DNA from: an uncultured Desulfobacteraceae bacterium
GTDB taxonomy: Bacteria > Desulfobacterota > Desulfobacteria > Desulfobacterales > UBA11574
Assembly (NCBI GenBank): GCA_964591175.1
Contig: CAZQAF010000005.1
Location: 18,256-82,255, forward strand
Reading direction: 5' to 3'
Length of the DNA stretch: 64,000 nt
Shown: one piece after another, positions 1 through 64,000 of the stretch
How positions within the stretch are numbered: position 1 is the stretch's first letter
How the letters are laid out: each line of letters opens with the position of its first letter
The notes under the pieces: model-generated
What the model was told of the DNA's origin: nothing
The model's input: only the letters and a program-made list of their open reading frames with translations
Database searches by the model: none
Made by a program: the position numbers and the translations under genes

Positions 1-1
1 T

Positions 2-2428
<2,427 letters not shown>

Positions 2429-2616
2429 TGCCAAATCGTATATATTTTTCGGATGTGCCCTTTACAAATTTATGCATCAGTGATTATAATACCGAAAAAG
2501 GATTGTTGATAAGGTGTTAGCGACGTATGCAATTCGATATCCATCAAAATATGGACACAACGTAAGGGGGGGCGCCTTTAGGGAAGCATTCAAGCACATG
2601 CTTCAAAGGTCTTGCC

Positions 2617-2946
2617 ATGGATAACGATTCAATGAACGGGTACGGCCCTGAATTAGAGGAAGATGTTATTTCTGAAACCAAAGATGATATTGATGAACCT
2701 CCCATGTACAAGGTGCTCCTTCACAACGACGATTATACTACCATGGAATTCGTTGTCGAAATTCTAATGTTTGTGTTTAAAAAATCGTCTGAGGAAGCAG
2801 TGAAGATCATGCTGAACGTTCACCATAAGGGTGTTGGAGTATGCGGCGTATATCCTTATGAAGTATCGGAAACCAAAGTGAAAACCGTCGATGCCCTGGC
2901 CAGGGAAAACGATTTTCCACTTAAGTGTACAATGGAGAAAGAATAG
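2617..2946 (+). CDS. clpS: ATP-dependent Clp protease adaptor ClpS
   Basis: 109-aa ORF. The core PPMYKVLLHNDDYTTMEFVVEIL...HHKGVGVCGVYPYEVSETK is typical of ClpS. It ends 3 nt before clpA. Confidence 0.93.
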   Translation: MDNDSMNGYGPELEEDVISETKDDIDEPPMYKVLLHNDDYTTMEFVVEILMFVFKKSSEEAVKIMLNVHHKGVGVCGVYPYEVSETKVKTVDALARENDFPLKCTMEKE

Positions 2947-2949
2947 AAC

Positions 2950-5214
2950 ATGATCAGTAAAGAACTAAGTGAAACCCTGGGCTTTGCAGTCAGGGAAGCC
3001 AAAAGAAGACGACATGAGTATGTCTGCGTAGAGCATTTGCTTTTTGCTATTTTATACGACGGCGAAGGCATTGAAATTATAGAAAATTGTGGTGGTAATG
3101 TTGAAACGCTTAAAAATGAGCTGGAGATGTTTTTTAATGAACGGATGGAAAGTGTCCCCGAAGACAACGAATATGTTCTCCAGCAGACAGTCGGTTTTCA
3201 ACGGGTCATCCAGCGGGCGATTAATCATGTCCGTTCAGCAGAAAAACAGCAGGTTGAAGTGAGTGACATACTTGCCTCGATTTTTCAGGAGAAGGATTCC
3301 CACGCAGAATATTTTTTAAGCTCTGAAGGAATTACGCGCCTCGATGTTTTAGGCTACATTTCGCACAATGTTGCAAAACCTATCCATAAGGAAGGGATTG
3401 ACCCATTTATAACAACAGAAAAAAGAGATAAAAAGCAATCCTCTGATCCTTTGGAAGCATTTACCATCGATCTCGTGAAATACGCGGCTCAGGGCAAGCT
3501 GGATCCTTTGATTGGCAGGGACTTGGAGATGGAACGAACCGTTCAGGTTTTATGCCGACGTCGAAAAAACAATCCGATTTTCGTCGGAGATCCCGGCGTC
3601 GGGAAAACCGCAATGGCCGAGGGTCTTGCCATTCGGATCAGCGAAGGGTCTATCCCGGAATTGCTGAAAAATGTTCGTATCTATTCTCTTGATTTGGGCG
3701 GCTTGCTCGCGGGGACGAAATTTCGGGGTGACTTTGAACAGCGTTTAAAAGGGGTTTTGTCTTCTTTAAAAAAGAAAAAAGACGCCATTTTATTTATCGA
3801 TGAGATTCACACAACGGTTGGGGCCGGAGCAACCAGCAGAGGTTCCATGGATGCTTCGAATATTTTGAAACCCGCCCTGGCGACCGGTGAGCTGCGATGT
3901 ATCGGATCGACAACCTATGAAGATTATAAGAATTTCTTTGAAAAGGACCGGGCGTTGTCTCGCCGGTTCGAGAAAATAGAAATCCTGGAACCGCCGGTCA
4001 AAGAGACCATTCAAATTTTAAAAGGATTGCGATCCCGTTATGAGGAGCATCACGGCATCGTGTATACGGATCAGGCGTTAAAGGCCGCCGCCGAACTTTC
4101 CGCAAAATATATCAACGACCGTTATCTTCCCGACAAAGCAATAGATGTCATCGATGAGGCGGGGGCATTCGTTCGATTGTCCAATTCTCCCCATAGAAAA
4201 AGGATAAATCCCAAAGATATTGAAAATATTGTGGCCAAGATGGCCCGAATTCCCACCGTCAGTGTGTCAACGCCTGATAAAACGAAATTGGAGACCCTTG
4301 AAGAAAAAATCAAAGCGGTCGTTTTCGGACAGGATAATGCCATAACATCATTGGTCACATCCATTAAGCGATCACGAGCCGGTCTCGGAACACCCGAAAG
4401 ACCCGTTGGATCGTTTTTATTCGCCGGTCCTACCGGTGTCGGCAAGACCGAGGTGAGTCTGCAGGTTGCAAGGGTTCTCGGGGTTCATTTTTTGCGGTTT
4501 GATATGAGTGAGTATATGGAAAAACATGCCGTTGCCCGCCTCATTGGCGCACCGCCGGGGTATATTGGTTTCGATCAGGGAGGACTTCTGACGGACGATA
4601 TTCGGAAGCATCCTTACAGCGTGCTTTTATTTGATGAAATAGAAAAAGCGCATCCGGATATGTTTAACATCCTTCTTCAAGTGCTGGACCATGCGACGCT
4701 GACAGACAACAACGGGAAAAAGGCAGATTTTAGAAATGTCATTATCATGATGACCTCCAACGCGGGTACACGGGAGATGAGCACGCAAACCATCGGTTTT
4801 GGAGATAAGCAACATGATACCAAAGACAAAGGGAAAAAAGCCGTTGAAAATTTCTTTAGTCCGGAATTTAGAAATCGTCTTGACGGTATCATTCATTTCA
4901 ATCCGCTGAATGAAGATATCATGAAAAAAGTGGTGGATAAGTTCATAAAAGAGCTTCGCGGGCAGTTGTCTGCTAAAAAGGTAAGCATCGGCCTTTCTTC
5001 GGAAGCCCGCACGTGGCTGGCCAAAAACGGACATGACCCGCGTTTTGGCGCCAGGCCATTGAGTCGATTGATACAAGCTGAAATTAAAGATGTCCTGTCC
5101 GACGAGATTCTGTTCGGACGTCTTGAAAAAGGCGGCAACGTATTGATCGATGTTGAGAATTCAAAGTTGGCGTTTAACTACCATCCTAAAACTTCGTTGA
5201 AGGAAAACGCATAG
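2950..5214 (+). CDS. clpA: ATP-dependent Clp protease ATP-binding subunit ClpA
   Basis: 754 aa with a Clp N-domain and two AAA+ modules (Walker [10 protein letters not shown] and GPTGVGKTE). No long ClpB-type middle domain. Confidence 0.95.
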
Positions 5215-5393
5215 ACCGGCCATCGTCGGGTTGATGATACGGGTATAATCATATTTAAATAGTGCCTGAACGTAACTTTCCATATCGGCACTAAATTGAC
5301 GCTGTCATCTGGAAAGACAACGGCCTTATCAGTAGATCAAAGACGAGCAGGGTTATATGCGTGTTTTCCGCTTAATTATTTGACGATATCAGC

Positions 5394-6080
5394 GTGCCTG
5401 TTTTTCTTTTATCCGATACCGTTGGCTTTCCTCCGCCCTACCTTGCGTCCAAAGAAGGCTTGCTGGCCGTTGGGGGTGATCTCGGCATAAAACGGCTGAT
5501 TCTTGCCTATCGAATGGGAATTTTTCCATGGTTTTCAGATGGTGATCCGATTCTTTGGTGGTCGCCTGACCCTCGCCTTGTGTTGTATCCTTCCGAAATT
5601 AAAATCTCAAAAACCTTAAAAAAAATCATAAAAAAAAATGTATTCAAGGTAACCATGGACATGGCATTTGATGAGGTTATCAACCAGTGCGCACAAGTTC
5701 GCTTGCAAAAGAATCAAGGCACATGGATCGTCAAAGAGATGATCGATGCTTATTGCGAACTTCATAGATCCGGCTATGCACATTCAGTGGAAGTCTGGCA
5801 ACAGGAGGAACTGGCCGGGGGGTTATACGGCGTTTCTCTCGGAAAGTGTTTTTTCGGAGAATCCATGTTCAGCCGAGTCAGCAGCGCATCAAATGTCGCC
5901 CTCGTCAAGCTTGTTAAATATATTAGCAACTTATCGTTTGATCTGATTGATTGTCAGGTCCGCACCGAGCATTTGATCCGCTTCGGTGCCAGAGAAATCC
6001 CAAGAAAGCTTTTTTTAAGTCAACTTGAAAAATCTCTTGATGCGCCGACTCAAAAAGGAAAATGGGAATATATGATCTAA
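5394..6080 (+). CDS. aat: Leucyl/phenylalanyl-tRNA--protein transferase
   Basis: GTG start, 228 aa. FPPPYLASKEGLLAVGGDL and LAYRMGIFPWFSDGDPILWWSPDPR blocks are typical of L/F-transferase. Sits downstream of clpS-clpA (N-end rule trio). Confidence 0.9.
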   Translation: MPVFLLSDTVGFPPPYLASKEGLLAVGGDLGIKRLILAYRMGIFPWFSDGDPILWWSPDPRLVLYPSEIKISKTLKKIIKKNVFKVTMDMAFDEVINQCAQVRLQKNQGTWIVKEMIDAYCELHRSGYAHSVEVWQQEELAGGLYGVSLGKCFFGESMFSRVSSASNVALVKLVKYISNLSFDLIDCQVRTEHLIRFGAREIPRKLFLSQLEKSLDAPTQKGKWEYMI

Positions 6081-6430
6081 ACACCGAACTTTTTTTAAAT
6101 ACGGACAGGTTCAACGTCGTGTGTCATTTTTTTGGCGTTTTCTCTGAAGACGTATCCGCTTATTTTTGACAGGCCTTCCTTCAACATTCAAACCTTTTGA
6201 TGCAGATCCAATACTCAACCTTGTGAGAAATGATTTGAAGTCAGCGGCTGAAATACTTTCTTTAAGGTAAAATGGCGTTTTACGCAATATCATAAAACCC
6301 CGTATATAAAGAGGTTTATACGCAATAAATATTCTGATACCGGTATGTTATATCGTTTTTGCGTCCTATGGATCTTCATGCAATTCAACTGTGTTGTCGC
6401 CATCGCAATCAATTGATTTCATCAAAAATA

Positions 6431-6450
6431 ATTTTCCCCAATTTTCCCCT
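6431..6450. repeat. Tandem 10-bp direct repeat ATTTTCCCCA / ATTTTCCCCT
   Basis: Read directly at 6431-6440 and 6441-6450, immediately upstream of the duplicated sigma-54 promoter unit. Confidence 0.6.
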
Positions 6451-6460
6451 CTTTTTATTC

Positions 6461-6476
6461 TGGCCTGAAATTTGCA
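6461..6476 (+). promoter_or_regulatory. Putative sigma-54 (-24/-12) promoter, copy 1
   Basis: TGGCCTGAAATTTGCA has GG-N10-GC spacing identical to the consensus TGGCAC-N5-TTGCW. It lies about 175 nt upstream of the pilin ATG at 6649. Confidence 0.55.
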
Positions 6477-6483
6477 TTTATTC

Positions 6484-6499
6484 TGGCCTGAAATTTGCT
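6484..6499 (+). promoter_or_regulatory. Putative sigma-54 (-24/-12) promoter, copy 2
   Basis: TGGCCTGAAATTTGCT, part of a perfect 21-nt direct repeat of copy 1 (6455-6475 and 6478-6498). Confidence 0.55.
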
Positions 6500-6648
6500 G
6501 TTGTTCCAAATAATTATATGTTCATCCGGCGCTGCATCCTTTTTCCGGATTTTTTTGTAACAACGGACCGGCAGCTTTTTGGGTTTTCAACTTCTGAAAC
6601 GCTATGATTCGATAAGACTCACAATCAAAAGACAGGAGTACAGATACC

Positions 6649-7323
6649 ATGATCATCCGAATTAAGAACAAATGGCGATATTTGTCGGATAAAAGAGGGT
6701 TTACGCTTATTGAAATGGCCATTGTGCTAATCATCATCGGCATCATCATCGGGGCGGTGGTCAAGGGAAAGGACCTCATCCGAAGCGCAGAGCAAAAGAA
6801 AATTTACACGAAATATCTGAATGCATGGCGTATGGCCTACGCCAACTTCTATGACCGGACCGGAAAACGGCTGGGGGATTTTTATAATACCTTCGGTTCG
6901 TCGGGAGGGCAGGACGGAAAGGCCGACACAGATAGCAACAATGACGGTTCGATCAGCGATATGGAACGCGGATATCTTAAAACCGGAGATCCGGCAGGAA
7001 CCGGCTTCAGAGGGCTGGACACCGTCGGCCTGACTGCGCCTTCAACCAATACCGGTAATTGCTGGGAATATACCTATACCGATAAAGACGGCGGCGGTCA
7101 CAGATTATCTATAGCATTTAAATACGATCCGAATGGCAAGTACAATTACATGTGGATTAGCGAGCTGCCCAATGAGCTGGGGATGGCGCTGGATACCATC
7201 ATCGATAATGAAGCGAACGGCACTTCCGGGGATTTTTTATGTTTCGATCCGGGTGATGCCGTCAATTCAGACTGGAAGGCGCCCTCAACGGAAGTCAGCG
7301 CCCGCTGGAAAATGGATTTTTAA
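6649..7323 (+). CDS. Type IV pilin / pseudopilin-like protein
   Basis: Leader MIIRIKNKWRYLSDKRG is followed by FTLIEMAIVLIIIGIIIGAVV: the prepilin peptidase G/F cleavage and N-methylation motif, with Glu at +5. AGGAG lies about 10 nt upstream of the ATG. The globular part is Gly/Asp/Thr-rich. Confidence 0.87.
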   Translation: MIIRIKNKWRYLSDKRGFTLIEMAIVLIIIGIIIGAVVKGKDLIRSAEQKKIYTKYLNAWRMAYANFYDRTGKRLGDFYNTFGSSGGQDGKADTDSNNDGSISDMERGYLKTGDPAGTGFRGLDTVGLTAPSTNTGNCWEYTYTDKDGGGHRLSIAFKYDPNGKYNYMWISELPNELGMALDTIIDNEANGTSGDFLCFDPGDAVNSDWKAPSTEVSARWKMDF

Positions 7324-7327
7324 AAAG

Positions 7328-7837
7328 ATGTCTACGATAAAAATATTTCGATCCGGTTTGGTGACCGGTCTTCTCGTGGTGCTGTGTTTTTCGGCGGGGT
7401 ATTTTTTCCTTTCCGGTTACCAGCGGTATATTGTCAACCTGGACAAAAAAGCGGCATTGATCCGGCAGGCCGAACTGCTCAATCATCGACAAATCGACAG
7501 AAAGCAGAAATGGCAAGACATTATGAAAGTCAATCGATTTGTGAAAAATGCCGAGTTGTTGGGATTGGTACGAAAAAAATGGGCGGTTTATCATGTGGAT
7601 ATTCAGGATTCGGTCAATTTTACGGAAATGAGGAAATTATTAACCCAATGTACAAATGGAGATTCTCATTATTTCAAACCGATTTCATTTCACCTTAAAT
7701 CAATAAAAGCGATCGACAACAAAAAAAATACATCGGGTATGACGTCTCACCGTCAAAAAGGAGATATTCTCATGGTGCTCAAAGGCGCATTTTTCGTGAA
7801 AAACAATACTGGAATACCGGATGATGAAAAAAAATAA
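7328..7837 (+). CDS. Hypothetical membrane-anchored protein in pilus cluster
   Basis: I chose the ATG at 7328 (MSTIKIFRSGLVTGLLVVLCFSAGYFFL, N-terminal TM helix). The ORF-track extension back to 7133 overlaps the pilin gene out of frame. No recognisable motif. Confidence 0.6.
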   Translation: MSTIKIFRSGLVTGLLVVLCFSAGYFFLSGYQRYIVNLDKKAALIRQAELLNHRQIDRKQKWQDIMKVNRFVKNAELLGLVRKKWAVYHVDIQDSVNFTEMRKLLTQCTNGDSHYFKPISFHLKSIKAIDNKKNTSGMTSHRQKGDILMVLKGAFFVKNNTGIPDDEKK

Positions 7838-9119
7838 AAAACAATACGTCCTCGAGCTGGATGGTCTTTTCTACCATTTAAAAGATAGCCGTTTAAGACA
7901 AATTGCCGATTTAAAAGAAGTCAATGACGCGTATTGTTTTGTCACGGACCTGCAGGAAACGATTTCAAGAACCATGACTGTCGAAGCGCCGGCCAAATAT
8001 GCGGAATTTGTGGTTCGCAAAAAACTCCAGGAATCGGGCGATTTTGATGAGCCGGTGTCCGTGATTACGCATTGGAAAAAGAAAAGAGGCAAAAATACCA
8101 CCGATATATTTTTCACAGCGCTTCCAACACGCCAATACCACGTCTATCTTGAAAAAATTCGGACAAGCGAAGACGGCATTCTGATGATTCCTTTATATAC
8201 GCTGCTATATAATGTCTTAAAACAAATGCATTCGGAAGATCCCATTGCCGTCATATTTCAGCACGGGCGATTTGCCGACGTGATTGTCGGCAACAAAAGC
8301 CATATCTATTACTCGAATCGATGTGTTGCATTCGACAAGAGCGAAGCGCAAATCTCTGTGCTCTGGGATACCGTTCGGACAGATATTCAAACCGCACAGA
8401 CCGAAAACGGAATGAAGGTAAAAACGGCCATTCAACTCAGCTGGATCGATAGCGGAGAAAATCCGGAATGGACTGAAAACGAGGAATATGAATGGTGTCA
8501 TTTGGAAGAAGAACCCATATCGTTTGATGATGATACGTATTTGGTCTCATTTTCAAATGCGATAAGAAGACGATCGGGGAACGGCGCAATTACACCAAAA
8601 ATAGAGAAGCTTTATTATCACACGCAAAAATGGGCGGCACCGCTCAACATTTTTTTGCTTGTTTTCCTGTTGGCAATAACAGGCGGATATTTCTTATGCC
8701 GGAATAGAGCGGATCTTGTTGAAAAACAATTGAAACGAATGAACCGCCAGATCACAGGGCTAAGTGCCGATATTTCCATGAACGCGATCCCTGCTGAAAC
8801 ATACCGGGATACCTTCGAATTTATCAAAGATCTATCCTATTGCAAAAACTCACCTTCGTATCTGGATGTAATGAACGATGTTACGAAGGGACTTTCTTCG
8901 GATATGGAAACAGAAATCCTTAAGATCGATTATTCGGCCGATGCGATGACATTGGAGATATTCGGCCGGATTCAAGCGGATTTCGATTCGGCGCATAACG
9001 GATATCAGGAATTCATTTCATTCATGAAATCCAAAGGATATTCTGTCACGGAAAACAGGTTTGACACGAATATCCGTGAATCAAAATATCTTGCCAAATT
9101 TACAAAGAGGATTGGATGA
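7821..9119 (+). CDS. Bitopic pilus-assembly protein candidate (MshI / PilM-PilN-like architecture)
   Basis: 432 aa: a long cytoplasmic N-domain, one TM helix (APLNIFLLVFLLAITGGYFLC) and a periplasmic C-domain. Overlaps both neighbours (17 and 4 nt). Function assigned from architecture and position only. Confidence 0.55.
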   Translation: MMKKNKKQYVLELDGLFYHLKDSRLRQIADLKEVNDAYCFVTDLQETISRTMTVEAPAKYAEFVVRKKLQESGDFDEPVSVITHWKKKRGKNTTDIFFTALPTRQYHVYLEKIRTSEDGILMIPLYTLLYNVLKQMHSEDPIAVIFQHGRFADVIVGNKSHIYYSNRCVAFDKSEAQISVLWDTVRTDIQTAQTENGMKVKTAIQLSWIDSGENPEWTENEEYEWCHLEEEPISFDDDTYLVSFSNAIRRRSGNGAITPKIEKLYYHTQKWAAPLNIFLLVFLLAITGGYFLCRNRADLVEKQLKRMNRQITGLSADISMNAIPAETYRDTFEFIKDLSYCKNSPSYLDVMNDVTKGLSSDMETEILKIDYSADAMTLEIFGRIQADFDSAHNGYQEFISFMKSKGYSVTENRFDTNIRESKYLAKFTKRIG

Positions 9120-9643
9120 AAAGAAAATATAACGGACTTGTCGCGATCGTTATTATTGGCGCGGTTTTGCTTCCAACGGCGATTTATGCGGTTTATTCAT
9201 CCCAAGTTATCGGCAAAACAGATACCGCTCGGTTAAAGGTTTTCCCCTCTGATTTTACTGTTCCCGACGCTGCCGGTATGAGAAGAATATCCACCTTTGA
9301 AAAAGAGATGGTTGATATCTCCAACCCTAAAATCACGAAATCAATGCTGGATCGAGACGTTCGTTTCTGGCGTTATTCGGATCAAAATTATCATCGCGAT
9401 ATAACGAACAATCAGAGGCAAGAGGAGATAGATGCCAAAACAGCGCATGAATTAACCTTTGTTTTCGCATCGAGCGAGAAAAGATTTTGTATCATAGACG
9501 GCTCATTTTATGCTCAGGGCGCTGAACTTCCCGGCGGCGGAAAGATCGTGAAAATAGAACCGGACCGTGTTCGGGTGAAAAAAGGAAAATCAGCCCAATG
9601 GATACCGCTCTCGAAAACGACAAAGTGGGGCGAAATACAGTAA
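9116..9643 (+). CDS. Small N-terminally anchored pilus protein (PilP / MshK-like candidate)
   Basis: 175 aa with an N-terminal TM helix (LVAIVIIGAVLLPTAIYAVY). The C-terminal block FCIIDGSFYAQGAELPGGGKIVKIEPDRVRVKKG resembles secretin-interacting PilP/GspC-type domains. Context only. Confidence 0.5.
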   Translation: MKRKYNGLVAIVIIGAVLLPTAIYAVYSSQVIGKTDTARLKVFPSDFTVPDAAGMRRISTFEKEMVDISNPKITKSMLDRDVRFWRYSDQNYHRDITNNQRQEEIDAKTAHELTFVFASSEKRFCIIDGSFYAQGAELPGGGKIVKIEPDRVRVKKGKSAQWIPLSKTTKWGEIQ

Positions 9644-9713
9644 AGAACTTACAATCGAGCATTGTCGTTCAATCGGGGTTAAAGTCTACAGACGTGTAAC
9701 TGTCGGAGGGTTT

Positions 9714-11213
9714 ATGAGGCAATTTAATGTCATCTGGATAATAATTTTGTTGTTCTTCATGGCGGGCTGCGCAACCAGAGCCCCTGCACTCAAGCCATTG
9801 TCGCTTCAGACCACCCAGAAGCATATCGAGTCCGAGTCCGAAAAACTGGATGCGGCACACAAAAAATTTGTTTCCGGTCTGGAAAAGACGACACCTCGGG
9901 TCATAAAAGCGGAACCGGTAATGCCGGTTTACAATCCATTGGAAGACCATATGGTCTCTTTTTCAATGATCAACGAAGATCTCAAGGCGATTATGTATTC
10001 TCTGTCCCAGTCCGTCGGGATGAACCTGATCATTGACCCGGCCGTCAATCTTGAGAAGAAATCGCTCACCCTCAATTTCCAAAACGTTTCTGCGGCTATT
10101 GTTCTGAAAGAGATACTGAATAGCTATGATCTTTGTTACGAGATTCAAGGGAATGTCATCCGTATTATGCCGTATAAAGAACAGATGTTCAGTCTCGATT
10201 TTCTGGATACCAAAACGAATACCAATTTCAATGTCGGAGGTGATGTGCTTGGTGCATCGGAAGAAACCTCCAGCGGATTAAAGGGTAAGTTTGAACTATC
10301 CGGACAGGCGGCCAAACAGGGAAATGACTATGATGTTGTTGAACAAATGATCTCCCGGATCATGTCTAAAAACGGAAAATATACGCTCAACCGGCTTTCC
10401 GGAAGTCTTTATGTTAAAGATACCCCTGGGGTTATCCAATCCATTTCAAAATTGATTAATCATTTCAAGGCGATGTTATCCAGGCAGGTACTCATTGAAG
10501 CGAGAATTATCGAAGTCGGGTTGTCGGATAAGTATAAATACGGCATTGATTGGAGGGTGTTGCGAGATAAGGCTGCCTCATTAACGGCAAAAACCAGTGT
10601 GGCCTGGTCACTGGGTAACGGACTGGTTTTCAGCCATGCCAATAATGAATTTACCATTGATGCGGCCATGGACGCCTTAATGACGTTTGGTAAGGAAAAG
10701 GTGGTGTCAAACCCGAGCATTCGCGTCAAACATGGAAAACCCGCACTCATCAGTGTTGGCACATCCTTTACTTATAAGAAAAAAGTCCAGACCACGCGGG
10801 AAGTGACGACCGGCACTGACAGGCAAATAACGGACGTCGATGTTTCTACCGTGTTTGACGGGCTTATTTTGGGAGTGATTCCCTTTATCGGTGAAAACCA
10901 AAGGATTTCTTTGCTGATCAATCCCATCAACAGTTCGGTTAATCGAGAAAGTTTGGTTCCGAAAAGCGTCGGATCGGGGGACCAGGAAATATCCCTTCCT
11001 CAGGTCAGAATCAAGGAAATGAGTACAACCATTGAGCTTACAAGCGGCGATGTTGTGGTTTTGGGAGGCTTGATCGATGACGTGCAAACCACGGAAGATA
11101 ATGGAGTGCCAATTCTATCAAGCATTCCCATATTGGGGTATCTTTTTAAAAATCAGACAAAAGATATAGAATCAAGGGAACTCGTTATTATTTTGAGTGT
11201 AAAGCTGGTATGA
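9714..11213 (+). CDS. Secretin lipoprotein (MshL / PilQ / GspD family)
   Basis: Lipobox FFMAGC. The C-terminal secretin signature is VVVLGGLIDDVQTTEDNGVPILSSIPILGYLFK...RELVIILS. Confidence 0.88.
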   Translation: MRQFNVIWIIILLFFMAGCATRAPALKPLSLQTTQKHIESESEKLDAAHKKFVSGLEKTTPRVIKAEPVMPVYNPLEDHMVSFSMINEDLKAIMYSLSQSVGMNLIIDPAVNLEKKSLTLNFQNVSAAIVLKEILNSYDLCYEIQGNVIRIMPYKEQMFSLDFLDTKTNTNFNVGGDVLGASEETSSGLKGKFELSGQAAKQGNDYDVVEQMISRIMSKNGKYTLNRLSGSLYVKDTPGVIQSISKLINHFKAMLSRQVLIEARIIEVGLSDKYKYGIDWRVLRDKAASLTAKTSVAWSLGNGLVFSHANNEFTIDAAMDALMTFGKEKVVSNPSIRVKHGKPALISVGTSFTYKKKVQTTREVTTGTDRQITDVDVSTVFDGLILGVIPFIGENQRISLLINPINSSVNRESLVPKSVGSGDQEISLPQVRIKEMSTTIELTSGDVVVLGGLIDDVQTTEDNGVPILSSIPILGYLFKNQTKDIESRELVIILSVKLV

Positions 11214-12169
11214 GCGTCATTTTCAGGACATTGAAAAAACTTAACACCGAATCAACGGGTGCAGGAAAAAGTATCGGCACACGGGTCCATAGAAAAAAAA
11301 TCTTTGGGTTCGATGCAGTACGCCACCCGTCTTCTGCTGTTCTTTTGCTGCTCGTCGTGTTCACAGTCTTAGGTGCAGGATCCCTTTTTGGTTATTTCAA
11401 GCTCCAGGACAAAAACAGTAAAAAGGCCGAAGCGGTTTTGATTTCAAGCGCCGATATCCGCCAATCAACGAATATGCCCCTTAACACAAAGATTGAAAAT
11501 AAAGGGAAAAAACGTTCGAATGAATCAAAAGCTTCAGCGTTAAATTCCATTGAATACCGCCCGCCGGATGCAAATCACAATCGCGCCCCAATGATTGATT
11601 CAGACCCAACGACAAATAACAAAGCGCGGTTGGCATTTATAAGAAAAAAAACCGATCCATCTCATATCGTATCGAAAATTAAAGCCAGACAACCGGATAG
11701 ATCCTCGACATCCCAAGAATCGACGACCCCTGATGTAAAGCAGGTTTTTCTTTCGAATGCAAAAAAGAACGCAAAAATTGCCCGTTTGATTTCGGATATT
11801 CATGGTGAGATGGGGCGCGGCAATAAAGATCGAATTGTAAAACTTTTTAATGAACTGGCAATGATAAAGGGACAAGACAACAATTATGTTCTCAAATTAA
11901 AAGCGGTTTGGCATATACGCAATCAAGAGTATGAGGACGCAGCAAATTTGTTGAGAACCGTGCTTTCGAGAAACGGGCTCGATCTGGAAGCAGGTCTCAA
12001 TATGGCAATTGTTGAGATCAATACCGGAAAGGAACAAAGCGCCTACCGGCGGCTGGAAAACCTTCAAAAAAGTTATCCGGACAGTATACGGCTGGCTGAG
12101 ATCCTTCAAGGTTTGAGACGATTATTTAACGGAGAGCAAATCCGACATTTCAGCACACACGATGGGTGA
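11210..12169 (+). CDS. TPR-like pilus biogenesis protein (MshN-like candidate)
   Basis: 319 aa with one TM helix (AVLLLLVVFTVLGAGSLFGYF), a low-complexity middle region and a helical-repeat C-terminus (AVWHIRNQEYEDAANLLRTVL...). 4-nt overlaps with both neighbours. Confidence 0.5.
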   Translation: MSVIFRTLKKLNTESTGAGKSIGTRVHRKKIFGFDAVRHPSSAVLLLLVVFTVLGAGSLFGYFKLQDKNSKKAEAVLISSADIRQSTNMPLNTKIENKGKKRSNESKASALNSIEYRPPDANHNRAPMIDSDPTTNNKARLAFIRKKTDPSHIVSKIKARQPDRSSTSQESTTPDVKQVFLSNAKKNAKIARLISDIHGEMGRGNKDRIVKLFNELAMIKGQDNNYVLKLKAVWHIRNQEYEDAANLLRTVLSRNGLDLEAGLNMAIVEINTGKEQSAYRRLENLQKSYPDSIRLAEILQGLRRLFNGEQIRHFSTHDG

Positions 12170-13743
12170 CGGCAAAGATGATGAAAACGGTTTTAGCTAA
12201 AGAAGAACAAGGCTGCCTCGATTTTTTCGGATTATATCATAATCCTTTTCCAGTGGCGCCGGAGGAAGAAAACTTTTATTTTTCCGGCCATATCGAACAG
12301 ATTCTATCTGAAATCATCTTTGGAATTAATGCTCGAAAAGGCTTCATGGTTCTGACCGGCGAGGTGGGACTCGGAAAAACCACCATCAGTCGAAGAATCA
12401 TGAACATTATCGAAAAACAGGGTATTGAGACATCGCTGGTCTTTTATACCGGTTTTCAAGATGTCGAACTGATTCGAGAAATAAACCGGGATTTCGGGCT
12501 GACGGCGGAGAGTTTGCTTTTCAGCGACCAGATGCATCTTTTGTACAATTTTTTGGTGGATCGAAATCGATGTAAAAAAAACTGCACCATCATCATTGAT
12601 GACGCACAGAATCTTGATCATAAGAGCCTCGAACTTCTTCGGATGATTTCAAATCTTGAAACAGGCGGGAAAAAACTGGTTCAGATTTTATTGGTAGGTC
12701 AGCCTGAGTTGATGGCATTGCTGGATTCAGAAGAACTCAGACAGCTAAAGAGCAGAATATTCATTCAAGCAGAGGTGAAATCCCTGACACCGGAAGAGCT
12801 CAAAGACTACCTTTCTTTCAAACTAAACCTGGCCGGAAACAGAGGACAAATAAGAATTCAAAAAACAGCTTTGACTAGATTATATAGGCTCAGCAAAGGA
12901 AATTTTAGACAGGTCAACCTGCTGATGGACCGATGTTTGTATGTCGCTTTCCTCCACGATACCAAGGAGATTACAGGAAAGATTGTCACGGAAGCATACA
13001 TGGATCTTCACCCTAAAAAATTGACACTTTTTAAAAAGCCGCTTATTTTGACGGCTTCGATGATATTGGTCTTATCGCTATTCGGTGGAATTGTTTATTC
13101 GGGTTTCAATCGGTATGTTCCCGGAATATCTTCAATCGCCGGAATCGACGCCACCTTAAAATGTGATAAGAGTCGATTCAGGTCTGAAGTCCCCAACGTT
13201 GCATGGCAGACAACGGACCGCACCGACGATAAAACCGATAACCATTCGATACGAACTATCGATATCCCCGAATCGGTGGGTAATTTTTTAAAAGAATATA
13301 AACTTGTCCAATATAAGATCCCTTTTTTTAAAGCCTTGAAGACCGATCGGTTTCAAGAGATAACGGAACTTATATACAGAAAGACAGGATACATGCTGAT
13401 CATGCTGGATCGTGTTTCAAATCAGCTTGAAAATAAATATGGAACACTAAAATATGTTTCAGGTTCGGCGAACCATCCGAAATTATATCTATTCTGGCGT
13501 CCTCCGATAATCGTTAAAAAGTTTTACTATTATTATAATGGAGAAGAAATACTTAGCCTTCAAAAGATGATGGCTAAAATCGGTCTGTATACCGCCCGAA
13601 TGGATGGGAAGGTTGGTAAGAATCTTATGCTGGCTGTGGTTGGTTTTCAAAAACAAATGGGACTTCCCGTGACCGGATATCCGGATGCAAAAACCATTTT
13701 CCTTTTATGCAGAAAAATGGAAGGCCTAAACAATGGTGCATGA
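12166..13743 (+). CDS. ExeA / MshM-like AAA+ ATPase with C-terminal peptidoglycan-binding domain
   Basis: Walker A GEVGLGKTT and Walker B IIIDDAQNL. One TM segment (LILTASMILVLSLFGGIVY). The C-terminal motif is PG_binding-like: GKVGKNLMLAVVGFQKQMGLPVTGYPDAKT. Confidence 0.8.
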   Translation: MTAKMMKTVLAKEEQGCLDFFGLYHNPFPVAPEEENFYFSGHIEQILSEIIFGINARKGFMVLTGEVGLGKTTISRRIMNIIEKQGIETSLVFYTGFQDVELIREINRDFGLTAESLLFSDQMHLLYNFLVDRNRCKKNCTIIIDDAQNLDHKSLELLRMISNLETGGKKLVQILLVGQPELMALLDSEELRQLKSRIFIQAEVKSLTPEELKDYLSFKLNLAGNRGQIRIQKTALTRLYRLSKGNFRQVNLLMDRCLYVAFLHDTKEITGKIVTEAYMDLHPKKLTLFKKPLILTASMILVLSLFGGIVYSGFNRYVPGISSIAGIDATLKCDKSRFRSEVPNVAWQTTDRTDDKTDNHSIRTIDIPESVGNFLKEYKLVQYKIPFFKALKTDRFQEITELIYRKTGYMLIMLDRVSNQLENKYGTLKYVSGSANHPKLYLFWRPPIIVKKFYYYYNGEEILSLQKMMAKIGLYTARMDGKVGKNLMLAVVGFQKQMGLPVTGYPDAKTIFLLCRKMEGLNNGA

Positions 13744-15394
13744 TAAAAAAATAAAACCCCTGGGTGTTGTATTAAAAGAAAAGGGACTTGTCACGGACGA
13801 GTACATCGGTTATGCGCTGCAGGAACAGAAGATCACCCGTGAAAAAATCGGAGAAATATTAGAACGACTCGGATTTGTTACGGAGAATGATATTGTTATG
13901 GCACTGTCCGAACAAGGCGGCGTTCCCTATATTGATGTGGATACTATCCTTCCCGAAGAAAATGTTCTTAAACTTTTCAATAAAAAATTATGCCTTAACA
14001 ATTCATTTCTTCCCTTTCGGAAAACAGAAAATTTACTGGAGATCGCAGCACATAATCTGATCGACGAGAAACTCGGACAAACCATCTCAAGACAGACGGG
14101 ACTGCTGCCGAAATTTTACATTTCCGAGCGCAAGAAAATCATTCGAGCCATCAATAAATTCTACTATTTTCTTGAAAATCCCGTTGAGAAACTCATTGAA
14201 AAAGAAGTTTATCTTCTTTCTCAAAGTGAAGAGATGGCAAGAGGGTTCGATAACTTGATCAAGCATATCCTGCATCTATCCGTCAAAATGCGGGCTACGG
14301 ATATCCATATCAAACCGATGAAACTGTCAACCAGCATTTCATTTAGAATTGACGGCGTCATAACATCGGTCTTATCCCTTCCGGTTGAGTTGAACCGAAT
14401 TGTGTCCAGCCTCAAAATGAAAGCGGATATGGATATTGCAGAACAGCGGTTACCTCAGGACGGACGGTTTTCCGCCACCATATTGAACAACAACTACGAC
14501 TTCAGGGTGTCCACCATTGTTTCACCCCTGGGCGAGAGCATGGTTCTTCGTGTTCTTCCCATGGAGAGTTCGGTGGCGGGTCTGGAACAGCTTGGTTTTT
14601 TTACGGAACATATCCAGACTCTGGAAAAAATGTTCAACGAACCTTTCGGCATCATCCTCATTACCGGGCCCACCGGATCCGGAAAATCGACGACCCTTTT
14701 TTCCGGAATCAGAAGACTTAACTTGCTTCAAAAAAATACCATCACCGTTGAGGAACCCATTGAATTCGACATCCCCTTGCTGCGGCAAACCCAGGTGAAC
14801 GAAAAAGCCGGATATACGTTTGCCAACGCCATACGATACTTCTTGCGGCATGATCCGGACGTCATTTTAGTGGGCGAAGTAAGAGATTCAGAGACTGCTG
14901 CCACAGCGGTAACCGCCGCGACCACCGGTCATCTGGTTCTTTCTACCATGCACACAAACAGCGCGATCGGTACCATCCCAAGACTCATGGATCTCGGTAT
15001 TCGACCATTTTTGATTGCCGACGCTCTTGTCGGAGTGGTCAGTCAACGACTTGTACGCAAAATCTGCAACGGCTGCAAAACGTCCTATGAGCCGTCCGAA
15101 CAAGAAAAAATTTACTTGAAAGATAGCAATATTGAAACGCTTTTCAAAGGTCAAGGATGCGAACTTTGCAGCGGTACAGGATACTTCGAAAGAACGCTGA
15201 TTTATGAACTTCTCTCCATCGACCAAAACCTGTCTCAATTGATTGAAAAAGGGGCCGATTTAAGCATGATTTTAAGTACGGCGAAAGCATCGGGCTTTGA
15301 AGATATTTTCGAAATATCGAGAAATAAAGTTAAACAGGGTATCACTACAACGGAAGAAGCCGTGCGCGCCCTGGGTTACATCAGACAACTGTAG
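13733..15394 (+). CDS. Type IV pilus / T2SS assembly ATPase (GspE/PilB/MshE family)
   Basis: Walker A GPTGSGKST, Walker B DPDVILVGEVRD and a tetracysteine CNGC...CELCSGTGY. The N-terminus has two tandem MshEN-like 24-residue motifs. Confidence 0.93.
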   Translation: MVHDKKIKPLGVVLKEKGLVTDEYIGYALQEQKITREKIGEILERLGFVTENDIVMALSEQGGVPYIDVDTILPEENVLKLFNKKLCLNNSFLPFRKTENLLEIAAHNLIDEKLGQTISRQTGLLPKFYISERKKIIRAINKFYYFLENPVEKLIEKEVYLLSQSEEMARGFDNLIKHILHLSVKMRATDIHIKPMKLSTSISFRIDGVITSVLSLPVELNRIVSSLKMKADMDIAEQRLPQDGRFSATILNNNYDFRVSTIVSPLGESMVLRVLPMESSVAGLEQLGFFTEHIQTLEKMFNEPFGIILITGPTGSGKSTTLFSGIRRLNLLQKNTITVEEPIEFDIPLLRQTQVNEKAGYTFANAIRYFLRHDPDVILVGEVRDSETAATAVTAATTGHLVLSTMHTNSAIGTIPRLMDLGIRPFLIADALVGVVSQRLVRKICNGCKTSYEPSEQEKIYLKDSNIETLFKGQGCELCSGTGYFERTLIYELLSIDQNLSQLIEKGADLSMILSTAKASGFEDIFEISRNKVKQGITTTEEAVRALGYIRQL

Positions 15395-15403
15395 AATAGC
15401 GCA

Positions 15404-16642
15404 ATGATGAATTACTTCAGGTATAAACTCATAAACCCCAACGGAAAGCCTTCTTCGGGTCTTATCAAGCTCCCTTATCAGGATGAGATATCAACGGCCG
15501 CCTATCTGGAAAGAAACGGGAGCATGGCTATTTATGTTTCAAAGCTTGGAAAATTTGAGTCTTTATTTCCGAAGTTGAATTCGTTTAGGCTGTCTAAACG
15601 AATGAAACGAACGGATCAAGCCAATTTACTGAACAATCTCTCCCTTCTTCTACGTTCCGGGATGCCATTGAACACCGCCCTCGAAGAAGTTGCACAAACC
15701 ATCTCCCATCCCGGATTGGCCGGCAATATCCAGGATATCGTCGGTGCTGTTCGAGGAGGCATGTCTTTTTCGGAGGCTGCCGGAAAATTCAGCGACATCT
15801 TTACTGAAACGGTTATCTGTCTCATTCGAATCGGTGAAGAAACAGGAAGACTCGATGAGATGCTAAAAGATGCCTCCGAACACGTAAGTCGGATGCATAC
15901 CATTATCAGCGACACTCAAAGAGCCCTCTTATACCCGATATTTGTATTATTTTCAATAGGCATCGGCCTTGTTTTTTGGCTTTACTATGTGGTGCCCAAA
16001 ATTCTTGAGCTTTTCAAGGAAATGAATGTCGCGCTTCCGACAATTACGGTTTATCTTCTAAAAATATCCGATTTTATTCAAACCCACTTTGTTTACTTGA
16101 TCGTGGGAATTGTTTCAATACCTATTTTCTTGATGACCGCTCGAAAGGGAAGCCGAAAGTTTAGAAAAGTCATCGATCGGGTGATGCTTAAACTCCCCGT
16201 ATCAAAAGCGATTATCTCAGCTTCTAATCTTGCCCATATCACCGAATATTTTTCTTTATTGATCAGATCCGGGATAAACATATTGCAAGCCGTCAAAATA
16301 TTAAAAGACAGCATACGAAATGAAATTTATCGAGATAAACTCGAAGTGGTGGGAAAAGAAATAAAACAAGGCAGCAGTATTTCGGAAGCCTTTGCCGGTG
16401 CCACAATTTTTCCGGCCTTTATCACACGGATGATCGGCATCGGTGAAGTGAGCGGAACCCTTGAAGAACAGTTGGGAAATATTGCCCGAGAATATACCAA
16501 AAGACTGTCCAATTTGGTTGAAATGATCGGGAAAATGATCGAGCCGATTATTCTTGTGGTGGCAGGCGCCATTTTTGCCGTTATTTTCTTGGCGCTGTTG
16601 CTTCCTGTTTACGATATGGTCGGTCATGTCGGCGGCATGTAG
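15404..16642 (+). CDS. Type IV pilus / T2SS inner-membrane platform protein (GspF/PilC/MshG family)
   Basis: 412 aa with two GspF-type cytoplasmic repeats separated by TM segments. Directly follows the ATPase. Confidence 0.9.
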   Translation: MMNYFRYKLINPNGKPSSGLIKLPYQDEISTAAYLERNGSMAIYVSKLGKFESLFPKLNSFRLSKRMKRTDQANLLNNLSLLLRSGMPLNTALEEVAQTISHPGLAGNIQDIVGAVRGGMSFSEAAGKFSDIFTETVICLIRIGEETGRLDEMLKDASEHVSRMHTIISDTQRALLYPIFVLFSIGIGLVFWLYYVVPKILELFKEMNVALPTITVYLLKISDFIQTHFVYLIVGIVSIPIFLMTARKGSRKFRKVIDRVMLKLPVSKAIISASNLAHITEYFSLLIRSGINILQAVKILKDSIRNEIYRDKLEVVGKEIKQGSSISEAFAGATIFPAFITRMIGIGEVSGTLEEQLGNIAREYTKRLSNLVEMIGKMIEPIILVVAGAIFAVIFLALLLPVYDMVGHVGGM

Positions 16643-16681
16643 CAAATCGGATCACCATAGAGCGGAACTTGCAGCGAAGAT

Positions 16682-19408
16682 ATGATTCATTTATCAAAGA
16701 ATAAAAAAAATAGCCTTTCGCCGGGATTTACCTTGATAGAAATGGCGGTAGTCCTGGTCATTGTGGGAATTATCATCTCGATCGTGGCAACGGTCTTGCC
16801 TTCCCTTATCAAGTCTTCAAAAGTCAAAAAGGCCCGGGCCATATTGGAAGAAGTGGACTATGCAATCCAGGGGTATGTTGCCGCCAACGGCCGCCTGCCG
16901 TTTGCGGATAATGGCACCACCGGCGAGGAGGATTCCGCAACGCCGACATATTTTGGAAATCTTCCCTATGTCACACTGGGCCTTTCTTCGGGCGATGATG
17001 CATGGGGAAACCGTCTGAAATACGGTGTAAACAAGGATTTAACCACCACGAATGTCGACACTTTGGGTGAGGCATTGAAAACAGCATGTTCGGATAACCC
17101 GGTAAATCCGGATAAACTCCATGTAAACATTAACGGCGTGCAGACGCACATGGCCTATGTCATCGTGAGCGGTGGTCTGAAAGATGAAAACGGCGCCGGC
17201 GGACTATTCGACGGGTTAAATCAGGTGGATGATGCGGGTTATGATGATCCGAACAGAATCATCGAATCCGGCGCTTACGATGATTTGATGATCGCCAAAG
17301 CATGTACGGTAATGGCCGGAGCTCAAGGGTTCGGTTTAGGAAACGGCAGTGGGAATAGCGGAAATTCCAACAGTACATCTGAAGTTTGTGACAATGGTGT
17401 CGACGATGACGGCGACGGTCACATAGATTGTGATGATCAGGACTGTTATAATGTTTCACCGTGCGGGCCGGGGGGCAGCAAGGTTTCGATCACGACCGCC
17501 TCCATCCCGGCCGGATACGTCAATGGGAGCTATTCGGCAGCCTTTAATGCCACCGGCGGGACAACGCCTTATGAATGGACCCTGACCGATAACGGTAATT
17601 TTTCCAACCTGTTTCTTCACACTTATCTCGGTCAGCTCTCCGGAACACTCGGCCAATGTCCCGGTACCTATACCATCGGCGTCCAGGTCAATGATTCCGA
17701 TACGGAAAACGATCCCGATCCCAATCCCAGCAATTTCACGATTCAGGTGAAAAACAATTTATCGATTTCACGAACCAGCGGTTCCGGAGTGGATATTTCC
17801 TGGAACAGTGTCACTCAGCAGGAAACCTTTCAAGCCAGCGGCGGACATATTGGAGACATTCAATGGTCCCTGGATGCCGGCGGCGCAACAGGCTTCTCAG
17901 TATCTTCCACCGGGAGTGACACGTGTAGCATCAAGAAGAACGGCATCTCTTCGGTGGGTTCCTACACCTTTACCCTTACAGCCACCGATGCATCCTGTCC
18001 AAGCAATACCGCAAAGATTATCCTGAGCGTTTCAATATTATCCAATGCCGGCGGTGCGCCTTTTACCGTCAATATGTCCGCGGAATGGCACATGGATGAA
18101 TGCAGTTGGGACGGTACAAGCGGAGAGGTTAAAGACTCCGGTGACAATGGACTTGATGGAACCGCTAAAAATGGTGCAAATACCATTGGTTCAGGAAAGA
18201 TTTGCAGAGCCGGATATTTTGACGGAAGCAATGACTATTTGGACATGGGGGACATTCTAAACGATGTTTTCGGAACAGGCAGCGATTCGTTTTCCGTGGC
18301 TGCGTGGATAAACCCTTTATCCCTGAGCGACTCCCAGACCAATCATGGTACCCAAAACTGTTTCTCGGCCAAGGCTTCAGATTCATATAACGACAATTTC
18401 GAAATCGGTGTTAACACTGACGGTACCATCCATGTTTATATCGATACTTTGGGAAAAGATAAGGATGCTGACCTTGGTACGGCCGGCAGTATCACCGTCG
18501 GGATTTGGAATTTTGTCGTTATGTCTTACAATAATGGTTCCGTTACCGTAACCGTCAACGATAAAAAATATCAAGATACCAGTACCTGGAGTGGGGGAGG
18601 GGGGCTGGATAACGCCGCCGGCAGTCCTTTTACCATCGGCAGTTCTCAGCATACCGACAACTATTTTAAAGGCAAGATCGATGAGGTAATGGTTTTCTCC
18701 AAAGCGTTGACCGATGAGGAGATCACTAGTCTATACTCAACGACTCATGCATGCACGGGATCATGCTATACGGAACCTTTGGCGGTGTATTATATGGATG
18801 AGGCTTCATGGAATGTCGGAACGGTCGGTGAAGTAAAAGATTCGTCCGGAAACGGTTATATCGGCACCCCTTACGGAAGTGCCGCAATCAATACCACCGA
18901 CAGCCATATCGGCTATTCCGGAGAATTTACCGGCAGCAATGGTTATATCGATATTTCCGGCCTTCCGGTTTCGACCTCATCCGGTGATCAAACCACCGTG
19001 ACCTTTTGGATGAAATGGCTTGGCGGAAACGGCGAGATGCCCATTGGATGGACTTCATACGATCTTTGGCTCAGCGGCGATCATTTCGGATTTAATACCG
19101 CGCAGGGAGATATCTACGGAATTGACGGAGCATCTGCAAAACTTGCCGACGACTGGCACCATATTGCCGCAGTGTTTACCAATAACGGTACATTACAAAA
19201 CAGCCTCTTCATCGACGGCGTAGAACAGTCTCTGAGCACGGTTCAAGGGTCGAGCCATGGGGACAGGACGGTGGGCTCGAATTTCAGGTTCAGTGGATGG
19301 CTGAACAATTCGAGTTACAGATTCAACGGCCTGATCGATGAGCTAAGAATATACAACAGGGGATTGTCTGACAGTGAAGTCTCAGACGATAAAGCGCTGA
19401 CCCACTAG
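16682..19408 (+). CDS. Giant modular pilin-like protein with Ig-like and two LamG/ConA-like lectin modules
   Basis: Leader MIHLSKNKKNSLSPG then FTLIEMAVVLVIVGIIISIV (prepilin motif). A Cys/Asp-rich motif CDNGVDDDGDGHIDCDDQDCYNVSPCG follows. Ig-like segments carry GGTTPYEWTL and ASGGHIGDIQWSL. Two LamG-like modules start at WHMDECSWDGTSGEVKDSGDNG and YYMDEASWNVGTVGEVKDSSGNG. They end in FKGKIDEVMVFSKALTDEE and FNGLIDELRIYNRGLSDSE. Confidence 0.85.
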   Translation: MIHLSKNKKNSLSPGFTLIEMAVVLVIVGIIISIVATVLPSLIKSSKVKKARAILEEVDYAIQGYVAANGRLPFADNGTTGEEDSATPTYFGNLPYVTLGLSSGDDAWGNRLKYGVNKDLTTTNVDTLGEALKTACSDNPVNPDKLHVNINGVQTHMAYVIVSGGLKDENGAGGLFDGLNQVDDAGYDDPNRIIESGAYDDLMIAKACTVMAGAQGFGLGNGSGNSGNSNSTSEVCDNGVDDDGDGHIDCDDQDCYNVSPCGPGGSKVSITTASIPAGYVNGSYSAAFNATGGTTPYEWTLTDNGNFSNLFLHTYLGQLSGTLGQCPGTYTIGVQVNDSDTENDPDPNPSNFTIQVKNNLSISRTSGSGVDISWNSVTQQETFQASGGHIGDIQWSLDAGGATGFSVSSTGSDTCSIKKNGISSVGSYTFTLTATDASCPSNTAKIILSVSILSNAGGAPFTVNMSAEWHMDECSWDGTSGEVKDSGDNGLDGTAKNGANTIGSGKICRAGYFDGSNDYLDMGDILNDVFGTGSDSFSVAAWINPLSLSDSQTNHGTQNCFSAKASDSYNDNFEIGVNTDGTIHVYIDTLGKDKDADLGTAGSITVGIWNFVVMSYNNGSVTVTVNDKKYQDTSTWSGGGGLDNAAGSPFTIGSSQHTDNYFKGKIDEVMVFSKALTDEEITSLYSTTHACTGSCYTEPLAVYYMDEASWNVGTVGEVKDSSGNGYIGTPYGSAAINTTDSHIGYSGEFTGSNGYIDISGLPVSTSSGDQTTVTFWMKWLGGNGEMPIGWTSYDLWLSGDHFGFNTAQGDIYGIDGASAKLADDWHHIAAVFTNNGTLQNSLFIDGVEQSLSTVQGSSHGDRTVGSNFRFSGWLNNSSYRFNGLIDELRIYNRGLSDSEVSDDKALTH

Positions 19409-19625
19409 CAGTAGTTTTGAATTGTTTGTATTTTGAGTATTGAAATTTGGGATTTAGGTACCGTGTGCAGAGGCGGATCGACACCATATGAGGTAGTTAG
19501 TATTGATGTTGCTGACATCAGGATCTTTTGGTGCCCTTTTTCTTGACACGTCATAAAATTTCTCATAGCGTGGTGGCATACGATTGATTGCCGGTGGCGC
19601 TGTGAGCATTGAGGAGCGCTGCGAA

Positions 19626-19919
19626 ATGAAAATACATTTAAAATTTGATGAATCAGACCCGAAGGATACGCGCTTTACAGTGGTTGTCAACGACACGCCC
19701 TGTGGCCAATTGGCCATGATGACCGAAGATGCCGTTAGAATGACGGACATTTTCAAATCAGGCTGCTCACAGCATGAGTGCGTTTTTGAATATTCCGGCG
19801 AACTTTACCAGTCCGAAAGCTGGGTCATCTGGCGAAAAAGAAGCGGAAAAGAGCGAAGAAGCGGACGGGACCGGAGAACAGGCCAGGACCGCAGAATCGG
19901 CGATGACAGAAGAAAATGA
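19626..19919 (+). CDS. Small protein with C-terminal Arg-rich DRR repeats
   Basis: ATG at 19626 is preceded by GAGGAG. 97 aa ending [28 protein letters not shown]. The frame is ambiguous with an acidic alternative frame, but the motif recurs in ORF 23719-23949. Confidence 0.45.
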
Positions 19920-19929
19920 TGGAGGGGAT

Positions 19930-20412
19930 ATGGATATCAAAACGGTCAAGATCGAGAAACCGGAAGCGTTAAACTTGATTTTAGGGCATTCTCACTTCAT
20001 TAAGACGGTGGAAGATATCTATGAGACGATGGTCAATACCGTACCCGGAGCGAAATTCGGTCTGGCATTTTGCGAATCTTCCGGGCCATGTCTGGTGAGA
20101 TACTCGGGCACGGATGACGACCTGGTCGAATTGGCAACAAAAAATGCCTATGCGCTTTCGGCCGGACACAGCTTTATACTTTTGATGAAGGACATGTTTC
20201 CTATCAATGTCCTAAATGCCGTTAAAAATGTCCCCGAAGTTTGCAGAATCTTTTGCGCGACGGCAAATCCTGTGGAAGTTCTTGTTGCAGAAACAGAACA
20301 GGGACGGGGCATCATCGGTGTCATTGACGGTTTTAAATCAAAAGGCATTGAATCCGAAGCGGATATCGCAGAACGTAAACAGTTTCTGCGTACGATCGGA
20401 TATAAACTATGA
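19930..20412 (+). CDS. Adenosine-specific kinase family-like protein (PF04008-type)
   Basis: ATG at 19930 sits behind GGAGGGG. Blocks [34 protein letters not shown] and [24 protein letters not shown] match my memory of this family of roughly 160 aa. The ORF-track N-terminal extension is probably not translated. Confidence 0.65.
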
Positions 20413-21081
20413 GATATACATCACGTTCGCTTCTAATCGTTCATTTTTAAGCCGGATCAGGACATAACCGCCCATACACATCATTCCCGGGTTCAACACT
20501 TTTGTTTTGCCGATAAAATCCTCGGAGTCTGCCTCGTGGATATGCCCGGTCAGGCATATGTCCGGTTGAACGCGCCGGATAAATTCCAGCACGGATTTGT
20601 TTCCGACATTTTCACCGGACGGGAGTACGGCGGCCTTTGAGCCAAACGGGGGATCGTGTGCAACTAAAATCAGTTTTGGAATGTGCTTTATTTGTTCGTA
20701 TCCCTTATCGAGCCATTGTCCCAGCATGGCATCCGGAACCTCTGAAGGTGTTCTGAAAGGCGTCGGCGTTGAATATCCCACGCCCATAATACCGATATTA
20801 TCGGCCAACTGTTTGCCCCTTGCATGGATATTCCAACCCTTCTCCTCAAGATAATCTGTGATTTCAGCCCGATCCATATTCCCGATCTGCGCATAAATAT
20901 TCGGATTAACGGCAGAAATTCTTTGTAGTATCTGATCGGCTTTTTGCGTTCCGCCTCTGTTTGTAATGTCTCCGCTGATGATAACGCCGTCGGCATCGGC
21001 CAAATCAGGTATTTCATTCAAGAGGGATATGTCTTCGTGGATATCACCGAATCCAATCCAGAACTTTTCTTTTTCATTCAT
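20407..21081 (-). CDS. Metallophosphoesterase (calcineurin-like)
   Basis: Motif series [29 protein letters not shown]. Confidence 0.85.
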
Positions 21082-21332
21082 CCTTGGACTCCTTATTCAG
21101 GTTTAAGATACCTGGTACAACCCCGAATTTGTGGGATCTTGGCTTGAATAATAAAATAGAAAATAGAAAAGAGGAATTAGAAAAGAGGCCTATATGCCTT
21201 CGACGGCGCCAAAGGCAACCAAGGATAACGGAGACTATGAATAAATATAAACAAAAATAAAACATTTACTTTGATTCGTGTTCGTTTGTGGTTATCTATT
21301 TTCTATTTCCGAATTCCTATTTTCTTGGGTTT

Positions 21333-22082
21333 TTATATCCTGTTGATCATGGACGCCATATAGCCCGCTCCAAATCCATTGTCGATATTGACGACTGCGA
21401 CATTTGAGCTGCAACTGTTCAACATGGCGAAAAGCGCGGTCAAACCGCCGAGGCTGACACCATACCCAACACTGGTGGGAACTGCGATAACCGGCCGGCT
21501 GACCATCCCTGCAACCACGCTGGGTAGAGCGCCTTCCATTCCGGCAACGACAACAAGGACGGATGCTTCCTGAATCAGATTTTTATGGTCAAACAATCGG
21601 TGAATGCCCGAAACACCGACATCAAAAACAGATTCCACCTTGTTTCCCATAACCTTTGCCGTAAGATATGCTTCTTTGGCAACCGGGATGTCCGACGTGC
21701 CGGCCGAGACGACAAGAATAGTGCCTTTCCCCTGTTGGGGGCTGTCATGTTTTTTGCAGACAATCATCTTTGCATCTTCATGATATACAGCCTCCGGAAA
21801 CCGTGAAATTACCCGGGCCGCATGATGCGAATGGATGCGGGTGACCAGTACGATTTTTTCCTGAATCAGCATTTTTTCCATGATGCCGATAATCTGGTCT
21901 GCAGTCTTTTCCAGTCCGAAAATGACTTCAGGAAATCCCTTGCGAAGCGAGCGATGATGATCTATATGTGCGTAATCTAAATCTTCAAATGAAAGATGTT
22001 TAAGCTTTTGCGAAGCGTCCTCGACCGATAGATTCCCCGCGGCAACGCGGTCAAGGAGCTGTTTTAGAGATGCCAGATCCAT
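21333..22082 (-). CDS. larB: NCAIR-mutase-like nickel-pincer cofactor biosynthesis protein LarB
   Basis: 249 aa with a PurE-like core ILVVSAGTSDIPVAKEA ... VVVAGMEGALPSVVAGMVSRPVIAVPTSVGYG, and the LarB-type N-terminal extension. Confidence 0.82.
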   Translation of the reverse strand: MDLASLKQLLDRVAAGNLSVEDASQKLKHLSFEDLDYAHIDHHRSLRKGFPEVIFGLEKTADQIIGIMEKMLIQEKIVLVTRIHSHHAARVISRFPEAVYHEDAKMIVCKKHDSPQQGKGTILVVSAGTSDIPVAKEAYLTAKVMGNKVESVFDVGVSGIHRLFDHKNLIQEASVLVVVAGMEGALPSVVAGMVSRPVIAVPTSVGYGVSLGGLTALFAMLNSCSSNVAVVNIDNGFGAGYMASMINRI

Positions 22083-22206
22083 GATATAATTCCTTTAAAC
22101 AGCATTGATCCGTTGAAATAAAATGGTGGAAAAACCGTTCTGCAATTAGGATATAAGTAACCCAAACCCAGTGAAAGGGTCAACAAAATCTTGATATGGA
22201 GAAAAT

Positions 22207-22935
22207 ATGAAAATTGCCGTCATAATCCCTGCAAGGTACGATTCTACACGATTCCCGGGCAAGCCGCTCAGACTTTTTAATGGAAAACCCATGATACAAC
22301 AGGTCTATGAACGCGTGAGTCTATCCAAAGTCGTAACAGACGTTACCGTTGCCACGGACGATCAGAGAATTTTTAATGTTGTACGTGGTTTTGGCGGCAA
22401 TGCGGTCATGACCGGCAAAGAAAACCGTTCAGGTACCGATCGGGTGGCGGAAGCGGCGGAAACGATGGGGCTCGATCTCGATGATATTGTCATAAACATA
22501 CAGGGGGATCAGCCTAAAGTTCATCCTCGGCATTTACAGGATGTGGTCAATCCATTTAAAACCGAACCCGGCACGAAGATGAGTACGTTGGCATTTAAAA
22601 TTGTCAAGGCGGGTGAAATAACCGATCCCAAGGATTGTAAAGTGACATTTGATCGTAGAGGGTATGCGCTGTATTTTTCCAGATCCCCGATTCCATGCGC
22701 CCGAGATGCCGACACAATTTTTGATACCTACAAACATCTTGGAATTTATGCATATACCAAACGATTTCTAAAAATATTCAGAAACCTTCCTGAAGGAAGA
22801 CTCGAAGCCATTGAAAAACTTGAACAGTTGCGTGCCATCGAATATGGATATCAAATAAAGGTGGTTATTACGGAGCATGATTCTCCGGAGGTTGATCTTC
22901 CGGATGACATATCAAGGATTGAAAAGCAAGATTGA
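22207..22935 (+). CDS. kdsB: 3-deoxy-manno-octulosonate cytidylyltransferase (CMP-KDO synthetase)
   Basis: MKIAVIIPARYDSTRFPGKPL N-terminus and the IQGDQP motif. Confidence 0.93.
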   Translation: MKIAVIIPARYDSTRFPGKPLRLFNGKPMIQQVYERVSLSKVVTDVTVATDDQRIFNVVRGFGGNAVMTGKENRSGTDRVAEAAETMGLDLDDIVINIQGDQPKVHPRHLQDVVNPFKTEPGTKMSTLAFKIVKAGEITDPKDCKVTFDRRGYALYFSRSPIPCARDADTIFDTYKHLGIYAYTKRFLKIFRNLPEGRLEAIEKLEQLRAIEYGYQIKVVITEHDSPEVDLPDDISRIEKQD

Positions 22936-23023
22936 ACAAAATCCTTCTTTCATATAAATCATAGCCATATTCAGGGAATGCGCTCTCCCTGAAAACATAC
23001 AAAATCAGGGCATGGAAATTGAG

Positions 23024-23203
23024 TTATGGCTTTTTCATCTTATCTGCCTTATCCGTCTTGATTAAGAGGCACTCTTGATGAGAGGCGACGCGCACCTTTA
23101 TGGATGGAAGCTGTTTGGATTTAAATCCCATGGCTTTGCAGCCGTGGGGGAATTTTTTATCCCAGGTTACATAATAATATTTGCACTTGTGGCAGTCTAT
23201 CAT
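23024..23203 (-). CDS. Unannotated 59-aa Cys-rich small protein
   Basis: My own translation of the minus strand: MIDCHKCKYYYVTWDKKFPHGCKAMGFKSKQLPSIKVRVASHQECLLIKTDKADKMKKP, with a TAA stop. One residue below the apparent 60-aa ORF-track cutoff. N-terminal CxxC plus two more Cys. Weak Shine-Dalgarno. Confidence 0.45.
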   Translation of the reverse strand: MIDCHKCKYYYVTWDKKFPHGCKAMGFKSKQLPSIKVRVASHQECLLIKTDKADKMKKP

Positions 23204-23336
23204 TTCATCTTGTTGTATTTAAAGGTTGATTTGAAATCGAGTATACATTAGAAATAGGGGGAAATCAAACAATAGTGCCAAGGACGTGTCGAACGGGTAA
23301 TGATTTTTAATGATAATATAACATGGGGGGGATTGG

Positions 23337-23726
23337 GTGAAAGATAGACGAAAATTTTTACGGTTTCCTGTGAGGCTCAGCGCTTGCTATTCAGAAGAAA
23401 ATAAAGAGGATTTGACCCGGCGATGTTCCATTGTCGATATCAGCAGGGAAGGGATGGGCCTCGTTGTGCATTTAGGAGAAAAACTGCCTGCAGGCTGCCT
23501 GCTCCATTTTATAGTGGATGTTCCAGCAAAAAAAAAATCGGTTTCTTTTGACGGGGTTCTGGGTTGGATTGAATTGCTCAAAAAGGATCCGGATTATAAT
23601 TTTAAAGGCGGCATCAGGTTGACCGGCATTGATCCAGAAGACAAATGGGTACTGCTGGATTATGCTTATGAGAGCTGGAAAGAGATACAGGAAGAAAGCA
23701 GCGGCAAAGAGACGTCATCTAAATAG
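23337..23726 (+). CDS. PilZ domain protein (c-di-GMP receptor candidate)
   Basis: GTG start. RRKFLRFPVR (RxxxR) and DISREGMGL (DxSxxG) motifs. Confidence 0.8.
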   Translation: MKDRRKFLRFPVRLSACYSEENKEDLTRRCSIVDISREGMGLVVHLGEKLPAGCLLHFIVDVPAKKKSVSFDGVLGWIELLKKDPDYNFKGGIRLTGIDPEDKWVLLDYAYESWKEIQEESSGKETSSK

Positions 23727-23949
23727 TATAGGTATTTTTCTCAAGGTCTTCGTTTCTTCTTTCCGGTAGAATGCGCCGATCATTTTTCGTGGAAAGCGTT
23801 ACAATAACGCCGTCCCTGATGCCTTGGCGTCGATCCTGCTTGTTTTTGCGTCTTTCCTTGAAAAATGCTTTTTTCCCGTCTTTCTTAAAAGGTTTTCTCC
23901 GGGATCTTTCTTCTTTGGTAGGTTGTATACTCCCAATGACGATATCCAT
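23719..23949 (-). CDS. Small basic protein with DRR/ERR repeats
   Basis: ATG at 23949 is preceded by GAGGAGA. 76 aa containing KERRKNKQDRRQGIRDGVIVTLSTKNDRRILPERRNE. Downstream of cheX on the same strand. Confidence 0.55.
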   Translation of the reverse strand: MDIVIGSIQPTKEERSRRKPFKKDGKKAFFKERRKNKQDRRQGIRDGVIVTLSTKNDRRILPERRNEDLEKNTYTI

Positions 23950-24050
23950 AACTCATTCTCCTCGCATTTTTCCTCCTTTCTTGAGTTTTCGGCATATTTA
24001 GCTCGATACTTTAGCTTTCTATCGGAAAATTTTGATATTTTTTTTAAAAA

Positions 24051-24536
24051 TCATTTTGCTTTATTGTTTTTGTTTTCAAGGCAGACAACAATCGTAAAGG
24101 TTCCGGCGTCGGTATCAAATGGAATGGCGATTTTGGGGCCTTTGGTCGTGGATTCGATTTTATGGTTTTTGCCGGTGATGACCGTGGGGATGGCGCCATG
24201 GAAAAGTCTGCCCATTTCTTCCAGCTCTTTTCTCGCCTGCCCGGAAATCATATTGGTGATTTCTCCCACGGCATCAGAAACTTCTTCGTTTAATTCCTTC
24301 ATTTCTTCCCCGAACATATTAGAAACCACCTTTAATATACAGCGTTCATCAAAAGTAACCGAAACCGCTCCATTTGTTTCGCCGGTGAATCCGATAACGC
24401 CGGAAACATCGCCCCGGGCGACATTGTCTTTTTTGAGATAAGGCTTTCCTGCTTTGCATTTAACGAATGCCATTGTTTGAAGAACATTCATGGTTGCATT
24501 GATAAAAGGATTGATCAGTTTGACATCCATCGCCAT
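24051..24536 (-). CDS. cheX: CheX-like chemotaxis phosphatase
   Basis: 161 aa. The N-terminus MDVKLINPFINATMNVLQTM, plus the ...GEITNMISGQA... block, is typical of the CheX/CheC-like family. Confidence 0.8.
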   Translation of the reverse strand: MAMDVKLINPFINATMNVLQTMAFVKCKAGKPYLKKDNVARGDVSGVIGFTGETNGAVSVTFDERCILKVVSNMFGEEMKELNEEVSDAVGEITNMISGQARKELEEMGRLFHGAIPTVITGKNHKIESTTKGPKIAIPFDTDAGTFTIVVCLENKNNKAK

Positions 24537-24560
24537 CCTCCTTTTTTCACAAGTTCTAGA

Positions 24561-25460
24561 TTAGTTCAGACGTTTTTGGGAGAGATCCTGTTCAATAATC
24601 GTTCCGGGCTTCGGTATACCGCTGTTTGGGGATGATTGGGCTTTGGGCGACGATTTCGTGCTTGTCTGAGTTGATGACGCGCCAGATTCAGGTTTGGCCT
24701 TGCTTTGTTTTTTAGCCGGTGTTTTTTTTATCTTTTCCAGCTTCTTTACCATATTTTCAAGGGATGTTATTCTGTCTTCAAGGTTGTTTGACATTTGACG
24801 GAGCGCCAATTGATAGACTTTTTGTTGATCCTTCAGCGCTGTTCTGTCGGCCTTGGAAGATTTCAAAGAAGAGATATCCGAATTTATTTTTTGCAGATCA
24901 TTTTGGGAACTGTCAATGAATTGTGAAATATGCGTCAATTTTTCAGTTAAAGATTGCTCCAACTTTTTTACGTCCGAAGAAATTTTATTCATGTCCTTGG
25001 GTATCGAATCCAATTTCTTTTCGATGGTGCTTATGGCGCTTTCGGTGTGTTTATTGTCCGATATCCTGGCGGATCTGATGTATTTTATAGCTGTTGTCGC
25101 CGCTTTTGTTTCGGCTTGCAACGACGCGATCGTCTTTTGGAGATCCGCGATCTTTTTACCTGTACTCTCTTCGAGATTTGCCTCTTTAATGGAAAGGGAA
25201 GAAAATCTGGATTCAAGTTCTTTGGAAAGAGATTGGACGCCCATATTGCCCATGGTGTTCATGCTGGAAAGATTTCTTTTTAAATCAAAATAAGCCGCAA
25301 GGATGATGATAACGAACAGACAGGGGATAATAATCGAGATGCGTGTCATTCTTTTGTTTAGTTTTTCGACTTTTGTATCGTCGATTTCTTCTTGAACCTG
25401 AAAATCCTGACTTTCATCATCCATTTGCATCTCAAATTTTTTGGATTCTTTTTCAGTCAT
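24561..25460 (-). CDS. Coiled-coil membrane protein, function unknown
   Basis: 299 aa: acidic N-terminus, one TM helix (ISIIIPCLFVIIILAAYF), long heptad-like Ser/Lys/Glu-rich coiled coil and a Ser/Pro/Lys-rich tail. Confidence 0.65.
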   Translation of the reverse strand: MTEKESKKFEMQMDDESQDFQVQEEIDDTKVEKLNKRMTRISIIIPCLFVIIILAAYFDLKRNLSSMNTMGNMGVQSLSKELESRFSSLSIKEANLEESTGKKIADLQKTIASLQAETKAATTAIKYIRSARISDNKHTESAISTIEKKLDSIPKDMNKISSDVKKLEQSLTEKLTHISQFIDSSQNDLQKINSDISSLKSSKADRTALKDQQKVYQLALRQMSNNLEDRITSLENMVKKLEKIKKTPAKKQSKAKPESGASSTQTSTKSSPKAQSSPNSGIPKPGTIIEQDLSQKRLN

Positions 25461-25466
25461 TTTTAA

Positions 25467-26996
25467 TTATTCCCATTCAATGGTGCTGGGTGGTTTCGAG
25501 CTGATATCGTACACGACTCTGTTAACGCCCTTTACTTCGTTAATGATGCGGTTTGAAATTTTTCCAAGCAATTTGTGTGGCAGTTTCGCCCAGTCGGCTG
25601 TCATTGCGTCTTTGCTGGTCACCGCCCGAATGGCGACAATGTTTTCGTACGTTCGTTTGTCTCCCATGACGCCGACGCTTTTTATGGGCAGCAGCACCGC
25701 AAAGGACTGCCATAATTTTCTATAATACCCGCTGTTTTTGATTTCTTCAAGCAAAATATCGTCCGCATTTCTTAATATTAAAAGCCGTTGGGTATTGATT
25801 TCTCCTATGATTCTAATAGCAAGACCCGGTCCTGGAAAAGGCTGCCGCCATATTAAGTCCGGATCTAGATGTAATGCTTTTCCCAGGAGGCGAACCTCAT
25901 CTTTAAATAAATATTTTAAAGGTTCAATCAGTTTCAATTTCATCTTTTTAGGCAGACCGCCGACATTGTGATGGGATTTAATAACCGATGTGGGGCCACC
26001 GAAAGCGGATTGTGACTCAATAATATCCGGGTACAAAGTCCCCTGGGCTAGAAATTCGGCGCCTTTTATCTTTCCGGCTTCGGTTTCGAAAACGTTTATG
26101 AAGATTTTCCCGATGATTTTTCTCTTTCTCTCAGGGTCGGTTGTTTTGGTAAGTGCTTTTAAAAATTGGGTCTTGGCATTGACAAACCGGATGTTAATCT
26201 TAAGATGTTGTGCAAAGGTTTTTTTGAGCTTTTTTGCTTCATCTTTTCTGAGAAGCCCGTTATCAACGAATATGCAGGTCAGGTTTTTACCGACGGCGTT
26301 GTGAAGTAACAGCGCTGTGACCGAAGAATCGACGCCGCCGCTTAAACCGAGGATAACTTTTTTGTCGCCCACAATGTTTCTGATCTGAGCCACGGAATCT
26401 TTGGCAAAGGATGTCATGGTCCAGGACCGTTTACAGCCACACACGTCAAAGAGAAAGTGGCGCAACATGGTTTTTCCCTTGGCGGTATGGTGAACTTCAG
26501 GATGAAATTGAAGACCGTAAAGAAGTTTTTTAGCGTGAACCGTTGCCGCAATCTTTGTGTTCTCGGTTGAGGCTGTGATTCTAAAGCCCTTTGGCAGCTT
26601 GGAGATGGAATCGCCATGGCTCATCCATGTTGTCGTTTTTCCATGGATCGTTTTAAATAAACCTGCCGGCTCTTTTACTTCCAGCTCTGCAAAACCATAC
26701 TCACGCTTTTTGGCTTTTTCAACGGTTCCGCCCAGCGCATGGATCATAAATTGCATACCATAACAGATTCCCAGAACGGGAATTCCAAGATGAAAAATGG
26801 CTTCGTCGCACTTGGGACTGTCTTTTTCATAAATGCCGGAAGGCCCGCCCGAAAGGATTATTCCTTCAGGATTCAGATTTTTGATTTGATCGATCTCGAT
26901 ATTCGGCGGATCGATTTGACAAAAAACTTTGAATTCTCTGACACGACGGGCGATGAGTTGGTTAAATTGCGAACCAAAATCAATAATCAGTATCAT
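25467..26996 (-). CDS. guaA: GMP synthase (glutamine-hydrolysing)
   Basis: 509 aa with a GATase domain (ILGICYGMQ), PP-loop GLSGGVDSSV and the C-terminal ...PPSTIEWE. Confidence 0.97.
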   Translation of the reverse strand: MILIIDFGSQFNQLIARRVREFKVFCQIDPPNIEIDQIKNLNPEGIILSGGPSGIYEKDSPKCDEAIFHLGIPVLGICYGMQFMIHALGGTVEKAKKREYGFAELEVKEPAGLFKTIHGKTTTWMSHGDSISKLPKGFRITASTENTKIAATVHAKKLLYGLQFHPEVHHTAKGKTMLRHFLFDVCGCKRSWTMTSFAKDSVAQIRNIVGDKKVILGLSGGVDSSVTALLLHNAVGKNLTCIFVDNGLLRKDEAKKLKKTFAQHLKINIRFVNAKTQFLKALTKTTDPERKRKIIGKIFINVFETEAGKIKGAEFLAQGTLYPDIIESQSAFGGPTSVIKSHHNVGGLPKKMKLKLIEPLKYLFKDEVRLLGKALHLDPDLIWRQPFPGPGLAIRIIGEINTQRLLILRNADDILLEEIKNSGYYRKLWQSFAVLLPIKSVGVMGDKRTYENIVAIRAVTSKDAMTADWAKLPHKLLGKISNRIINEVKGVNRVVYDISSKPPSTIEWE

Positions 26997-27139
26997 AGGG
27001 CGCCTCTATTTGTTCTATTGCGTTGCTAAATCATATTAAATATGCTAAATGCGGCCTAAATGTCAACGTATATGTTAAATGCTGATGGATTGAGCGGTTG
27101 CCTTATAGGCGTATCTCCCGGGAAAATGATAATTGATCT

Positions 27140-27937
27140 ATGGCCAAAATAATTATCCAGATTTATGAAGTTCAGACGCCTTCCGAGGCTGAGGAATTAA
27201 TGGATCTCGGCGTCGATCACATCGGTAGCGTGATTGTTTCAAAGGCTTCGTTGAAAATTCCGGCAATCAAAGAGACCATACGCCTGATTCAGGAGAAAGG
27301 CGGCAGAAGCACCTTGATACCGCTGTTTGATGATCTCGATGCTATCTCTTTCATGCTCGATTATTACGAACCTGACATCGTGCATTTTTGCGAAGTTATA
27401 ACCCTCGGAAACGGTCTGCGCGATTCCTGTAAAAGACTTGTTCTGATGCAAAAAAGCATAAAAAATAGATTTCCGGGGATAAAAATCATGCGTTCCATCC
27501 CGATTTCTCAATTCAAGAATCCGGCGTGGGGAGAAACCTTTGAATTGGCACGCTTGTTCGAACCGGTCAGCGATTATTTTTTAACGGACACCCTGCTTGC
27601 AAATCCATCGGGCTCTGTTTATGACCTTCAGCCGGTCAAAGGTTTTGTCGGTATTACCGGCCAGGTATGTGATTGGGACACGGCGGCAAAGCTGGTTCAG
27701 TTCAGTTCTGTTCCCGTGATATTGGGCGGTGGCATTCGCCCCGGCAACGTATTTAACGGCATTTTACATGTCATGCCGGCAGGCGTCGATAGCTGCACCG
27801 GAACCAATGCCGTGGACGCCAAGGGACGTCCGATTCGGTTCAAAAAAGACCTTTTGAAGGTAAAACATCTGATTGAAGAGGTGAGAAGGGCGGAAAAAAT
27901 GTTGGACACGAAAATATTGGACACGGATGAACACTGA
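27140..27937 (+). CDS. Phosphoribosylanthranilate isomerase-like (TrpF family) protein, divergent
   Basis: GITGQVCDWDTAAKL and VILGGGIRPGNV...PAGVDSCTGTN resemble the TrpF phosphate-binding motifs. No other trp genes are nearby. The last ~11 codons run into a REP-like palindrome. Confidence 0.55.
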   Translation: MAKIIIQIYEVQTPSEAEELMDLGVDHIGSVIVSKASLKIPAIKETIRLIQEKGGRSTLIPLFDDLDAISFMLDYYEPDIVHFCEVITLGNGLRDSCKRLVLMQKSIKNRFPGIKIMRSIPISQFKNPAWGETFELARLFEPVSDYFLTDTLLANPSGSVYDLQPVKGFVGITGQVCDWDTAAKLVQFSSVPVILGGGIRPGNVFNGILHVMPAGVDSCTGTNAVDAKGRPIRFKKDLLKVKHLIEEVRRAEKMLDTKILDTDEH

Positions 27938-27972
27938 TTGTTAAGATATCAATTATCAGTGTGCATCGGTGA
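27921..27972. repeat. REP-like imperfect palindrome at a gene 3' end
   Basis: ACACGGATGAACACTGAT (27921-27938) pairs with ATCAGTGTGCATCGGTGA (27955-27972): an 8-bp perfect inner stem, then 4-bp and 3-bp segments after single mismatches. The loop is 16 nt. The TGA stop of the upstream ORF lies in the stem. Confidence 0.45.
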
Positions 27973-28011
27973 AAATCTGTGTCCCACAATTGAATAAGGA
28001 GTTAAATATTT

Positions 28012-28575
28012 ATGTATACCAGCAGCGATTTGAGAAAAGGTCTTAAAATCGAGATCGAAGGAGACCCCTACGTGGTGGTTCAGTATGAGTTTTTCAAGCC
28101 CGGTAAAGGAAAGTCGTATTACAAGTGCAAATTGAAGAATTTACTGACCGGCGCTCAGTTCGATCGAACCTTCAGGGCCAGCGACAAGTTTGAAGAACCC
28201 CCCCTGGAAGATCATGAAATGGAATATTTGTATTCGGACATGGACCAGTATTGTTTCATGAACACATCGACCTATGACCAGATCTTTCTCACAAAAGATC
28301 AGGTAGGAGATGCCATTCATTTTTTGATAGAGAATACGAAGTGTAATGTTCTTTTTTTTAAAGGAAATCCAATCGAAATTTCCCTGCCGATTTTTGTGAA
28401 TCTAAGAATTGAGAAGGCGGAACCCTGGGCTAAAGGAGACACTGCTTCGGGCAGCACAAAGCCGGCAACGCTGGAGACTGGATATGTAATTCAGATTCCC
28501 CCATTTATTGATGAAGGTGAAATGGTACGAATCGATACCCGAACCGGCGAATATGTGGAACGGGTAAAAGAATAA
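28012..28575 (+). CDS. efp: Translation elongation factor P
   Basis: 187 aa. LRKGLKIEIEGDPYVVVQYEFFKPGKGKSYYKCKLKNLLTG is a canonical EF-P N-terminus. Confidence 0.95.
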   Translation: MYTSSDLRKGLKIEIEGDPYVVVQYEFFKPGKGKSYYKCKLKNLLTGAQFDRTFRASDKFEEPPLEDHEMEYLYSDMDQYCFMNTSTYDQIFLTKDQVGDAIHFLIENTKCNVLFFKGNPIEISLPIFVNLRIEKAEPWAKGDTASGSTKPATLETGYVIQIPPFIDEGEMVRIDTRTGEYVERVKE

Positions 28576-28602
28576 AACAATCAAATAGGGTTGGGTCGAG
28601 TT

Positions 28603-29823
28603 TTATAGTTGTTTCTTGATACTGTATTTCTTTATCCGGTTTCCGTCCATCTCTTCCACGGTGACAATAAAGTTTCCCAGGGTGATTTGTTCTTTTTCAA
28701 CGGGAATCCTGCCGATGGTATTTAAGACATAACCGGAAAAAGTGTCGTAATCTTTTGACTCTGGGATCTCCATCCCTATGATATCATTGATCTCGTCGAT
28801 ATCCGATTTTCCGAGAACGATCCAATCTTTGACTTTATGTTTGACAATGTGCGGCTCTTCCTTGTCTGTTTCGTCGCTGATTTCCCCCACAAGTTCTTCC
28901 AAGGCATCCTCGAGCGTGATGAGTCCGGATACGCCGCCATGTTCATCTACAACAATGGCCAGATGGTGTTTTCTTTTTTTGAACTGATGAAGCAGCTTAT
29001 CCAGTTTTTTATTTTCCGGAACAAAATAAGGAGCTGTCATAGTTGTGCGGACGTCAATATCGTTGTCGGAAGTAATGATATGTAAGAAAAGATCTTTTAT
29101 GTTCAAAATGCCGATGATATGGTCAACATCGCCTTCAATAACCGGAATTCTTGTAAAACCCGATTCAATGATCTTTTCAAAGTTCGGTTTTTCATCGGCA
29201 TCGATGACGAACATGTCTCCTCTCGGCGTCATGATCTCTGAAGCATTGGTGTCATCGAACTCGAAAATATTGTGGATCAGTTCTTTTTCTTCTTCTTTAA
29301 TTTCACCTTCTTCTTCAACAACTTCGACAAAAGTCATCAGTTCTTCCTCGGTGACCGTGGGCGTTTTTTTGATTTTTCCGGTGAGCTTGGGAATAAAATT
29401 TAAGAAAATAAGAATCGGATAACAAATAACCGAGAACCAATAGATGGGATATATGGTCATTCTCGCAATGAGAACATTATTTCGTGTGGCGATGGATTTC
29501 GGCAGCACTTCTCCGAAAACAAGAATTAAAAAAGTCATGACGCCGGTTGCAACGCCAACCGCATAATTTGTAAAATAATGAATGGCAAGGGATGTCGCAA
29601 GAGCCGCCGCCCCCACATTGACGACATTATTCCCGATCAGGACTGTGGAAAGGAGTCGATGCGGATCATCTTTCATCTGTCTGATCAGGATGAAAGCCTT
29701 GTTATTGTTTTTAGCCAAATGTCTGGCTTTTGTTCGACTGATGGAGAAAAGGGCCGTTTCCGCTGATGAGAAAAAACCGGACAGAAAAAGCAACACTATC
29801 AATACAATAATTTGGTTTATCAT
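28603..29823 (-). CDS. CNNM/CorB-type transporter (DUF21 + CBS pair + CorC_HlyC domain)
   Basis: N-terminal DUF21 with FFSSAETALFSISRTK, a central CBS pair and a C-terminal transporter-associated domain. Confidence 0.88.
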   Translation of the reverse strand: MINQIIVLIVLLFLSGFFSSAETALFSISRTKARHLAKNNNKAFILIRQMKDDPHRLLSTVLIGNNVVNVGAAALATSLAIHYFTNYAVGVATGVMTFLILVFGEVLPKSIATRNNVLIARMTIYPIYWFSVICYPILIFLNFIPKLTGKIKKTPTVTEEELMTFVEVVEEEGEIKEEEKELIHNIFEFDDTNASEIMTPRGDMFVIDADEKPNFEKIIESGFTRIPVIEGDVDHIIGILNIKDLFLHIITSDNDIDVRTTMTAPYFVPENKKLDKLLHQFKKRKHHLAIVVDEHGGVSGLITLEDALEELVGEISDETDKEEPHIVKHKVKDWIVLGKSDIDEINDIIGMEIPESKDYDTFSGYVLNTIGRIPVEKEQITLGNFIVTVEEMDGNRIKKYSIKKQL

Positions 29824-30029
29824 GATGCCTATGGATCTTTTAAAAACTTCAGAAACAAGAGACTAAATCCTTTTGTTAAAGTGCAAATTTCAAAAACATC
29901 CATTGTGAACGGGTCTTTATTTCTCTTGCAAACCAGATGGCGTCATGCCATATGGAATGAAACTATAATATATGCAGATTTTTCATTTTTCAAGTCAATA
30001 AAGCAAGATGAACGCGATTTATAGCAAAT

Positions 30030-33000
30030 ATGTCCCAAAAAACTGACATCAAGGAATATATTGATGCCCTGGTATCTTCCAAACGTTTGGGATCGCAGGT
30101 GGTGTACCATAAAATTTTGCCGGATCAACCCGCCTGCCTGTCACAGACGAAACTTCCGTGGCCCGAACCGATTCGGCGCATCATCTCATCCCAAGGGATA
30201 CGCGATCTCTACCGGCATCAGTCGGAGGCCGCTGATTTAATCCGTTCCGGGCACCATGTGGTGATTGCCACCCCCACCGCGAGTGGTAAAACACTGATTT
30301 ACAATCTTCCGGTTTTGGAAAACATACTTAAAAATTCCGAGTCAAAGGCCCTTTATATCTTCCCGCTAAAGGCTCTTGCCCAGGATCAACTGCGCACATT
30401 CGAAGCGCTGAGCCGATACAGCAATGAGATAGCGCCTAAAATTGCCATTTATGACGGAGATACATCGGCCTGGCATCGGAAACGAATCAGAGAAAGCCCG
30501 CCCAATGTTTTGTTGACCAATCCTGAAATGATCCACCTTTCCCTTTTGCCGCATCATCAAAAATGGGCTGATTTTTTTAAAAAACTGGAAATGGTCGTGG
30601 TGGATGAGGTTCATACCTACCGGGGAATCATGGGATCGCACATGGCCCAGGTTTTCAGACGGCTTCAAAGAATTTGCGCCTATTACGGGGCGTTTCCGAC
30701 CTTTGTGTTTTGCTCGGCGACCGTGTCCAATCCTGCCCAACTGACCCGACAGCTCACCGGGCTGAATGTCGACACCATCACAAAAAGCGGTGCGCCTTTG
30801 GGCAGAAAGCACGTTGTCTTTATCAATCCTGTTCAAGGTCCGGCCCAGACTGCTATACTGCTATTAAAAGCCGCGCTTCACCGGGGGCTGCGCACCATCG
30901 TGTACACTCAGTCGAGAAAACTCACCGAATTGATCGCTATATGGGCCGGGAGTCAATCCGGACCGTTTACAAACCGCATCAGCGCTTATCGGGCGGGGTT
31001 TCTTCCTGAAGAGCGAAGAGAAATCGAAGCAAAACTTGCCAAAGGCGAACTGCTGGCGGTGATATCCACCAGTGCCCTGGAGCTCGGCATCGATATCGGC
31101 GATCTGGATCTGTGCCTGCTGGTGGGATATCCGGGAACCGTGGTGGCAACCTGGCAACGGGGCGGCAGGGTAGGGCGAAGCGGACAGGATTCCACACTGG
31201 TGCTCATTGCCGGGGAAGATGCCTTGGACCAGTATTATATGCGGCATCCGGAAAGTTTTCTGAAACGGGAACCCGAAGCCGCCGTGGTCAACCCCTATAA
31301 TACCGAGATCCTTTCCAGGCATATCATTTGCGCCGCAGCCGAGCTACCGTTAAGGAAGAATGAACCGTTTGCGTCCGATGCGCATGTTCAAGAAGCGATC
31401 CACATGCTCACTGAAAACAACGCGCTTTTAACCAGCGGGGATGGAACGGAATTCTATTCCAGCCGAACAGCGCCCCATCGTCATGTGGATCTAAGGGGAA
31501 CAGGAAGCCGTTATCATATCGTGGGCAGCGGCGCCGGAAAAAACAAAGGAGAGATCGACGAATTCAGGGCATTTAAAGAGACGCATCCCGGTGCGATTTA
31601 TCTTCACAAAGGCGACACTTTTCTGGTGGATGTTTTGGATCTGGATACCAAAACCGTAAAAGTCTCAAAAGCCAAGGTCGATTATTATACCCGGGTCAGG
31701 TCTGAAAAAAATACGGAAATACTTGAAATATATGATTCAAAAAAAATATATGAAACAGAATTTTATGCCGGACGACTTAAAGTTACGGATCAAGTGGTGG
31801 GCTATGAAAAATGGCGGATACACACCAAAAGAAGATTAAGTGTTGTACCTTTGGATCTGCCGCCGTTGATCTTTGAAACCCAAGGCTTGTGGTTTAAAAT
31901 TCCGCTTCACATCCAGCGACAGGCTGAAGCGCAATATCTCCATTTTATGGGCGGGATTCATGCTGTTGAACATGCGGCCATCGGTATCTTTCCGCTGCTG
32001 GTGATGGCCGATCGAAACGACCTCGGCGGCATCTCAACCCCGATTCATTCCCAGGTGGGCAGTGCTGCGATATTTATTTACGACGGGGTCCCGGGTGGTG
32101 CCGGATTGAGCAGACAGGCCTATAAAAGGGCAAAAGATCTGATTGAAAATACCCTTGACGTGATCCGTGCCTGTCCGTGTGAATCAGGATGCCCTTCCTG
32201 CGTTCATTCCCCGAAGTGCGGTTCCGGAAATCGTCCCATTGATAAGGCGGCGGCGATTTTTATCTTAAATAAGATTATATTGGCGCAGGGTTCGAAGACA
32301 CCGAAAAAAGAACGTTTTCAGATATCTTCCCCGGCAAAAAGCGATCCGGTGCTTGGAAAAAACATTTCGTTACCGGCCAACTCATCAGTAGCGGCAAGGG
32401 GAAAAAATCCCGTGGGCCATCAGCGGCTTTTTCGAAAAAGATTGTATGCAAGGCGCAAAGGGCTAAAACGCAGCTTTATGACATCACCGGAAATCAACCC
32501 TCCGTCCGGAGAATCGGACCTTAGATTCTGTATTTTCGATATCGAAACACAACGGTCCGCCCAGGAAGTCGGCGGCTGGCATCGGGCGGATCTGATGGGT
32601 ATCAGCTGCGTTGTGCTGTATGACTCAACACAAGATCTATATTTCGAGTTTTTGGACAATCAGGTGAACGAACTTGTCGAGCATTTGAAAAAATGCGATC
32701 TGGTGGTCGGGTTTAATGTCAAGCGATTCGACTTTAGGGTGCTGGGCGGGTATTCGGATTTTAACTTCAAGAGCCTGCCCACCCTGGATATCCTTGAAGA
32801 AATTCACAACCGGCTCGGATATCGCCTTTCTCTGGATCATCTGGCCAGGGTGACCCTGGGCAAGGAAAAGACGGCAAACGGACTCCAGGCCCTTCAATGG
32901 TGGAAGCAGGGACGCATCCGTGAAATCATCGATTACTGTAAAAAAGATGTTGAGATTACAAAGGATCTTTTTTTATACGGCCAACGAAACGGCTACCTGC

Positions 33001-33050
33001 TTTTTATGAACAAGGCCAAAAAGACGGTGCGTATCCCTGTGAAATGGTAG
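30030..33050 (+). CDS. MrfA/YprA-type DEAD/DEAH helicase with DUF1998 Zn module, fused to a C-terminal RNase H-fold (MrfB-like) exonuclease
   Basis: Walker A TPTASGKTL and DEVH box VVVDEVHTY. Cys cluster CPCESGCPSCVHSPKCG (32172-32219). After a basic linker come FCIFDIETQ, GFNVKRFDFRVL and DYCKKDVEIT (DEDD-type Exo I-III) from about 32520. Confidence 0.85.
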   Translation: MSQKTDIKEYIDALVSSKRLGSQVVYHKILPDQPACLSQTKLPWPEPIRRIISSQGIRDLYRHQSEAADLIRSGHHVVIATPTASGKTLIYNLPVLENILKNSESKALYIFPLKALAQDQLRTFEALSRYSNEIAPKIAIYDGDTSAWHRKRIRESPPNVLLTNPEMIHLSLLPHHQKWADFFKKLEMVVVDEVHTYRGIMGSHMAQVFRRLQRICAYYGAFPTFVFCSATVSNPAQLTRQLTGLNVDTITKSGAPLGRKHVVFINPVQGPAQTAILLLKAALHRGLRTIVYTQSRKLTELIAIWAGSQSGPFTNRISAYRAGFLPEERREIEAKLAKGELLAVISTSALELGIDIGDLDLCLLVGYPGTVVATWQRGGRVGRSGQDSTLVLIAGEDALDQYYMRHPESFLKREPEAAVVNPYNTEILSRHIICAAAELPLRKNEPFASDAHVQEAIHMLTENNALLTSGDGTEFYSSRTAPHRHVDLRGTGSRYHIVGSGAGKNKGEIDEFRAFKETHPGAIYLHKGDTFLVDVLDLDTKTVKVSKAKVDYYTRVRSEKNTEILEIYDSKKIYETEFYAGRLKVTDQVVGYEKWRIHTKRRLSVVPLDLPPLIFETQGLWFKIPLHIQRQAEAQYLHFMGGIHAVEHAAIGIFPLLVMADRNDLGGISTPIHSQVGSAAIFIYDGVPGGAGLSRQAYKRAKDLIENTLDVIRACPCESGCPSCVHSPKCGSGNRPIDKAAAIFILNKIILAQGSKTPKKERFQISSPAKSDPVLGKNISLPANSSVAARGKNPVGHQRLFRKRLYARRKGLKRSFMTSPEINPPSGESDLRFCIFDIETQRSAQEVGGWHRADLMGISCVVLYDSTQDLYFEFLDNQVNELVEHLKKCDLVVGFNVKRFDFRVLGGYSDFNFKSLPTLDILEEIHNRLGYRLSLDHLARVTLGKEKTANGLQALQWWKQGRIREIIDYCKKDVEITKDLFLYGQRNGYLLFMNKAKKTVRIPVKW

Positions 33051-33080
33051 AAGTGGTTTCAAAACCTCCCCTCGGCCTCA

Positions 33081-33125
33081 ATCCGCCAAAGGCGGACAAG
33101 TCTCTGTGTTGGACTGAGACGTCCA
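33081..33125. terminator. Hairpin cluster between convergent genes (possible bidirectional terminator)
   Basis: TCCGCC-AAA-GGCGGA (33081-33095), followed by overlapping stems GTCTC...GAGAC and TTGGAC...GTCCAA (33099-33125). No clear U-tract. Confidence 0.3.
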
Positions 33126-33156
33126 ATCTTCGAAATATTCCCGACAAAATATCTTG

Positions 33157-34278
33157 TCAATGATGTGTATCCTGTCCTAAGGTCTTTTGCTCTGGATAAA
33201 TAATGAGCCGGTCTCCCGGATGGATGGGTTTGTCCAGATCAATTCGATTCCAGATAATCAGGGCTGCCAGGGGCACATTGAATTTTTCGGCAATGATTGA
33301 CAGATTATCCCCCTCTTTAATGATGTAGATCCGGTCGGTTTTCTTTGCTTCATAGGCCTTGATCAGCTTTTTGTAGCGTGCGTTGAATCCCTTTTCTGCT
33401 CCTTTGGGTATCAGAATCGTATGGTTCCCTTCAATGAGATAGTGACCACGAATTTCAGGGTTGAGGTCCTTGATCACTTTAAAATCTGTTTCAGAGGCTT
33501 TTGCGACAAGGGCGAGCGGGATTTCCTGGAAGCAGTCTATTTGAATCTTATCGAATGTAAGGGGTGGATAATAGTCCGAGTCTGTGAGATGAAAGCCGAA
33601 CCCATCGGGATTCGACAAAATCAGTTTGACCGATAGGATTCGGAAAATAAATCGCTGGGTTTCTATCGGCAGATAAAGCCGGTAATAATCCCGGGTATGT
33701 TGGACCATGATTTCAGCTTCCAGTCCTTCCTCTCCCATATTGTAAGCGGCAGCCGCCAGGGTCCAGGATCCCATGGATTGATGAAGGGCCTTTAAGTGCG
33801 CTATTGCCGCCTGGGTGGAGGCAAATATATTTCGCCGTTCATCGATGGTATCGTTAATGATCAGGTCGTACCTTCGCCCGATATCCGGCAGAATCTGCCA
33901 GTATCCAATGGCCCCGTCCTTGGAGCCGGCATAGGAGAGGAGGGCGCTTTCGGCAACGGCCATGTATTTGAGATCTTCGGGCATGTTGTTTTTTTTGAGC
34001 ATTTTTTCGATAATCGGCAAATATCGACGGGAGCGCTTCAGCCAGAGAATCACCTGGGGGCGATTTCCAAGGGACAGCAAAAGTTCTTTTTCCATACGTT
34101 CCATAACATCCCGGTTTTCCATGGGAACCCGCTCATTACAGAACGAAAGGGCTTTCATGTTTTTAACGGCGTTTAACAGCGAAGGGAGCTCCAGTGGATT
34201 GGCCGGCGCACCCGAAGCTTCGCATGTTAACGCCAAAATCATTATCGGAATCAGAAAAATCGTTTTTTTTATATGCAT
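33157..34278 (-). CDS. Lytic transglycosylase (SLT domain) with C-terminal LysM
   Basis: Signal peptide, SLT catalytic block MAVAESALLSYAGSKDGAIGYWQ and LysM YIIKEGDNLSIIAEKFNVPLAALIIWN. Confidence 0.85.
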   Translation of the reverse strand: MHIKKTIFLIPIMILALTCEASGAPANPLELPSLLNAVKNMKALSFCNERVPMENRDVMERMEKELLLSLGNRPQVILWLKRSRRYLPIIEKMLKKNNMPEDLKYMAVAESALLSYAGSKDGAIGYWQILPDIGRRYDLIINDTIDERRNIFASTQAAIAHLKALHQSMGSWTLAAAAYNMGEEGLEAEIMVQHTRDYYRLYLPIETQRFIFRILSVKLILSNPDGFGFHLTDSDYYPPLTFDKIQIDCFQEIPLALVAKASETDFKVIKDLNPEIRGHYLIEGNHTILIPKGAEKGFNARYKKLIKAYEAKKTDRIYIIKEGDNLSIIAEKFNVPLAALIIWNRIDLDKPIHPGDRLIIYPEQKTLGQDTHH

Positions 34279-34537
34279 TTTACATCTTTCTCATACAAGA
34301 GCCTTTAACGAAAGGTATAATAAAAAATAGGATTTTGCAGGTTCAGCCGCAGTGATTTCATGAAATCGTTACAATATTATAATAGCAAAACACTTTAGCA
34401 TTCCAATGTCAAATCACGATTGAGATTTGGATCGATGAAAAGTCAGAAGACGTTGTACCACAAGAGAGCTTTAACGATGTATGACCTTAACCGTCCGGAA
34501 GCTATCGATGTCCGTGGATGGGAAAATGCCCGCCGTC

Positions 34538-35131
34538 TTATCTGCGGTGCCAACCATGATGATCGGCATATGGACGATACCCGTAATGATGGGGATGATA
34601 ATAACCATCGTGGTATGAACGCCCGAAATAAAAGGAAAAGTAGGGGACAATCGGCCATCCCCACCATCCGTAGTAATAAGCAGGAGGCGGCGGGGGAGCG
34701 TAATACCGGACGACCGGCGGCGGAGAGCTGCAGATTTCTTCAACGGTTTCGTCTATCATCTTTCCGTTCTTCCAAACCCGCTTACGCACGTTCCGGCATG
34801 TGGCGCCAACAGATCCCTCAGGAATGGCTTCAACGGCCTGACCGCTTTTGTCATAATAGAGAATCGTTTTGTTATAAAGGGCGGCGTCTCTGGCTGCCTG
34901 ATAATCTTGATCCATAGCATTGCCGACCAGAATGCCGATAATGGTCCCAGCGGCTAGCCCGGCAATGGTGCTATGCGTATTGCCTCCAATGGCCTGACCG
35001 ACCAGAGCCCCCATGCCGGCACCGGTTACGGCTCCTGCCTGGGTATTGTATCGATCCGGCGGATAGGGGGCGCATGAGACAAATATAAAAGATAAAATCA
35101 GTGTTAATATAAAGATATGATTTTTCATCAT
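34538..35131 (-). CDS. Glycine-zipper outer-membrane lipoprotein with Tyr/Pro/His/Trp-rich tail
   Basis: Lipobox IFVSC. Glycine zipper GAVTGAGMGALVGQAIGG...AGLAAGTIIGILVGNAMD. The overlapping plus-strand ORF 34420-34917 is Arg-rich with no motif and was discarded. Confidence 0.7.
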   Translation of the reverse strand: MMKNHIFILTLILSFIFVSCAPYPPDRYNTQAGAVTGAGMGALVGQAIGGNTHSTIAGLAAGTIIGILVGNAMDQDYQAARDAALYNKTILYYDKSGQAVEAIPEGSVGATCRNVRKRVWKNGKMIDETVEEICSSPPPVVRYYAPPPPPAYYYGWWGWPIVPYFSFYFGRSYHDGYYHPHHYGYRPYADHHGWHRR

Positions 35132-35341
35132 AAAATCCTTTTTCCGATTTTACATGGTTATCATTTCCGCTGGTTCGGAAAAGCTTTATTCCTTATTTAT
35201 TCTTTTATTTAGACGCTTAAAGGCAAAAATAGTTTACTGTAGATATTATATCATATTTTATTTAAATGATATTCATGGTATTGAGAAAATAATCTTCACG
35301 CTCAGGCATTTTATTCTTTTAGTAATGAAAAGGAGAATATT

Positions 35342-35686
35342 TTGAAAAAGAATGCACTTAAATATTTCATTAATGTCACGCTGTTTATCGACCTCACATC
35401 AATAGCGGTTTTGGGTCTTCTCTTAGGATTTGTGATTCCAAAAGGACAAGGCGGTTCCTTTCAAAATTATTTTCTCGGGCTTCACCGTCATGAGTGGGCG
35501 GATATCCACCTGTCCCTGTCGCTGCTATTTTTAATCCTGCTCGTTTTTCATGTATGGTTGAACTGGACATGGGTCATTCAATCCACCAAACGTTACCTGG
35601 GAGATCATTGGAAGAATTTTTTCTGGGCCATTTCATTTGCCTGGTTCATCATATTGGTTGTTGGATGGATTGTGGTAAAATTATGA
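35342..35686 (+). CDS. Small polytopic membrane protein (DUF4405-like)
   Basis: TTG start behind AAAAGGAGA. 114 aa with three predicted TM helices and the HRHEWADIHL...FHVWLNWTW pattern. Confidence 0.6.
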   Translation: MKKNALKYFINVTLFIDLTSIAVLGLLLGFVIPKGQGGSFQNYFLGLHRHEWADIHLSLSLLFLILLVFHVWLNWTWVIQSTKRYLGDHWKNFFWAISFAWFIILVVGWIVVKL

Positions 35687-35964
35687 TGATTGTCGACCTA
35701 GAGCGCTTAGAGTAGGTTCTTTTTGTAGCTTCTGACGGATATACCGCACACCGGCACCGGCCCCACCTTGAACCGCAAATACCAATTGTATAGGTTTATC
35801 TGGAACAAGGTTTCAAATTTTTGATATTCTTGACATATTGCTTTAAATCTGTTTGAAGGCGTTTCAATAGATCCGATTTATTTCTCAATGATACTGCATT
35901 TTGTTTCAAAAGACGAGATAGACGGATTTCAAAAAGAAGTAAAACGTTTGTTGAAATATTTAAA

Positions 35965-36825
35965 ATGATTGAAGTATTATACGAAAACCTCACACAAGAG
36001 CAAGCCGACGCTTATGGTTTGGTGCTGGACGCCTATGATCTGCCGTATTCTCTAAAAAGATCCGGCAGTGACTGGGAAATTTGGGCCGATGAAGAGATCC
36101 GTGACAGGGCACTGGATCTTATCGCGCAATATATTGAAGAGAATCCAAAAGTTTCGATGCTGGATGTGCCGGAAACAGAAATACATCAGAAAACATTTAC
36201 CGGCATATGGGCATGCCTGATTTTACTGGCATGCCAAATCCGTGTAGATATGTCCGGACATGTGGATCGGATTTTCAGAGAATATGGCGCATCTTCCCGT
36301 GATATTCTCAACGGAGAACTTTACAGGACCGTTACTTCTTTGATGCTGCACTCGGGTTACCCGCATCTGGTGGGAAATATGGCCGGCATTGCCATATTCG
36401 GCACTGCGGTGTGCAATATTACCGGTTCGGGTGCCGGCTGGTTGATGATCCTGTTGACCGGGATTTTGGGAAACCTGGCGAATGCTGTTCTGTTTCGATA
36501 CGGCTATATTTCTATCGGCGCATCAACCGCTGTATTTGGCGCTGTCGGTATTCTGGCCGCATACCAGCTTTACAGGAAGATAAAAATTCCCGGACAAAAG
36601 ATGAAAGCCTGGCTCCCCATTGCCGGCGGCCTCGCCTTGCTCGCGTTTTTGGGTTCCGGCGAACACTCGGATCTTACGGCACATCTGTTCGGCTTTATAG
36701 CGGGAATTTGTATCGGACTTCTCTATACGATGTTTCTGCGGGGCATTCTGGAAAAAAGACATCAGATTTACTGCATGGTCGCTACAATTATTACGCTGGT
36801 TTTATCGTGGGCCAAAGTAATTTGA
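35965..36825 (+). CDS. Rhomboid family intramembrane serine protease
   Basis: LMLHSGYPHLVGNM (HxxxxHxxxN) and GASTAVFG (the GxSxxxxG catalytic Ser) motifs. Cytoplasmic N-domain plus 6 TM. Confidence 0.85.
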   Translation: MIEVLYENLTQEQADAYGLVLDAYDLPYSLKRSGSDWEIWADEEIRDRALDLIAQYIEENPKVSMLDVPETEIHQKTFTGIWACLILLACQIRVDMSGHVDRIFREYGASSRDILNGELYRTVTSLMLHSGYPHLVGNMAGIAIFGTAVCNITGSGAGWLMILLTGILGNLANAVLFRYGYISIGASTAVFGAVGILAAYQLYRKIKIPGQKMKAWLPIAGGLALLAFLGSGEHSDLTAHLFGFIAGICIGLLYTMFLRGILEKRHQIYCMVATIITLVLSWAKVI

Positions 36826-39237
36826 TTAAGGTATGATTTCAATCTGCCGGGCCCTTTCTTTGAGCAGGAAGTGATAAATCAGATCACAATATCGATCCAG
36901 CTCCAGCATCCCTTTGCCTGAAACGGCATACCTCCAAAATCCGTATAATTTGGTCAGGTTGATGAGCTGCTGGCTGTAGGATTCCCAATTGAAACGATCC
37001 CGAACGCGTTGAATCCCGTTTTCGGATATGGTATTCCACAAATTTTCATCCGTCTCACACTGTTCCATAAATTGTTCAAGGCTTTTTGATATCAGTTCGG
37101 GTTTGCTCGTATTTAGCAGAAATCCATTGATCCCGTAATCAATAATCTCAAGGGCTCCGCCGAATTTGGGTGCAAAAGTGGGCAGCCCGGATGCCATCGA
37201 TTCGATGACCGTCAAACCAAAGGCTTCAAACAGCGCCGGCTGGACAAAAACGCCTTTATGATCGGCAATGATTCTATAGACTTCTCCGGTATCCAACTTG
37301 TTGATACTGGGAAGCCAGCGGACTTTGCCGTGCAGGTTAAATCGCTTTATAAGATCGTATGCTTTGGTAATTTCGCTTCTTTCTTCAATATCGCTGGATT
37401 CTTTAACATGAATCGTTCCCGCGGCAAAAATGAGATTATACGATTGCATGAGTTTTTTGCTCATGCCGAATGCATGAATGAGACCGGTGATATTTTTAAT
37501 TTTATCCAGCCGGGCCATGGTGAAGATAGGGGGCTTGTCCGGATCGTCCAGCTTTCCGAAAATATCTTCGGATTCTTCATAAAAAAGCCGTTTTTCCCAT
37601 TGCTGCCATTTGTGTTCGATACGTTTTTCTTTTTGGTAGTAGGGAAAATACAGCTCTTCATCGACTCCCGGTGGTATGACATTGAATTTTGGTGCAAACA
37701 GATTGATGCCGCTGACGATTTGGCACAGATCCGGCATGGTGAAAAATTGATAGGATTCATACTGTCCCATTGTGTTTTCCGTGCCGATGATCTCCTGTAA
37801 TGTGCTGGCGATAATAAAATCCGATTTGTTCATTGAGAAAATGTCGGCGGTATATTGTATTGAAAAGTGGTAATCCTGCTCTTTTTCCTGCCACTGGATA
37901 TCGGAATATGCGTATTTTGTTTTTTCCAGGGCATGTGCAATGGTGCATTGGATGACATCGAACTTATCCGACAATAATGAAGCCACCAGATTTCCGTCGG
38001 AATAGTTTCCGATAACCAGATCAGGGCGTCCCTGAAATTCAGCGAGAAGCTCTTTCGATGCATCTTCTGAAAATGTTTCAAGATATGGCCAGATCTTAAA
38101 ACGGGAGATCCAGTGTTTAACCACATTATACTGGTTATCCCGAAACGGTACCCGTAATATCCAGCCGGTATCGGAATGAAAAATTTTTTCTTTACGTTGA
38201 TTGCACGTTGTATCCTCGGCTTCAGGGATCAAACGGGTCAGGACAATAATTTGGGGCTCGATGTCCAATCCGGTCAATTGAATTTCGGTTTTCAAATGCC
38301 GTTCCAGAGCCCGCACCTGGTCGAGGATATAGATCACCTGGCCCCCGGTATCGGGTTTGCCCAGCGCATTGGTTTGCCCAAACCATCCGTGGGGTGAAAT
38401 AATGGCAACTTTTGAAATCAACGGTGCAGGAACACGCGATATGAATCGTTCCAAAAGCTTGTCGGTGGGTTCGTTAATGAGATCGAGAAGCGTCTCTACG
38501 GTCTCGGTAATCCGGCCCACGGTATTGCCCCAGCCGACCTCGAATCCGGATTTTTTCATTCTTGCTTCAACACTGGCAAACGGTGTTTCAGGTTTCTTTT
38601 TTCTAAGCCATTCCAAGAGATGTTCCAGTTCTATGCAGAATCTTTCGAAGTCATTGGTGAATGTTCCGTTTATCAACAGTTGCCGGCCGTTATATTGATG
38701 AAGCTTTATGAATTCGAACAGTTTAGTATTCCATTCATCCGGCCGGCTAAAAATGTTACTGCTCAAGTATCGATTCAAAAAACGGATGCCGTTTCCAATA
38801 GAGCGAGTGTCGCGGAGGGAAGGTGCGAAATCATAAAACGGCATGAAATCAATATGAAGATGGTAGCCGTCATCTTTCTTTTGCCGTGCATAGTAATCTT
38901 TTAAATCCAAATACCTTGATAGTGAGATTTCTTCCATGTATTCTCCATCCCTTCGAACCATATAAAAACGGTACCTTGCAATGGCCCAGCGATGCATGAG
39001 CACAAGATGTTCATTGGTAATAAACATCTCTTGCGCTTTTTTGAAAAATTGAAACAACGAAGAGTTTTCCCGAAATTTCTTTGTCTTCCGATTTTTATCA
39101 CAATACTCGCGGAACAAATGAATAATGCCGTTTCTCAAACTGATCGTCTGGTGCTGATTCGACATAAAAGAAATGAATTCTTTGAAATCTTTGTGCTCGT
39201 TTTTTCTGATAAGTGATCCCATTAAATTTTTCATCAT
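36826..39237 (-). CDS. Sucrose synthase
   Basis: 803 aa. GKPDTGGQVIYILDQVRALE and GT-B C-terminal blocks (FVQPALFEAFGLTVIESMASGLPTFA), with the long SuSy-specific N-terminal domain. Confidence 0.9.
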   Translation of the reverse strand: MMKNLMGSLIRKNEHKDFKEFISFMSNQHQTISLRNGIIHLFREYCDKNRKTKKFRENSSLFQFFKKAQEMFITNEHLVLMHRWAIARYRFYMVRRDGEYMEEISLSRYLDLKDYYARQKKDDGYHLHIDFMPFYDFAPSLRDTRSIGNGIRFLNRYLSSNIFSRPDEWNTKLFEFIKLHQYNGRQLLINGTFTNDFERFCIELEHLLEWLRKKKPETPFASVEARMKKSGFEVGWGNTVGRITETVETLLDLINEPTDKLLERFISRVPAPLISKVAIISPHGWFGQTNALGKPDTGGQVIYILDQVRALERHLKTEIQLTGLDIEPQIIVLTRLIPEAEDTTCNQRKEKIFHSDTGWILRVPFRDNQYNVVKHWISRFKIWPYLETFSEDASKELLAEFQGRPDLVIGNYSDGNLVASLLSDKFDVIQCTIAHALEKTKYAYSDIQWQEKEQDYHFSIQYTADIFSMNKSDFIIASTLQEIIGTENTMGQYESYQFFTMPDLCQIVSGINLFAPKFNVIPPGVDEELYFPYYQKEKRIEHKWQQWEKRLFYEESEDIFGKLDDPDKPPIFTMARLDKIKNITGLIHAFGMSKKLMQSYNLIFAAGTIHVKESSDIEERSEITKAYDLIKRFNLHGKVRWLPSINKLDTGEVYRIIADHKGVFVQPALFEAFGLTVIESMASGLPTFAPKFGGALEIIDYGINGFLLNTSKPELISKSLEQFMEQCETDENLWNTISENGIQRVRDRFNWESYSQQLINLTKLYGFWRYAVSGKGMLELDRYCDLIYHFLLKERARQIEIIP

Positions 39238-39248
39238 CAGTTTGCCTA

Positions 39249-41432
39249 CTATTGTGCTTTTTCTAAAAATTTATATTTTTCAATCGCCTCTAAAATGCCG
39301 CCGGCATATTTTGCCTTTGTAAAATAGATATTTCGTTGGCCTTTAAGCTTTTCCAGTTCAGGACTGTAGTTGCCGACAACGACGGCAAGCGGATCTCCCC
39401 GAAGCATTTCTTCGTCATTGCCGGAATCTCCGCACACCAGAAAGTTACTCAAGGGGATTTCCCATTTGTAACTGAGGTAGCGCAATGCTTTTCCTTTTGA
39501 CGCACGATAGGGAAGGATGTCAAGGTATTTATTGTGCGAATAGATGAGCGTGTAGCGGCATCTATTGTGAAGCAGCCACTCGTGAATTTTTGCAATCCTG
39601 TCTTTTCCCGGTCGCATGTTGTAGCTGACTTTGAATTCACGCTGGGTCGATTCTTCCTGATAGGTTAAAAAAGGAAGTTCCTCAAGCGTTTTGACAATCT
39701 TTTCTCTGTCCCATTTGGCGGATATATGGGTCGACCAACCCTTGGCATAATGAATATTTTTCCCATAGTAAATTTCCGCTCCCACAGATGAAATAATGAT
39801 ATCCGGAGGATGAACGCCGTTTTTTTCAAGATATGCTCTGACCGAATCGACGGTTCGTCCGGAGGCGACACCGAAACCAATGGTCTTTCGATGCTTTTTG
39901 AGTACATCCAGAAATTCATCGAGATGGTCGTTCTGTTCGCCAATGAGTGTGTTGTCGATATCTGAAATAATAAAATGGTTGAGTTCGGCCAAACGTTTGC
40001 CGATGGCATCCGAAGGTTCTGCGACCTTCATCTTTTCCGTATCAAGGCTTTCAATGGTTTTCGTAATTTCGTTGACATAGGTCTTTGCATGGGTTTTCCA
40101 TGTGTAATACTTTCTGATGTTCAATATCCCGGCTTTGGAATACTGTTTCCACTTATCGCTGTCTGCAATGATTTGTTTGATGGCGCCTGCCAATTCCTTG
40201 ACATCTGTCGTATCGACCAGCAGACCACATTTACAGTTGTTGATAATGTCCTTTGGACCGCCGTCATTGGGCGCGATAACGGGCAGACCGCATGCGGCGG
40301 ATTCTATCAAGGTAATCCCAAATGGTTCGGCAAGTGCGGAGTTGACAAATACGCCCCGTTTTTCAGCCGCAATCCTGTATAGCTCCGGTACTTCATACTC
40401 AAAGTCGTGCTTTTTGGGAATCGCGATTTTACCATAGAGATCGTATTTGTCCATTAACAAAAGAATTTCTGTAAGAACATTTCGCTCGTTGTCTTCCATT
40501 TTCGAGATGTCTTTGCGAATCCCTGCAAAAACAGCCAGATTGGCCATGGATTGAAGCGCTAAATCTTCTCCGTAGGCCGTGATCAGGCCGGAAATATTTT
40601 TCCGTGCGTCCGGCCGGCAAAGTGACAGGATCAACGGACGATCCGGCTTCATCAAAAATCGGTTGAGTTCTTCAAGTATCGAGGCATGCGCATACATTCT
40701 GGCCTCACCTTTTTCCGTATCCGATAAAATGTCATGATAGAAGGGATAGAATGTATCGACATCCAATCCGGGCGGAATGACGGTGAATCTGGGTATGTCG
40801 CTGTCTTCGTACTGGGCGTATTGCTCTTCGACCTCATGGTGGGTGCTTGAGACAATCAGATCTGCATGTTTTAAGATCTTTTCCTCCATATTGATGCGGT
40901 GGTCAATTTTGAATTTTTTGTCGATGTCGTTTTTTTTCATCCCGTTATTCAACAGGTTTTTCAATTTGGAGCGGCCAAGGGAGTGCCCGGTGTAGATTAA
41001 CGTGATGCCGAAAATGTCCGCCAACTGCATGGCCACATAGCCTGCATCGGGATAATGCCCATGCACAATATCGGGTATCATTTTCTGCTGCTGGTTGTAT
41101 TTAATGGTTTTATCGACAAATTCATCCAGGTGCGGCCATAGAAGTTCTTTTCGCATGTATTTTCTTCCACCACACTGAATTCTTACAATTTTAAATTTGT
41201 CGTTTACCGGTTCGATGGGTTTGGCGTAATCTTTGGATACGGCTTTATCAGAGATCAATCGCGTAAGCAATTCGACCTGTCTCACTGCATCGTGCTGGCT
41301 GAGGGCGGTTGCCAGTTCAATGACATATTTTATTTGACCTCCGGTATCTGCGTCACGGCCCAGTTCCATATTTTCAGATCGCAGCAAACCATGAACGCTG
41401 AACATTTGGATGTGAAGACCTTTGGAAGCCAT
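39249..41432 (-). CDS. Sucrose-phosphate synthase with C-terminal SPP-like HAD domain
   Basis: Start re-set to the ATG at 41432 (MASKG) behind GGAGGA. HGLLRSENMELGRDADTGGQIKYVIELA. The HAD motif I ISDIDNTLIG is intact (DIDNT at 39948-39962). Confidence 0.9.
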   Translation of the reverse strand: MASKGLHIQMFSVHGLLRSENMELGRDADTGGQIKYVIELATALSQHDAVRQVELLTRLISDKAVSKDYAKPIEPVNDKFKIVRIQCGGRKYMRKELLWPHLDEFVDKTIKYNQQQKMIPDIVHGHYPDAGYVAMQLADIFGITLIYTGHSLGRSKLKNLLNNGMKKNDIDKKFKIDHRINMEEKILKHADLIVSSTHHEVEEQYAQYEDSDIPRFTVIPPGLDVDTFYPFYHDILSDTEKGEARMYAHASILEELNRFLMKPDRPLILSLCRPDARKNISGLITAYGEDLALQSMANLAVFAGIRKDISKMEDNERNVLTEILLLMDKYDLYGKIAIPKKHDFEYEVPELYRIAAEKRGVFVNSALAEPFGITLIESAACGLPVIAPNDGGPKDIINNCKCGLLVDTTDVKELAGAIKQIIADSDKWKQYSKAGILNIRKYYTWKTHAKTYVNEITKTIESLDTEKMKVAEPSDAIGKRLAELNHFIISDIDNTLIGEQNDHLDEFLDVLKKHRKTIGFGVASGRTVDSVRAYLEKNGVHPPDIIISSVGAEIYYGKNIHYAKGWSTHISAKWDREKIVKTLEELPFLTYQEESTQREFKVSYNMRPGKDRIAKIHEWLLHNRCRYTLIYSHNKYLDILPYRASKGKALRYLSYKWEIPLSNFLVCGDSGNDEEMLRGDPLAVVVGNYSPELEKLKGQRNIYFTKAKYAGGILEAIEKYKFLEKAQ

Positions 41433-41433
41433 G

Positions 41434-42333
41434 TTATCCTCCATTTTCAATCATTTCTTTTATCGGTTCATAAAAGTCACGGGAATCGGGAACGGCGCCT
41501 CTGATTTTACACATACGCGATGCAAACATGGATGCCATGGACAACATTCTATCAGGTTCCCATCCTTTAATTATACCGATAAGGAGCATTGCAGAATAGG
41601 CATCTCCTGCACCGACGGTATCGACCATCGAAGAAACACGGTGTGTTTTTGACCGGAAGCGGCCGTCTGGCGTGTATAACTCGCTCCCTTTATCGCCGTC
41701 GGTTACTGCCAGAAATTTTAGTTGGTATTGATCCATCAAGAAAGGAATAAACGCATCATTATCTTTTGAAAATCGAAGGATTCTCTTACATTCATCCAGT
41801 TCCTGTGTATTCAATTTCAGGATATCGGCGTGTTCGAGGGAGGCGATGATCACCTGGCGTGAATAACAGTCCGGCCGTAAATTGATATCATAAAAGCAAT
41901 GGGCGCCAGGATGTCTGTTTTTCATGAATTTTTGAATATTCTCGAATCCCTGTTTGCTTCGTTGTACCAGCGTTCCGAAATAAATAAAATCAGCCTTATC
42001 CATAAGAGATGAATGCTCTTTTGGAAGATAATGGATATAATCGTAAGCCACATCGGTGTTGATGTGAAAGGTCGGAATGCCGGATGCGTTGAGTTGAACG
42101 GTAACCGTTCCGGTATCATGAGTGTTATCAATCTGGATGTCCTCGATGTTAAAACGATACTGCTCTAAAATGTTTAAAATTTTCTTTCCAAGGGCATCAT
42201 TTCCAATACGTGAAATACAGCGCACAGGGAATCCGAGATTCTTGAGATGACAGGCAAAATTAAAAGGCGCGCCACCGAGCCTCTTCTCGTTTTCAAACAC
42301 ATCGAATAGGATTTCACCGATAACAAGTATCAC
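41434..42333 (-). CDS. Fructokinase (PfkB family sugar kinase)
   Basis: GTG start. The MILVIGEILFDVF N-terminus and DTVGAGDAYSAMLLIG signature. Confidence 0.85.
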   Translation of the reverse strand: MILVIGEILFDVFENEKRLGGAPFNFACHLKNLGFPVRCISRIGNDALGKKILNILEQYRFNIEDIQIDNTHDTGTVTVQLNASGIPTFHINTDVAYDYIHYLPKEHSSLMDKADFIYFGTLVQRSKQGFENIQKFMKNRHPGAHCFYDINLRPDCYSRQVIIASLEHADILKLNTQELDECKRILRFSKDNDAFIPFLMDQYQLKFLAVTDGDKGSELYTPDGRFRSKTHRVSSMVDTVGAGDAYSAMLLIGIIKGWEPDRMLSMASMFASRMCKIRGAVPDSRDFYEPIKEMIENGG

Positions 42334-42393
42334 GTTGCAACCTCTTTGGTATCACCCTCATCAAGGGGGTCGGTAACTGAGAGCGCGTATAAA

Positions 42394-42963
42394 TTAAAAA
42401 TTCTTTTTTATTTTTCGAATGTCTTCAATGAAGCTGTTGATCTCGTGAAGCAAAACCTTCTGTTCGGATATGATCATACTCATATATTTATTTAACTCGG
42501 GAAAAGATGAAACGTCAATGTCCATTGATTTTTTTTGAATGCCGCTGAGATATTTCTCTAATTTTAGAAGATCCTCTTGATCGATGGATTGAAACGAACC
42601 CAAACTGATAAATTTGTTTCTCAAATCAACGACGATGTCGTCTTCTATTCCTTTTGGGACAGATGCCATCAGCAAAAGCTTAATGGCCAGTTTGGCATCT
42701 ATTTTCGAGCATGGAAGCGCCCTAATATCTTTAAGCTTCATCGGGTTGTTTTTGAGAACCGCGTTGTATTGGCTCACTAGATCATGGGCCCAGTTTGACA
42801 TTGCCATCTGGGCTTTTTTGTTCATGGTCAGTATCGCGGTGATGCCTGTTTTCCGTAACGTATTGAGAAGCGTATCCAGCTCTGATGATGAATTCCCGGT
42901 TCCCGTCGAGCGTTTATCCGTTTTTTTAACGTCATTTGTCGGTTCCATCAAATTTTCCTTCAT
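42394..42963 (-). CDS. Hypothetical protein heading the sucrose gene string
   Basis: 189-aa ORF, helical by eye, no recognisable motif. Same strand, 60 nt upstream of the fructokinase gene. Confidence 0.5.
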   Translation of the reverse strand: MKENLMEPTNDVKKTDKRSTGTGNSSSELDTLLNTLRKTGITAILTMNKKAQMAMSNWAHDLVSQYNAVLKNNPMKLKDIRALPCSKIDAKLAIKLLLMASVPKGIEDDIVVDLRNKFISLGSFQSIDQEDLLKLEKYLSGIQKKSMDIDVSSFPELNKYMSMIISEQKVLLHEINSFIEDIRKIKKNF

Positions 42964-43077
42964 TATTTTTTACATTAATATAAGGATTCATCTAAAAAAA
43001 ACAATTTTGATGGGATAAACGGTTAAAAATATCCGCGGGCCCGGTAAGAGATAAACGGCCCTGCATTGGATTCCGGT

Positions 43078-44997
43078 TTACCAAAGATTTGTATCTGGGA
43101 AATTCAGATGCTCGATAAAATGATCGGTAAATTCCGGATGGGTAGACAACTCAATATACGAGATTGACCGGGACAGATCAATGCTTTTCCGCCAGTAAGA
43201 TTTCGACAAAAGAACCATGGAAGCACCGGTGCTGGCGGCATTGCCCAAAGACTTGATTTTATCGGGGTCGACAGTGGGAATCATTCCGATGCGCATGGCG
43301 CTGTAGGGATTGATATAATTCCCGAGAGCGCCGGCTAAATATACACCATCGATATCTTTTATGCCGATTTGCATTTCTTTCATCAAAATCTCAATACCGG
43401 CAGCCACGGCACCTTTGGCAAGTTGCAGCTCTCTCACGTCTCTTTGGGTCAAACAAATATTTCGTCCGTTAAAGCTTTCCTCAGGCGAAGCCACCAGAAA
43501 ATTGCAAATGCCGTCTTTTTGAGTCACTTGCTTGCCAAGGGTGTTTTGAGTATCGGCCGGCGGATGACCGATCAATCCTTCATGATCGATGATCCCGCAG
43601 TGTAAAAGTACGGCGGTTAGATCGACCAGTCCGCTGCCGCATAAGCCTTTGGGTTTGATGTTGCCGATGGTTCGATATAATAAAGTCGCCTCTTCGGTAC
43701 GAACCCCTTCGATGGCGCCGGTTCTGGCGGTCATCCCGCTGGAAATACGCGCCCCCTCAAGGGCCGGTCCGGCGGCTGCCGAACAGGTAACAAGCCGGGT
43801 TCGATTCCCTAAAAACATTTCACCGTTCGTACCCAAATCCAATCCAAGAATCATTTGTTCTTCTTGTTCGGCAGCACCGGAAGCCATAATCATGCTGATA
43901 AGATCGCCCCCGATATATCCGGATTTCACCGGAATCACATATAGCAAGGCTTCAGGATTTAATTTGAGCCCAATGTCATCGGTTTTGATTACCAAACCGT
44001 CGGTGAATACCGGTGCAAAAGGGGCACCTGCAATGCTGCCGGGATCAATTTTTAAAAGGATATGCTGCATGGTGGTGTTGCCGGCAGCGACAACGATAAA
44101 GATATCCCGCTCTCTAAGTCCTACCACTTCCAGCAACCGTTCGGTAATACCGGTCAGGTCTTGTATCAGCAACTGATTGATCTTAGCGAGACCGCCTCGA
44201 TTGGATTTGATGTATTGTAAACGGCTGATGACGTCCGATCCGTATTTAACCTGGCTGTTTAAACGGGAAACCGCCGCCACTTCAACGCCGCTGTTCAGAT
44301 CGATCAATTTCCCGACCAGGGTGGTTGTTCCCAGATCAAATACCAGTCCGTACGCCTGCTCCAACTCATCCTTCCGTTGCCAGGCCATCAAGGTGTTATC
44401 GTGAAGCACCGCGGTACCGTGTTCACCGGTAGCCTCCAGTACCTTTGGAAGATTTCGCAGGCAGTGCAGGGAAGTGGTCATATTTTGATATTCCGCTCCC
44501 AGTATTAACTTAATCCGATCCAGATGTGAAATCCCAAGATCGCGATCTTCCGGCGGCAGCATAACCAGCCGTTTTTGGATCAGCGGATCGAAATAAATCA
44601 GCGGCCTTTCACCGGTTTTCAGAATCTGGTAATATTCCTGGTCAGGATCGATTGCTCCGATTTGGATTAAAACATCCGAATACAAAGGGGTACGGCAGGC
44701 GAGGCGAACGCCCTGCTTTATTTCCTGCTTGCTGAGCAGTTCCACCGCTGCTTTGGAAGGTGTTCCCAACGAGGACAGCACCTGAACCTTGCATTTTCCG
44801 CATTTTCCCATGCCGCCGCAATCGCTTTCGAGGTTGATGTCGTTTTTTTGAAGGGCTTCGTAAATTGTTTGGCCATAGGATGCTGTCAGCCAGAGATCAT
44901 CCGGGAGCACATTGAGTCTGACATATCGGCGTTTGTGTTTCTTGGGCGGTAAGGTGCCGATGCTGCGTTTATTCTTTTTGGGGGTCTTTTTTTTCAT
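43078..44997 (-). CDS. Corrinoid reductive activase (RACo/RamA-like; 2Fe-2S ferredoxin + ASKHA ATPase, DUF4445)
   Basis: Plant-type 2Fe-2S motif DCGGMGKCGKCKV...ACRT. ASKHA phosphate motifs VFDLGTTTLVGKL and GLDLGTNGEM. Start uncertain: ATG 44997 (MKKKTPKK) chosen, and the ORF track extends to 45072. Confidence 0.82.
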   Translation of the reverse strand: MKKKTPKKNKRSIGTLPPKKHKRRYVRLNVLPDDLWLTASYGQTIYEALQKNDINLESDCGGMGKCGKCKVQVLSSLGTPSKAAVELLSKQEIKQGVRLACRTPLYSDVLIQIGAIDPDQEYYQILKTGERPLIYFDPLIQKRLVMLPPEDRDLGISHLDRIKLILGAEYQNMTTSLHCLRNLPKVLEATGEHGTAVLHDNTLMAWQRKDELEQAYGLVFDLGTTTLVGKLIDLNSGVEVAAVSRLNSQVKYGSDVISRLQYIKSNRGGLAKINQLLIQDLTGITERLLEVVGLRERDIFIVVAAGNTTMQHILLKIDPGSIAGAPFAPVFTDGLVIKTDDIGLKLNPEALLYVIPVKSGYIGGDLISMIMASGAAEQEEQMILGLDLGTNGEMFLGNRTRLVTCSAAAGPALEGARISSGMTARTGAIEGVRTEEATLLYRTIGNIKPKGLCGSGLVDLTAVLLHCGIIDHEGLIGHPPADTQNTLGKQVTQKDGICNFLVASPEESFNGRNICLTQRDVRELQLAKGAVAAGIEILMKEMQIGIKDIDGVYLAGALGNYINPYSAMRIGMIPTVDPDKIKSLGNAASTGASMVLLSKSYWRKSIDLSRSISYIELSTHPEFTDHFIEHLNFPDTNLW

Positions 44998-45199
44998 GCA
45001 ATGAGTTCCGTTATTCGAGCGCATGGTTTCGCGCCCTCGGTTAAGGTCACGGGCATTTTGAGACCTTTGCAAAACGCCCCTTTTTGCCCAATTTCTACGT
45101 CAGGCTCAAATTTTAATCCTCAAAATACTCAATGTATTCCTGCGGTTAAAATTATCGCCTTCCTTGAACTTGAACAAAAATGAGCATTTTTCAAAGGTC

Positions 45200-45802
45200 T
45201 CATTTTATCAACGTATGAAGCAGTTTTGAAAAATGAGAATAATCGGCATCCTGAATATCCAAGGCCAGGTTTAAAAAATCTGCTATTTTATTCGCCTGTT
45301 CCGTTAATTCCGGATCATTGGGTTGACGAACATAGAGCAGACGCCGGTAGTGCTCAAAGTAGATCTTTCTCAAAACATTGTCGGCCAATTCCAGCGGTTC
45401 GGAACAGTAAGCATCAAAATTGAGCAATAATTCCTGTTCGACGAAAAACGTCCCCGTGATTTCCGTAAGGATAGATTCAAACAACAGATTCCCCAGCAAC
45501 ATTTCATAACAATTTTGGCCGGAAATCTTGGCGATGCCGTGTTGCCGGCAAAACGCGTCAATGCCGGTAAAACAATCACCGTAAACGATCAGGGGACGTT
45601 CTCCGCACCCGAGGGCTTCTTCAACGGCGTGTTGCAGCGCAATCTTCAGCATTTCGGGTTTCAAATGCAGGTTCGCGGGTAAATACGTGATCAAAACGTC
45701 CGGATATCTGGAATTCAGCCCAAGGTATTCGAATACGGGTTTAAACACCCCGCAAGCAATCAATCTTTTCGCATCAGCAATAATCGTTTGCAAGTGCTTC
45801 AT
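45200..45802 (-). CDS. DUF1638-like protein
   Basis: 200 aa. The ...LIVYGDCFTGIDAFC... block matches my recollection of DUF1638 proteins, which accompany MttB/corrinoid genes. Its ATG overlaps the stop of the upstream MttB gene (ATGA, 45799-45802). Confidence 0.65.
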   Translation of the reverse strand: MKHLQTIIADAKRLIACGVFKPVFEYLGLNSRYPDVLITYLPANLHLKPEMLKIALQHAVEEALGCGERPLIVYGDCFTGIDAFCRQHGIAKISGQNCYEMLLGNLLFESILTEITGTFFVEQELLLNFDAYCSEPLELADNVLRKIYFEHYRRLLYVRQPNDPELTEQANKIADFLNLALDIQDADYSHFSKLLHTLIK

Positions 45803-47235
45803 AGGCTGATAATCCCGGGGAATTTTTTCTTAATTTCAACGAGCAAATTTTGATCCAAAAGGCCTTCCTGCCCGTCTTGGAGAATCGTTTTTACACGGTC
45901 GTTGGCACGGCTCAGCATACTGGGTCGTTTCTGCTGCTCCCAGATATCAAAGTTGGAGCGGATCCCCAGGTTGGGGTAAAAAAATTCATCCATCATGTGC
46001 GTGACGGTGTGGTCTTCCAAAACAAAATTACCGCCGGGTCCGACTTTTTTAATGACATCAAAGGCGAGTGTATCCGGATCAATCTGGATGCCTCTAACCA
46101 TCCGCTGTACCATTCCGATGATTTCATCGTCAATCACATACTGTTCATAAGATATGGAATTGCCCGAATCGAGCATGCCGGCTGCCAAATGAATCAAGTC
46201 GGCGCCGTTTAGGGCGACCATTAAATTTGAAAAGGTTTTTTCACATCCCGCCTGGATGTCCGGTCTTTTGGCTTCGGTAACACCGCCCGATGCGTAAACA
46301 GGCAGATTAAAATGCTTTGCGATCTGGACGATCGAAGCATTCAGCAAGGCGGTTTCCGTTGATCCAAGCGTATACTCCATGTTGCGCAGATCTATGGTGG
46401 AGGGGACAGCGCCGTATAACACCTTTGCCCCCGGTGCGAAAGCCTGGGCCAAGGCAACGCCTGCCAGCGCTTCGGCATGGGTTTGGGCGAGGGTTCCCGC
46501 CAGCGTGGCAGGTGCTGTGGCACCTGAAATAGGGGCCGGTGCGCAGGTAGCCGGTATACCATGAAGGCAGCAGAACTTTAAAATACGCAGGGCTTCCGTG
46601 TCCATGGTCAGCGGACTGACGGAATTGGTGATAACGGAAACAAATGGTTTTGCTTTGAAATATTCTTCTCCTCCGGCCAAAAAACTTGCCAGGCTGAACA
46701 TCTGCTTGACGCCATCGAGGGTATCACATCCTCCCATGACGTGTTTAAAGGTATGGTTGAAAGCGTAGTAAAAGTCGTTCAAATGGTAGTTCTGAACATC
46801 CAAATCGTGAGCCTGGCATGAAATGATATACAGATCAATATGATCCAGCCGATCTACCAGGGCTGCCGTGTGGGCGACATCTCTGAGCATGGTCAGACGG
46901 TAGCCGCCGGTTGACATATCCAATATGCGAAACACCCGGCCGCCGTTTGAAAAATATACATTGCCGCTTCCAAGGTGGACGTCGTTGTTGCCGTTCCGGG
47001 AATACAGGGTAAAGTGTCGGGGGGCCAGGGCCAGGTATCGGTCCAGCCATTTTTTTTCAAAATAAACCCTGGATTTGCTCCGGTTTACACGGGCTCCGGC
47101 AGCCTCCAGGATGTCCCACATCTCCGGGTCGGAAATGCAAACGCCGATATGTTTGAGTATTCGTCGAGCGGTCTGGTCGATCGCTTTAATCTGTTTGGGT
47201 GACAGAAAACCGCCTGCTGAAGCGTTTGGTTGCAT
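45799..47235 (-). CDS. MttB-superfamily methyltransferase, non-pyrrolysine (paralogue 1)
   Basis: Start re-set to the ATG at 47235 behind GGAAGGAG. Uninterrupted 478 aa. Family blocks ...SPLTMDTEAL..., GGVTEAKRPDIQAG, LAFDVIKKVGPGGNF. Confidence 0.88.
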   Translation of the reverse strand: MQPNASAGGFLSPKQIKAIDQTARRILKHIGVCISDPEMWDILEAAGARVNRSKSRVYFEKKWLDRYLALAPRHFTLYSRNGNNDVHLGSGNVYFSNGGRVFRILDMSTGGYRLTMLRDVAHTAALVDRLDHIDLYIISCQAHDLDVQNYHLNDFYYAFNHTFKHVMGGCDTLDGVKQMFSLASFLAGGEEYFKAKPFVSVITNSVSPLTMDTEALRILKFCCLHGIPATCAPAPISGATAPATLAGTLAQTHAEALAGVALAQAFAPGAKVLYGAVPSTIDLRNMEYTLGSTETALLNASIVQIAKHFNLPVYASGGVTEAKRPDIQAGCEKTFSNLMVALNGADLIHLAAGMLDSGNSISYEQYVIDDEIIGMVQRMVRGIQIDPDTLAFDVIKKVGPGGNFVLEDHTVTHMMDEFFYPNLGIRSNFDIWEQQKRPSMLSRANDRVKTILQDGQEGLLDQNLLVEIKKKFPGIISL

Positions 47236-47307
47236 GGCAACTCCTTCCAAAGGTATTTCAGCGCCAATCGGAATAAAATTCTATTCTGCGAGAGAAGAGA
47301 ATCAAGA

Positions 47308-48747
47308 TCAACCGGAGGTTACAATGCCGTTTATTCTGCTTAACAGATCCTCGGATTTGGACGCAACCGTGTGTTCTGATAAAATGCGTTGGGTTTTTGC
47401 ATTGCAGCGTTGATACAGATCATTGGCACCGTCATTTATCCAGGCGTCATATCGAGATCGATCCAACAGGTTCGGAAGAAAGAGAGAGTGCATAAAATTC
47501 TCAAAGGTATGGTCATCCATCAAAAAAATAGAACCGGGCCCGCCGCAGGCAACCCGTTCGATGGCATCAATGGCCAATGTATTGTCATTGACGGGTATGC
47601 CGCCGGTGAAAAATCGGCTCATGGCGATCAGCTCATCGGCCATGGTGACCATTTCCAGAGAAGATGTGTACCCGTATTCCAAAAAACCGACATCGTGAAT
47701 CAGGTTCGCTCTGGAAAGCAGGGCGGTAATAATCGAAAACATGGCCTCGGCGCCTGCCTGGGCATCCATTGTCTTGGCGTCCGAGGCGCCTGCAAAGGCC
47801 CAAATCGGCAGTCCGTAAATTTCGTCGCGCATATCGGCAAGGGCCGCCTGGGTAAGACTCCATTCGGGACTACCGTAACAAACGATGCTCGACTTCATGT
47901 CCATGGCGCTGACATTCGGTCCGAATAAAAACGGGGATCCTTTTCCCGCCATTTGATGCACCACCAGTCCCACAAGATTTTCGGCAATTCCCAGCGCCAA
48001 CGCCCCGGCCAGCGTGACCGGTGCACCACCGCCGGCGTTTGAGCCCGAAGGAAAACAGATCGGGATTTGTTTCTGGGCGCAAAAAATTAATTTTTCCATC
48101 ACATTTTCAGGAAAGCGCAGCGGGCTGATGGCTTCGGAATAGTTTAAGATAAACGGTTTTCTTTGAAAGTTGTCTTCACCACCGGCCACCGCACAGGCAA
48201 TCTCATAGATTTTAGCAATATCTTTGCCGCTGTCGGCGATGAAAACAATGGGTTTGCCGGTCTGTTTAACCATTTCGGCAAAAACATGCACATATATCGA
48301 TTCCACGGGCACATCTTCCGGATTGGCCATGGACATGGCAAAGTCGATATTTTTCAGTCCGTCCACCAGTTTGGCGAAATTGGTGACATCAGCCAATACG
48401 GTTCGTCGGCGCTGACCGGTTTTCAGGTCAAGTGTAAACGTGGCATCGGATCCGGTACCATAAAAAGCCTGTTCGTCTCTCAGCGACATGGCTTTTTCCC
48501 CGGTCTGGTCAAACAGGGTGATCTGTCGGGGAGCGGAGCGAATAGCGTCTTCGGCCATAAAAGCGGGCATCCGGATCCTTCCGTCGCTGGCGACCCGACA
48601 ACCGGCATCGGAAAGCATTTCCATGGCGCCGGCATGTTCCATTTTAAATCCGGTTTTTTCAAGAATTTCCAGGGCAGCCGTATGGATGGCCATGGCCTGT
48701 TCGCGGTTCAAGACCTTCAGTCGAGGTTGAAACGTGGGAATTTCCAT
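47308..48747 (-). CDS. MttB-superfamily methyltransferase, non-pyrrolysine (paralogue 2)
   Basis: Start re-set to the ATG at 48747 behind AAGGAGGA, which removes the overlap with the corrinoid gene. Uninterrupted 479 aa. Blocks AGASDAKTMDAQAG and LAIDAIERVACGGPGSIF. Confidence 0.88.
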   Translation of the reverse strand: MEIPTFQPRLKVLNREQAMAIHTAALEILEKTGFKMEHAGAMEMLSDAGCRVASDGRIRMPAFMAEDAIRSAPRQITLFDQTGEKAMSLRDEQAFYGTGSDATFTLDLKTGQRRRTVLADVTNFAKLVDGLKNIDFAMSMANPEDVPVESIYVHVFAEMVKQTGKPIVFIADSGKDIAKIYEIACAVAGGEDNFQRKPFILNYSEAISPLRFPENVMEKLIFCAQKQIPICFPSGSNAGGGAPVTLAGALALGIAENLVGLVVHQMAGKGSPFLFGPNVSAMDMKSSIVCYGSPEWSLTQAALADMRDEIYGLPIWAFAGASDAKTMDAQAGAEAMFSIITALLSRANLIHDVGFLEYGYTSSLEMVTMADELIAMSRFFTGGIPVNDNTLAIDAIERVACGGPGSIFLMDDHTFENFMHSLFLPNLLDRSRYDAWINDGANDLYQRCNAKTQRILSEHTVASKSEDLLSRINGIVTSG

Positions 48748-48787
48748 GGAATCCTCCTTGGTCTTTGGATTTGGATTATTTGGGTGT

Positions 48788-49426
48788 TCAGCTCGTGCCG
48801 ACCAGTTTTTTGGCCTCAATTACGGCTGAACCCGCATCAGGGGCATACACATCGGCCTTGATATCCTCGGCAAACTTTGAGGTTACCGGTGCGCCGCCGA
48901 TCATGACTCTGACCGTGTTTCTGATTTTGGCGCGCTGCAACGCCTCAATGGTTTCTTTCATGCTCGGCATGGTGGTAGACAGCAATGCCGACATCGCCAC
49001 GATATCCGGTTCTATCTCCTGCGCCTTTTTCACAAACTGGTCTGCCGAAACATCCACGCCCAAATCAGTGATGGCAAATCCGGCCCCTTCCAGCATCATG
49101 GCAACCAGATTTTTACCGATATCATGAAGGTCGCGGTGAACCGTCCCGATTAAAACTTTACCTTTGGGGACAAGATCACCTTCCAGAAAAAAAGGTTTCA
49201 GCAGTTTCATGCATTCCTGCATGGCCTTGGCCGAACGCAGCATCTGGGGAACAAACAATGCACCCTTTGCGAATTTTTCGCCGACCTCGTCCATTGCAGC
49301 GATCAGGCCGTCATTTAGAATACTTTTAACCTTGAGACCGTCATCAATGGCCTTTTGGGTTTGAGCAACGGCACCTTCAACATTCCCTTTATTTATATCC
49401 TGTTTCAAATTGTCTATAATGGTCAT
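48788..49426 (-). CDS. Corrinoid (B12-binding) methyl-carrier protein 1
   Basis: 212 aa. B12-binding motif GTVHRDLHDIGKNLV (DxHxxG), plus MSALLSTTM and IGGAP. Confidence 0.9.
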   Translation of the reverse strand: MTIIDNLKQDINKGNVEGAVAQTQKAIDDGLKVKSILNDGLIAAMDEVGEKFAKGALFVPQMLRSAKAMQECMKLLKPFFLEGDLVPKGKVLIGTVHRDLHDIGKNLVAMMLEGAGFAITDLGVDVSADQFVKKAQEIEPDIVAMSALLSTTMPSMKETIEALQRAKIRNTVRVMIGGAPVTSKFAEDIKADVYAPDAGSAVIEAKKLVGTS

Positions 49427-49472
49427 GATTGTCTCCCTTGCACTATGAGTTGGGGATTGACGCCCAGGGAAG

Positions 49473-50270
49473 TTACAGATTCAGGCAACCTCTTTGAAAG
49501 GCGTCGATATAGTTTTCACAGTATTCATCACGTCCCAGAAGCATTTCCGTCGAGAGCAGGGTTGCCATCAGCGATGGTTCGGTCGGGTCTAGAATTGCGG
49601 CGGAGAGTCCCTGAAACATGCATAAGGACAAAAAAGTGCTGTTGATCAAACGGCGTGCCGGAAGACCAAAAGAAACATTGGACAGGCCGCAAATGGTGTT
49701 GACGCCGGGAAAATCCATCATGAACGTTCTTATGACATCGAAGACGACATGCCCCGCATGCGGATCAACGGAAACAGGCTGAACCAGCGGATCAACAAAG
49801 ATGTTTTCCAGTACAACCCCCTCGGATGTTAATTTTTCGATCAGTTCAGCACCGGCCTTGACTCTGTCTTCAACAGTAACGGGCATGGCTGTTTGAGCCA
49901 TACACAGCGCCACGATCCGGCAAGGCTGGGACGTTACAACGGGCAGGAGGGCATCGAAACGATCTTTTTCCAATGAAATCGAATTGATCATCGGCACCCC
50001 CCGGTGGTGCTTGATCGCTTCGGCCAGCGCTTTAGGATTGGGACTGTCCAGGCACAGGGGAAGATCAATGGCATTTTGAACCGTCTCCACCAGCCAGCAA
50101 AGACATTCGGTTTCTTGATCGACAAAGGTCCCGGCATTGACGTCAATATAATGAGCGCCGGCATCGGCCTGGCTTTTTGCGATTTGGCCGATGAATACGG
50201 CATCTTTATTTTCAACCGCTTCAGCAATCCGTCTTCGACTGGTGTTAATCTTTTCGCCGACGATAAGCAT
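49473..50270 (-). CDS. Methylcorrinoid:tetrahydrofolate methyltransferase (pterin-binding, MtgA/MtrH-like) 1
   Basis: Start re-set to the ATG at 50270 (MLIVGEKINTSRRRI). YIDVNAG and a GLSNVSFGLP pterin-binding barrel. Confidence 0.85.
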   Translation of the reverse strand: MLIVGEKINTSRRRIAEAVENKDAVFIGQIAKSQADAGAHYIDVNAGTFVDQETECLCWLVETVQNAIDLPLCLDSPNPKALAEAIKHHRGVPMINSISLEKDRFDALLPVVTSQPCRIVALCMAQTAMPVTVEDRVKAGAELIEKLTSEGVVLENIFVDPLVQPVSVDPHAGHVVFDVIRTFMMDFPGVNTICGLSNVSFGLPARRLINSTFLSLCMFQGLSAAILDPTEPSLMATLLSTEMLLGRDEYCENYIDAFQRGCLNL

Positions 50271-50318
50271 ACCAGACCCCTTTTTCGTCAAAGCAATATT
50301 GAATTAAATGATTTCAGA

Positions 50319-50804
50319 CTACCATACCAACGTCTTATAAATCCATCCTTTGTCTCCGTCTGCATGCTGCACATGTATCCACTTGCCTTTTCGGCTTAGA
50401 ATTTTAAACGCAACGCCTTTTTCAGCCTTAAATACAATTGGGTAGTTGGTGCCGGGACCCGAGCGGATATTGCAATCTTCTTTAATGGTAATCACCGCCG
50501 GTATTTTACGAACCAGAGAACTGTATATCCATCCCTCATCTCCTTCAAAATCGACAAAGCGAATCCAGGAACCGACTTTTTTAATCACTTTTATGGGATA
50601 ATATTTGTTGACTTTCCAAATGATATCATAGTTGCTTCCGGGTCCTGAACGGATATTCGCATCAGAGACTGAAACGGTAAGGCGCTCCGATGCAAATGCG
50701 ACATTCGATAAGTTAATGAAAAGGAATACCGCAATGACCGATACATAGGAAAGAGGGCGAAATATTTTCAAAAGATATCGTCTGTCCTGAGTTTTCATAA
50801 TCAT
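50319..50804 (-). CDS. Secreted protein with two bacterial SH3 domains
   Basis: Start at ATG 50804 or 50798 (MIMKTQ.. / MKTQ..). Signal-like segment YVSVIAVFLFINLSNVAFA. Two repeats NIRSGPG(S/T)NY...G(S/K)WI...GD(E/K)GWIY. Confidence 0.72.
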   Translation of the reverse strand: MIMKTQDRRYLLKIFRPLSYVSVIAVFLFINLSNVAFASERLTVSVSDANIRSGPGSNYDIIWKVNKYYPIKVIKKVGSWIRFVDFEGDEGWIYSSLVRKIPAVITIKEDCNIRSGPGTNYPIVFKAEKGVAFKILSRKGKWIHVQHADGDKGWIYKTLVW

Positions 50805-50829
50805 TTCTCCGAAAACTGTTTTGAATGGT

Positions 50830-51165
50830 TCACCGTGTAACAGAAAACAAATTGTTTTCCCAAAAGCCAATGAGAGCCAAGTCTGTCGGATGCGTACCGA
50901 AATAAGAACCTTCAGGAGAAATATCTTCGAGAATATCAAAGATCTCTTGAAAGAGGATTTCTTTTTTGCGCTTATAAGTCTTATCGGTATTCTCCAGCTT
51001 TTCAATTTGATGTATTTTTTGTTCCACTTCGATTAGCTTTTCGGAAGTCTCTTGATCGAGGGCGATTGAGTGCAAAAAAGCAAGGCAGTCTTCGATCAGA
51101 TCGACAACGTTAAGGGTTGTGTTTTGACTGATCGTATAGATTCTGTATTCACTTCCCAGTTTCAT
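50830..51165 (-). CDS. Hypothetical 111-aa acidic protein
   Basis: ATG behind AGAGGA. No recognisable motif. Sits within the co-directional gene string. Confidence 0.5.
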   Translation of the reverse strand: MKLGSEYRIYTISQNTTLNVVDLIEDCLAFLHSIALDQETSEKLIEVEQKIHQIEKLENTDKTYKRKKEILFQEIFDILEDISPEGSYFGTHPTDLALIGFWENNLFSVTR

Positions 51166-51176
51166 TTTATCCTCTA

Positions 51177-51416
51177 TTAAAAGTAATATAGCGTCTCTTT
51201 GCTTCTTATCATAGGATAATCCGCCTGTGCCGTTTTTAACGCTTCATCGCTGAGAGTCTGTTCAAAATATGAAGGGAGAATATCGGCGGAGCCGGAACCT
51301 TGAGAGAATTCCTGTTTTACGCGCCATGGGATCGCATCCGGCAGATACTGTTCATACTTAAGACCTGAATCTTGTATGAAAAATAATGATAATATAATAA
51401 AAAGCAAAAAATTCAA
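51177..51416 (-). CDS. Hypothetical 79-aa protein with N-terminal hydrophobic segment
   Basis: TTG start 6 nt after the metK stop. NFLLFIILSLFFI looks like a signal or anchor. Weak support. Confidence 0.35.
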   Translation of the reverse strand: MNFLLFIILSLFFIQDSGLKYEQYLPDAIPWRVKQEFSQGSGSADILPSYFEQTLSDEALKTAQADYPMIRSKETLYYF

Positions 51417-51422
51417 GTCGAA

Positions 51423-52592
51423 TTACCCCCCTGTCTTCTCATTCAATGATGCGGCCATATCGGTTTTTTCCCAGGTAAACTCTGGTTCGTTGCGACCGAA
51501 ATGCCCGTATGCTGAAGTTTTGCGATATATCGGCCGCAACAGATCGAGATAGTCGATGATGGCGGCCGGACGCAAATCAAAGGTCTCCAAGATACCTTTT
51601 CTCACTTTGTTTTCCGGAACCACACCGGTTCCCATAAGATCGACCATTACAGATACAGGTTCGGCAACGCCGATGGCATAGGCGATTTGCACTTCGCATT
51701 TTTTGGCAAAGCCGGCCGCCACGATATTTTTGGCCACATGTCTTGCCATATACGACGCGCTCCGATCAACCTTTGAAGGATCCTTTCCGGAAAAACACCC
51801 GCCGCCGTGGCTGCCTTGCCCGCCATAGGTGTCGACAATAATTTTCCGTCCGGTAACGCCGCAATCTCCCATAGGTCCGCCGATCACGAACCGGCCAGTC
51901 GGATTGATTAAATATCGGGTATCGCCATCCACCATTTCCTGGGGGATCACCTTTTTAATTACTTCCTCGATGATCGTTTCTTGCAGGTCTTCATACGAAA
52001 CATCCGGTTTGTGCTGTGCGGAGATGACAATGGTATCGACCCGTTTCGGCGTTCCGTTCTCATATTCGATGGTGACCTGAGATTTACCGTCGGGTCTCAG
52101 AAAATCGAGCGTCCCGTTCTTGCGAACCATTGCCAGGCGGCGGGTCAATTTGTGGGCGAATGTAATAGACATCGGCATAAGCTCTGGCGTTTCATCACAG
52201 GCAAAGCCAAACATCAAGCCTTGATCTCCCGCTCCTTGTTCCTTGAAAAGTCCTTGGCCGATATTGACTCCCTGAGCGATATCGGTAGATTGTTGGTCAA
52301 TGCTTGTAATAACCGAGCAGGTCTGCCAGTCAAACCCCATCCGGGATGAATTATAACCGATATCTCGTATGGTTTCACGGACCTTTTCCGGGATATCGAC
52401 ATAGCAGTCGGTCGTAATTTCGCCGGCGACCATGGCCAAACCGGTTGTTACCAAGGTTTCGCAGGCGACCCTGCTGCTTTTATCTTTTGCAATCATTGCA
52501 TCCAGAATTGAATCTGATATGGCATCGGCGACCTTGTCGGGATGTCCTTCCGTAACGGATTCGGATGTAAAAAAGTATTGTTTGTTTCCCAT
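51423..52592 (-). CDS. metK: S-adenosylmethionine synthetase
   Basis: 389 aa. [31 protein letters not shown] and [16 protein letters not shown] motifs. Confidence 0.97.
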
Positions 52593-52647
52593 TGAGTTCT
52601 CCTAAAATTGAATTTTTTGATCGAAAAGCAGGGTTTTCGGTCAAACA

Positions 52648-54147
52648 CTAAATCGGTCGCTGCGACCAGCGGCCGGTATTTGAAAAAATAATATCCGGAT
52701 TTTCAAATACTTCCATCAAAAGACGGTGATAATGACATTCTTCGGCTGATCTGAGGTGGGTTTCGGGAAACCTCGAGCAATAATTTTGCATCTCTGCTTC
52801 TCCCATGATACCCGTCAGGACGCATTCAAGCATATCTACCGTACCGCTGCCTTCATCAAACTGCTCTTTTTCCCTCCATGTGATCTCAGGGGGTAAAAGG
52901 TCTTCAAACGCTTTTCTCAAAATCCATTTTTCTATGGGCGGCGATCCCATGATTTTCATTTCCGGCGGGATTATCTGCCCCAATCGAATCATCGCAAGAT
53001 CCAGAAACGGCACGCGTCCTTCGATGGCATGGGCCATGGTCATTCGATCGACCCGTTGAAGGTTTATATTATGTAACGACGTGACTGACCGGCGTAATTC
53101 CTGGTGCAAAAACTCCTGGTTTTCTATGGATTTATAATAGCCGTACCCTCCGAAGAGCTCATCGGCGCCTTCACCGGTGAGTATCACCTTGACATAATCA
53201 GCAGCCAGGCGGGAAGTAAAATAACAGGGAATGGCGCTTCGCACCAAATCCTGATCAAAGGATTCGAGATAATATATGATTTCCGGCAGTTTTTTTCTGA
53301 CTTCCTGTTCGGTGAGGATATATTCGTGATGAATGGTGTCGAGATGGTTGGAGACCAAGCGGGCAGCCGCGAGATCTCTGCTGCCTTCGACACCGACCGA
53401 AAACGTGTGAAGCCGATCGATATGTTTTCTGGCTATCGCGGCAATGATACTGCTGTCCAAACCACCGGACAAAAACGCCCCCAGAGGGACGTCGCTCATC
53501 AGACGTTTGACCACAGCCTCTTCAAGGGTTTTTCTGATTTTTTCAATATAATCTTTCACCGGGGCTTTCCGGCTTAAAATCTCCGGAACCGAGTAAAAGG
53601 TCGTAAATCCGCGAGCAGAATGGAAAAAAGTTCCCGGCGGAAATTCACGTACGCTGTCACAGCCTGCGGGAAAGGCTTTGAGTTCGGAAGCGAAAATCAG
53701 GGCGTCATTTATTTCGCCAAGATAAAGGGGTTTAATACCGATGGGATCTCGAGCCGCGTAAAAGTCGGCGGCATCGGCGATGGCAAATGCGTACATGCCG
53801 TCCAAATGTTCGACCATGGATGTACCGTGGTCTTCGTAAAGGTGAACGATGGCCTCTGTATCGCTGGTGGTATAGAACTGATGGCGTTTGGAAAGCTCGG
53901 AACGTAAATGCGGAAAATTATAGATTTCTCCATTGGCGATCACGGCAATATTTTTCGATTCATTGTAAATGGGCTGATTGCCGCCCTCCGGGTCCATGAT
54001 GCTCAACCGCCGATGTCCCAAAACTCCCGGACCTTCTGACGAAACAAACTTGCCTTCTGCATCCGGTCCCCTGTGGCGCACCAGCATCATCATCTGTTTG
54101 ACAAGGGCCACATCAGCGTCACCCCATATCCCTGTAATTCCGCACAT
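52648..54147 (-). CDS. Asparagine synthetase B-family glutamine-dependent amidotransferase
   Basis: N-terminal nucleophile MCGITGIWG (Ntn GATase) and PP-loop FLSGGLDSSIIAA. 499 aa. Confidence 0.88.
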   Translation of the reverse strand: MCGITGIWGDADVALVKQMMMLVRHRGPDAEGKFVSSEGPGVLGHRRLSIMDPEGGNQPIYNESKNIAVIANGEIYNFPHLRSELSKRHQFYTTSDTEAIVHLYEDHGTSMVEHLDGMYAFAIADAADFYAARDPIGIKPLYLGEINDALIFASELKAFPAGCDSVREFPPGTFFHSARGFTTFYSVPEILSRKAPVKDYIEKIRKTLEEAVVKRLMSDVPLGAFLSGGLDSSIIAAIARKHIDRLHTFSVGVEGSRDLAAARLVSNHLDTIHHEYILTEQEVRKKLPEIIYYLESFDQDLVRSAIPCYFTSRLAADYVKVILTGEGADELFGGYGYYKSIENQEFLHQELRRSVTSLHNINLQRVDRMTMAHAIEGRVPFLDLAMIRLGQIIPPEMKIMGSPPIEKWILRKAFEDLLPPEITWREKEQFDEGSGTVDMLECVLTGIMGEAEMQNYCSRFPETHLRSAEECHYHRLLMEVFENPDIIFSNTGRWSQRPI

Positions 54148-54168
54148 GTGTTTCGTCCTTTTACTGCT

Positions 54169-55431
54169 CTATTTTCGTATTTCGAACATACCGACAAAGC
54201 CGTGTCCCATACCATCTCCGCGCTGGAGTTCCATTTCCAGCTTCCTCAACGAAAAACCAAGCACCGACTCGATAACATTGGCGCGAACATCCCCCCAGTT
54301 CAACCAGCCCACGCCTTCTATGACCTTGTACATGGTTTCCATGGCTTCTTTTAAAGGTTTCGGGTAATAGGGAAGAATCTCGGGAACGTTTGAAAACCTG
54401 CCTGTTTCACAATCGTAGTTTCCGAGCAGACTCATGGTATATTCGATGAGTGCGTTGCACGACATGAAAAACATTTCATAGAAGTTGTTGATGTGATCAA
54501 AACCAGGGCGGGGCACGTAGTCAACCAAGAGGCTCTCCAGATCCGTCCGAAGATAGTTTTCGAAGAGCGCATTGACCGGACCGCGCAATTTGGGAGCGTA
54601 TTTGTTGTAGTCGCCGGTATCCAAGTGCCGTCCGATGAAAATCGAACGATCGAAAAAGGTCAACGGCTTAATTTCAACGCCGGCTTCCTTGGATGCCTGT
54701 TCGATGATGTTCATCACTTCGTCCCGGCATACCAGTTTCAGCGCAAAAGAAGCAATATCGGCCGTGGCCCTTTCTTCTTCCGGGTAAATGTAAGAGATTC
54801 GGTAGTCCATAAAGTATTCCCGACTCGCCGGATGATGCCACAAATCCTGCCATTCAACGGAGTATCGACCCAGCCAGTCGCCCATGAAAAGGGCGTGATC
54901 GGGCGCATGCCGGCAGATATCTGCAACGATCTTGATGCACTGTTCATCGGTAAAGTGGGAAAGGGTCCCAAATGACGTAAAATAAAAATCAAAAGGCGCC
55001 TCATCCTTCATGATTTCAGCGGGAAGCCCGTCCGACATGTCTCCCTGAATAAAACGCGATTTCGGATTGGCGCCGTAGTCGCTTTCGGCCTGACGAAGAA
55101 GGTCTTCGTTGATGTCCAATCCGACATATTCCTTGAGCATGTCATCGGTGAGGGCAACGGTGATATATTCATAAATTCCGGGATCTTTTGTGGTAACTCC
55201 CATAATGAGATCAAAGCCGTCTCCGCTGCCGCATCCCAGGTCTATAATACGGATTCGTTCCAGATTCCTTTTTTTTCGTTCAACCAGTTCATTCAACGCA
55301 GGACGCATGAAGATACTGGTAATCTGATCTTCCCAGAACCGTCTGACATTGTCATATTTTCCCAGCAAACCGGATGCTCTGTCGTATTTCCCGGTATGAG
55401 CGGCCTGGGAGTATGCTTTTATTTCCGCCAT
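54169..55431 (-). CDS. Class I SAM-dependent methyltransferase with large uncharacterised C-terminal region
   Basis: Motif I RIIDLGCGSGDG, post-I VGLDINEDL, motif II FDFYFTSFGTLSHF. About 220 further residues carry no motif I recognise. AAGGA RBS. Confidence 0.8.
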   Translation of the reverse strand: MAEIKAYSQAAHTGKYDRASGLLGKYDNVRRFWEDQITSIFMRPALNELVERKKRNLERIRIIDLGCGSGDGFDLIMGVTTKDPGIYEYITVALTDDMLKEYVGLDINEDLLRQAESDYGANPKSRFIQGDMSDGLPAEIMKDEAPFDFYFTSFGTLSHFTDEQCIKIVADICRHAPDHALFMGDWLGRYSVEWQDLWHHPASREYFMDYRISYIYPEEERATADIASFALKLVCRDEVMNIIEQASKEAGVEIKPLTFFDRSIFIGRHLDTGDYNKYAPKLRGPVNALFENYLRTDLESLLVDYVPRPGFDHINNFYEMFFMSCNALIEYTMSLLGNYDCETGRFSNVPEILPYYPKPLKEAMETMYKVIEGVGWLNWGDVRANVIESVLGFSLRKLEMELQRGDGMGHGFVGMFEIRK

Positions 55432-55502
55432 GAGTTTATCCTTTTCTTTTTTGCACAGATAACCGCAAATGGACGCAAATGAACAAAAATATTATTATTT
55501 CA

Positions 55503-55525
55503 ATTCGTGTTAGTTTGTGTTCATC
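55503..55525. repeat. Dispersed intergenic motif ATTCGTGTT(A/C)GTTTGTG..., copy 2
   Basis: ATTCGTGTTAGTTTGTGTTCATC matches ATTCGTGTTCGTTTGTGGTTATC at 21274-21296 in 20 of 23 positions (hand alignment). Both lie just downstream of a minus-strand stop codon. Confidence 0.5.
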
Positions 55526-55545
55526 CGGGGTTTTTATTTTTAAAA

Positions 55546-56229
55546 TCAGGCACTCAGCGTTTTTAATGCATCGATGGCCTCGAAGGCATCTTTGCAATGG
55601 GCATCGGCACCGATCTGTTCGGCAAAGGATTTGGATGTGGGAGCGCCTCCGATGAAGACGGTCACCTGATGATCGAGCCCTTCTGTTTTAAGGGTATTGA
55701 TCACCTCCTTCATTTCCCACATGGTGGTTGTCAACAGGGCCGAGAGCCCCAGGAAAGATGCCTGGTTTTCTTTAACAGCCTGTACAATTGCGCTGGTCGG
55801 CACATCCGCTCCCAGGTCGATAACCTCGTATCCGGCACCTTTGATCATGATCGATACGATGTTCTTCCCGATATCGTGAAGGTCGCCGGCCACCGTTGCA
55901 ATAATGAACTTTCCTTTACTTTTTACGCCGGCTTTTAAAAGGTGAGGGCTCATGATGTCCATGGCAACCCCGACACATTCGGCCGAGGCCAGCATGTCCG
56001 GGATGAGGTATTCATCGCGCTCAAATTTTTTGCCCACAATCTCCATTGCGCGGGTTAATCCGTCGATGACGATGTCTTTGGGGTCTATGCCGGCACCAAG
56101 GGCTTCTTTGACCAGCTCGGTGACTGCAGGCTGTCCTTCGTAACCTTCGTCAAACCCTTCATCTTCAGCCTCGACACGACCTTGCACAATATTAAATGCA
56201 ATTTTCTCAATAAGCGTTTGATTGTCCAT
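55546..56229 (-). CDS. Corrinoid (B12-binding) methyl-carrier protein 2
   Basis: 227 aa. ATVAGDLHDIGKNIV (DxHxxG), LSALLTTTM and IGGAP. Confidence 0.9.
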   Translation of the reverse strand: MDNQTLIEKIAFNIVQGRVEAEDEGFDEGYEGQPAVTELVKEALGAGIDPKDIVIDGLTRAMEIVGKKFERDEYLIPDMLASAECVGVAMDIMSPHLLKAGVKSKGKFIIATVAGDLHDIGKNIVSIMIKGAGYEVIDLGADVPTSAIVQAVKENQASFLGLSALLTTTMWEMKEVINTLKTEGLDHQVTVFIGGAPTSKSFAEQIGADAHCKDAFEAIDALKTLSA

Positions 56230-56273
56230 AATTTATATTCTCCTCCTTAACACGGTTTCAAAGTAATCTTTCT

Positions 56274-57812
56274 TCATCCGGTCTGTTTCAAGCTCGGCAA
56301 AATTCCCGGGACTTCCTTGAAAATTTGTTCCACTATTTCGGGTTTCATGTGCACGGCCGGCGCTTGTTCGAGTCGGTCCATGTAATCGAGAGCGTTTTCC
56401 AGGACTTTGTCTTCCAATCCTTTGGCCTCAAAACGATAAGGATCGGAAACATCTCCGGCGTGCATGGCCTTTCGCACATGGCGCGCATATAGCCGGTAGG
56501 GCGAGGACATGACTTTTTTCACCGTCTTGAGTGTATCTTCTATGGTGTCGGGATCGATTTTAGGCTGACGCAGGCAGTGTTTGATCTTGCCGATCTGTTC
56601 GTTGTCCAGAACCGCTTGGACCGGGCAGAAACTGTTGGTGCGATCCAAAAGGCCAAAGGCATAGTGGATATACTGCGCCCCGCTCATGGCCATGTAAAAA
56701 TGCGTAAACAGTTTTTCGAATGTGGCCTGCATCCCCGGTGCTTTGGCATCCCCCACGCCGGCGGTGGAATAACACGGGATATTGTAAAAACGGGCCAATT
56801 GCACACAATCGATATTATACTGATTGAACTCCGGACATCCGTATAAATCGTGCAGATCATCCATGCGGGCCCGCACGGGTACGCTCCCATAGAGTACCGG
56901 AAATCCCGGTTCGATGAGCTGGGTGAGGGTGATACCGGCTAAAATTTCAGCATTGATCTGAGCCACCATTCCGGCTTCTTGTATGGGAGCCGACGATCCC
57001 CCCTGGGGAGACGAAGAGATCACCAGGGGAAGGCCGGTTTCGACGATGCGAAAAACCTTCTCGGCGGTATCATCCACGATTTGTAAAGGGCTTTTGAATA
57101 TACAGGCGATGAATGAAAACAGCGGATTTTTCCGGAGCGCCTCCGGGCTGCCGGTAATGATCTCACCCATTCGCACGACATCTTTTAAAGCATCTACCGT
57201 GGTCAATCCCGCTTGCACGTGTTTGGTCATATTGTTCAGGCTGGCAAAAAACTTGTTCACATCATGATTGGCGGGGCTGATTTCAGGATCCTGTATGTTC
57301 AACGGGCGGATGAAAAAGTCCAGGTGTTCTAATCTTTCGCACAGCCTGGCGGCCCGGCTGAGCAAAGATGTATTCCCCCGCAGCTCTTCAAATCGGGGAA
57401 CCTTGCATTTGACGCCGTTGTCGTCAACGCTCACAAATTCCTGCATATGCGTTTCTATCCAGATATTGGCCTCGGAACCGGAGCCAAAATAAACGCGGGG
57501 CACTTCCGCGTCGAGCAGCAATCGATTTTCAGGAACCCTGGCGCCCAGAACAAATCGTGAAGGGGCGTGAGACACTGCTTCTTTGATGAGTCCTGCGGGG
57601 AAGCTGACCCGCCAACATGTGCTATGTTTGTCTTTTTCTTCCCAAACTTTGGCCCCATGTGTTTTAAAAAGCCCGGCAGCTCTTTCGTTGTAACACCAGA
57701 CGCCGGGATCTTCCAAAATGTTCAGGGAAGCTCGATCCAGCCATTTTACCTGTTCGCTGTCGAGCCGCTTATAAGGTTTGACCAGAACGCCTTCTCGAAA
57801 ACTGTCTATCAC
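56274..57812 (-). CDS. MttB-superfamily methyltransferase, non-pyrrolysine (paralogue 3)
   Basis: Uninterrupted 512 aa. Blocks AGVGDAKAPGMQAT and the N-terminal ...EQVKWLDRASLNILEDPGV. Confidence 0.88.
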   Translation of the reverse strand: MIDSFREGVLVKPYKRLDSEQVKWLDRASLNILEDPGVWCYNERAAGLFKTHGAKVWEEKDKHSTCWRVSFPAGLIKEAVSHAPSRFVLGARVPENRLLLDAEVPRVYFGSGSEANIWIETHMQEFVSVDDNGVKCKVPRFEELRGNTSLLSRAARLCERLEHLDFFIRPLNIQDPEISPANHDVNKFFASLNNMTKHVQAGLTTVDALKDVVRMGEIITGSPEALRKNPLFSFIACIFKSPLQIVDDTAEKVFRIVETGLPLVISSSPQGGSSAPIQEAGMVAQINAEILAGITLTQLIEPGFPVLYGSVPVRARMDDLHDLYGCPEFNQYNIDCVQLARFYNIPCYSTAGVGDAKAPGMQATFEKLFTHFYMAMSGAQYIHYAFGLLDRTNSFCPVQAVLDNEQIGKIKHCLRQPKIDPDTIEDTLKTVKKVMSSPYRLYARHVRKAMHAGDVSDPYRFEAKGLEDKVLENALDYMDRLEQAPAVHMKPEIVEQIFKEVPGILPSLKQTG

Positions 57813-57846
57813 GTTTTTCTCCTTTCAAAGATATGCTGCTGTTATT

Positions 57847-58644
57847 TTATTTTTGCCGAAACGTCCGGGTATAGCGCCGGCAGTGACGATCTTTTCCTGC
57901 CAGGACCTCGGCGGTTCTCACAGCCCCTATAATCTGTTGATCCAGCGGATCCATGATGGCTGCATCCAAACCTGCAAAAATCGCCATATGCAAAAATGCC
58001 GAATTGAGCCCGGCCCTGTTCGGAAGCCCGTAAGAAACATTGGAAAGCCCCATGACCGTCCGTGCACCGGAAAAGTTTTCCTTGATTTGTGTCAGCGTGT
58101 CCAAGGTGACGCGCCCCTGCCGGATGTCTGTACTGACCGGCAGCACCAGGGGGTCGAAAAAAAGGTTGTCCAGCGAGAATCCGTGTTTTTGACAGGCTTT
58201 GGCGATCTTTTCGCAGGCTGACAGACGGTCTTTGACGGTTTTGGGTATTCCTTGCTCGTCCATGGCCAGGGCAATTAATGCCGTGTTATGGTGAACGGCA
58301 AGGGGGATGATCTTTTTTAGATTGTCTTCTTCTGCTTTGACGGAATTGATCATGGCGGATCTATCGCCGTTCATATCCAATGCCGTTTCCAGTACAGCCC
58401 GGTCGGCGCTGTCAAAACAAAGGGGAGCGTCCACCGATCTTTGAATGGTTTCAACAGCCCATTTCATGGCTGAAATTTCATCTTCCCTGGATCCCACGCC
58501 TATAGCAACGTTGACATCGATATAGTCAGCCCCGGCATTGGCTTGCTTTTGGGCCAGTGCCGTCAGATTTCGGGCGTCTCTGTTTTGAATCATGGTGTTA
58601 ACCAAAGGGATGGTGGCATTGATTTTTTCACCGACGATAATCAT
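57847..58644 (-). CDS. Methylcorrinoid:tetrahydrofolate methyltransferase (pterin-binding) 2
   Basis: Start re-set to the ATG at 58644 (MIIVGEKINATIP) behind AAGGAAA. YIDVNVA and GLSNVSYGLP. Confidence 0.85.
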   Translation of the reverse strand: MIIVGEKINATIPLVNTMIQNRDARNLTALAQKQANAGADYIDVNVAIGVGSREDEISAMKWAVETIQRSVDAPLCFDSADRAVLETALDMNGDRSAMINSVKAEEDNLKKIIPLAVHHNTALIALAMDEQGIPKTVKDRLSACEKIAKACQKHGFSLDNLFFDPLVLPVSTDIRQGRVTLDTLTQIKENFSGARTVMGLSNVSYGLPNRAGLNSAFLHMAIFAGLDAAIMDPLDQQIIGAVRTAEVLAGKDRHCRRYTRTFRQK

Positions 58645-58666
58645 GGATTTCCTTTTTCTACGCTTA

Positions 58667-60130
58667 TTACTCAAAAATGAATGATTGGACTCCCGGGATC
58701 TCTTGTTTAATGCGTTCCCTGACATCTTCAGGAACAATCGATTGGGGCGGTTTTGTCAAAATGTCCCGCACTTTTTCGGCGGCTCGCTGACGAATATCTT
58801 TTGCGCCGTCCTCCTGCCAGCGATCACGGTTTTCCCTGTCGCTGAGCAGTGGTTTATAAAGTTCCGAACGCATATGACGTCGGGTATGGCGGGAGGAGAT
58901 AAAATGCCCGCCGGGTCCTGCTTTTTTTATCAGATCAAATGCCAGGGTCTCGTCGTTCACCTTGATGCCGTCTACCGCCCGCATGATCATGCCGATAATT
59001 TCGTTGTCTATGACCAGCTTGTCATAGGACGCCGTCATGCAGAATTCCAAAAATCCTGCAGCATCATGGATGAAGTTACCGCCGGCCAGGGCAACCATCA
59101 GATTGGTAATGGCCGATTCATATCCTGCCTGGGCATCGTTGACTTTGGCGTCGGACATGCCCGCGGTGACATAGATCGGCAATTTATAAAATCGGGCCAT
59201 CTGGGATGCGGCGGCGTTCATCAATCCCATTTCAACCGCGCCCGAAAGATATTTCATATTTCGCAGATCGGTAATGGACGAAATACAGCCATAAAGGGTC
59301 GGGGTTCCGGGGCTGGTCATTTGAGCCAGCATAACGCCCGCCAAAGAATCCACATTCTGTATCACCAGATTCCCTGCCAGCGTCATGGGACTGGTGGCCC
59401 CGCACAGCGGTTCCGAGGGCACCACTACCGGAATTCGATGTCTGGCCGCTTCCATGGTGAGCCCGGCATAGGTCTCGTCCAGTGTCAGGGGACTGATAAC
59501 GCAGGTGACCATGGAAATAAACGGTCGCTCCCTGAGCTTATCTGGAGATCCGGCAATGAGTTCCGCCATTTTAATCACGTTTCGCACCCCTTCAGGGGTG
59601 TAAACGCCACCGATCACGTGTTTTCGGGTATGATTCAGGGCTGCGCCAAAACGATTGACATCCACATCTTTTTTGGAGAGATCATTGGGATACACGTTGA
59701 GCATGTAAAAGTGGATGTTGTCCAGTACATCCACCAGACGAGCCATATCGACGATGTCTTCGAGTATTGAACTTCGCGCATCTTGGCTTCCTGACTCCTG
59801 TACGTTCAAAGCCGTGCCGCCGGTTCCGAAATATACTTTATTTCCGCCGATTTCACAGTCCAGATCTCCGTTTTCTTCACGACCGCAGAGAAATACCGTA
59901 GAAGGCGCCTTCTGTATCCACTTTGTCACCATTTCCGGCGGGATTTTGACCACCCGGTCGGATTTATCGACGCTTGCGCCGTTTTTTTCAAAAAGTGCCA
60001 GCGCTTCCGGAAATTTTACCCTCACGCCCACTTCGGCGAATACCTTGAGACTGGTTTCATGAATCTTAACCATGTCCTTTTCTGAGATGACTTTATATTG
60101 TCCTCCGGGTAAACCTTTTCTTGTTTTCAT
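58667..60130 (-). CDS. MttB-superfamily methyltransferase, non-pyrrolysine (paralogue 4)
   Basis: Uninterrupted 487 aa. Blocks AGMSDAKVNDAQAG and LAFDLIKKAGPGGHF. By eye, most similar to paralogue 1. Confidence 0.88.
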   Translation of the reverse strand: MKTRKGLPGGQYKVISEKDMVKIHETSLKVFAEVGVRVKFPEALALFEKNGASVDKSDRVVKIPPEMVTKWIQKAPSTVFLCGREENGDLDCEIGGNKVYFGTGGTALNVQESGSQDARSSILEDIVDMARLVDVLDNIHFYMLNVYPNDLSKKDVDVNRFGAALNHTRKHVIGGVYTPEGVRNVIKMAELIAGSPDKLRERPFISMVTCVISPLTLDETYAGLTMEAARHRIPVVVPSEPLCGATSPMTLAGNLVIQNVDSLAGVMLAQMTSPGTPTLYGCISSITDLRNMKYLSGAVEMGLMNAAASQMARFYKLPIYVTAGMSDAKVNDAQAGYESAITNLMVALAGGNFIHDAAGFLEFCMTASYDKLVIDNEIIGMIMRAVDGIKVNDETLAFDLIKKAGPGGHFISSRHTRRHMRSELYKPLLSDRENRDRWQEDGAKDIRQRAAEKVRDILTKPPQSIVPEDVRERIKQEIPGVQSFIFE

Positions 60131-60176
60131 TTTTTCTCACTTTTTATAATTAATGCTGGGAACGATGTTTAAAATT

Positions 60177-60848
60177 CTATGTTCTTCGTGCAGAACAATT
60201 CCGGCGGTTGCATTCAGAACATGGATTATATGATTGTTCCCTTGGGTTAGAATCAGCCGGTGTTATTCCGAAAACACCGGAGATGGATTTACGGGGCTTC
60301 ATAAAGCAGGAATTTGTGAGTTCGACCTCCAACTCGTTTGAATCGAAGAGACCGAACAATTTTTTTTGATCGGTAATCGGCCAGTCGCAATATCCAGGGC
60401 TAAAACAAAGCGTTATTTGTTTGTTTTGGTCTTTATATACATCCTTCATATGCTGATGAAACATTCCCACCATGTTGTCTGCGGCCGCAGATGCCATGGC
60501 ATCGAGGATATATGCTTGCGCCAAGTGCTTTTCTTCCATAAGCTGATTGATCTTGTCTTCAATGCTGTCTCCCAATGTGGCGATATAACATGTAATTTCA
60601 TCACAATGCTTTAACGTTCTTGAAAGTTTGTTGCTTTTAAATTCCTGACCTTCTTCAAGGAGAACTTCCCCTTTTTCCACCGAATCGATCCCCATGTTTC
60701 GGTGGCACAGATTCGGTTCGATAAGTTTTTCAAACATGGGTTTCATTCGTTTTATTTTCGAGCGGGTTGACCGGGGAATAGTATCAAATTCGTCACCGCC
60801 CAAAAGTTTGGCCAGGGTATCCTTTTCTATAATTGGTTTAATTTCCAT
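60177..60848 (-). CDS. Methionine synthase (MetH) activation-domain-like protein
   Basis: 223 aa. FSPGYCDWPITDQKKLF ... MKPRKSISGVFGI resembles the SAM-binding reactivation domain of MetH. Cys-rich C-terminus CSECNRRNC. Confidence 0.7.
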   Translation of the reverse strand: MEIKPIIEKDTLAKLLGGDEFDTIPRSTRSKIKRMKPMFEKLIEPNLCHRNMGIDSVEKGEVLLEEGQEFKSNKLSRTLKHCDEITCYIATLGDSIEDKINQLMEEKHLAQAYILDAMASAAADNMVGMFHQHMKDVYKDQNKQITLCFSPGYCDWPITDQKKLFGLFDSNELEVELTNSCFMKPRKSISGVFGITPADSNPREQSYNPCSECNRRNCSARRT

Positions 60849-60908
60849 TTTAAAGGTATCAATATCTCAGCTATAAATGCTTTAGTAAGGATTATTTTGA
60901 TTGAAACA

Positions 60909-60935
60909 ATTATAACAATAAAAATCTTTTGTAAA
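60909..60935 (-). promoter_or_regulatory. Putative sigma-70 promoter for the methyltransferase gene string
   Basis: On the minus strand: TTTACA (60930-60935), a 15-nt spacer, then a perfect TATAAT (60909-60914), about 60 nt upstream of the ATG at 60848. The spacer is shorter than optimal. Confidence 0.3.
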
Positions 60936-61007
60936 GTCTTTTTTTCAGTAATCTCCGGGTAGGGCGGTTTGCGGAAGAGGGCAGTGACTAAAAAAAAATC
61001 TGAAGCG

Positions 61008-61499
61008 CTATTTGACTTCCAACTCCTGGACATCCAACATGTCGGTCAACATGTTCAGGGCATTTACAATCTGCGTCTTTTTGGCGTTTTTCGTTTGTTT
61101 CAGACCGTCAATGATCTTTTGCTGGATGGGAGGCGGGGCATGTTCGGCCAATTTCTTTCCGGTATGGGTAAGTTGGATGGTAATCATGCGTCGATCCGGA
61201 GAATTTCGCATTCGTTCTGCAAGGCCTTTTTTTTCCAAACGATCCACAACGCCGGTGACGGTGCTGGATTTGACCATCATATGCTGAGCAATTTTAGATG
61301 GCGGCAACGGGCCATACTCATAGAGCGTCAGGATGCAGTTAAGTTGTGCTGCGCTGATCTGGTATTTTTTGTTCAATTCTTTGCTATAGAGCTCGCTCGC
61401 TTGAATAAGCCTGCGGATAGAAAAGATGATTTGTTTGGTCTGGTCGGACGGAAATATTTTTTCCTTAGTATTCAGATGGTCGGCAGCGTCGGTTGACAT
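61008..61499 (-). CDS. MarR family transcriptional regulator
   Basis: 163 aa. Winged-helix block LTLYEYGPLPPSKIAQHMMVKSSTVTGVVDRLEKKGLAERMRNSPDRRMITIQLT. Confidence 0.88.
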   Translation of the reverse strand: MSTDAADHLNTKEKIFPSDQTKQIIFSIRRLIQASELYSKELNKKYQISAAQLNCILTLYEYGPLPPSKIAQHMMVKSSTVTGVVDRLEKKGLAERMRNSPDRRMITIQLTHTGKKLAEHAPPPIQQKIIDGLKQTKNAKKTQIVNALNMLTDMLDVQELEVK

Positions 61500-61552
61500 T
61501 TTATTTTGTTCCTGTTAAAAAATTTTTACCTCAAACATTTATTACTGCAGAT

Positions 61553-61573
61553 AAATCAATAAATCAATATAAT
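61553..61573 (+). promoter_or_regulatory. Tandem AAATCAAT repeat overlapping a TATAAT box (candidate operator/promoter of the ABC operon)
   Basis: AAATCAAT at 61553-61560 and 61561-61568, and TATAAT at 61568-61573. Located in the divergent marR / ABC intergenic region. No good -35. Confidence 0.35.
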
Positions 61574-61641
61574 TTGTATTCTCTAAACGATTATTTTATT
61601 TTCATATCAGATGGTTTTTTCAACCGAGCTTTAAAAAGATC

Positions 61642-62385
61642 ATGATCAAACTAACCCGTGTTTTTAAAACATTTGACGGCGGCCAATCATATGCGGTCAA
61701 AGATCTTTCTCTGAATGTCGACAGGGGAGAGACGCTCGTACTTTTGGGCTCATCGGGTTGCGGTAAAACCACCACACTAAAAATGGTCAATCGTCTGATA
61801 GAACCGACCAAAGGAATCATTGAAGTTTCCGGAAAGAATGTCTTGGATTACAATGCCGTAAGTTTGCGTCGTCAAATCGGTTATGTATTTCAGGGGATCG
61901 GCCTGTTTCCCCATATGACGATTGAACAAAATGTTGAAATCGTACCGCGGCTCCTCGGGTGGTCGACTCGTTCACGACAAGAACGCATTGAGGAACTATT
62001 GGATCTTGTCGGGCTGCCGGCCGGGAGTTTTGCCGAAAGGTTCCCCGATGAACTGTCCGGCGGCCAGCAGCAAAGGGTCGGTGTTGCCCGTGCCCTGGCG
62101 GCAAACCCTGCTTATTTGCTCATGGATGAGCCGTTCGGCGCTTTGGACGCCCTTACGCGTGAAGCGCTTCAACAGGAATTGTTGAGCTTGAAAAATCAGC
62201 TTAAAAAAACCATTGTTTTTGTCACCCATGACCTTCATGAAGCAATGCTCCTTGGAGACCGTATTGCCATTCTGCACGATGGTGGGCTGGAACAGATTGG
62301 GACGAAAGAGGATATCTTGAATACGCCGGCAACCCAATTCGTAAAAGATTTGTTTTCGATAAGGCGGTCGGGGACCTGGAAGTAA
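61642..62385 (+). CDS. ABC transporter ATP-binding protein, osmoprotectant (OpuB/OpuC) type, without CBS domains
   Basis: Walker A GSSGCGKTT, signature LSGGQQQRVGVARAL and Walker B LLMDEPFGALD. At 247 aa there is no room for the C-terminal CBS pair. Confidence 0.9.
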   Translation: MIKLTRVFKTFDGGQSYAVKDLSLNVDRGETLVLLGSSGCGKTTTLKMVNRLIEPTKGIIEVSGKNVLDYNAVSLRRQIGYVFQGIGLFPHMTIEQNVEIVPRLLGWSTRSRQERIEELLDLVGLPAGSFAERFPDELSGGQQQRVGVARALAANPAYLLMDEPFGALDALTREALQQELLSLKNQLKKTIVFVTHDLHEAMLLGDRIAILHDGGLEQIGTKEDILNTPATQFVKDLFSIRRSGTWK

Positions 62386-62398
62386 AGAGGTGCATTGA

Positions 62399-63991
62399 AT
62401 GAGCATTGACGCTTTGATTGCGTACGTCCTCCAACGATTGCCCGAACTCTGGCTTCGAACCGGGGAACATCTTATGTTGACGGGATGCTCTACGCTGGCC
62501 GCCATGTTTATCGGGATTCCCGTGGGGATCTTTATCTATCGGACCAAATGGCTGCGCGGACCGGTAATGGGCGTCATTGGCATCCTTCAAACAATTCCGA
62601 GTCTGGCCATGCTGGTCTTTTTGCTGGCACTGCTCAAAGAAATCGGTGTCATACCTGCCCTAATCGCCCTCACGCTCTATGCATTGCTCCCGATCGCCAG
62701 GAACACGCTTACGGGACTTGAAGAAGTTTCCGCTGAAGTAATGGAAGCCGCGGAGGGGATCGGCATGCAGGAATACCAGCAGCTCATGATGGTCAGAATC
62801 CCTTTGGCTGCGCCGGTGATTGCGGCAGGCATTCGCACTGCGGCAGTGGTCGGCGTGGGGATTGCCACCCTTTCAGCGTTCATCGGCGCCGGCGGACTGG
62901 GCCAGTTCATTAATCGCGGCCTGGCCCTGGCCAACACAAAGCTCATTCTTCTCGGTGCAATTCCCGCCGCACTTCTCGCCTTGATGGTTGACTTTTCCAT
63001 CGGTGCCTTTGAATGGGCGCTCCGTTCGGAACGAAAAAAGGATAAAAAAAGATCGGCAAAGTCATTCATGCGGCGGCCGGCCTTAATGCTGCCGGTTGCT
63101 TTAGTCTTAGTCGGAATCGTTACCAACTTTACGAAACCCGGATGGATTTCCGGCCCCCAAGCATCACTGGAAAACGGGCATGAAATTGTCAGGATCGGAT
63201 CCAAGAATTTTACGGAACAGCTCATCTTAGGGGAAATGATGGCCCGGTTGATTGAGGCAAAGACGGATTTAATGGTTCAACGCCGGTTTAACCTCGGCGG
63301 CACCATGATCTGTCACGGGGCGTTGGTCAACGGAGAGATCGATCTTTATGCCGAATATACGGGGACCGCGTTGACCGCGATTCTAAAGCATGCGGTGATG
63401 ACCGATCCCGAAAAAGCCCTGCGGTATGTAACCAAAACATACCATCAGCGGTTTGATTTGCAATGGCTCAAACCCTTTGGGTTCAACAATACTTACGCCA
63501 TTACCGTCCGAAAAGCCGATGCTTTGCAAAACAGATGGAGCAAAATATCCGACCTCGAAAAATCCGCGGATGTGCTTATTGCGGGTTTCACTGCTGAATT
63601 TTCGGAAAGGCCTGATGGTTACCCAGGGCTCCGCCGAATCTATCACCTGCATTTTGGCGATGTTCTGGATTTTGATCCGTCTTTGATGTATGAAGCCATT
63701 CGTAACAAAAAAGTGGATGTGATCTGTGCGTTTGCCACCGACGGCCGTATTGCAGCATATCATTTAAAACCGCTCAAAGACGACCGTAAATTTTTCCCGC
63801 CCTACTATGCGGCTCCGGTGATCAGAGAAGAAATACTGAAGGTTCATCCGGAACTCGGCGATGTTTTATCGCTTTTGGGAGGACGCATCGATGATGCTGA
63901 GATGCAGCATTTGAATTTTGAGGTAGACGGGAAAAAAAGAAGCATCGCCGAGGTGGTGGAAGAATTTTTAAAAGCGAAGAAACTACTTTAA
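62399..63991 (+). CDS. Fused ABC permease / substrate-binding protein for quaternary amines (OpuBB-OpuBC type)
   Basis: N-terminal polytopic permease half, then a TM linker (LMLPVALVLVGIV). The C-terminal OpuAC-type binding domain begins IGSKNFTEQLILGEMMARLIE. Confidence 0.88.
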   Translation: MSIDALIAYVLQRLPELWLRTGEHLMLTGCSTLAAMFIGIPVGIFIYRTKWLRGPVMGVIGILQTIPSLAMLVFLLALLKEIGVIPALIALTLYALLPIARNTLTGLEEVSAEVMEAAEGIGMQEYQQLMMVRIPLAAPVIAAGIRTAAVVGVGIATLSAFIGAGGLGQFINRGLALANTKLILLGAIPAALLALMVDFSIGAFEWALRSERKKDKKRSAKSFMRRPALMLPVALVLVGIVTNFTKPGWISGPQASLENGHEIVRIGSKNFTEQLILGEMMARLIEAKTDLMVQRRFNLGGTMICHGALVNGEIDLYAEYTGTALTAILKHAVMTDPEKALRYVTKTYHQRFDLQWLKPFGFNNTYAITVRKADALQNRWSKISDLEKSADVLIAGFTAEFSERPDGYPGLRRIYHLHFGDVLDFDPSLMYEAIRNKKVDVICAFATDGRIAAYHLKPLKDDRKFFPPYYAAPVIREEILKVHPELGDVLSLLGGRIDDAEMQHLNFEVDGKKRSIAEVVEEFLKAKKLL

Positions 63992-64000
63992 AAAAATTAC

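Follow-up and report, generated by a model that had tools for sequence, protein, structure and literature searches.

A 908-residue modular pilin with Ig-like and LamG modules, candidate second pilin of a compact MSH-like system in uncultured Desulfobacterales-type bacteria

We analysed a 64,000-nucleotide stretch of DNA from an uncultured Desulfobacteraceae bacterium (the whole stretch is called the window) and found that it encodes a 908-aa type IV pilin bearing two Ig-like and two lectin-like modules, a known modular-pilin adhesin design. Our best explanation is that this protein, the big pilin, belongs to a compact MSH-like type IV filament system found in uncultured Desulfobacterales-type bacteria, a system with just two pilins of which it is the second. 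We favour, with a probability of roughly 60%, a role as a low-abundance adhesin displayed at the tip of a filament made of the small pilin, where it may also act as an assembly primer. The gene and the modules of its product, given from the N- to the C-terminus in the coordinates of the window, are the following.

16682-19408, + strand: modular pilin ORF, ATG to TAG, 908 aa
16682..16726, + strand: class III leader peptide, aa 1-15, ending in Gly15 (MIHLSKNKKNSLSPG followed by FTLIEM); Pfam N_methyl and TIGR02532 above cut-offs
16727..16888, + strand: start of the mature protein and alpha-1 helix, aa 16-69; E5 and G14 present, proline at mature position 25
16889..17329, + strand: globular head domain of the pilin, aa 70-216, with a weak resemblance to GspG; AF2 pLDDT ~85-95, short beta-strands
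17330..17377, + strand: disordered Gly/Ser/Asn linker, aa 217-232; pLDDT < 50 in both models
17378..17476, + strand: acidic four-Cys repeat, aa 233-265 (CDNGVDDDGDGHIDCDDQDC...C); NF033662 acid_disulf_rpt, conserved Cys/Asp
17483..17752, + strand: Ig-like domain 1, aa 268-357; AF2 beta-sandwich, pLDDT ~86-93; He_PIG E 0.006
17753..18046, + strand: Ig-like domain 2, aa 358-455; AF2 beta-sandwich; K319L-like PKD E 2e-4
18074..18751, + strand: LamG/ConA-like module 1, aa 465-690; Laminin_G_3 at aa 514-681
18752..18769, + strand: conserved C-x-G-x-C-Y connector, aa 691-696; C691, C695 and Y696 invariant in alignments
18770..19396, + strand: LamG/ConA-like module 2, aa 697-905; second Laminin_G_3 stretch; AF2 pLDDT ~90

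The mature protein has a mass of 93.8 kDa and a pI of 4.2, as computed from the sequence, and the AF2 model of the 908-aa pilin reached a pLDDT of 84. A modular pilin has been defined as an N-terminal IPR012902/N_methyl module with one or more additional domains that are not pilus-specific (Raynaud 2021, PMC8179133); here N_methyl was found together with two Laminin_G_3 stretches (E 7e-39) and weak He_PIG and PKD matches, the modules being parted by the disordered linker. In the AF2 model, the helix and head of the pilin are confidently predicted, followed by two Ig-like and two LamG domains. Both results agree with the modular make-up and pilin N-terminus proposed in the initial annotation, and all the motifs quoted there were located in the 908-aa ORF: GGTTPYEWTL corresponds to aa 292-301, ASGGHIGDIQWSL to aa 385-397, and the LamG motifs start at aa 469 and 703 and end at aa 680 and 899. 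Its Cys/Asp motif CDNGVDDDGDGHIDCDDQDCYNVSPCG corresponds to aa 236-262 and to nucleotides 17387-17467, so that the position given for it, 17381-17467, was exact at the end and began 6 nt early.

In the acidic repeat, C236 was invariant in an alignment of 27 sequences, C250, C255 and C261 were invariant also in one of 70 sequences, and D241, D243, D245, D252 and D254 were conserved. The match to acid_disulf_rpt (NF033662, aa 232-261) scored 27 bits, under the cut-off of 41, and AF2 confidence was low across the repeat. A scan of a genome collection showed this repeat to be common to many unrelated proteins: most of the matches listed had nothing but the acidic Cys repeat in common, and at least five true relatives, all from metagenome-assembled genomes, were among them. 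The two Ig-like segments are supported mainly by AF2, which predicts a beta-sandwich for each (pLDDT ~85-93), since the He_PIG (aa 270-343, E 0.006) and K319L-like PKD (aa 375-448, E 2e-4) matches are both under the Pfam cut-offs. The LamG modules are true internal repeats, as had been proposed, module 1 aligning with module 2 at 29% identity (E 1e-11). Module 1 matched 4qvs_A and 5hon_A in a PDB sequence search and superposed on 5hon_A with a TM-score of 0.75 on the target (Foldseek). The C-terminal half was grouped by Foldseek with LamG/ConA-type lectin modules, the matches including the arabinan-binding domain 4 of AbnA, laminin LG4-5, neurexin LNS domains and neurotoxin Hc domains. The ligand would be a carbohydrate or a surface, but LamG folds bind proteins and lipids too.

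The class III signal of the big pilin lies within SPGFTLIEM at aa 13-21, with G15 before F16 and a glutamate at mature position 5. It was recognized by Pfam N_methyl (22.2 bits, cut-off 21.2) and by NCBIfam IV_pilin_GFxxxE (TIGR02532, 25.8 bits, cut-off 16.3). G15, F16, T17, L18, I19 and E20 were invariant in the alignment of 27 homologues, and G-1, F1 and E5 in both the 27- and the 70-sequence alignments. An alpha-1 helix of 52 residues (aa 18-69) was predicted by AF2. Over the first 55 mature residues, the mean majority-residue fraction was 0.81 for the big pilin (108 homologues) and 0.59 for the small pilin, as would be expected if the big pilin were a major subunit or formed a homo-oligomer. 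As E5 is retained, nothing marks the big pilin as the very first subunit of a filament. When the pilin module alone was submitted to Foldseek, the top matches were the GspG structures 3gn9_A (E 0.72, target TM 0.44) and 3g20_B, but with E-values of 0.7-5 these were non-significant. No solved pilin matched the globular head significantly in this search, and the head was for this reason left without a pilin subclass. Profile searches also pointed to GspG, with TIGR01710 matching aa 15-129 (E 6.6e-11, 42.4 bits against a cut-off of 88.85) and PF08334 (T2SSG) scoring 16.3 bits (E 0.01) against a cut-off of 21. Both scores being under the curated cut-offs, membership of the GspG family was rejected.

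Judged by sequence comparison, the domain pattern of the 908-aa protein is not due to chance, as 218 homologues were found at E <= 1e-5. Of the 120 homologues listed, 108 carry GF[TS]L[IV]E, and the remaining 12 begin inside or past the helix and resemble mis-called starts or fragments. A near-invariant GFTLIEM N-terminus is thus kept in more than 100 homologues from uncultured Desulfobacterales/Thermodesulfobacteriota, all of them from metagenome-assembled genomes, and the concern raised in the initial annotation, that homologues might generally lack it, was not borne out. The rest of the protein is far more variable: relatives have from two to at least four LamG modules, or end in unrelated C-termini, with lengths of up to ~1,800 aa, and in one locus (L001) tandem paralogues differ in their C-termini. 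One relative (P0016) is 86-93% identical in each module but LamG1 (38%), and two others (P0040 and P0068) share LamG1 (71-74%) and not LamG2 or the Ig domains. These comparisons indicate that LamG modules have been swapped between relatives independently of the carrier pilin and, together with the lectin-type fold, give indirect support to an adhesive role. Silent LamG or Ig cassettes, possible sources of antigenic variation, were not found in the window. In two relatives, stand-alone orthologues of the pilin module (225-264 aa) lie in the same slot as the big pilin, convergent to gspF; one of them (P0410) aligns over aa 16-203 of the big pilin at 41% identity. Gene order in these loci is kept to the end of the available DNA, which stops short of the small-pilin position. 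Since module-free orthologues occupy the same slot, the adhesin modules are a graft on the carrier pilin.

These orthologues also bear on whether the N-terminus could be a mere prepilin-like signal-anchor, holding in the membrane a periplasmic or surface LamG protein unrelated to any filament. The N_methyl score lies barely above its cut-off and prepilin processing is a prediction from sequence, but G15, FTLIE and the 50 residues after them hardly vary within the family, the gene adjoins a filament machine in every locus where the flank is covered, and orthologues reduced to the pilin module fill the same slot. We consider this explanation very improbable. The ten-gene locus, of which two genes encode pilins, comprises, upstream of the big pilin, the following.

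6649..7323, + strand: small prepilin, 224 aa, opening the cluster; candidate major pilin; N_methyl and TIGR02532 above cut-offs
7334..7837, + strand: ~165-aa protein with an N-terminal hydrophobic stretch, in a GspM/PilO-like position; start codon uncertain
7821..9119, + strand: 432-aa protein with one internal hydrophobic stretch, in a GspL/MshI-like position; conserved in L003 and L005
9116..9643, + strand: 175-aa protein with a weak GspC/PilP-type C-terminal domain (weak T2SSC, T2SSB, SctD); conserved synteny
9714..11213, + strand: secretin, MshL type; Pfam Secretin E 2.6e-34
11210..12169, + strand: TPR protein in the MshN position; TPR_19; adjoins the secretin in relatives too
12166..13743, + strand: AAA_22 ATPase with a peptidoglycan-binding domain, MshM/ExeA-like; AAA_22 E 1.9e-21, PG_binding_1 E 8.7e-11
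13733..15394, + strand: assembly ATPase with an MshEN c-di-GMP-binding N-terminus, MshE-like; T2SSE E 3.5e-112, MshEN E 2.2e-12
15404..16642, + strand: inner-membrane platform protein GspF/MshG; T2SSF E 4e-48, two stretches

The big pilin starts 39 nt after the end of gspF. Homologues of 37-57% identity adjoin gspF-mshE-mshM-TPR-secretin in L002, L003, L005, L081 and L082/L083, and the stand-alone orthologues adjoin the same machine in L086 and L087; the linkage thus holds for the window and for all related loci with the flank covered (n=7, one recovered from two samples). The secretin scored 252.5 bits on TIGR02519 pilus_MshL (equivalog cut-off 250.2), and the MshE-like ATPase 53.9 bits on NF053729 (cut-off 38), with tandem LGxxLxxxGLVxxxxIxxALxxQ motifs visible in its sequence. 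The 432-aa protein had no match in Pfam, NCBIfam or a PDB sequence search, and its position and single hydrophobic stretch suggest a GspL/MshI-like role. The ~165-aa protein gave no family match; it is conserved in L084 (30% identity, E 4e-17) and a protein occupies the same position in relatives. Neither a prepilin peptidase (Peptidase_A24) nor a retraction ATPase/PilT was found among the window ORFs scanned. MSH loci typically lack a prepilin peptidase gene (Denise et al. 2019, PMC6668835). The MSH-type components, recognized here by Pfam and NCBIfam profiles, all lie in one locus without a peptidase, and the system may belong to the MSH type as modelled in MacSyFinder in that study. No mshB/C/D/O/P/Q-like genes were found at the window locus, and promoter and terminator scans gave counts not above those of shuffled sequence.

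Some of these components would also suit a T2SS-like machine making a short pseudopilus, in which the big pilin would sit on a periplasmic stalk with its ~700-residue extension threaded through the secretin, either to expose the LamG modules on the cell surface or to hold or escort a partner that is secreted, in the way that CofJ is held by CofB. GspG gives the pilin module its best family matches and its top two Foldseek pilin matches, the ExeA/GspA-like ATPase carries a peptidoglycan-binding domain, the 175-aa protein has weak GspC/GspB-type matches, and the window lacks a detectable retraction ATPase. However, every GspG match is under its family cut-off or non-significant, the secretin reaches the MshL equivalog cut-off and not the GspD one, and the assembly ATPase carries the MshEN c-di-GMP module. 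GspH/I/J/K genes were found neither at the locus nor in the relatives' flanks scanned, the relatives' loci show no obvious exoprotein gene kept next to the cluster, and the cluster consistently begins with the gene of a separate pilin of 220 aa. We consider a pseudopilus unlikely.

The small pilin had 464 homologues and is also the first gene in L084 and L085, which lie on the same contigs as the big-pilin homologues P0117 and P0116. It is not specifically MshA-like and contains two cysteines, C138 and C198, forming a C-terminal pair. Only two prepilin ORFs were found in the window, and these two pilins resemble each other solely in the leader and the first part of the helix. Up to 10 kb from the homologues, the prepilin motif was found only in the big pilin or its tandem copies, and wherever the other cluster end was covered, there was one other prepilin per locus, of ~220 aa. 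The roles of the two pilins could be reversed, the big pilin being the major subunit of a thick 'bottle-brush' filament coated with lectin modules and the 220-aa pilin a minor or initiating one. This would fit the far higher conservation of the big-pilin helix over its first 55 mature residues, the presence of E5 and G14, and the flexible 16-residue linker, which would permit side-on display. Yet geometry suggests that a fibre with ~75 kDa of added mass for each ~1 nm of rise would far exceed a secretin channel in width. Moreover, tandem paralogues with differing C-termini and cassette exchange suit an exchangeable accessory and not a structural core, module-free orthologues occupy the same slot in clusters whose gene order is unchanged as far as the covered DNA extends, and the small pilin, with its C-terminal Cys pair, is in the usual first-gene position. 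We find this arrangement quite improbable.

In the tip-adhesin reading that we prefer, a prepilin peptidase encoded outside the window would cut the big pilin after Gly15, and its conserved alpha-1 helix would dock it into a filament consisting mainly of the ~220-aa pilin (6649-7323) and assembled by the MshE/MshG/MshL machine under c-di-GMP control. Because the big pilin carries ~75 kDa of extra modules on a flexible linker and the filament has to cross the secretin, it would most likely be incorporated first and in few copies. It would then end at the distal tip, perhaps priming assembly like the single minor pilins of type IVb systems, with the Ig-like stalk extending the two LamG modules to a carbohydrate or surface ligand and binding specificity varied through LamG cassette exchange between lineages. 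A further-reaching version, tentative and in our view rather doubtful, is that a minimal two-pilin system from the MSH/T4a-T2SS branch has converged on type IVb logic, the giant pilin, probably a homo-oligomer held together by its unusually conserved 55-residue helix, both nucleating and tipping the filament. The LamG cassettes would then set the target of adhesion in anoxic sediments, for example partner cells or polysaccharide particles. If the tip-adhesin reading is true, one gene defines the purpose of a filament system in widespread uncultured relatives of sulfate reducers. The family is also a clean natural experiment in gain of pilin function, the same carrier occurring, next to the same machine in each case, as a bare pilin, fused to two LamG modules or to at least four, or continued by an unrelated C-terminus. 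With two pilins and ten genes, it would offer a compact model for how a bulky tip subunit starts assembly and passes the secretin. Its practical value is modest pending an organism or a heterologous host.

Among known systems, GspG, the major pseudopilin of type II secretion, is the closest to the pilin module in family and fold, though by matches that are under the family cut-offs or non-significant, and has an identical mature FTLIEM. Its proline lies at mature position 22 instead of 25, and the big pilin has ~690 more residues and no GspH-K partners. A match to TafC (NF052521; Tafi are Tat-dependent haloarchaeal fimbriae, PMC11821415) was rejected, with 49.6 bits against a cut-off of 410 and on LamG1 only. 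A tblastn search against plasmids returned no annotated MSHA loci, only generic LamG proteins of Streptomyces, haloarchaea and Bacillales. MshQ of the Vibrio cholerae MSHA system carries LamG-like regions. Like the big pilin, it is large, belongs to an MSH-type locus and is a proposed tip adhesin. It is a non-pilin, the PilC/PilY1 counterpart encoded downstream of mshDOP, and its predicted link to the minor pilin MshP is C-terminal beta-strand addition (PMC12918778). The big pilin, in contrast, has its own pilin module, a locus without mshDOP-like pilin genes and no match to an MshQ-named NCBIfam family; the parallel drawn in the initial annotation holds as a functional analogy, and homology was rejected.

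In type IVb loci, there is a single minor pilin gene, whose homotrimer forms the tip (PMC12918778), and CofB is an adapter for the secreted protein CofJ (PMC8179133). The loci of CofB (ETEC CFA/III) and TcpB (Vibrio cholerae TCP) resemble the present one in having one major and one large modular minor pilin; in the latter, a linker joins the pilin domain to beta-rich domains. Their machines are of type IVb, whereas the machine here is of the MSH/T4a-T2SS type (MshL, MshE, MshM, TPR), and the domains appended to the big pilin are of another kind and much larger; neither a PDB sequence search nor Foldseek with the pilin module gave a match to CofB or TcpB. PilC of Streptococcus sanguinis is a ConA-like, glycan-binding modular pilin of a tip complex (PMC9934059). 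It shares with the big pilin a class III signal, a pilin module and a ConA/LamG-superfamily module joined by a linker; PilC is modelled at the pilus tip and binds glycans, both of which we infer for the big pilin. The PilC system is monoderm, has no secretin and uses two major and three minor pilins (PilA, B, C), unlike the diderm locus here with its secretin and two pilins only. PilC has one lectin module and the big pilin an acidic Cys repeat, two Ig-like and two LamG modules. The big pilin had been called unusual, which is true of its extreme size but not of its architecture, N_methyl+PF13385 and N_methyl+PF05345 being among the 15 commonest modular-pilin architectures (PMC8179133). With PF13385-lectin pilins already catalogued as common (Raynaud 2021), what is notable about the big pilin is its size and its two-pilin context.

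The ORF at 16682-19408 (+) runs from ATG to TAG and encodes a protein of 908 aa, hereafter the big pilin, exactly at the position given in the initial annotation. All the motifs quoted there were found, although the Cys/Asp-rich motif starts at nt 17387 and not at 17381. The Pfam domains that had been proposed were recovered: N_methyl scored slightly over the cut-off, Laminin_G_3 covered two stretches (E 7e-39) and He_PIG matched weakly (aa 270-343), as did a PKD-type model (aa 375-448) and T2SSG (aa 44-130). With NCBIfam, IV_pilin_GFxxxE was over its cut-off, while GspG (aa 15-129, E 6.6e-11) and an "acidic double-disulfide repeat" (aa 232-261) stayed below threshold. LamG modules 1 and 2 are internal repeats of each other (29% identity, E 1e-11). 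An AlphaFold2 model built on a 70-sequence alignment (mean pLDDT 84) is in agreement with this modular organization, with a pilin helix and head, two beta-sandwiches and two jelly-rolls.

Predicted organization of the big pilin (AlphaFold2)
aa 18-69: alpha-1 helix, 52 residues
to about aa 216: small beta-sheet head below the helix
aa 217-232: Gly/Ser/Asn linker, disordered
aa 233-265: acidic four-Cys segment, modelled poorly
aa 268-357 and aa 358-455: two beta-sandwich domains
aa 465-690 and aa 697-905: two jelly-roll domains

When compared with the PDB using Foldseek, the C-terminal half fell among LamG/ConA-type modules. Domain 4 of AbnA, which binds arabinan, is among the matches (target TM 0.75), together with laminin LG4-5, neurexin LNS domains, clostridial neurotoxin Hc domains and trans-sialidases, enzymes that carry a lectin-like domain. 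The N-terminal pilin module, which acts as carrier of the Ig-like and LamG cargo, was also modelled separately (pLDDT 84); Foldseek returned no significant structural neighbour for it, its two best pilin matches being GspG pseudopilins (E 0.7 and 5). The head is thus predicted to have a pilin-like topology, weakly GspG-like but short of any subclass assignment. The acidic four-Cys motif D[DEN]DGDGxx[DN]C (window 17387-17467) recurs in many unrelated proteins (L006-L080 among the compared loci) from Saprospiraceae, Flavobacteriaceae, Planctomycetota, Myxococcota and some archaea, and looks like a small spacer module in wide use, probably Ca-binding.

The big pilin gene is the last of a ten-gene cluster, in which the first gene encodes a short prepilin, the small pilin.

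Gene cluster in the window
6649-7323 (+): prepilin, 224 aa (small pilin)
about 7334-7837: protein of about 165 aa with a hydrophobic stretch at its N-terminus
7821-9119: protein of 432 aa, hydrophobic in one internal stretch
9116-9643: protein of 175 aa, weak GspC-type domain
9714-11213: secretin, at the MshL equivalog cut-off
11210-12169: TPR protein
12166-13743: MshM/ExeA-like ATPase (AAA_22) that also has a peptidoglycan-binding domain
13733-15394: assembly ATPase, its N-terminus bearing MshEN c-di-GMP motifs, two in tandem
15404-16642: GspF/MshG platform
16682-19408 (+): big pilin, 39 nt downstream of the platform gene

The prepilin motif was found in only two ORFs of the whole window, those of the small and big pilins. 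Neither a prepilin peptidase nor PilT was detected among the window ORFs scanned, and the missing peptidase is in line with Denise et al., who describe MSH loci without one (PMC6668835). The second gene was called mechanically as an ORF of 234 aa (7133-7837) that shares 190 nt with the 3' end of the small pilin gene; since homology to relatives starts only at about 7328, the ATG at about 7334 is its probable start.

A first protein search retrieved 218 homologues of the big pilin at E <= 1e-5. Among the best 120 of these, every homologue naming an organism comes from a MAG, mostly assigned to Desulfobacterales, "Deltaproteobacteria" or Thermodesulfobacteriota, with one "Proteobacteria bacterium"; species-representative genomes gave at least five true relatives, likewise MAGs, from the same groups and Syntrophaceae. 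The motif GF[TS]L[IV]E is present in 108 of these best 120, and the following ~50 residues are strikingly conserved; the remaining 12 begin within or past the helix and appear to be mis-called starts or fragments. The initial annotation, which proposed a filament-displayed and probably tip-located adhesin, had named a general lack of the pilin N-terminus among homologues as evidence against it, and the reverse is observed. That proposal is upheld as the probable one. Behind this N-terminus the architecture varies: some homologues have about 900 aa and two LamG modules, others ~1,130-1,590 aa, additional He_PIG domains and three or four modules of the LamG/pentraxin type, and others ~770-820 aa with a C-terminal half free of family assignment. 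The largest reach about 1,800 aa.

The genomic context is conserved as well. In L002, L003, L005, L081 and L082/L083, a homologue (37-57% identity) adjoins gspF-mshE-mshM-TPR-secretin and two or three small genes. That the N-terminus merely resembles a pilin by chance, being an ordinary signal-anchor, is essentially excluded by this synteny with the machine together with the N-terminal conservation. The big pilin gene, or a short orthologue of it, is convergent to gspF in 7/7 loci (L002, L003, L005, L081, L082, L086 and L087); in the window it is co-directional with gspF (gap 16643-16681, 39 nt) and has apparently been inverted in this lineage. The small pilin family is equally widespread (464 matches): it is the first gene in the same clusters, on the same contigs as the big-pilin homologues P0117 and P0116. 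Since a search within 10 kb of the big pilin genes gave no further prepilin ORF, the conserved unit is the machine plus two pilins, a large one and one of ~220 aa. An alternative is a pseudopilus or T2SS-like device for display or secretion, based on the weak matches to GspG and on the ExeA-like ATPase; we regard it as unlikely although deserving some weight, given that the machine is MshL/MshE in character and that a separate small pilin is conserved.

In relatives, an extra gene, whose ~165-aa product has a hydrophobic stretch at its N-terminus, separates the TPR gene from the one for the MshM-like ATPase (L084 15632-16129; L085 15740-16234; L081 17445-17945); by tblastn, the whole window is devoid of a counterpart, and the corresponding junction lies at 12166-12169. 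One Desulfobacterales MAG (L001) carries two tandem big-pilin paralogues (4305-6965 and 6991-9288), whereas single genes of 1,540-1,810 aa are present in other lineages (L002, L005); duplication seems to have been one route and module accretion the alternative.

Searching with the pilin module alone (aa 1-230) gave 339 clusters at E <= 1e-10, among which proteins of just 200-290 aa are numerous. Two short orthologues, of 225 and 264 aa, fill the same slot, convergent to gspF and with the same cluster gene order, and one of them shares 41% identity with the big pilin over aa 16-203. These cargo-free orthologues indicate that the second pilin is older than the adhesin modules, which one lineage grafted on, the same pattern as the "tinkering" that Raynaud et al. 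see in modular pilins (PMC8179133). Identity to the big pilin is also uneven from module to module: P0016 is 86-93% identical in all modules except LamG1 (38%), P0040 keeps LamG1 (71%) but not LamG2 (29%), P0068 keeps LamG1 (74%) with Ig-like domains at 35-37%, and P0069 keeps LamG2 (65%) but not LamG1 (37%). Going by these identities, LamG modules are exchanged separately from the carrier, as expected for ligand-recognition parts. Silent cassettes were absent from the window.

In the best-supported reading, the big pilin is a minor pilin of the modular kind. The filament would be built of the small pilin, and the big pilin would enter it via its alpha-1 helix, most probably ahead of the other subunits and in a small number of copies, thus standing at the tip with its modules directed away from the cell. 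We infer the tip location from a steric argument, because each subunit carries ~75 kDa of appended modules and the filament has to pass through the secretin; the same argument was made for PilB and PilC of S. sanguinis (PMC8179133, PMC9934059). Type IVb loci have a single minor pilin, which forms the tip (PMC12918778), and by analogy a priming role is suggested for the big pilin; the lack of GspH-K/MshB-D,O,P-type genes in the locus points the same way. Conservation of alpha-1, much higher in the big pilin (0.81) than in the small one (0.59), does not fit neatly with a minor pilin: it could reflect homo-oligomerisation at the tip, tight machine contacts or a major-subunit role. A bottle-brush filament built of the big pilin would account for it, and is nonetheless quite improbable in view of its geometry, the tandem paralogues, the cassette exchange and the cargo-free orthologues. 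For the modular minor pilin, assembly is probably under c-di-GMP control, because of the MshEN motifs and because two relatives have PilZ genes next to the cluster (L085 9145-9816 and L081 3204-3554, one directly upstream of the small pilin gene). No PilZ gene was found among the window ORFs scanned, a part of all ORFs.

Elsewhere in the window, 43078-60848 (-) contains four MttB-superfamily methyltransferase genes along with a RACo-type reductive activator, a pair of corrinoid-binding proteins and a pair of pterin-binding methyltransferases, and resembles an island for the demethylation of methylated amines or betaine. At 36826-42333 (-), consecutive genes encode sucrose synthase, a fused sucrose-phosphate synthase/phosphatase and a PfkB sugar kinase, a full sucrose module that is notable for a presumed sulfate-reducer relative. 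The ORF at 30030-33050 (+) encodes a DEAD-box helicase of 1,006 aa that has an MrfA Zn-binding domain and, at its C-terminus, an RNase H-like domain.

With respect to known systems, the big pilin has the make-up that defines a modular pilin, and its architecture class is already known: the 15 commonest architectures of modular pilins include N_methyl combined with PF13385 or PF05345, the largest modular pilin cited having 860 residues (PMC8179133). What is new is a coherent uncharacterised family in uncultured Desulfobacterota-type bacteria, its size range (~770 to ~1,800 aa), its strict linkage to a two-pilin MSH-like machine, the orthologues of the bare carrier and the cassette exchange. Membership of the big pilin in MshQ, GspG or TafC was considered and rejected. 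Judged by gene content, the cluster is MSH-like: it matches the MSH type (PMC6668835) but without the MSHA minor pilins and MshQ. In its logic of one major and one large minor pilin, the locus is like those of CofB and TcpB, and the big pilin itself, as read here from sequence and models, was likened to PilC, the lectin-bearing tip pilin of S. sanguinis.

Follow-up and report, generated by a model that had tools for sequence, protein, structure and literature searches.

Does one gene of this genome encode a helicase and an exonuclease in a single chain and, if so, is the nuclease MrfB, and does the product serve repair or defence? The gene lies in the window, the whole 64,000-nucleotide stretch of DNA that was analyzed. 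As originally predicted, its reading frame is single and uninterrupted: it runs for 1006 aa from an ATG to a TAG with zero internal stops. The upstream gene is divergent and the downstream gene convergent, making the fusion gene monocistronic. The ATG was accepted as the start because the N-terminus of the fusion aligns with those of its homologues; no obvious Shine-Dalgarno sequence was seen ahead of it, and a scan for promoters and terminators over 29700-33300 was uninformative. The protein was searched against Pfam, using cut-offs of 24.2 bits for MZB (PF09369) and 22 bits for RNase_H_2. The gene and its helicase part were delimited as follows:

30030..33050, forward strand: whole gene, monocistronic, encoding the 1006-aa helicase-linker-exonuclease fusion.
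30213..31184, forward strand: SF2 helicase core (RecA1 and RecA2), from Pfam and motif positions. RecA1 is the DEAD domain (aa 62-235, 111 bits) with GKT motif I (K87), DEVH motif II (192-195) and SAT motif III (229-231); RecA2 is Helicase_C (aa 282-385) with motif VI, QRGGRVGR (376-383).
31287..31502, forward strand: winged-helix domain of the Hrq1/MrfA type (WHD_HRQ1, PF22982), aa 420-491, 31.9 bits.
31503..31964, forward strand: beta-rich region, aa about 492-645, matching the OB/CON elements of MrfA in the collinear alignment to 6znp.
31965..32285, forward strand: MZB/DUF1998 zinc module (PF09369), aa 646-725, 85.5 bits, with a trailing helix at 739-751.

The helicase part, residues 1 to about 750, is full-length and collinear with MrfA/YprA. 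Specifically, residues 11-732 of Bacillus subtilis MrfA (6znp) aligned to query residues 14-727 in one alignment (E 5.9e-156), and identity to a Bacillus MrfA was 38% over 745 aa. The two motifs first read from the sequence, TPTASGKTL, which contains K87, and DEVH, were both found, and residues K87, D192/E193/H195, S229-T231 and Q376/R377/R380 were invariant in 20 homologues. The four-Cys module of DUF1998 type was also present as claimed: its motif, CPCESGCPSCVHSPKCG, supplies C715, C717, C721, C724 and C730, the first four of which were invariant in the alignment of 20 homologues. The full-length AF2 model places beta strands at 494-624, and the OB/CON labels, taken from PMC7797055, were assigned in the fusion by position only. 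By sequence, this part is a genuine homologue of MrfA/YprA, with an SF2 DExH core, WH, OB/CON and MZB elements.

The remainder of the chain comprises a linker and a nuclease domain:

32286..32516, forward strand: linker, aa 753-829, basic and predicted to be disordered, from composition and AF2.
32526..33047, forward strand: predicted DEDDy 3'-5' exonuclease domain, aa 833-1006, from invariant columns, AF2, Foldseek and PHROG.
32538-32546, forward strand: ExoI, D837/E839, in FDIET.
32715-32732, forward strand: ExoII, N896/D901, in GFNVKRFDF.
32934-32948, forward strand: ExoIII, Y969/D973, in DYCKKDVEIT.

The linker had been described as basic and ~90 aa long. Its basic character was borne out (17 K/R vs 4 D/E, pI 11.6), but it spans only about 77 aa. 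Among homologues, linkers range from 17 to 252 aa (median 64) with a median net charge of +8, and their sequence is variable. The linker had a pLDDT below 30 in the full-length AF2 model. This model, built on a 20-sequence alignment (pLDDT 67.8, pTM 0.45), was used for linker disorder only, its confidence being too low to read out the docking of the exonuclease on the helicase.

All three exonuclease motifs that had been claimed were present in the C-terminal domain, and RNase_H_2 (PF13482) matched aa 835-980 with 31.1 bits. Proper alignment with 14 stand-alone and 20 fused homologues addressed the concern that catalytic acidic residues might be lacking: the four acids, D837, E839, D901 and D973, were intact and invariant, as were Y969 and the N and F of ExoII. 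All 35 aligned sequences carry Tyr at position 969, which places the domain in the DEDDy type. Across the lineage, the catalytic residues of the helicase and of the exonuclease are both conserved.

The AF2 model of the exonuclease domain was of high confidence (pLDDT 93.1, pTM 0.87). In Foldseek searches, it matched the exonuclease domains of family B polymerases and Pol II with a probability of 1.0 and TM scores of 0.60-0.65; exonuclease domains of T7 polymerase were matched at the same probability. A viral 214-aa exonuclease model gave a TM score of 0.77 to the domain, and phrog_403, 'DNA polymerase exonuclease subunit', matched it with an E of 2.9e-15. Searching the PDB with phmmer returned no meaningful match to the domain, and the profile search returned weak matches to T7 polymerase and NrnC-like chains only. 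Taken together, the C-terminal domain is predicted to be a compact two-metal 3'-5' exonuclease of the polymerase-proofreading type.

The NrnC-like chain among these weak matches, labelled 'diDNase ancestor', bears on an alternative in which the protein is an RNA-directed machine, a helicase joined to an exoribonuclease that processes RNA or R-loops. The DEDDy fold includes RNase D and NrnC, and binding of RNA by the strongly basic linker is conceivable. However, the helicase is collinear with MrfA throughout, its characterized relatives, MrfA and SftH, work as DNA helicases, and the nuclease has its best neighbours, by structure and by profile, among the proofreading domains of DNA polymerases. 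We consider an RNA-directed role highly improbable.

The original prediction listed a frameshift or stop in the linker, to be sought in independent assemblies, as a sign of two genes after all. Instead, 2,219 protein clusters, drawn from independent assemblies, showed the same uninterrupted helicase-exonuclease architecture. Within the phylum, the exonuclease domain was detected in 136 of 401 genomes, with nearly all copies in frames of 940-1210 aa; the fused gene is single copy and is carried by ~30% to about a third of the sampled genomes, and it is also present in a complete isolate genome, that of Desulfonema ishimotonii. These comparisons indicate that the fusion is real and selected, and is no assembly artefact; as predicted from its sequence, the product is confirmed as a genuine single-polypeptide helicase-exonuclease. 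We also considered whether the short-frame matches in the phylum represent natural 'split' genes beside a helicase, and rejected this: in two cases, G388 and G229, a fused gene carries a frameshift, and the remaining ones encode stand-alone exonucleases, around which no helicase occurs for about 6 kb.

The identity of the nuclease was less well captured by the prediction, which had called it 'MrfB-like'. BLASTP revealed no significant similarity between the C-terminal domain and MrfB (E 3.4), and the MrfB structure, 8UN9, was matched neither by phmmer, nor by profile, nor in the Foldseek top 50. Profile-profile comparison by hhalign gave only a remote link, with a probability of 65% and an E of 5.9e-5. 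In it, ExoI, ExoII and ExoIII of the fused domain fell in register with those of MrfB, with D837, E839, D901 and D973 on the D/E/D/D of MrfB and Y969 opposite MrfB His258. Because the three motifs align in this way, the two nucleases are homologous at the superfamily level. MrfB and the fused domain share a DnaQ-like/RNase H fold, three equally spaced Exo motifs, an expected 3'-5' polarity and a functional pairing with an MrfA-type helicase. They differ in that MrfB is of the DEDDh type (H258) and the fusion of the DEDDy type (Y969), and in that MrfB has an N-terminal extension of ~100 aa and a C-terminal TPR, neither of which occurs in the fusion. Specifically, Pfam detected weak TPR/ARM matches at 286-384 of MrfB and no TPR domain in the fusion, whose chain ends 33 residues after D973. 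The fused domain opens at beta-1 (residue 833) directly after the non-conserved, disordered linker, so the extension before beta-1, which MrfB requires for binding MrfA, is absent. Moreover, a different gene of this genome encodes a stand-alone 281-aa protein with far greater similarity to MrfB (E 7e-5, PF13482 138 bits).

A straightforward MrfA-MrfB fusion could still be argued. The C-terminus would then be an orthologue of MrfB that evolved fast and was trimmed, its TPR and N-terminal extension having become dispensable once the two partners were covalently linked, and the protein would perform the task of MrfAB, the excision of mitomycin-type adducts. The register of the Exo motifs, with Tyr opposite His258, is consistent with this, as are PF13482 scores above the cut-off for both proteins and the report that MrfB resembles DEDDy exonucleases more than DEDDh ones in structure (PMC11194089). 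Where the literature mentions such proteins, it names them fused MrfA and MrfB homologues (10.1101/426304; 10.1101/2025.09.15.676423). Against it stand the failed MrfB searches described above and the gap in PF13482 score, 137 bits for MrfB vs 31 bits for the fused domain. Complete stand-alone homologues of the fused domain, ~180 aa long and 40-48% identical to it, also speak against a trimmed MrfB: none adjoins a helicase, and some of their genomes are without any MZB helicase. Elsewhere, the exonuclease family includes phage members and exo+Gp157 and exo+WYL architectures.

The helicases provide further evidence. True mrfB-mrfA gene pairs occur in this phylum too, in families other than that of the present genome. 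In a 43-row tree covering fused helicases, helicases paired with true MrfB and Bacillota MrfA, the MrfB-paired ones grouped with Bacillota MrfA, on the opposite side from the fused ones. The fused lineage therein appears as the sister of the MrfA-plus-MrfB lineage and not as the product of fusing that operon. With the case for non-orthology resting on degree of similarity and on this small, quick tree (SH-aLRT only, midpoint root), the fused exonuclease is probably not an MrfB orthologue, belonging instead to the family of ~180-aa stand-alone exonucleases with phage relatives. A direct MrfA-MrfB fusion accordingly seems to us unlikely. The exonuclease-domain tree (177 columns) was poorly resolved, with fused and stand-alone forms intermixed, and for this reason we draw no conclusion as to the number of fusion events.

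Based on these data, we tentatively suggest that the Desulfobacterota-type fusion arose when an MrfA-clade helicase was coupled, independently, to a proofreading-type DEDDy exonuclease that has phage kin. It is possible, though far from assured, that the result is a WRN-like enzyme of bacteria and takes the place of MrfB across most of the phylum. Being coupled independently of MrfB, it may act on lesions or structures other than the mitomycin adducts of MrfAB; if so, candidate targets are 3' flaps, stalled forks and blocked 3' ends.

The gene neighbourhood was used to weigh repair against defence. The flanking genes are housekeeping (CNNM/CorC, EF-P, GMP synthase, SLT-LysM, rhomboid and similar), and the CNNM, efp and guaA synteny is kept in near relatives. 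The claim that no methylase or defence genes flank the fusion held for about 6 kb in both directions. In addition, no defence partner (methyltransferase, BrxHII-like helicase, PLD/Vsr nucleases) was found at the locus or in three relatives, and the three relatives revealed no conserved partner genes. Single copy, presence in about a third of genomes and kept synteny together form a vertical, core-like pattern, and the housekeeping neighbours favour repair. The initial preference for repair over defence is therefore upheld by the neighbours, the single copy and the lack of conserved partners.

The competing view is that the protein is an anti-phage or anti-plasmid effector, a helicase-nuclease that acts on its own and shreds foreign DNA in the manner of those YprA-family helicases that bear nucleases in Druantia, ARMADA or DISARM. 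Indeed, the PADLOC models BrxHI, SngC, DruE and DrmA match the helicase core, C-terminal nucleases on YprA-family helicases are typical of defence systems (10.1101/2025.09.15.676423), and the exonuclease family has the phage members and Gp157 and WYL architectures noted above. However, the PADLOC matches do not extend beyond the generic core of SF2 helicases, at residues about 50-400, and none spans the whole protein. The fusion is also without the extra zinc modules and inserts of defence-branch helicases (10.1101/2025.09.15.676423), and its single copy, its frequency and its housekeeping synteny do not fit such an effector. Because partner genes are absent, here and in relatives, we regard a defence role as very unlikely.

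Overall, the gene is predicted, with a probability of roughly 0.7, to encode a self-contained DNA helicase-nuclease that belongs, within the MrfA/YprA family, to the repair (non-defence) branch. By analogy with the biochemistry of B. subtilis MrfA/MrfB and Mycobacterium smegmatis SftH, the helicase would load on ssDNA at a nick or gap and move 3'->5', peeling the tracked strand from the duplex. The basic linker would keep the exonuclease within reach, and the tethered exonuclease could then digest the freed 3' end of the tracked strand. The outcome would be removal of a damaged segment or trimming of a 3' flap or tail. The same logic operates in eukaryotic WRN, whose helicase and DEDDy exonuclease, both 3'-5', reside in one chain.

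The original prediction also took the gene as a 'Rosetta-stone fusion'. This stands for a physical machine of helicase plus 3'-5' exonuclease in general; it does not extend to MrfA-MrfB contact, of which the fusion is no direct evidence because its nuclease belongs to a different subfamily from MrfB. Users should thus read the fusion as speaking for helicase-nuclease logic in general; it is no argument for one particular interface between MrfA and MrfB. A naturally covalent pair of MrfA-family helicase and exonuclease could nevertheless be a convenient single-chain subject for studying the hand-over of DNA from this little-understood repair helicase to a nuclease.

Fused MrfA-exonuclease forms were noted in the Fig. 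6 legend of Burby & Simmons 2018 (bioRxiv 10.1101/426304) and in a 2025 survey of the YprA family (bioRxiv 10.1101/2025.09.15.676423). Those proteins likewise combine a repair-branch MrfA/YprA helicase and a 3'-5' exonuclease in one chain; there, however, the fusion is mentioned in passing and the nuclease is termed an MrfB homologue. The architecture is common in relatives among the sulfate reducers and is already in the literature, not new, and for these reasons the present finding is mainly one of good annotation.

Among known systems, the closest helicases are MrfA (YprA; PDB 6znp/6znq/6zns), M. smegmatis SftH and yeast Hrq1. MrfA shares the DExH core, WH, OB/CON region and four-Cys MZB module, but it stops soon after the MZB, whereas the fusion adds the 77-aa basic linker and the exonuclease; in the tree, the fused helicase and the MrfA helicases that accompany MrfB also occupy separate branches. 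By sequence, the C-terminal domain is closest to the phage family phrog_403 and the ~180-aa PolB-exo-like stand-alone proteins, which differ in being free-standing or joined to Sipho_Gp157 or WYL and not to a helicase. DinG, another helicase relevant to the comparison, translocates 5'-3'. In S. aureus DinG, an N-terminal exonuclease is carried on the helicase (PMC12345164). DinG and human WRN, a RecQ-family helicase, each contain, like the fusion, an SF2 DNA helicase and a DEDD 3'-5' exonuclease in one chain; WRN and the fusion also agree in both polarities and in the DEDDy type. The likeness to WRN and DinG is one of analogy only: their exonuclease is N-terminal, the reverse of the order in the fusion, and their helicase families differ.

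The gene at 30030-33050 (+) is a single ORF without interruption, running from ATG to TAG and encoding 1006 aa, which confirms the original prediction of one uninterrupted helicase-exonuclease frame. All of the motifs quoted in that prediction were found in this ORF, where the motif residues are K87, D192-H195, C715/717/721/724(/730), D837/E839, N896/D901 and Y969/D973.

Pfam domains of the fused protein
Residues 62-235: DEAD
Residues 282-385: Helicase_C
Residues 420-491: Hrq1-type winged helix
Residues 646-725: MrfA zinc-binding domain (MZB/DUF1998)
Residues 835-980: RNase_H_2 (31.1 bits; cut-off 22)

The helicase-exonuclease fusion is real and under selection, since the architecture recurs across assemblies and the catalytic residues are invariant. 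When proteins of 553-1760 aa were searched and scored on residues 800-1006, 2,219 protein clusters matched at E ≤ 1e-3; among the 120 clusters listed, nearly all were 950-1040 aa long with the same Pfam set. The fused architecture was present in JGI, ENA, NCBI and Logan assemblies, among them the isolate Desulfonema ishimotonii (contig of 6.6 Mb) and a MAG (contig of 3.4 Mb), and a fused member occurred in a MAG labelled Candidatus Aerophobetes. In a census of 401 genomes sampled evenly from the Desulfobacterota, the exonuclease domain was detected in 136, almost every copy lying within an open frame of 940-1210 aa, and a census of MZB domains in the phylum genomes recovered the same frames. 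The concern that other assemblies might reveal a stop or frameshift was thus answered in favor of a real fusion. A second concern, that catalytic residues might be missing, was answered likewise by 20 fused homologs (63-76% identity), in which the helicase motifs, the four Cys and the five exonuclease residues were invariant. The architecture is already known, and this gene is an ordinary example of it. In two genomes, the fused gene was split into several overlapping frames (locus L022, G388 contig C2; locus L023, G229 contig C132). These copies were rejected as natural two-gene forms: they are a frameshifted fused gene, representing either pseudogenes or assembly errors.

Residues 14-727 aligned in one piece with MrfA/YprA of Bacillus subtilis (PDB 6znp, residues 11-732; E = 5.9e-156), and identity to MrfA of Bacillus inaquosorum was 38% over 745 aa. 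The closest NCBIfam model, TIGR03817, scored 733 bits, below its cut-off of 874 bits. The PADLOC defense-helicase models BrxHI, SngC, DruE and DrmA matched the generic SF2 core only. The N-terminal part is a full MrfA-type helicase.

The exonuclease was aligned with 14 complete stand-alone homologs (~175-198 aa, 38-48% identical). Invariant residues were D and E in ExoI, N, F and D in ExoII, and Y and D in ExoIII, a DEDDy signature. Using the 14-homolog alignment, AlphaFold2 modelled the domain with a pLDDT of 93.1 and a pTM of 0.87. In Foldseek searches of the PDB, the domain matched polymerase proofreading domains (those of family B enzymes, E. coli Pol II, RB69 and T7 polymerase) with a probability of 1.0; family B and Pol II matches had TM values of ~0.60-0.65. 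Among viral models, the best match was a 214-aa protein (TM 0.77, 28% identity), followed by phage polymerases; in PHROGs, the domain matched phrog_403, 'DNA polymerase exonuclease subunit' (2.9e-15). The structural and profile neighbors of the fused exonuclease are polymerase proofreading domains. Relatives of the domain were also found fused to Sipho_Gp157 (proteins P0219 and P0228) or WYL (P0256), which points to phage and regulatory or defense-type uses of the same nuclease module.

For comparison with MrfB, an 11-sequence alignment was built from the genes that follow mrfA in Bacillus and its relatives. BLASTP between the fused exonuclease and MrfB was not significant (E = 3.4). The MrfB structure, 8UN9, was not found in the PDB at E ≤ 10 by phmmer or the domain profile, and was absent from the top 50 Foldseek matches. 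Profile-profile comparison gave a probability of 65% (E = 5.9e-5), placing DxE on DxE, NxxxFD on NGKAFD, and Y-x3-D on the H-x3-D of MrfB. Against PF13482, MrfB scored 137 bits, an MrfB-like protein from the Desulfobacterota 113 bits and the fused domain 31 bits. MrfB is a DEDDh enzyme that needs its N-terminal extension to bind MrfA and has a TPR domain at its C-terminus, whereas the fused domain has Tyr as its fifth residue, begins at beta-1 and stops 33 residues past ExoIII. Based on these comparisons, the two nucleases share fold and chemistry and belong to different subfamilies. The prediction of an MrfA-MrfB-like fusion was therefore partly supported: for the helicase, by its match to 6znp, the results agreed with it, and for the nuclease as MrfB, given the BLASTP and PF13482 results, they did not support it.

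The window's own genome also encodes a stand-alone YprB-type exonuclease of 281 aa (L001 1363-2208 (-); G000 contig C3, about 15.3-16.1 kb), whose gene adjoins that of a UbiD-like decarboxylase and no helicase. This protein scored 138 bits against PF13482, carries the motifs DIETTG, YNGKNFD and YNIQD, and matched B. subtilis MrfB across the whole exonuclease (E = 7e-5), far closer than the fused domain.

Residues 753-829, between the two modules, contain 17 Lys/Arg and 4 Asp/Glu (pI 11.6). In the full-length model, this segment had a pLDDT of 27-37 and no secondary structure, as compared to 80-94 for residues 833-1006. Among 146 fused homologs, linker length ran from 17 to 252 aa (median 64), Lys/Arg made up ~25% of the residues, and the median net charge was +8. 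It behaves as a flexible, nucleic acid-friendly tether and not as a domain.

The immediate neighbors of the gene are a divergent CNNM/CBS/CorC transporter gene on one side and, on the other, a convergent SLT-LysM gene. Other genes within ~6 kb encode CheX, GMP synthase, a TrpF-like barrel, EF-P, a glycine-zipper lipoprotein, a rhomboid protein and sucrose synthase. The CNNM neighbor was kept in both near relatives examined, one of which also has guaA and efp upstream of it; in D. ishimotonii, the neighbors differ. No defense partner lay beside the fused gene in these three relatives. The window's genome contains one MZB helicase. The upstream intergenic region (29824-30029) is 206 bp, divergent and AT-rich, without an obvious Shine-Dalgarno sequence ahead of the ATG at 30030. 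The divergent CNNM gene has a promoter-like site at 29993-29965 (-).

Three states were found in the phylum: the fused form, which is the majority; unfused MrfA with a true MrfB-like gene directly upstream (G023, G025 and G026; BLASTP 1e-19 to 1e-10 against Bacillus MrfB); and unfused MrfA with no nuclease nearby (n = 7). The MrfB-like protein of G023 has 505 aa, with an N-terminal extension of ~330 aa. The pairs, found in some families, have the opposite gene order to that in Bacillus.

mrfB-mrfA pairs, exonuclease gene upstream of helicase gene
L104: 8938-10455 (-) with 6705-8954 (-)
L105: 2-400 with 391-2673
L106: 2385-3257 with 3430-5715

A quick ML tree of the helicase regions (43 rows, 749 columns, SH-aLRT) grouped Bacillota MrfA with the MrfB-associated Desulfobacterota helicases (97), and the fused helicases with the 'helicase-only' ones (97). 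Within the second group, the helicase-only clade was nested among the fused helicases, which suggests that these forms lost the exonuclease domain. What is added here is a modest refinement: the nuclease of the fused lineage is probably not an MrfB ortholog, and the fused helicases are a branch of their own.

Stand-alone exonucleases of the fused type were not beside helicases, and several occurred in genomes with no detected MZB helicase (G113, G287 and G387). The exonuclease-only tree had too little resolution for fusion events to be counted. The G287 copy (L021 6609-7268 (-)) has 219 aa and is 67% identical to the window's domain. In the exonuclease tree it nests among the nearest fused domains, which suggests a secondary fission accompanied by helicase loss. 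A 388-aa ORF (L021 7269-8435 (-)), taken from its N-terminal sequence alone as a putative dGTPase/HD-like protein, abuts it in the same frame with one stop codon between. In G295, a second, stand-alone exonuclease copy (L018 6385-6933 (+)) precedes two same-strand ORFs at 7024-8805 (593 aa) and 8783-9850 (355 aa), with which it may form a small operon.

MrfA and SftH are 3'-5' helicases that track on ssDNA, and the proposed role of MrfB, a 3'-5' exonuclease, is degradation of the strand displaced by MrfA. In the most economical reading, the motor of the fused protein would load at a nick or gap and travel 3'-5', extracting the strand it tracks from the duplex, and the tethered DEDDy nuclease would digest that strand from its 3' end. 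WRN combines a 3'-5' helicase with a 3'-5' exonuclease, and the fused protein is predicted to pair the same polarities.

What the first reader, a model, noticed from the sequence alone, without database searches (positions are those of the whole stretch)
43078..60848. 18-kb single-strand supercluster with four diverged non-pyrrolysine MttB paralogues: a multi-substrate methylated-amine demethylation island
Seen: 17 consecutive minus-strand genes. Module B (60848-55546) holds a MetH-activation-like protein, MttB-4, a pterin methyltransferase, MttB-3 and a corrinoid protein. Module A (50270-43078) holds a pterin methyltransferase, a corrinoid protein, MttB-2, MttB-1, a DUF1638 protein and a RACo-type activase. 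All four MttB ORFs (478-512 aa) are uninterrupted, with no in-frame TAG, so they are non-Pyl members. By eye, MttB-1 and MttB-4 share long blocks (e.g. LAFD(V/L)IKK(V/A)GPGG), while MttB-2 and MttB-3 align only in patches. A betaine-type ABC importer and a MarR regulator sit at the upstream end. Established: each non-Pyl MttB characterised so far demethylates a different quaternary amine. Examples are glycine betaine (MtgB), proline betaine (MtpB), carnitine (MtcB) and gamma-butyrobetaine (MtyB). The methyl group passes via a corrinoid protein to tetrahydrofolate. Inference: up to four distinct substrates feed methyl groups into C1 metabolism. The substrates cannot be read from sequence, and some may be new.
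Basis: partly seen in the sequence, partly recalled or inferred. Interest (0 to 1): 0.7.

Follow-up and report, generated by a model that had tools for sequence, protein, structure and literature searches.

The report
Conserved methylamine demethylation island, sulfate reducers
A sediment sulfate-reducing bacterium carries a widely conserved gene island with four very different vitamin-B12-linked enzymes that strip methyl groups from methylated nitrogen compounds. The island also holds an importer and an uncharacterised methylating/amidating enzyme pair, and none of the four enzymes matches a known substrate type.

Summary
Four uninterrupted, TAG-free MttB-family genes (25-38% identical to each other) sit in two corrinoid methyl-transfer modules on the minus strand. 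A MarR gene and a divergent quaternary-amine ABC importer lie upstream.

The four are not redundant copies: each belongs to its own orthologue group across Desulfobacterota, with its own invariant pocket residues. None has the glycine-betaine motif of MtgB, nor the arginine reported as conserved in every characterised non-pyrrolysine member. All have Tyr or Trp there, as pyrrolysine MttB does.

- The island is a conserved unit. MarR-MetHact-MttB4-pterin MT-MttB3-corrinoid protein-420-aa SAM methyltransferase-AsnB-like recurs in about 60-80 loci, and module A follows within 10 kb in 14.
- The "spacer" genes belong to it. Elsewhere the 420-aa methyltransferase is fused to asparagine synthase and sits beside the same importer type without any MttB.
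- The neighbourhoods are repeatedly osmoadaptive.

Best reading: methyl groups from imported, or possibly self-made, N-methylated compounds pass to tetrahydrofolate. The substrates are unknown and probably non-acidic.

It is a new variant of a known kind, of moderate to high interest.

The parts
61642..62385 (+). ABC transporter ATPase of the ProV subfamily. At 247 aa it is short and has no C-terminal CBS region.
   Evidence: PF00005. TIGR01186 proV scores 313 bits and aligns to positions 4-230 of 363. Conserved next to the island in 25 loci.
62399..63991 (+). Fused permease and substrate-binding protein of an OpuB/OpuC/OpuF-type quaternary-amine ABC importer.
   Evidence: BPD_transp_1 plus OpuAC. 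The binding domain best matches OpuBC-derived sensors (257 bits), OpuCC 3ppn (221), OpuBC 3r6u (211) and EgtUC (181).
61008..61499 (-). MarR-family regulator, placed between the importer and module B.
   Evidence: PF01047 E 6e-17. Conserved at this position in 33 or more loci.
60177..60848 (-). Stand-alone MetH-type AdoMet-binding activation-domain protein (MetHact), with a conserved set of four Cys.
   Evidence: PF02965. AF2 pLDDT 84.6 and Foldseek hit 1j6r at E 1.8e-11. Conserved motifs are FSPGYCDW, PRKSISGVFG and PCxxCxxxxC.
58667..60130 (-). MttB4, a non-Pyl MttB-family methyltransferase and the one closest to genuine pyrrolysine MttB.
   Evidence: PF06253 E 5e-110. TIGR02369 scores 493 bits against a cut-off of 525. 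It is 37% identical to M. barkeri MttB. Met (ATG) sits at the Pyl position, with Tyr at the MtgB-R312 position, His at Mb-Y364, Glu at Mb-M249 and Asp at MtgB-H348.
57847..58644 (-). Pterin-binding (methyl-THF:corrinoid) methyltransferase of module B.
   Evidence: PF00809. NF005719 scores 297 bits against a cut-off of 259. The start is set by the 265-aa call in L081.
56274..57812 (-). MttB3, the most divergent MttB paralogue and the most conserved across taxa.
   Evidence: PF06253 E 6e-54. Orthologues at 68-96% identity in 80 loci. Long branch in the tree. Val at the Pyl position and Tyr at the R312 position.
55546..56229 (-). Corrinoid protein of module B (B12-binding cap plus Rossmann domain, DLHDIGKN His-on motif).
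   Evidence: PF02607 plus PF02310. Best NCBIfam match is MtgC-type at 209 bits. Conservation shown.
54169..55431 (-). 420-aa class I SAM-dependent methyltransferase of unknown substrate (MTase420).
   Evidence: Only a generic Methyltransf_25 hit, with no NCBIfam or PDB assignment. Sits next to the module B corrinoid protein in 67 loci. The family is small, 298 representatives. Fused to AsnB in P0393 and P0400.
52648..54147 (-). Asparagine synthase B (AsnB1), with an intact MCG glutaminase nucleophile.
   Evidence: NF006949 scores 586 bits against a cut-off of 499. It is 43-45% identical to the AsnB half of the AsnB-MTase420 fusions.
51423..52592 (-). S-adenosylmethionine synthetase MetK.
   Evidence: TIGR01034 scores 597 bits. 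MetK also lies in the cluster in L021, L023, L034, L074 and L081.
51180..51356 (-). Remnant (59 codons of the C-terminus) of the conserved AsnB-like gene AsnB2.
   Evidence: tblastn gives 59-69% identity to residues 426-485 of AsnB2. The 96.6%-identical relative L081 has the intact 512-aa gene. The window lacks L081 16407-17760 and 17938-18123.
50830..51165 (-). 111-aa ORF with no family assignment.
   Evidence: No Pfam hit. The same gene is called in L081.
50319..50798 (-). Double-SH3 protein, probably not part of the pathway.
   Evidence: SH3_3/SH3_4. Present only in close relatives.
49473..50270 (-). Pterin-binding methyltransferase of module A.
   Evidence: PF00809. NF005719 scores 328 bits against a cut-off of 259.
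48788..49426 (-). Corrinoid protein of module A (DLHDIGKN).
   Evidence: PF02607 plus PF02310. MtgC-type, 208 bits.
47308..48747 (-). MttB2, a non-Pyl MttB paralogue. It groups nearest to MtgB and the S. meliloti protein 4yyc but lacks their Arg.
   Evidence: PF06253 E 4e-87. Trp at the R312 position and Ala at the Pyl position, invariant in 11 sequences. Tree.
45799..47250 (-). MttB1, a non-Pyl MttB paralogue that groups with MttB4.
   Evidence: PF06253 E 4e-110. Tyr at the R312 position and Val at the Pyl position.
45200..45802 (-). DUF1638 protein, a partner of RamA/RACo-type activases. Its start overlaps the MttB1 stop.
   Evidence: PF07796 E 1e-25. Genetic link to B12 reactivation in PMC5764234 and PMC12478193.
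43078..45072 (-). RACo/AcsV-type ATP-dependent reductive activase of corrinoid proteins, with an N-terminal 2Fe-2S domain.
   Evidence: RACo_C_ter, Raco_middle, RACo_linker and Fer2. NF040756 scores 420 bits.

Best explanation
The region is a conserved Desulfobacterota gene island that moves methyl groups from N-methylated compounds to tetrahydrofolate through protein-bound cobalamin.

**Shown:**
- There are two modules. Each has two different non-pyrrolysine MttB-family methyltransferases, one MtgC/MttC-type corrinoid protein and one MeTr/MtgA-type pterin-binding methyltransferase.
- Module A carries a RACo-type ATP-dependent activase and DUF1638.
- Module B carries a MetH-type AdoMet-binding activation-domain protein.
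- A MarR regulator and an OpuB/C/F-type quaternary-amine ABC importer sit upstream.
- A 420-aa SAM methyltransferase, asparagine synthase and MetK are embedded in the island and conserved with it.

**Inferred mechanism:**
1. The importer brings in a methylated ammonium compound.
2. Each MttB presents one methyl donor to Co(I) on its module's corrinoid protein.
3. The pterin enzyme passes the methyl group to THF.
4. The methyl-THF enters the methyl branch of the Wood-Ljungdahl pathway of this complete-oxidising sulfate reducer.
5. Oxidised Co(II) is rescued by ATP-driven reduction in module A, and by SAM-dependent reductive methylation in module B.

**Inferred about substrates:**
- The four MttBs have different substrates, or handle successive demethylation states of one compound.
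- These are not the known acidic betaines. More likely they are cationic or non-acidic methylated amines.
- The AsnB plus 420-aa methyltransferase pair makes or modifies an N-methylated, amide-bearing solute that belongs to the same metabolism. What that solute is remains unknown.
For: **Domains.** Both corrinoid proteins carry the DxHxxG motif and score best against MtgC/MttC-type models, not MetH. The MetH activation fold of MetHact is confirmed.

**Distinct MttB groups.** The four paralogues form four separate clades and are only 26-37% identical to MtgB or M. barkeri MttB. Each group has invariant, group-specific residues at the MtgB Y97/R312/H348/F356 positions and at the M. barkeri G110/T111/M249/Pyl334/Y364 positions, with n = 12, 11, 81 and 67 sequences. 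R312 is reported as conserved in all functionally known non-Pyl members (PMC13080624). Here it is Tyr, Trp, Tyr and Tyr. MttB4 has Glu and Asp in the pocket.

**Synteny.** MarR-MetHact-MttB4-pterin MT-MttB3-corrinoid protein-MTase420-AsnB-like recurs across 80 loci from Desulfobacterales, Syntrophobacterales, Desulfomonilaceae, Desulfobacca and others. Module A lies within 10 kb in 14 of them.

**Importer.** It is of the choline/carnitine/betaine-binding OpuBC/OpuCC class.

**Operon structure.** Gaps from MetHact to MetK are at most 114 bp, and predicted terminators do not exceed chance.

**Precedents.** Quaternary amine:THF systems are described in PMC12155760 and PMC13080624. RamA plus DUF1638 recharging, and a shared corrinoid protein with a bidirectional pterin methyltransferase, are described in PMC12478193 and PMC5764234.
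Against: - No substrate, expression or activity data exist for any of these proteins.
- The cluster also occurs in lineages thought to have narrow substrate ranges or obligate syntrophy (Desulfobacca, Seep-SRB2, Eth-SRB1 MAGs). That fits a housekeeping or osmotic role better than scavenging of exotic amines.
- The conserved SAM methyltransferase, AsnB and MetK (with SAH hydrolase in L021 and L023) have no role in a purely catabolic scheme.
- The direction of methyl flow is not determined by sequence.
- Absence of R312 does not prove that acidic substrates are excluded, because another basic residue could take its place.
- I could not include the E. limosum MtpB, MtcB, MtyB and MthB sequences in a tree.
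Confidence: 0.55

Rival explanations
1. Osmolyte life-cycle island. AsnB plus the 420-aa SAM methyltransferase, supplied by MetK, synthesise an undescribed N-methylated, amide-containing compatible solute. The Opu-type importer recaptures it or takes it up. The MttB/corrinoid modules demethylate it on osmotic downshift or for carbon and energy, returning the methyl groups to THF.
For: - AsnB-MTase420 fusion proteins exist (P0393, P0400).
- These fusions, and MTase420 homologues, sit beside the same short ATPase plus fused permease-OpuAC importer even where no MttB is present.
- Another homologue is fused to a universal stress protein, and another lies beside BON, aldehyde dehydrogenase and a GCS2 carboxylate-amine ligase.
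- The island's neighbours are repeatedly osmoadaptive: sucrose-phosphate synthase/phosphatase and sucrose synthase in the window, MscS and TrkH in L023, AblA/AblB in L067, MscS in L081, and a CLC channel in L070.
- MetK and SAH hydrolase lie in the cluster in L021 and L023.
Against: - No such solute is known.
- MTase420 has no resemblance to GSMT/SDMT beyond the generic fold.
- The cluster also occurs in freshwater and wetland lineages.
- An SBP-dependent importer is not needed for synthesis.
- The osmoadaptive neighbours are individual examples, not a statistical test.
Confidence: 0.22
2. Biosynthetic, MetH-like direction. The pterin enzyme loads the corrinoid protein from methyl-THF. One or more MttB-like barrels then methylate an acceptor (homocysteine or an amine), serving the SAM cycle encoded next door.
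For: - Module B contains three of the four MetH modules as separate proteins: the pterin domain, the cap plus B12 domain, and the AdoMet activation domain.
- MetK, and in some loci SAH hydrolase, are adjacent.
- In Ruegeria, one corrinoid protein and one bidirectional pterin methyltransferase serve both methionine synthesis and betaine demethylation (PMC12478193).
Against: - No PF02574 homocysteine-binding protein lies in the window or the fetched loci.
- Every characterised MttB-family protein is a methyl-donor-specific methyltransferase.
- The corrinoid proteins are MtgC/MttC-like, not MetH-like.
- Seep-SRB lineages are reported to have methionine synthase (PMC10553843).
Confidence: 0.08
3. 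Simple redundancy. The four MttBs are isoenzymes for one known substrate, such as glycine betaine.
For: - Marine Desulfobacterium strains are known, from my own recollection of the older physiological literature, to demethylate betaine.
- The corrinoid proteins score best against MtgC models.
- The importer is betaine-type.
Against: - Pairwise identity is only 25-38%.
- The four form separate ancient orthologue groups.
- All four MtgB substrate-binding residues are missing in all four groups, and the replacements are group-specific and invariant.
Confidence: 0.05

Closest known systems
Quaternary amine:THF methyltransferase systems of anaerobic Firmicutes (D. hafniense MtgB/MtgC/MtgA; E. limosum MtpB, MtcB, MtyB and MthB with MtqC/MtqA or MthC/MthA and RamQ)
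   Same: Same three-component logic. A non-Pyl MttB-superfamily TIM-barrel methyltransferase, a His-on corrinoid protein, a pterin-binding methyltransferase that makes methyl-THF, and a reductive activase. All are linked to a Wood-Ljungdahl organism.
   Different: - Only 26-33% identical to MtgB.
- The acid-binding Arg (R312), conserved in all characterised members, is replaced by Tyr or Trp, and the betaine motif is absent.
- Two MttBs share each corrinoid protein and pterin methyltransferase.
- Module B uses a MetH-type activation protein instead of a RamA/RACo enzyme.
- A SAM methyltransferase and AsnB-type enzymes are conserved inside the cluster.
Pyrrolysine-dependent trimethylamine methyltransferase MttB/MttC of methanogens (PDB 7xcl)
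   Same: - Same fold.
- MttB4 is 37% identical to it and scores 493 bits on the TIGR02369 equivalog model.
- MttB4 keeps the Gly-Thr pair (Mb G110-T111) and the Tyr at the MtgB-R312 position.
- Its DNA downstream of the Pyl codon even matches the Rfam PYLIS_3 model (64 bits).
   Different: - No UAG: the codon is AUG (Met), and Val or Ala in the other paralogues.
- The catalytic Tyr364 is His in all four.
- Scores fall below the family cut-off of 525.
- The methyl acceptor is THF through a pterin enzyme, not coenzyme M.
Ruegeria/Phaeobacter MtgBCDE split methionine synthase and glycine betaine demethylase, with RamA and DUF1638
   Same: - An MttB-family demethylase uses a stand-alone corrinoid protein and a stand-alone pterin methyltransferase.
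- A RamA/RACo-like activase is paired with DUF1638.
- There is a physical or functional link to the methionine/SAM cycle.
   Different: - No homocysteine-binding MtgE (PF02574) is present here.
- The corrinoid proteins here are MtgC/MttC-like, whereas the Ruegeria corrinoid protein (also called MtgC) groups with CmuA and is distinct from the D. hafniense type.
- The host is an anaerobic sulfate reducer.
- The Ruegeria MttB homologues belong to the Arg-containing clade, inferred from the Arg in the S. meliloti homologue 4yyc.
Cobalamin-dependent methionine synthase MetH (activation domain)
   Same: The 223-aa protein at 60177-60848 has the AdoMet-binding activation-domain fold. It keeps the PGY part of the RxxxGY motif.
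   Different: - It is a stand-alone protein.
- The Arg of RxxxGY is not kept (the motif reads FSPGY).
- It has an extra conserved four-Cys set (C154, then C-x2-C-x4-C at the C-terminus).
- It is encoded with MttB-type rather than homocysteine-type partners.

Membership tests
MttB superfamily (PF06253/COG5598), non-pyrrolysine branch | Full-length match to the MttB TIM-barrel family | tested here: met
   PF06253 E 4e-110, 4e-87, 6e-54 and 5e-110. PDB hits are MtgB 2qne/9yce and MttB 7xcl.
MttB superfamily (PF06253/COG5598), non-pyrrolysine branch | No in-frame UAG at the position of Pyl334 | tested here: met
   The codons are GTT, GCC, GTG and ATG, and no in-frame TAG occurs anywhere in the four ORFs.
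Quaternary amine:THF methyltransferase system (MtgBCA / MtqCA type) | Cognate corrinoid protein with cap domain, B12-binding domain and DxHxxG | tested here: met
   PF02607 plus PF02310 in both corrinoid proteins. The DLHDIGKN motif is present.
Quaternary amine:THF methyltransferase system (MtgBCA / MtqCA type) | Pterin-binding methyltransferase | tested here: met
   PF00809. NF005719 scores 328 and 297 bits against a cut-off of 259.
Quaternary amine:THF methyltransferase system (MtgBCA / MtqCA type) | RamA/RamQ/RACo-type ATP-dependent reductive activase | tested here: met
   Present once, at the end of module A (43078-45072). Module B has a MetH-type activation protein instead.
Quaternary amine:THF methyltransferase system (MtgBCA / MtqCA type) | Arg equivalent to MtgB R312, which binds the acidic group of the substrate and is conserved in MtgB, MtpB, MtcB, MtyB and MthB (PMC13080624) | tested here: not met
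   Tyr, Trp, Tyr and Tyr in MttB1-4, invariant in 12, 11, 81 and 67 sequences.
Quaternary amine:THF methyltransferase system (MtgBCA / MtqCA type) | Methylation of Co(I)-corrinoid protein by a quaternary amine, then methylation of THF | not testable with these tools
   Needs enzyme assays.
MtgB glycine betaine methyltransferase | Substrate motif Y97, R312, H348, F356 | tested here: not met
   The residues at these positions are G/Y/L/G, S/W/-/G, S/Y/Y/T and G/Y/D/C in MttB1-4. Identity to MtgB is 26-33%.
Pyrrolysine trimethylamine methyltransferase MttB (TIGR02369) | Score at or above the equivalog cut-off of 525 bits | tested here: not met
   406, 373, 239 and 493 bits.
Pyrrolysine trimethylamine methyltransferase MttB (TIGR02369) | Pyl334 and Tyr364 (PMC9842639) | tested here: not met
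   Pyl is replaced by Val, Ala, Val and Met. Tyr364 is replaced by His in all four groups. Gly110-Thr111 is kept in MttB2 and MttB4.
Split methionine synthase / MtgBCDE (Ruegeria type) | Homocysteine-binding subunit (PF02574) | tested here: not met
   No such domain in any ORF scanned in the window or in the neighbouring loci. The rest of the genome could not be searched.
Split methionine synthase / MtgBCDE (Ruegeria type) | RamA-like activase together with DUF1638 | tested here: met
   RACo 43078-45072 and DUF1638 45200-45802 are adjacent.
MetH activation (AdoMet-binding) domain, PF02965 | Fold and family match | tested here: met
   PF02965 scores 33.9 bits against a cut-off of 25. Foldseek hit 1j6r at E 1.8e-11, followed by 18 further MetH reactivation-domain hits.
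MetH activation (AdoMet-binding) domain, PF02965 | RxxxGY AdoMet motif (recalled from memory for E. coli MetH) | tested here: inconclusive
   The invariant sequence is FSPGYCDW. The GY is kept and the Arg is not. The motif definition was not checked against a source.
Glycine/sarcosine/dimethylglycine N-methyltransferases (betaine synthesis) | Specific sequence or structural similarity of the 420-aa methyltransferase | tested here: not met
   - Only a generic class I methyltransferase signal.
- Best PDB profile hits are juvenile-hormone acid methyltransferases at E about 1e-3.
- The AF2 model is poor (pLDDT 54), and its Foldseek matches have TM of about 0.2.

The most novel reading that the evidence does not exclude
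The island encodes the whole life cycle of an undescribed N-methylated, amide-bearing solute of sediment Desulfobacterota.
- **Synthesis:** an AsnB plus 420-aa SAM methyltransferase pair, which is fused into one protein in other lineages.
- **Uptake:** an OpuB/C/F-type importer.
- **Breakdown:** stepwise cobalamin-dependent demethylation by four MttB-family enzymes that have replaced the acid-binding Arg with aromatic and acidic residues.

This would define new non-acidic substrate classes for the MttB superfamily, possibly including demethylation beyond the first methyl group without pyrrolysine.
Probability: 0.2. Interest if true: 0.8.

Novelty: new variant of a known kind. Interest (0 to 1): 0.6.

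Why it matters
- **Open question in the field.** Most of the very large MttB superfamily has no known substrate, and each characterised member so far has revealed a new route of methylated-amine turnover.
- **Ecological relevance.** These four orthologue groups are conserved across complete-oxidising sulfate reducers and syntrophs of marine and wetland sediments, including partners of methane- and ethane-oxidising archaea. If they demethylate choline-type or other non-acidic methylated amines, sulfate reducers would compete directly for compounds usually treated as 'non-competitive' methanogenic substrates. That affects sediment methane budgets.
- **Enzymology.** The Arg-to-Tyr/Trp change and the invariant His at the Tyr364 position give a concrete sequence signature for a new specificity class.
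- **A second unknown.** The link between AsnB, the 420-aa methyltransferase and the importer points to an unrecognised solute.
- **Testability.** Two cultured hosts make this testable: Desulfoferrobacter suflitae DRH4 and Desulfatitalea alkaliphila M08but.

Tried and rejected
1. **Assigning the 420-aa methyltransferase.** Pfam, NCBIfam, PDB phmmer and a profile search gave only generic hits. The AF2 model from 21 close homologues was poor (pLDDT 54). Its Foldseek matches were non-specific, with TM of about 0.2. The function stays unassigned.
2. **Functional pyrrolysine insertion element.** Rfam PYLIS_3 hits MttB4 at 64 bits and starts exactly at the Pyl-equivalent codon. The model has almost no base pairs, the codon is AUG, and weaker hits fall at the same register in MttB1 and MttB2. 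This is coding-sequence homology and not a functional element. I rejected it as evidence of Pyl use. No tRNA genes occur in the window.
3. **Riboswitches.** No cobalamin, SAM, THF or glycine riboswitch at E up to 1 in 40000-64000.
4. **Promoter and terminator scans.** Counts did not exceed shuffled controls. An inverted-repeat search around MarR found nothing convincing.
5. **Phylogeny with E. limosum MtpB, MtcB, MtyB and MthB.** Their sequences could not be obtained. I used the published R312 signature as a surrogate.
6. **Literature on this cluster.** Eight searches, plus look-ups inside two Desulfobacteraceae and syntrophic-SRB genomics papers, found no description of it. A proposal that MttB feeds HgcA for mercury methylation (PMC12484752) rests on docking only, and nothing here supports it.
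7. **Corrinoid protein-methyltransferase fusion (P0414).** It lies in a decayed locus with MttB fragments, so it does not count as a real fusion.
8. **Chloromethane dehalogenase CdmB as an MttB relative.** It is not one.

Full report

Yes. ORF listing and profile searches give the following minus-strand series.

| Coordinates | Gene |
|---|---|
| 43078-45072 | RACo/AcsV-type activase |
| 45200-45802 | DUF1638 |
| 45799-47250 | MttB1 |
| 47308-48747 | MttB2 |
| 48788-49426 | corrinoid protein A (CorA) |
| 49473-50270 | pterin methyltransferase A |
| 50319-50798 | SH3 protein |
| 50830-51165 | 111-aa ORF |
| 51423-52592 | MetK |
| 52648-54147 | asparagine synthase B (AsnB1) |
| 54169-55431 | 420-aa class I SAM methyltransferase (MTase420) |
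| 55546-56229 | corrinoid protein B (CorB) |
| 56274-57812 | MttB3 |
| 57847-58644 | pterin methyltransferase B |
| 58667-60130 | MttB4 |
| 60177-60848 | MetH-activation-like protein (MetHact) |
| 61008-61499 | MarR |

A ProV-type ATPase (61642-62385) and a fused permease/OpuAC protein (62399-63991) are transcribed divergently on the + strand.

- The four MttB ORFs have no in-frame TAG. The codons at the pyrrolysine position are GTT, GCC, GTG and ATG.
- They are 25-38% identical to each other.
- The MetH-like assignment, weak in Pfam (34 bits), was confirmed by structure. The AF2 model has pLDDT 84.6, and the top Foldseek hit is the T. maritima MetH AdoMet-binding domain 1j6r (E 1.8e-11), followed only by other MetH reactivation domains.
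- The gene count is 16 intact ORFs plus one remnant, not 17 genes. The same-strand run continues down to 36826 through fructokinase, sucrose-phosphate synthase/phosphatase and sucrose synthase.

**2. Where does it come from, and is it conserved?**

A genome scan with MttB3 returned 80 loci, nearly all from Desulfobacterota MAGs. They include Desulfobacterales, Syntrophobacterales, Desulfomonilaceae, Desulfobacca, Seep-SRB2 and Eth-SRB1, plus two cultured species: Desulfoferrobacter suflitae DRH4 and Desulfatitalea alkaliphila M08but. MttB3 identity is 68-96%.

- Mapping the window's proteins onto these loci shows a strikingly constant order: MarR, MetHact, MttB4, pterin MT, MttB3, CorB, MTase420, then an AsnB-like gene.
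- Clustering of all ORFs counts MttB3 in 79 loci, CorB in about 70, MTase420 in 67, the module B pterin methyltransferase in about 67, MttB4 in about 65, MetHact in 58 and the AsnB-like gene in 54. Contig ends limit these counts.
- Module A genes lie within the 10-kb flank in 14 loci.
- The 'supercluster' is therefore an evolutionary unit, not a chance juxtaposition, and the genes between the two modules belong to it.
- The tightest core is MttB3-CorB-MTase420-AsnB-like. L006 has it without MttB4, the pterin methyltransferase or MetHact, and L022 keeps only a C-terminal stub of MttB4.

**3. The four MttB paralogues.**

Each has its own orthologue group: 59-69% identity for MttB1, 70-78% for MttB2, 68-96% for MttB3, and mostly 63-97% for MttB4.

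In a neighbour-joining tree they form four separate clades. MttB1 and MttB4 lie next to M. barkeri Pyl-MttB. MttB2 lies next to MtgB and the S. meliloti protein 4yyc. MttB3 sits on a long branch. Identity to MtgB is 26-33%, and to M. barkeri MttB 27-37%.

Picking et al. 2026 (PMC13080624) showed by mutagenesis and a ligand-bound structure that MtgB binds glycine betaine with Y97, R312, H348 and F356. They state that R312 is conserved in all non-Pyl members of known function, all of which use acidic quaternary amines. I rebuilt the PDB sequences from the printed alignments, aligned them with all orthologues, and read off the key positions.

| Position | MttB1 | MttB2 | MttB3 | MttB4 |
|---|---|---|---|---|
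| MtgB Y97 | Gly | Ser | Ser | Gly |
| MtgB R312 | Tyr | Trp | Tyr | Tyr |
| MtgB H348 | Leu | gap | Tyr | Asp |
| MtgB F356 | Gly | Gly | Thr | Cys |
| M. barkeri Pyl334 | Val | Ala | Val | Met |
| M. barkeri Tyr364 | His | His | His | His |
| M. barkeri Met249 | Ala | Gly | Ser | Glu |

- These residues are essentially invariant within each group (n = 12, 11, 81 and 67).
- Pyl-MttB itself has Tyr at the R312 position.
- The catalytic Tyr364 is described in PMC9842639.
- MttB2 and MttB4 keep the Gly110-Thr111 pair.

Three conclusions follow. The paralogues are not redundant. None is an MtgB. By the only published specificity signature, none belongs to the acidic-betaine class. MttB4, with Glu and Asp in the pocket and the strongest resemblance to true MttB (493 bits on TIGR02369 against a cut-off of 525), looks suited to a purely cationic or hydroxylated amine. 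This last step is inference.

**4. The PYLIS hit.**

Rfam's PYLIS_3 model matches 59059-59158 (minus strand) at 64 bits, above the gathering score of 38, and starts exactly at the Pyl-equivalent codon of MttB4. Weaker in-register hits occur in MttB1 (28 bits) and MttB2 (21 bits).

The model has almost no base pairs and the codon is AUG. I read this as nucleotide-level homology to real mttB genes, not as a recoding element.

**5. Reactivation.**

- Module A ends with DUF1638 and a RACo-type activase carrying a 2Fe-2S domain. Fitness genetics in Phaeobacter, and proteomics in Ruegeria, link DUF1638 and a RamA-like protein to recharging of B12 (PMC5764234; PMC12478193).
- Module B has no such enzyme of its own. 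It starts instead with the MetH-type AdoMet-binding protein, whose orthologues keep FSPGYCDW, PRKSISGVFG and a C-terminal C-x2-C-x4-C.
- I infer SAM-dependent reductive methylation for CorB, as in MetH. This is untested.

**6. The embedded genes.**

*MTase420.* It has only a generic Methyltransf_25 hit, with no NCBIfam or PDB assignment. An exhaustive search finds only 298 cluster representatives among 1.84 billion proteins, so the family is small and specialised.

- Two of these representatives, P0393 (934 aa) and P0400 (901 aa), are fusions of a complete asparagine synthase B with an MTase420-like domain. The GATase and synthetase domains are both present, and P0393 keeps the MCG nucleophile.
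- Both fusion genes sit beside a short (about 254 aa) ABC ATPase and a fused permease-OpuAC protein of about 510-520 aa. This is the importer architecture of the window, and no MttB gene is in sight.
- Other homologues show related contexts:
  - P0362 is followed by AsnB.
  - P0364 is followed by the ABC ATPase.
  - P0370 is preceded by BON, aldehyde dehydrogenase and a GCS2 carboxylate-amine ligase.
  - P0422 is fused to a universal stress protein.
  - P0365 sits in a full Opu-MarR-MetHact-MttB-pterin MT-MttB-corrinoid protein-methyltransferase array at only 46% identity.

*AsnB.* The window's AsnB passes NCBI's asparagine synthase B equivalog cut-off (586 against 499) and is 43-45% identical to the AsnB half of the fusions.

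*AsnB2.* The AsnB-like gene conserved in 54 loci is a different paralogue. Its N-terminal catalytic Cys is replaced by Ser, Ala or Gly.
- In the window it survives only as a 59-codon remnant at 51180-51356.
- A relative that is 96.6% identical over window 51407-64000 (L081, a 306-kb contig) has the intact 512-aa gene between MetK and the 111-aa ORF.

*SAM cycle.* MetK is in the cluster in several loci. In D. suflitae (L023), and judging by its orthologue in L021, SAH hydrolase follows it.

**7. Neighbourhood.**

The island repeatedly lies among osmoadaptation genes.
- Sucrose synthesis genes in the window.
- An MscS-type channel and TrkH in L023.
- Lysine 2,3-aminomutase plus a GNAT acetyltransferase (N-acetyl-beta-lysine synthesis) in Eth-SRB1 L067, and a CLC channel in L070.
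- An MscS-type channel in L081.

The importer's binding domain is closest to OpuBC/OpuCC-type choline, carnitine and betaine binders, ahead of EgtUC and ProX. Its ATPase lacks the CBS region of osmoregulated ProV/OpuAA proteins. These are individual examples and not a statistical test.

**8. How it most likely works.**

*Shown:* the island has all the parts of two MttB-type methyl donor to corrinoid to THF relays, an importer for quaternary ammonium compounds, a regulator, and two different corrinoid-rescue devices.

*Inferred:*
- Imported N-methylated compounds are demethylated, and the methyl-THF is oxidised or assimilated through the Wood-Ljungdahl pathway.
- The four MttBs handle different donors, either different compounds or successive demethylation states. 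Two MttBs share each corrinoid protein and pterin methyltransferase, and all four travel together.
- The donors are non-acidic.
- AsnB and MTase420 act on the same metabolite pool.

I give this 0.55.

*Rivals:*
- Osmolyte life cycle, in which AsnB and MTase420 make a methylated amide solute that the MttB modules later demethylate (0.22). It differs mainly in where the substrate comes from.
- A MetH-like biosynthetic direction (0.08). It is weakened by the absence of any homocysteine-binding domain and by the MtgC/MttC-like nature of the corrinoid proteins.
- Simple redundancy (0.05). It is contradicted.

**9. Comparison with what is known.**

- It works like the Firmicute quaternary amine:THF systems, and like the Ruegeria MtgBCD system with RamA and DUF1638.
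- It fails the tested defining features of MtgB (substrate motif), of the characterised acidic-amine enzymes (R312) and of Pyl-MttB (Pyl, Tyr364, score cut-off).
- I found no paper that describes this cluster. [quoted passage not shown]

**10. Verdict.**

- Multiple uncharacterised MttB paralogues in an anaerobe are not surprising in themselves.
- Four things make this a new variant of a known kind that is worth experimental follow-up:
  - its conservation as a unit across sediment sulfate reducers and syntrophs
  - the consistent loss of the acid-binding Arg
  - the paired-MttB architecture with two reactivation modes
  - the fusion-supported link to an unassigned methyltransferase/asparagine-synthase pair and an Opu-type importer
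- Interest is 0.6.

**Limits.**
- No expression or biochemical data are available.
- The E. limosum enzymes could not be placed in the tree.
- The rest of the genome could not be searched for metH, pyl or PF02574 genes.

Noticed in passing
window 51180-51356 (minus strand): A 59-codon remnant of an AsnB-like gene whose orthologues have Ser, Ala or Gly in place of the catalytic Cys. A 96.6%-identical relative (L081 16468-18006) has the intact 512-aa gene. The window lacks about 1.35 kb and 0.19 kb relative to it, so the loss is strain-specific and recent.
   Followed up: yes
window 59059-59158, 46182-46281 and 47688-47784 (minus strand): Rfam PYLIS_3 ('pyrrolysine insertion sequence mttB') matches at 64, 28 and 21 bits. 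Each starts at the codon that aligns with pyrrolysine, although these codons are ATG, GTT and GCC. This looks like coding homology to real mttB genes and not a recoding signal.
   Followed up: yes
window 36826-42333 (minus strand): Directly downstream on the same strand lie sucrose synthase (803 aa), a fused sucrose-phosphate synthase/phosphatase (733 aa) and a PfkB fructokinase. Together they are a compatible-solute (sucrose) set in a sulfate reducer.
   Followed up: partly
P0393 and P0400 (other organisms; loci L082, L083): Single proteins of 901-934 aa that fuse asparagine synthase B to an MTase420-like methyltransferase. They are encoded beside a short ABC ATPase and a fused permease-OpuAC importer, with no MttB genes nearby.
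   Followed up: yes
L067 15491-17640 (Eth-SRB1): Lysine 2,3-aminomutase plus a GNAT acetyltransferase (N-acetyl-beta-lysine osmolyte genes) directly follow the AsnB-like gene of the island.
   Followed up: partly
L022 8665-9147; L090 5723-7756: Signs of decay of the island in other lineages. In L022, MttB4 is reduced to a 160-aa C-terminal stub. In L090, MttB fragments flank a chimeric ORF made of the corrinoid-protein C-terminus joined to a methyltransferase N-terminus, next to SAH hydrolase.
   Followed up: partly
window 56274-57812 (MttB3 residues 316 and 318): The D-x-(R/K) pair conserved in MtgB, Pyl-MttB and the other three paralogues is inverted to R-x-D in all 81 MttB3 sequences. This is an apparent charge swap.
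   Followed up: no
window 42394-42963 and 50830-51165 (minus strand): Two ORFs (189 aa and 111 aa) with no Pfam or NCBIfam match lie inside the same-strand run. The 111-aa ORF is also called as a gene in the relative L081.
   Followed up: no
window 30030-33050 (+ strand): A 1006-aa DEAD-box helicase with an MrfA Zn-binding domain and a C-terminal RNase H-like domain. It is unrelated to the finding.
   Followed up: no
window 5-19408 (+ strand): Housekeeping and surface genes: SecA, a ClpA/B-type ATPase, and a secretin/T2SSE/T2SSF pilus-type secretion cluster followed by a 908-aa laminin-G-domain protein.
   Followed up: no
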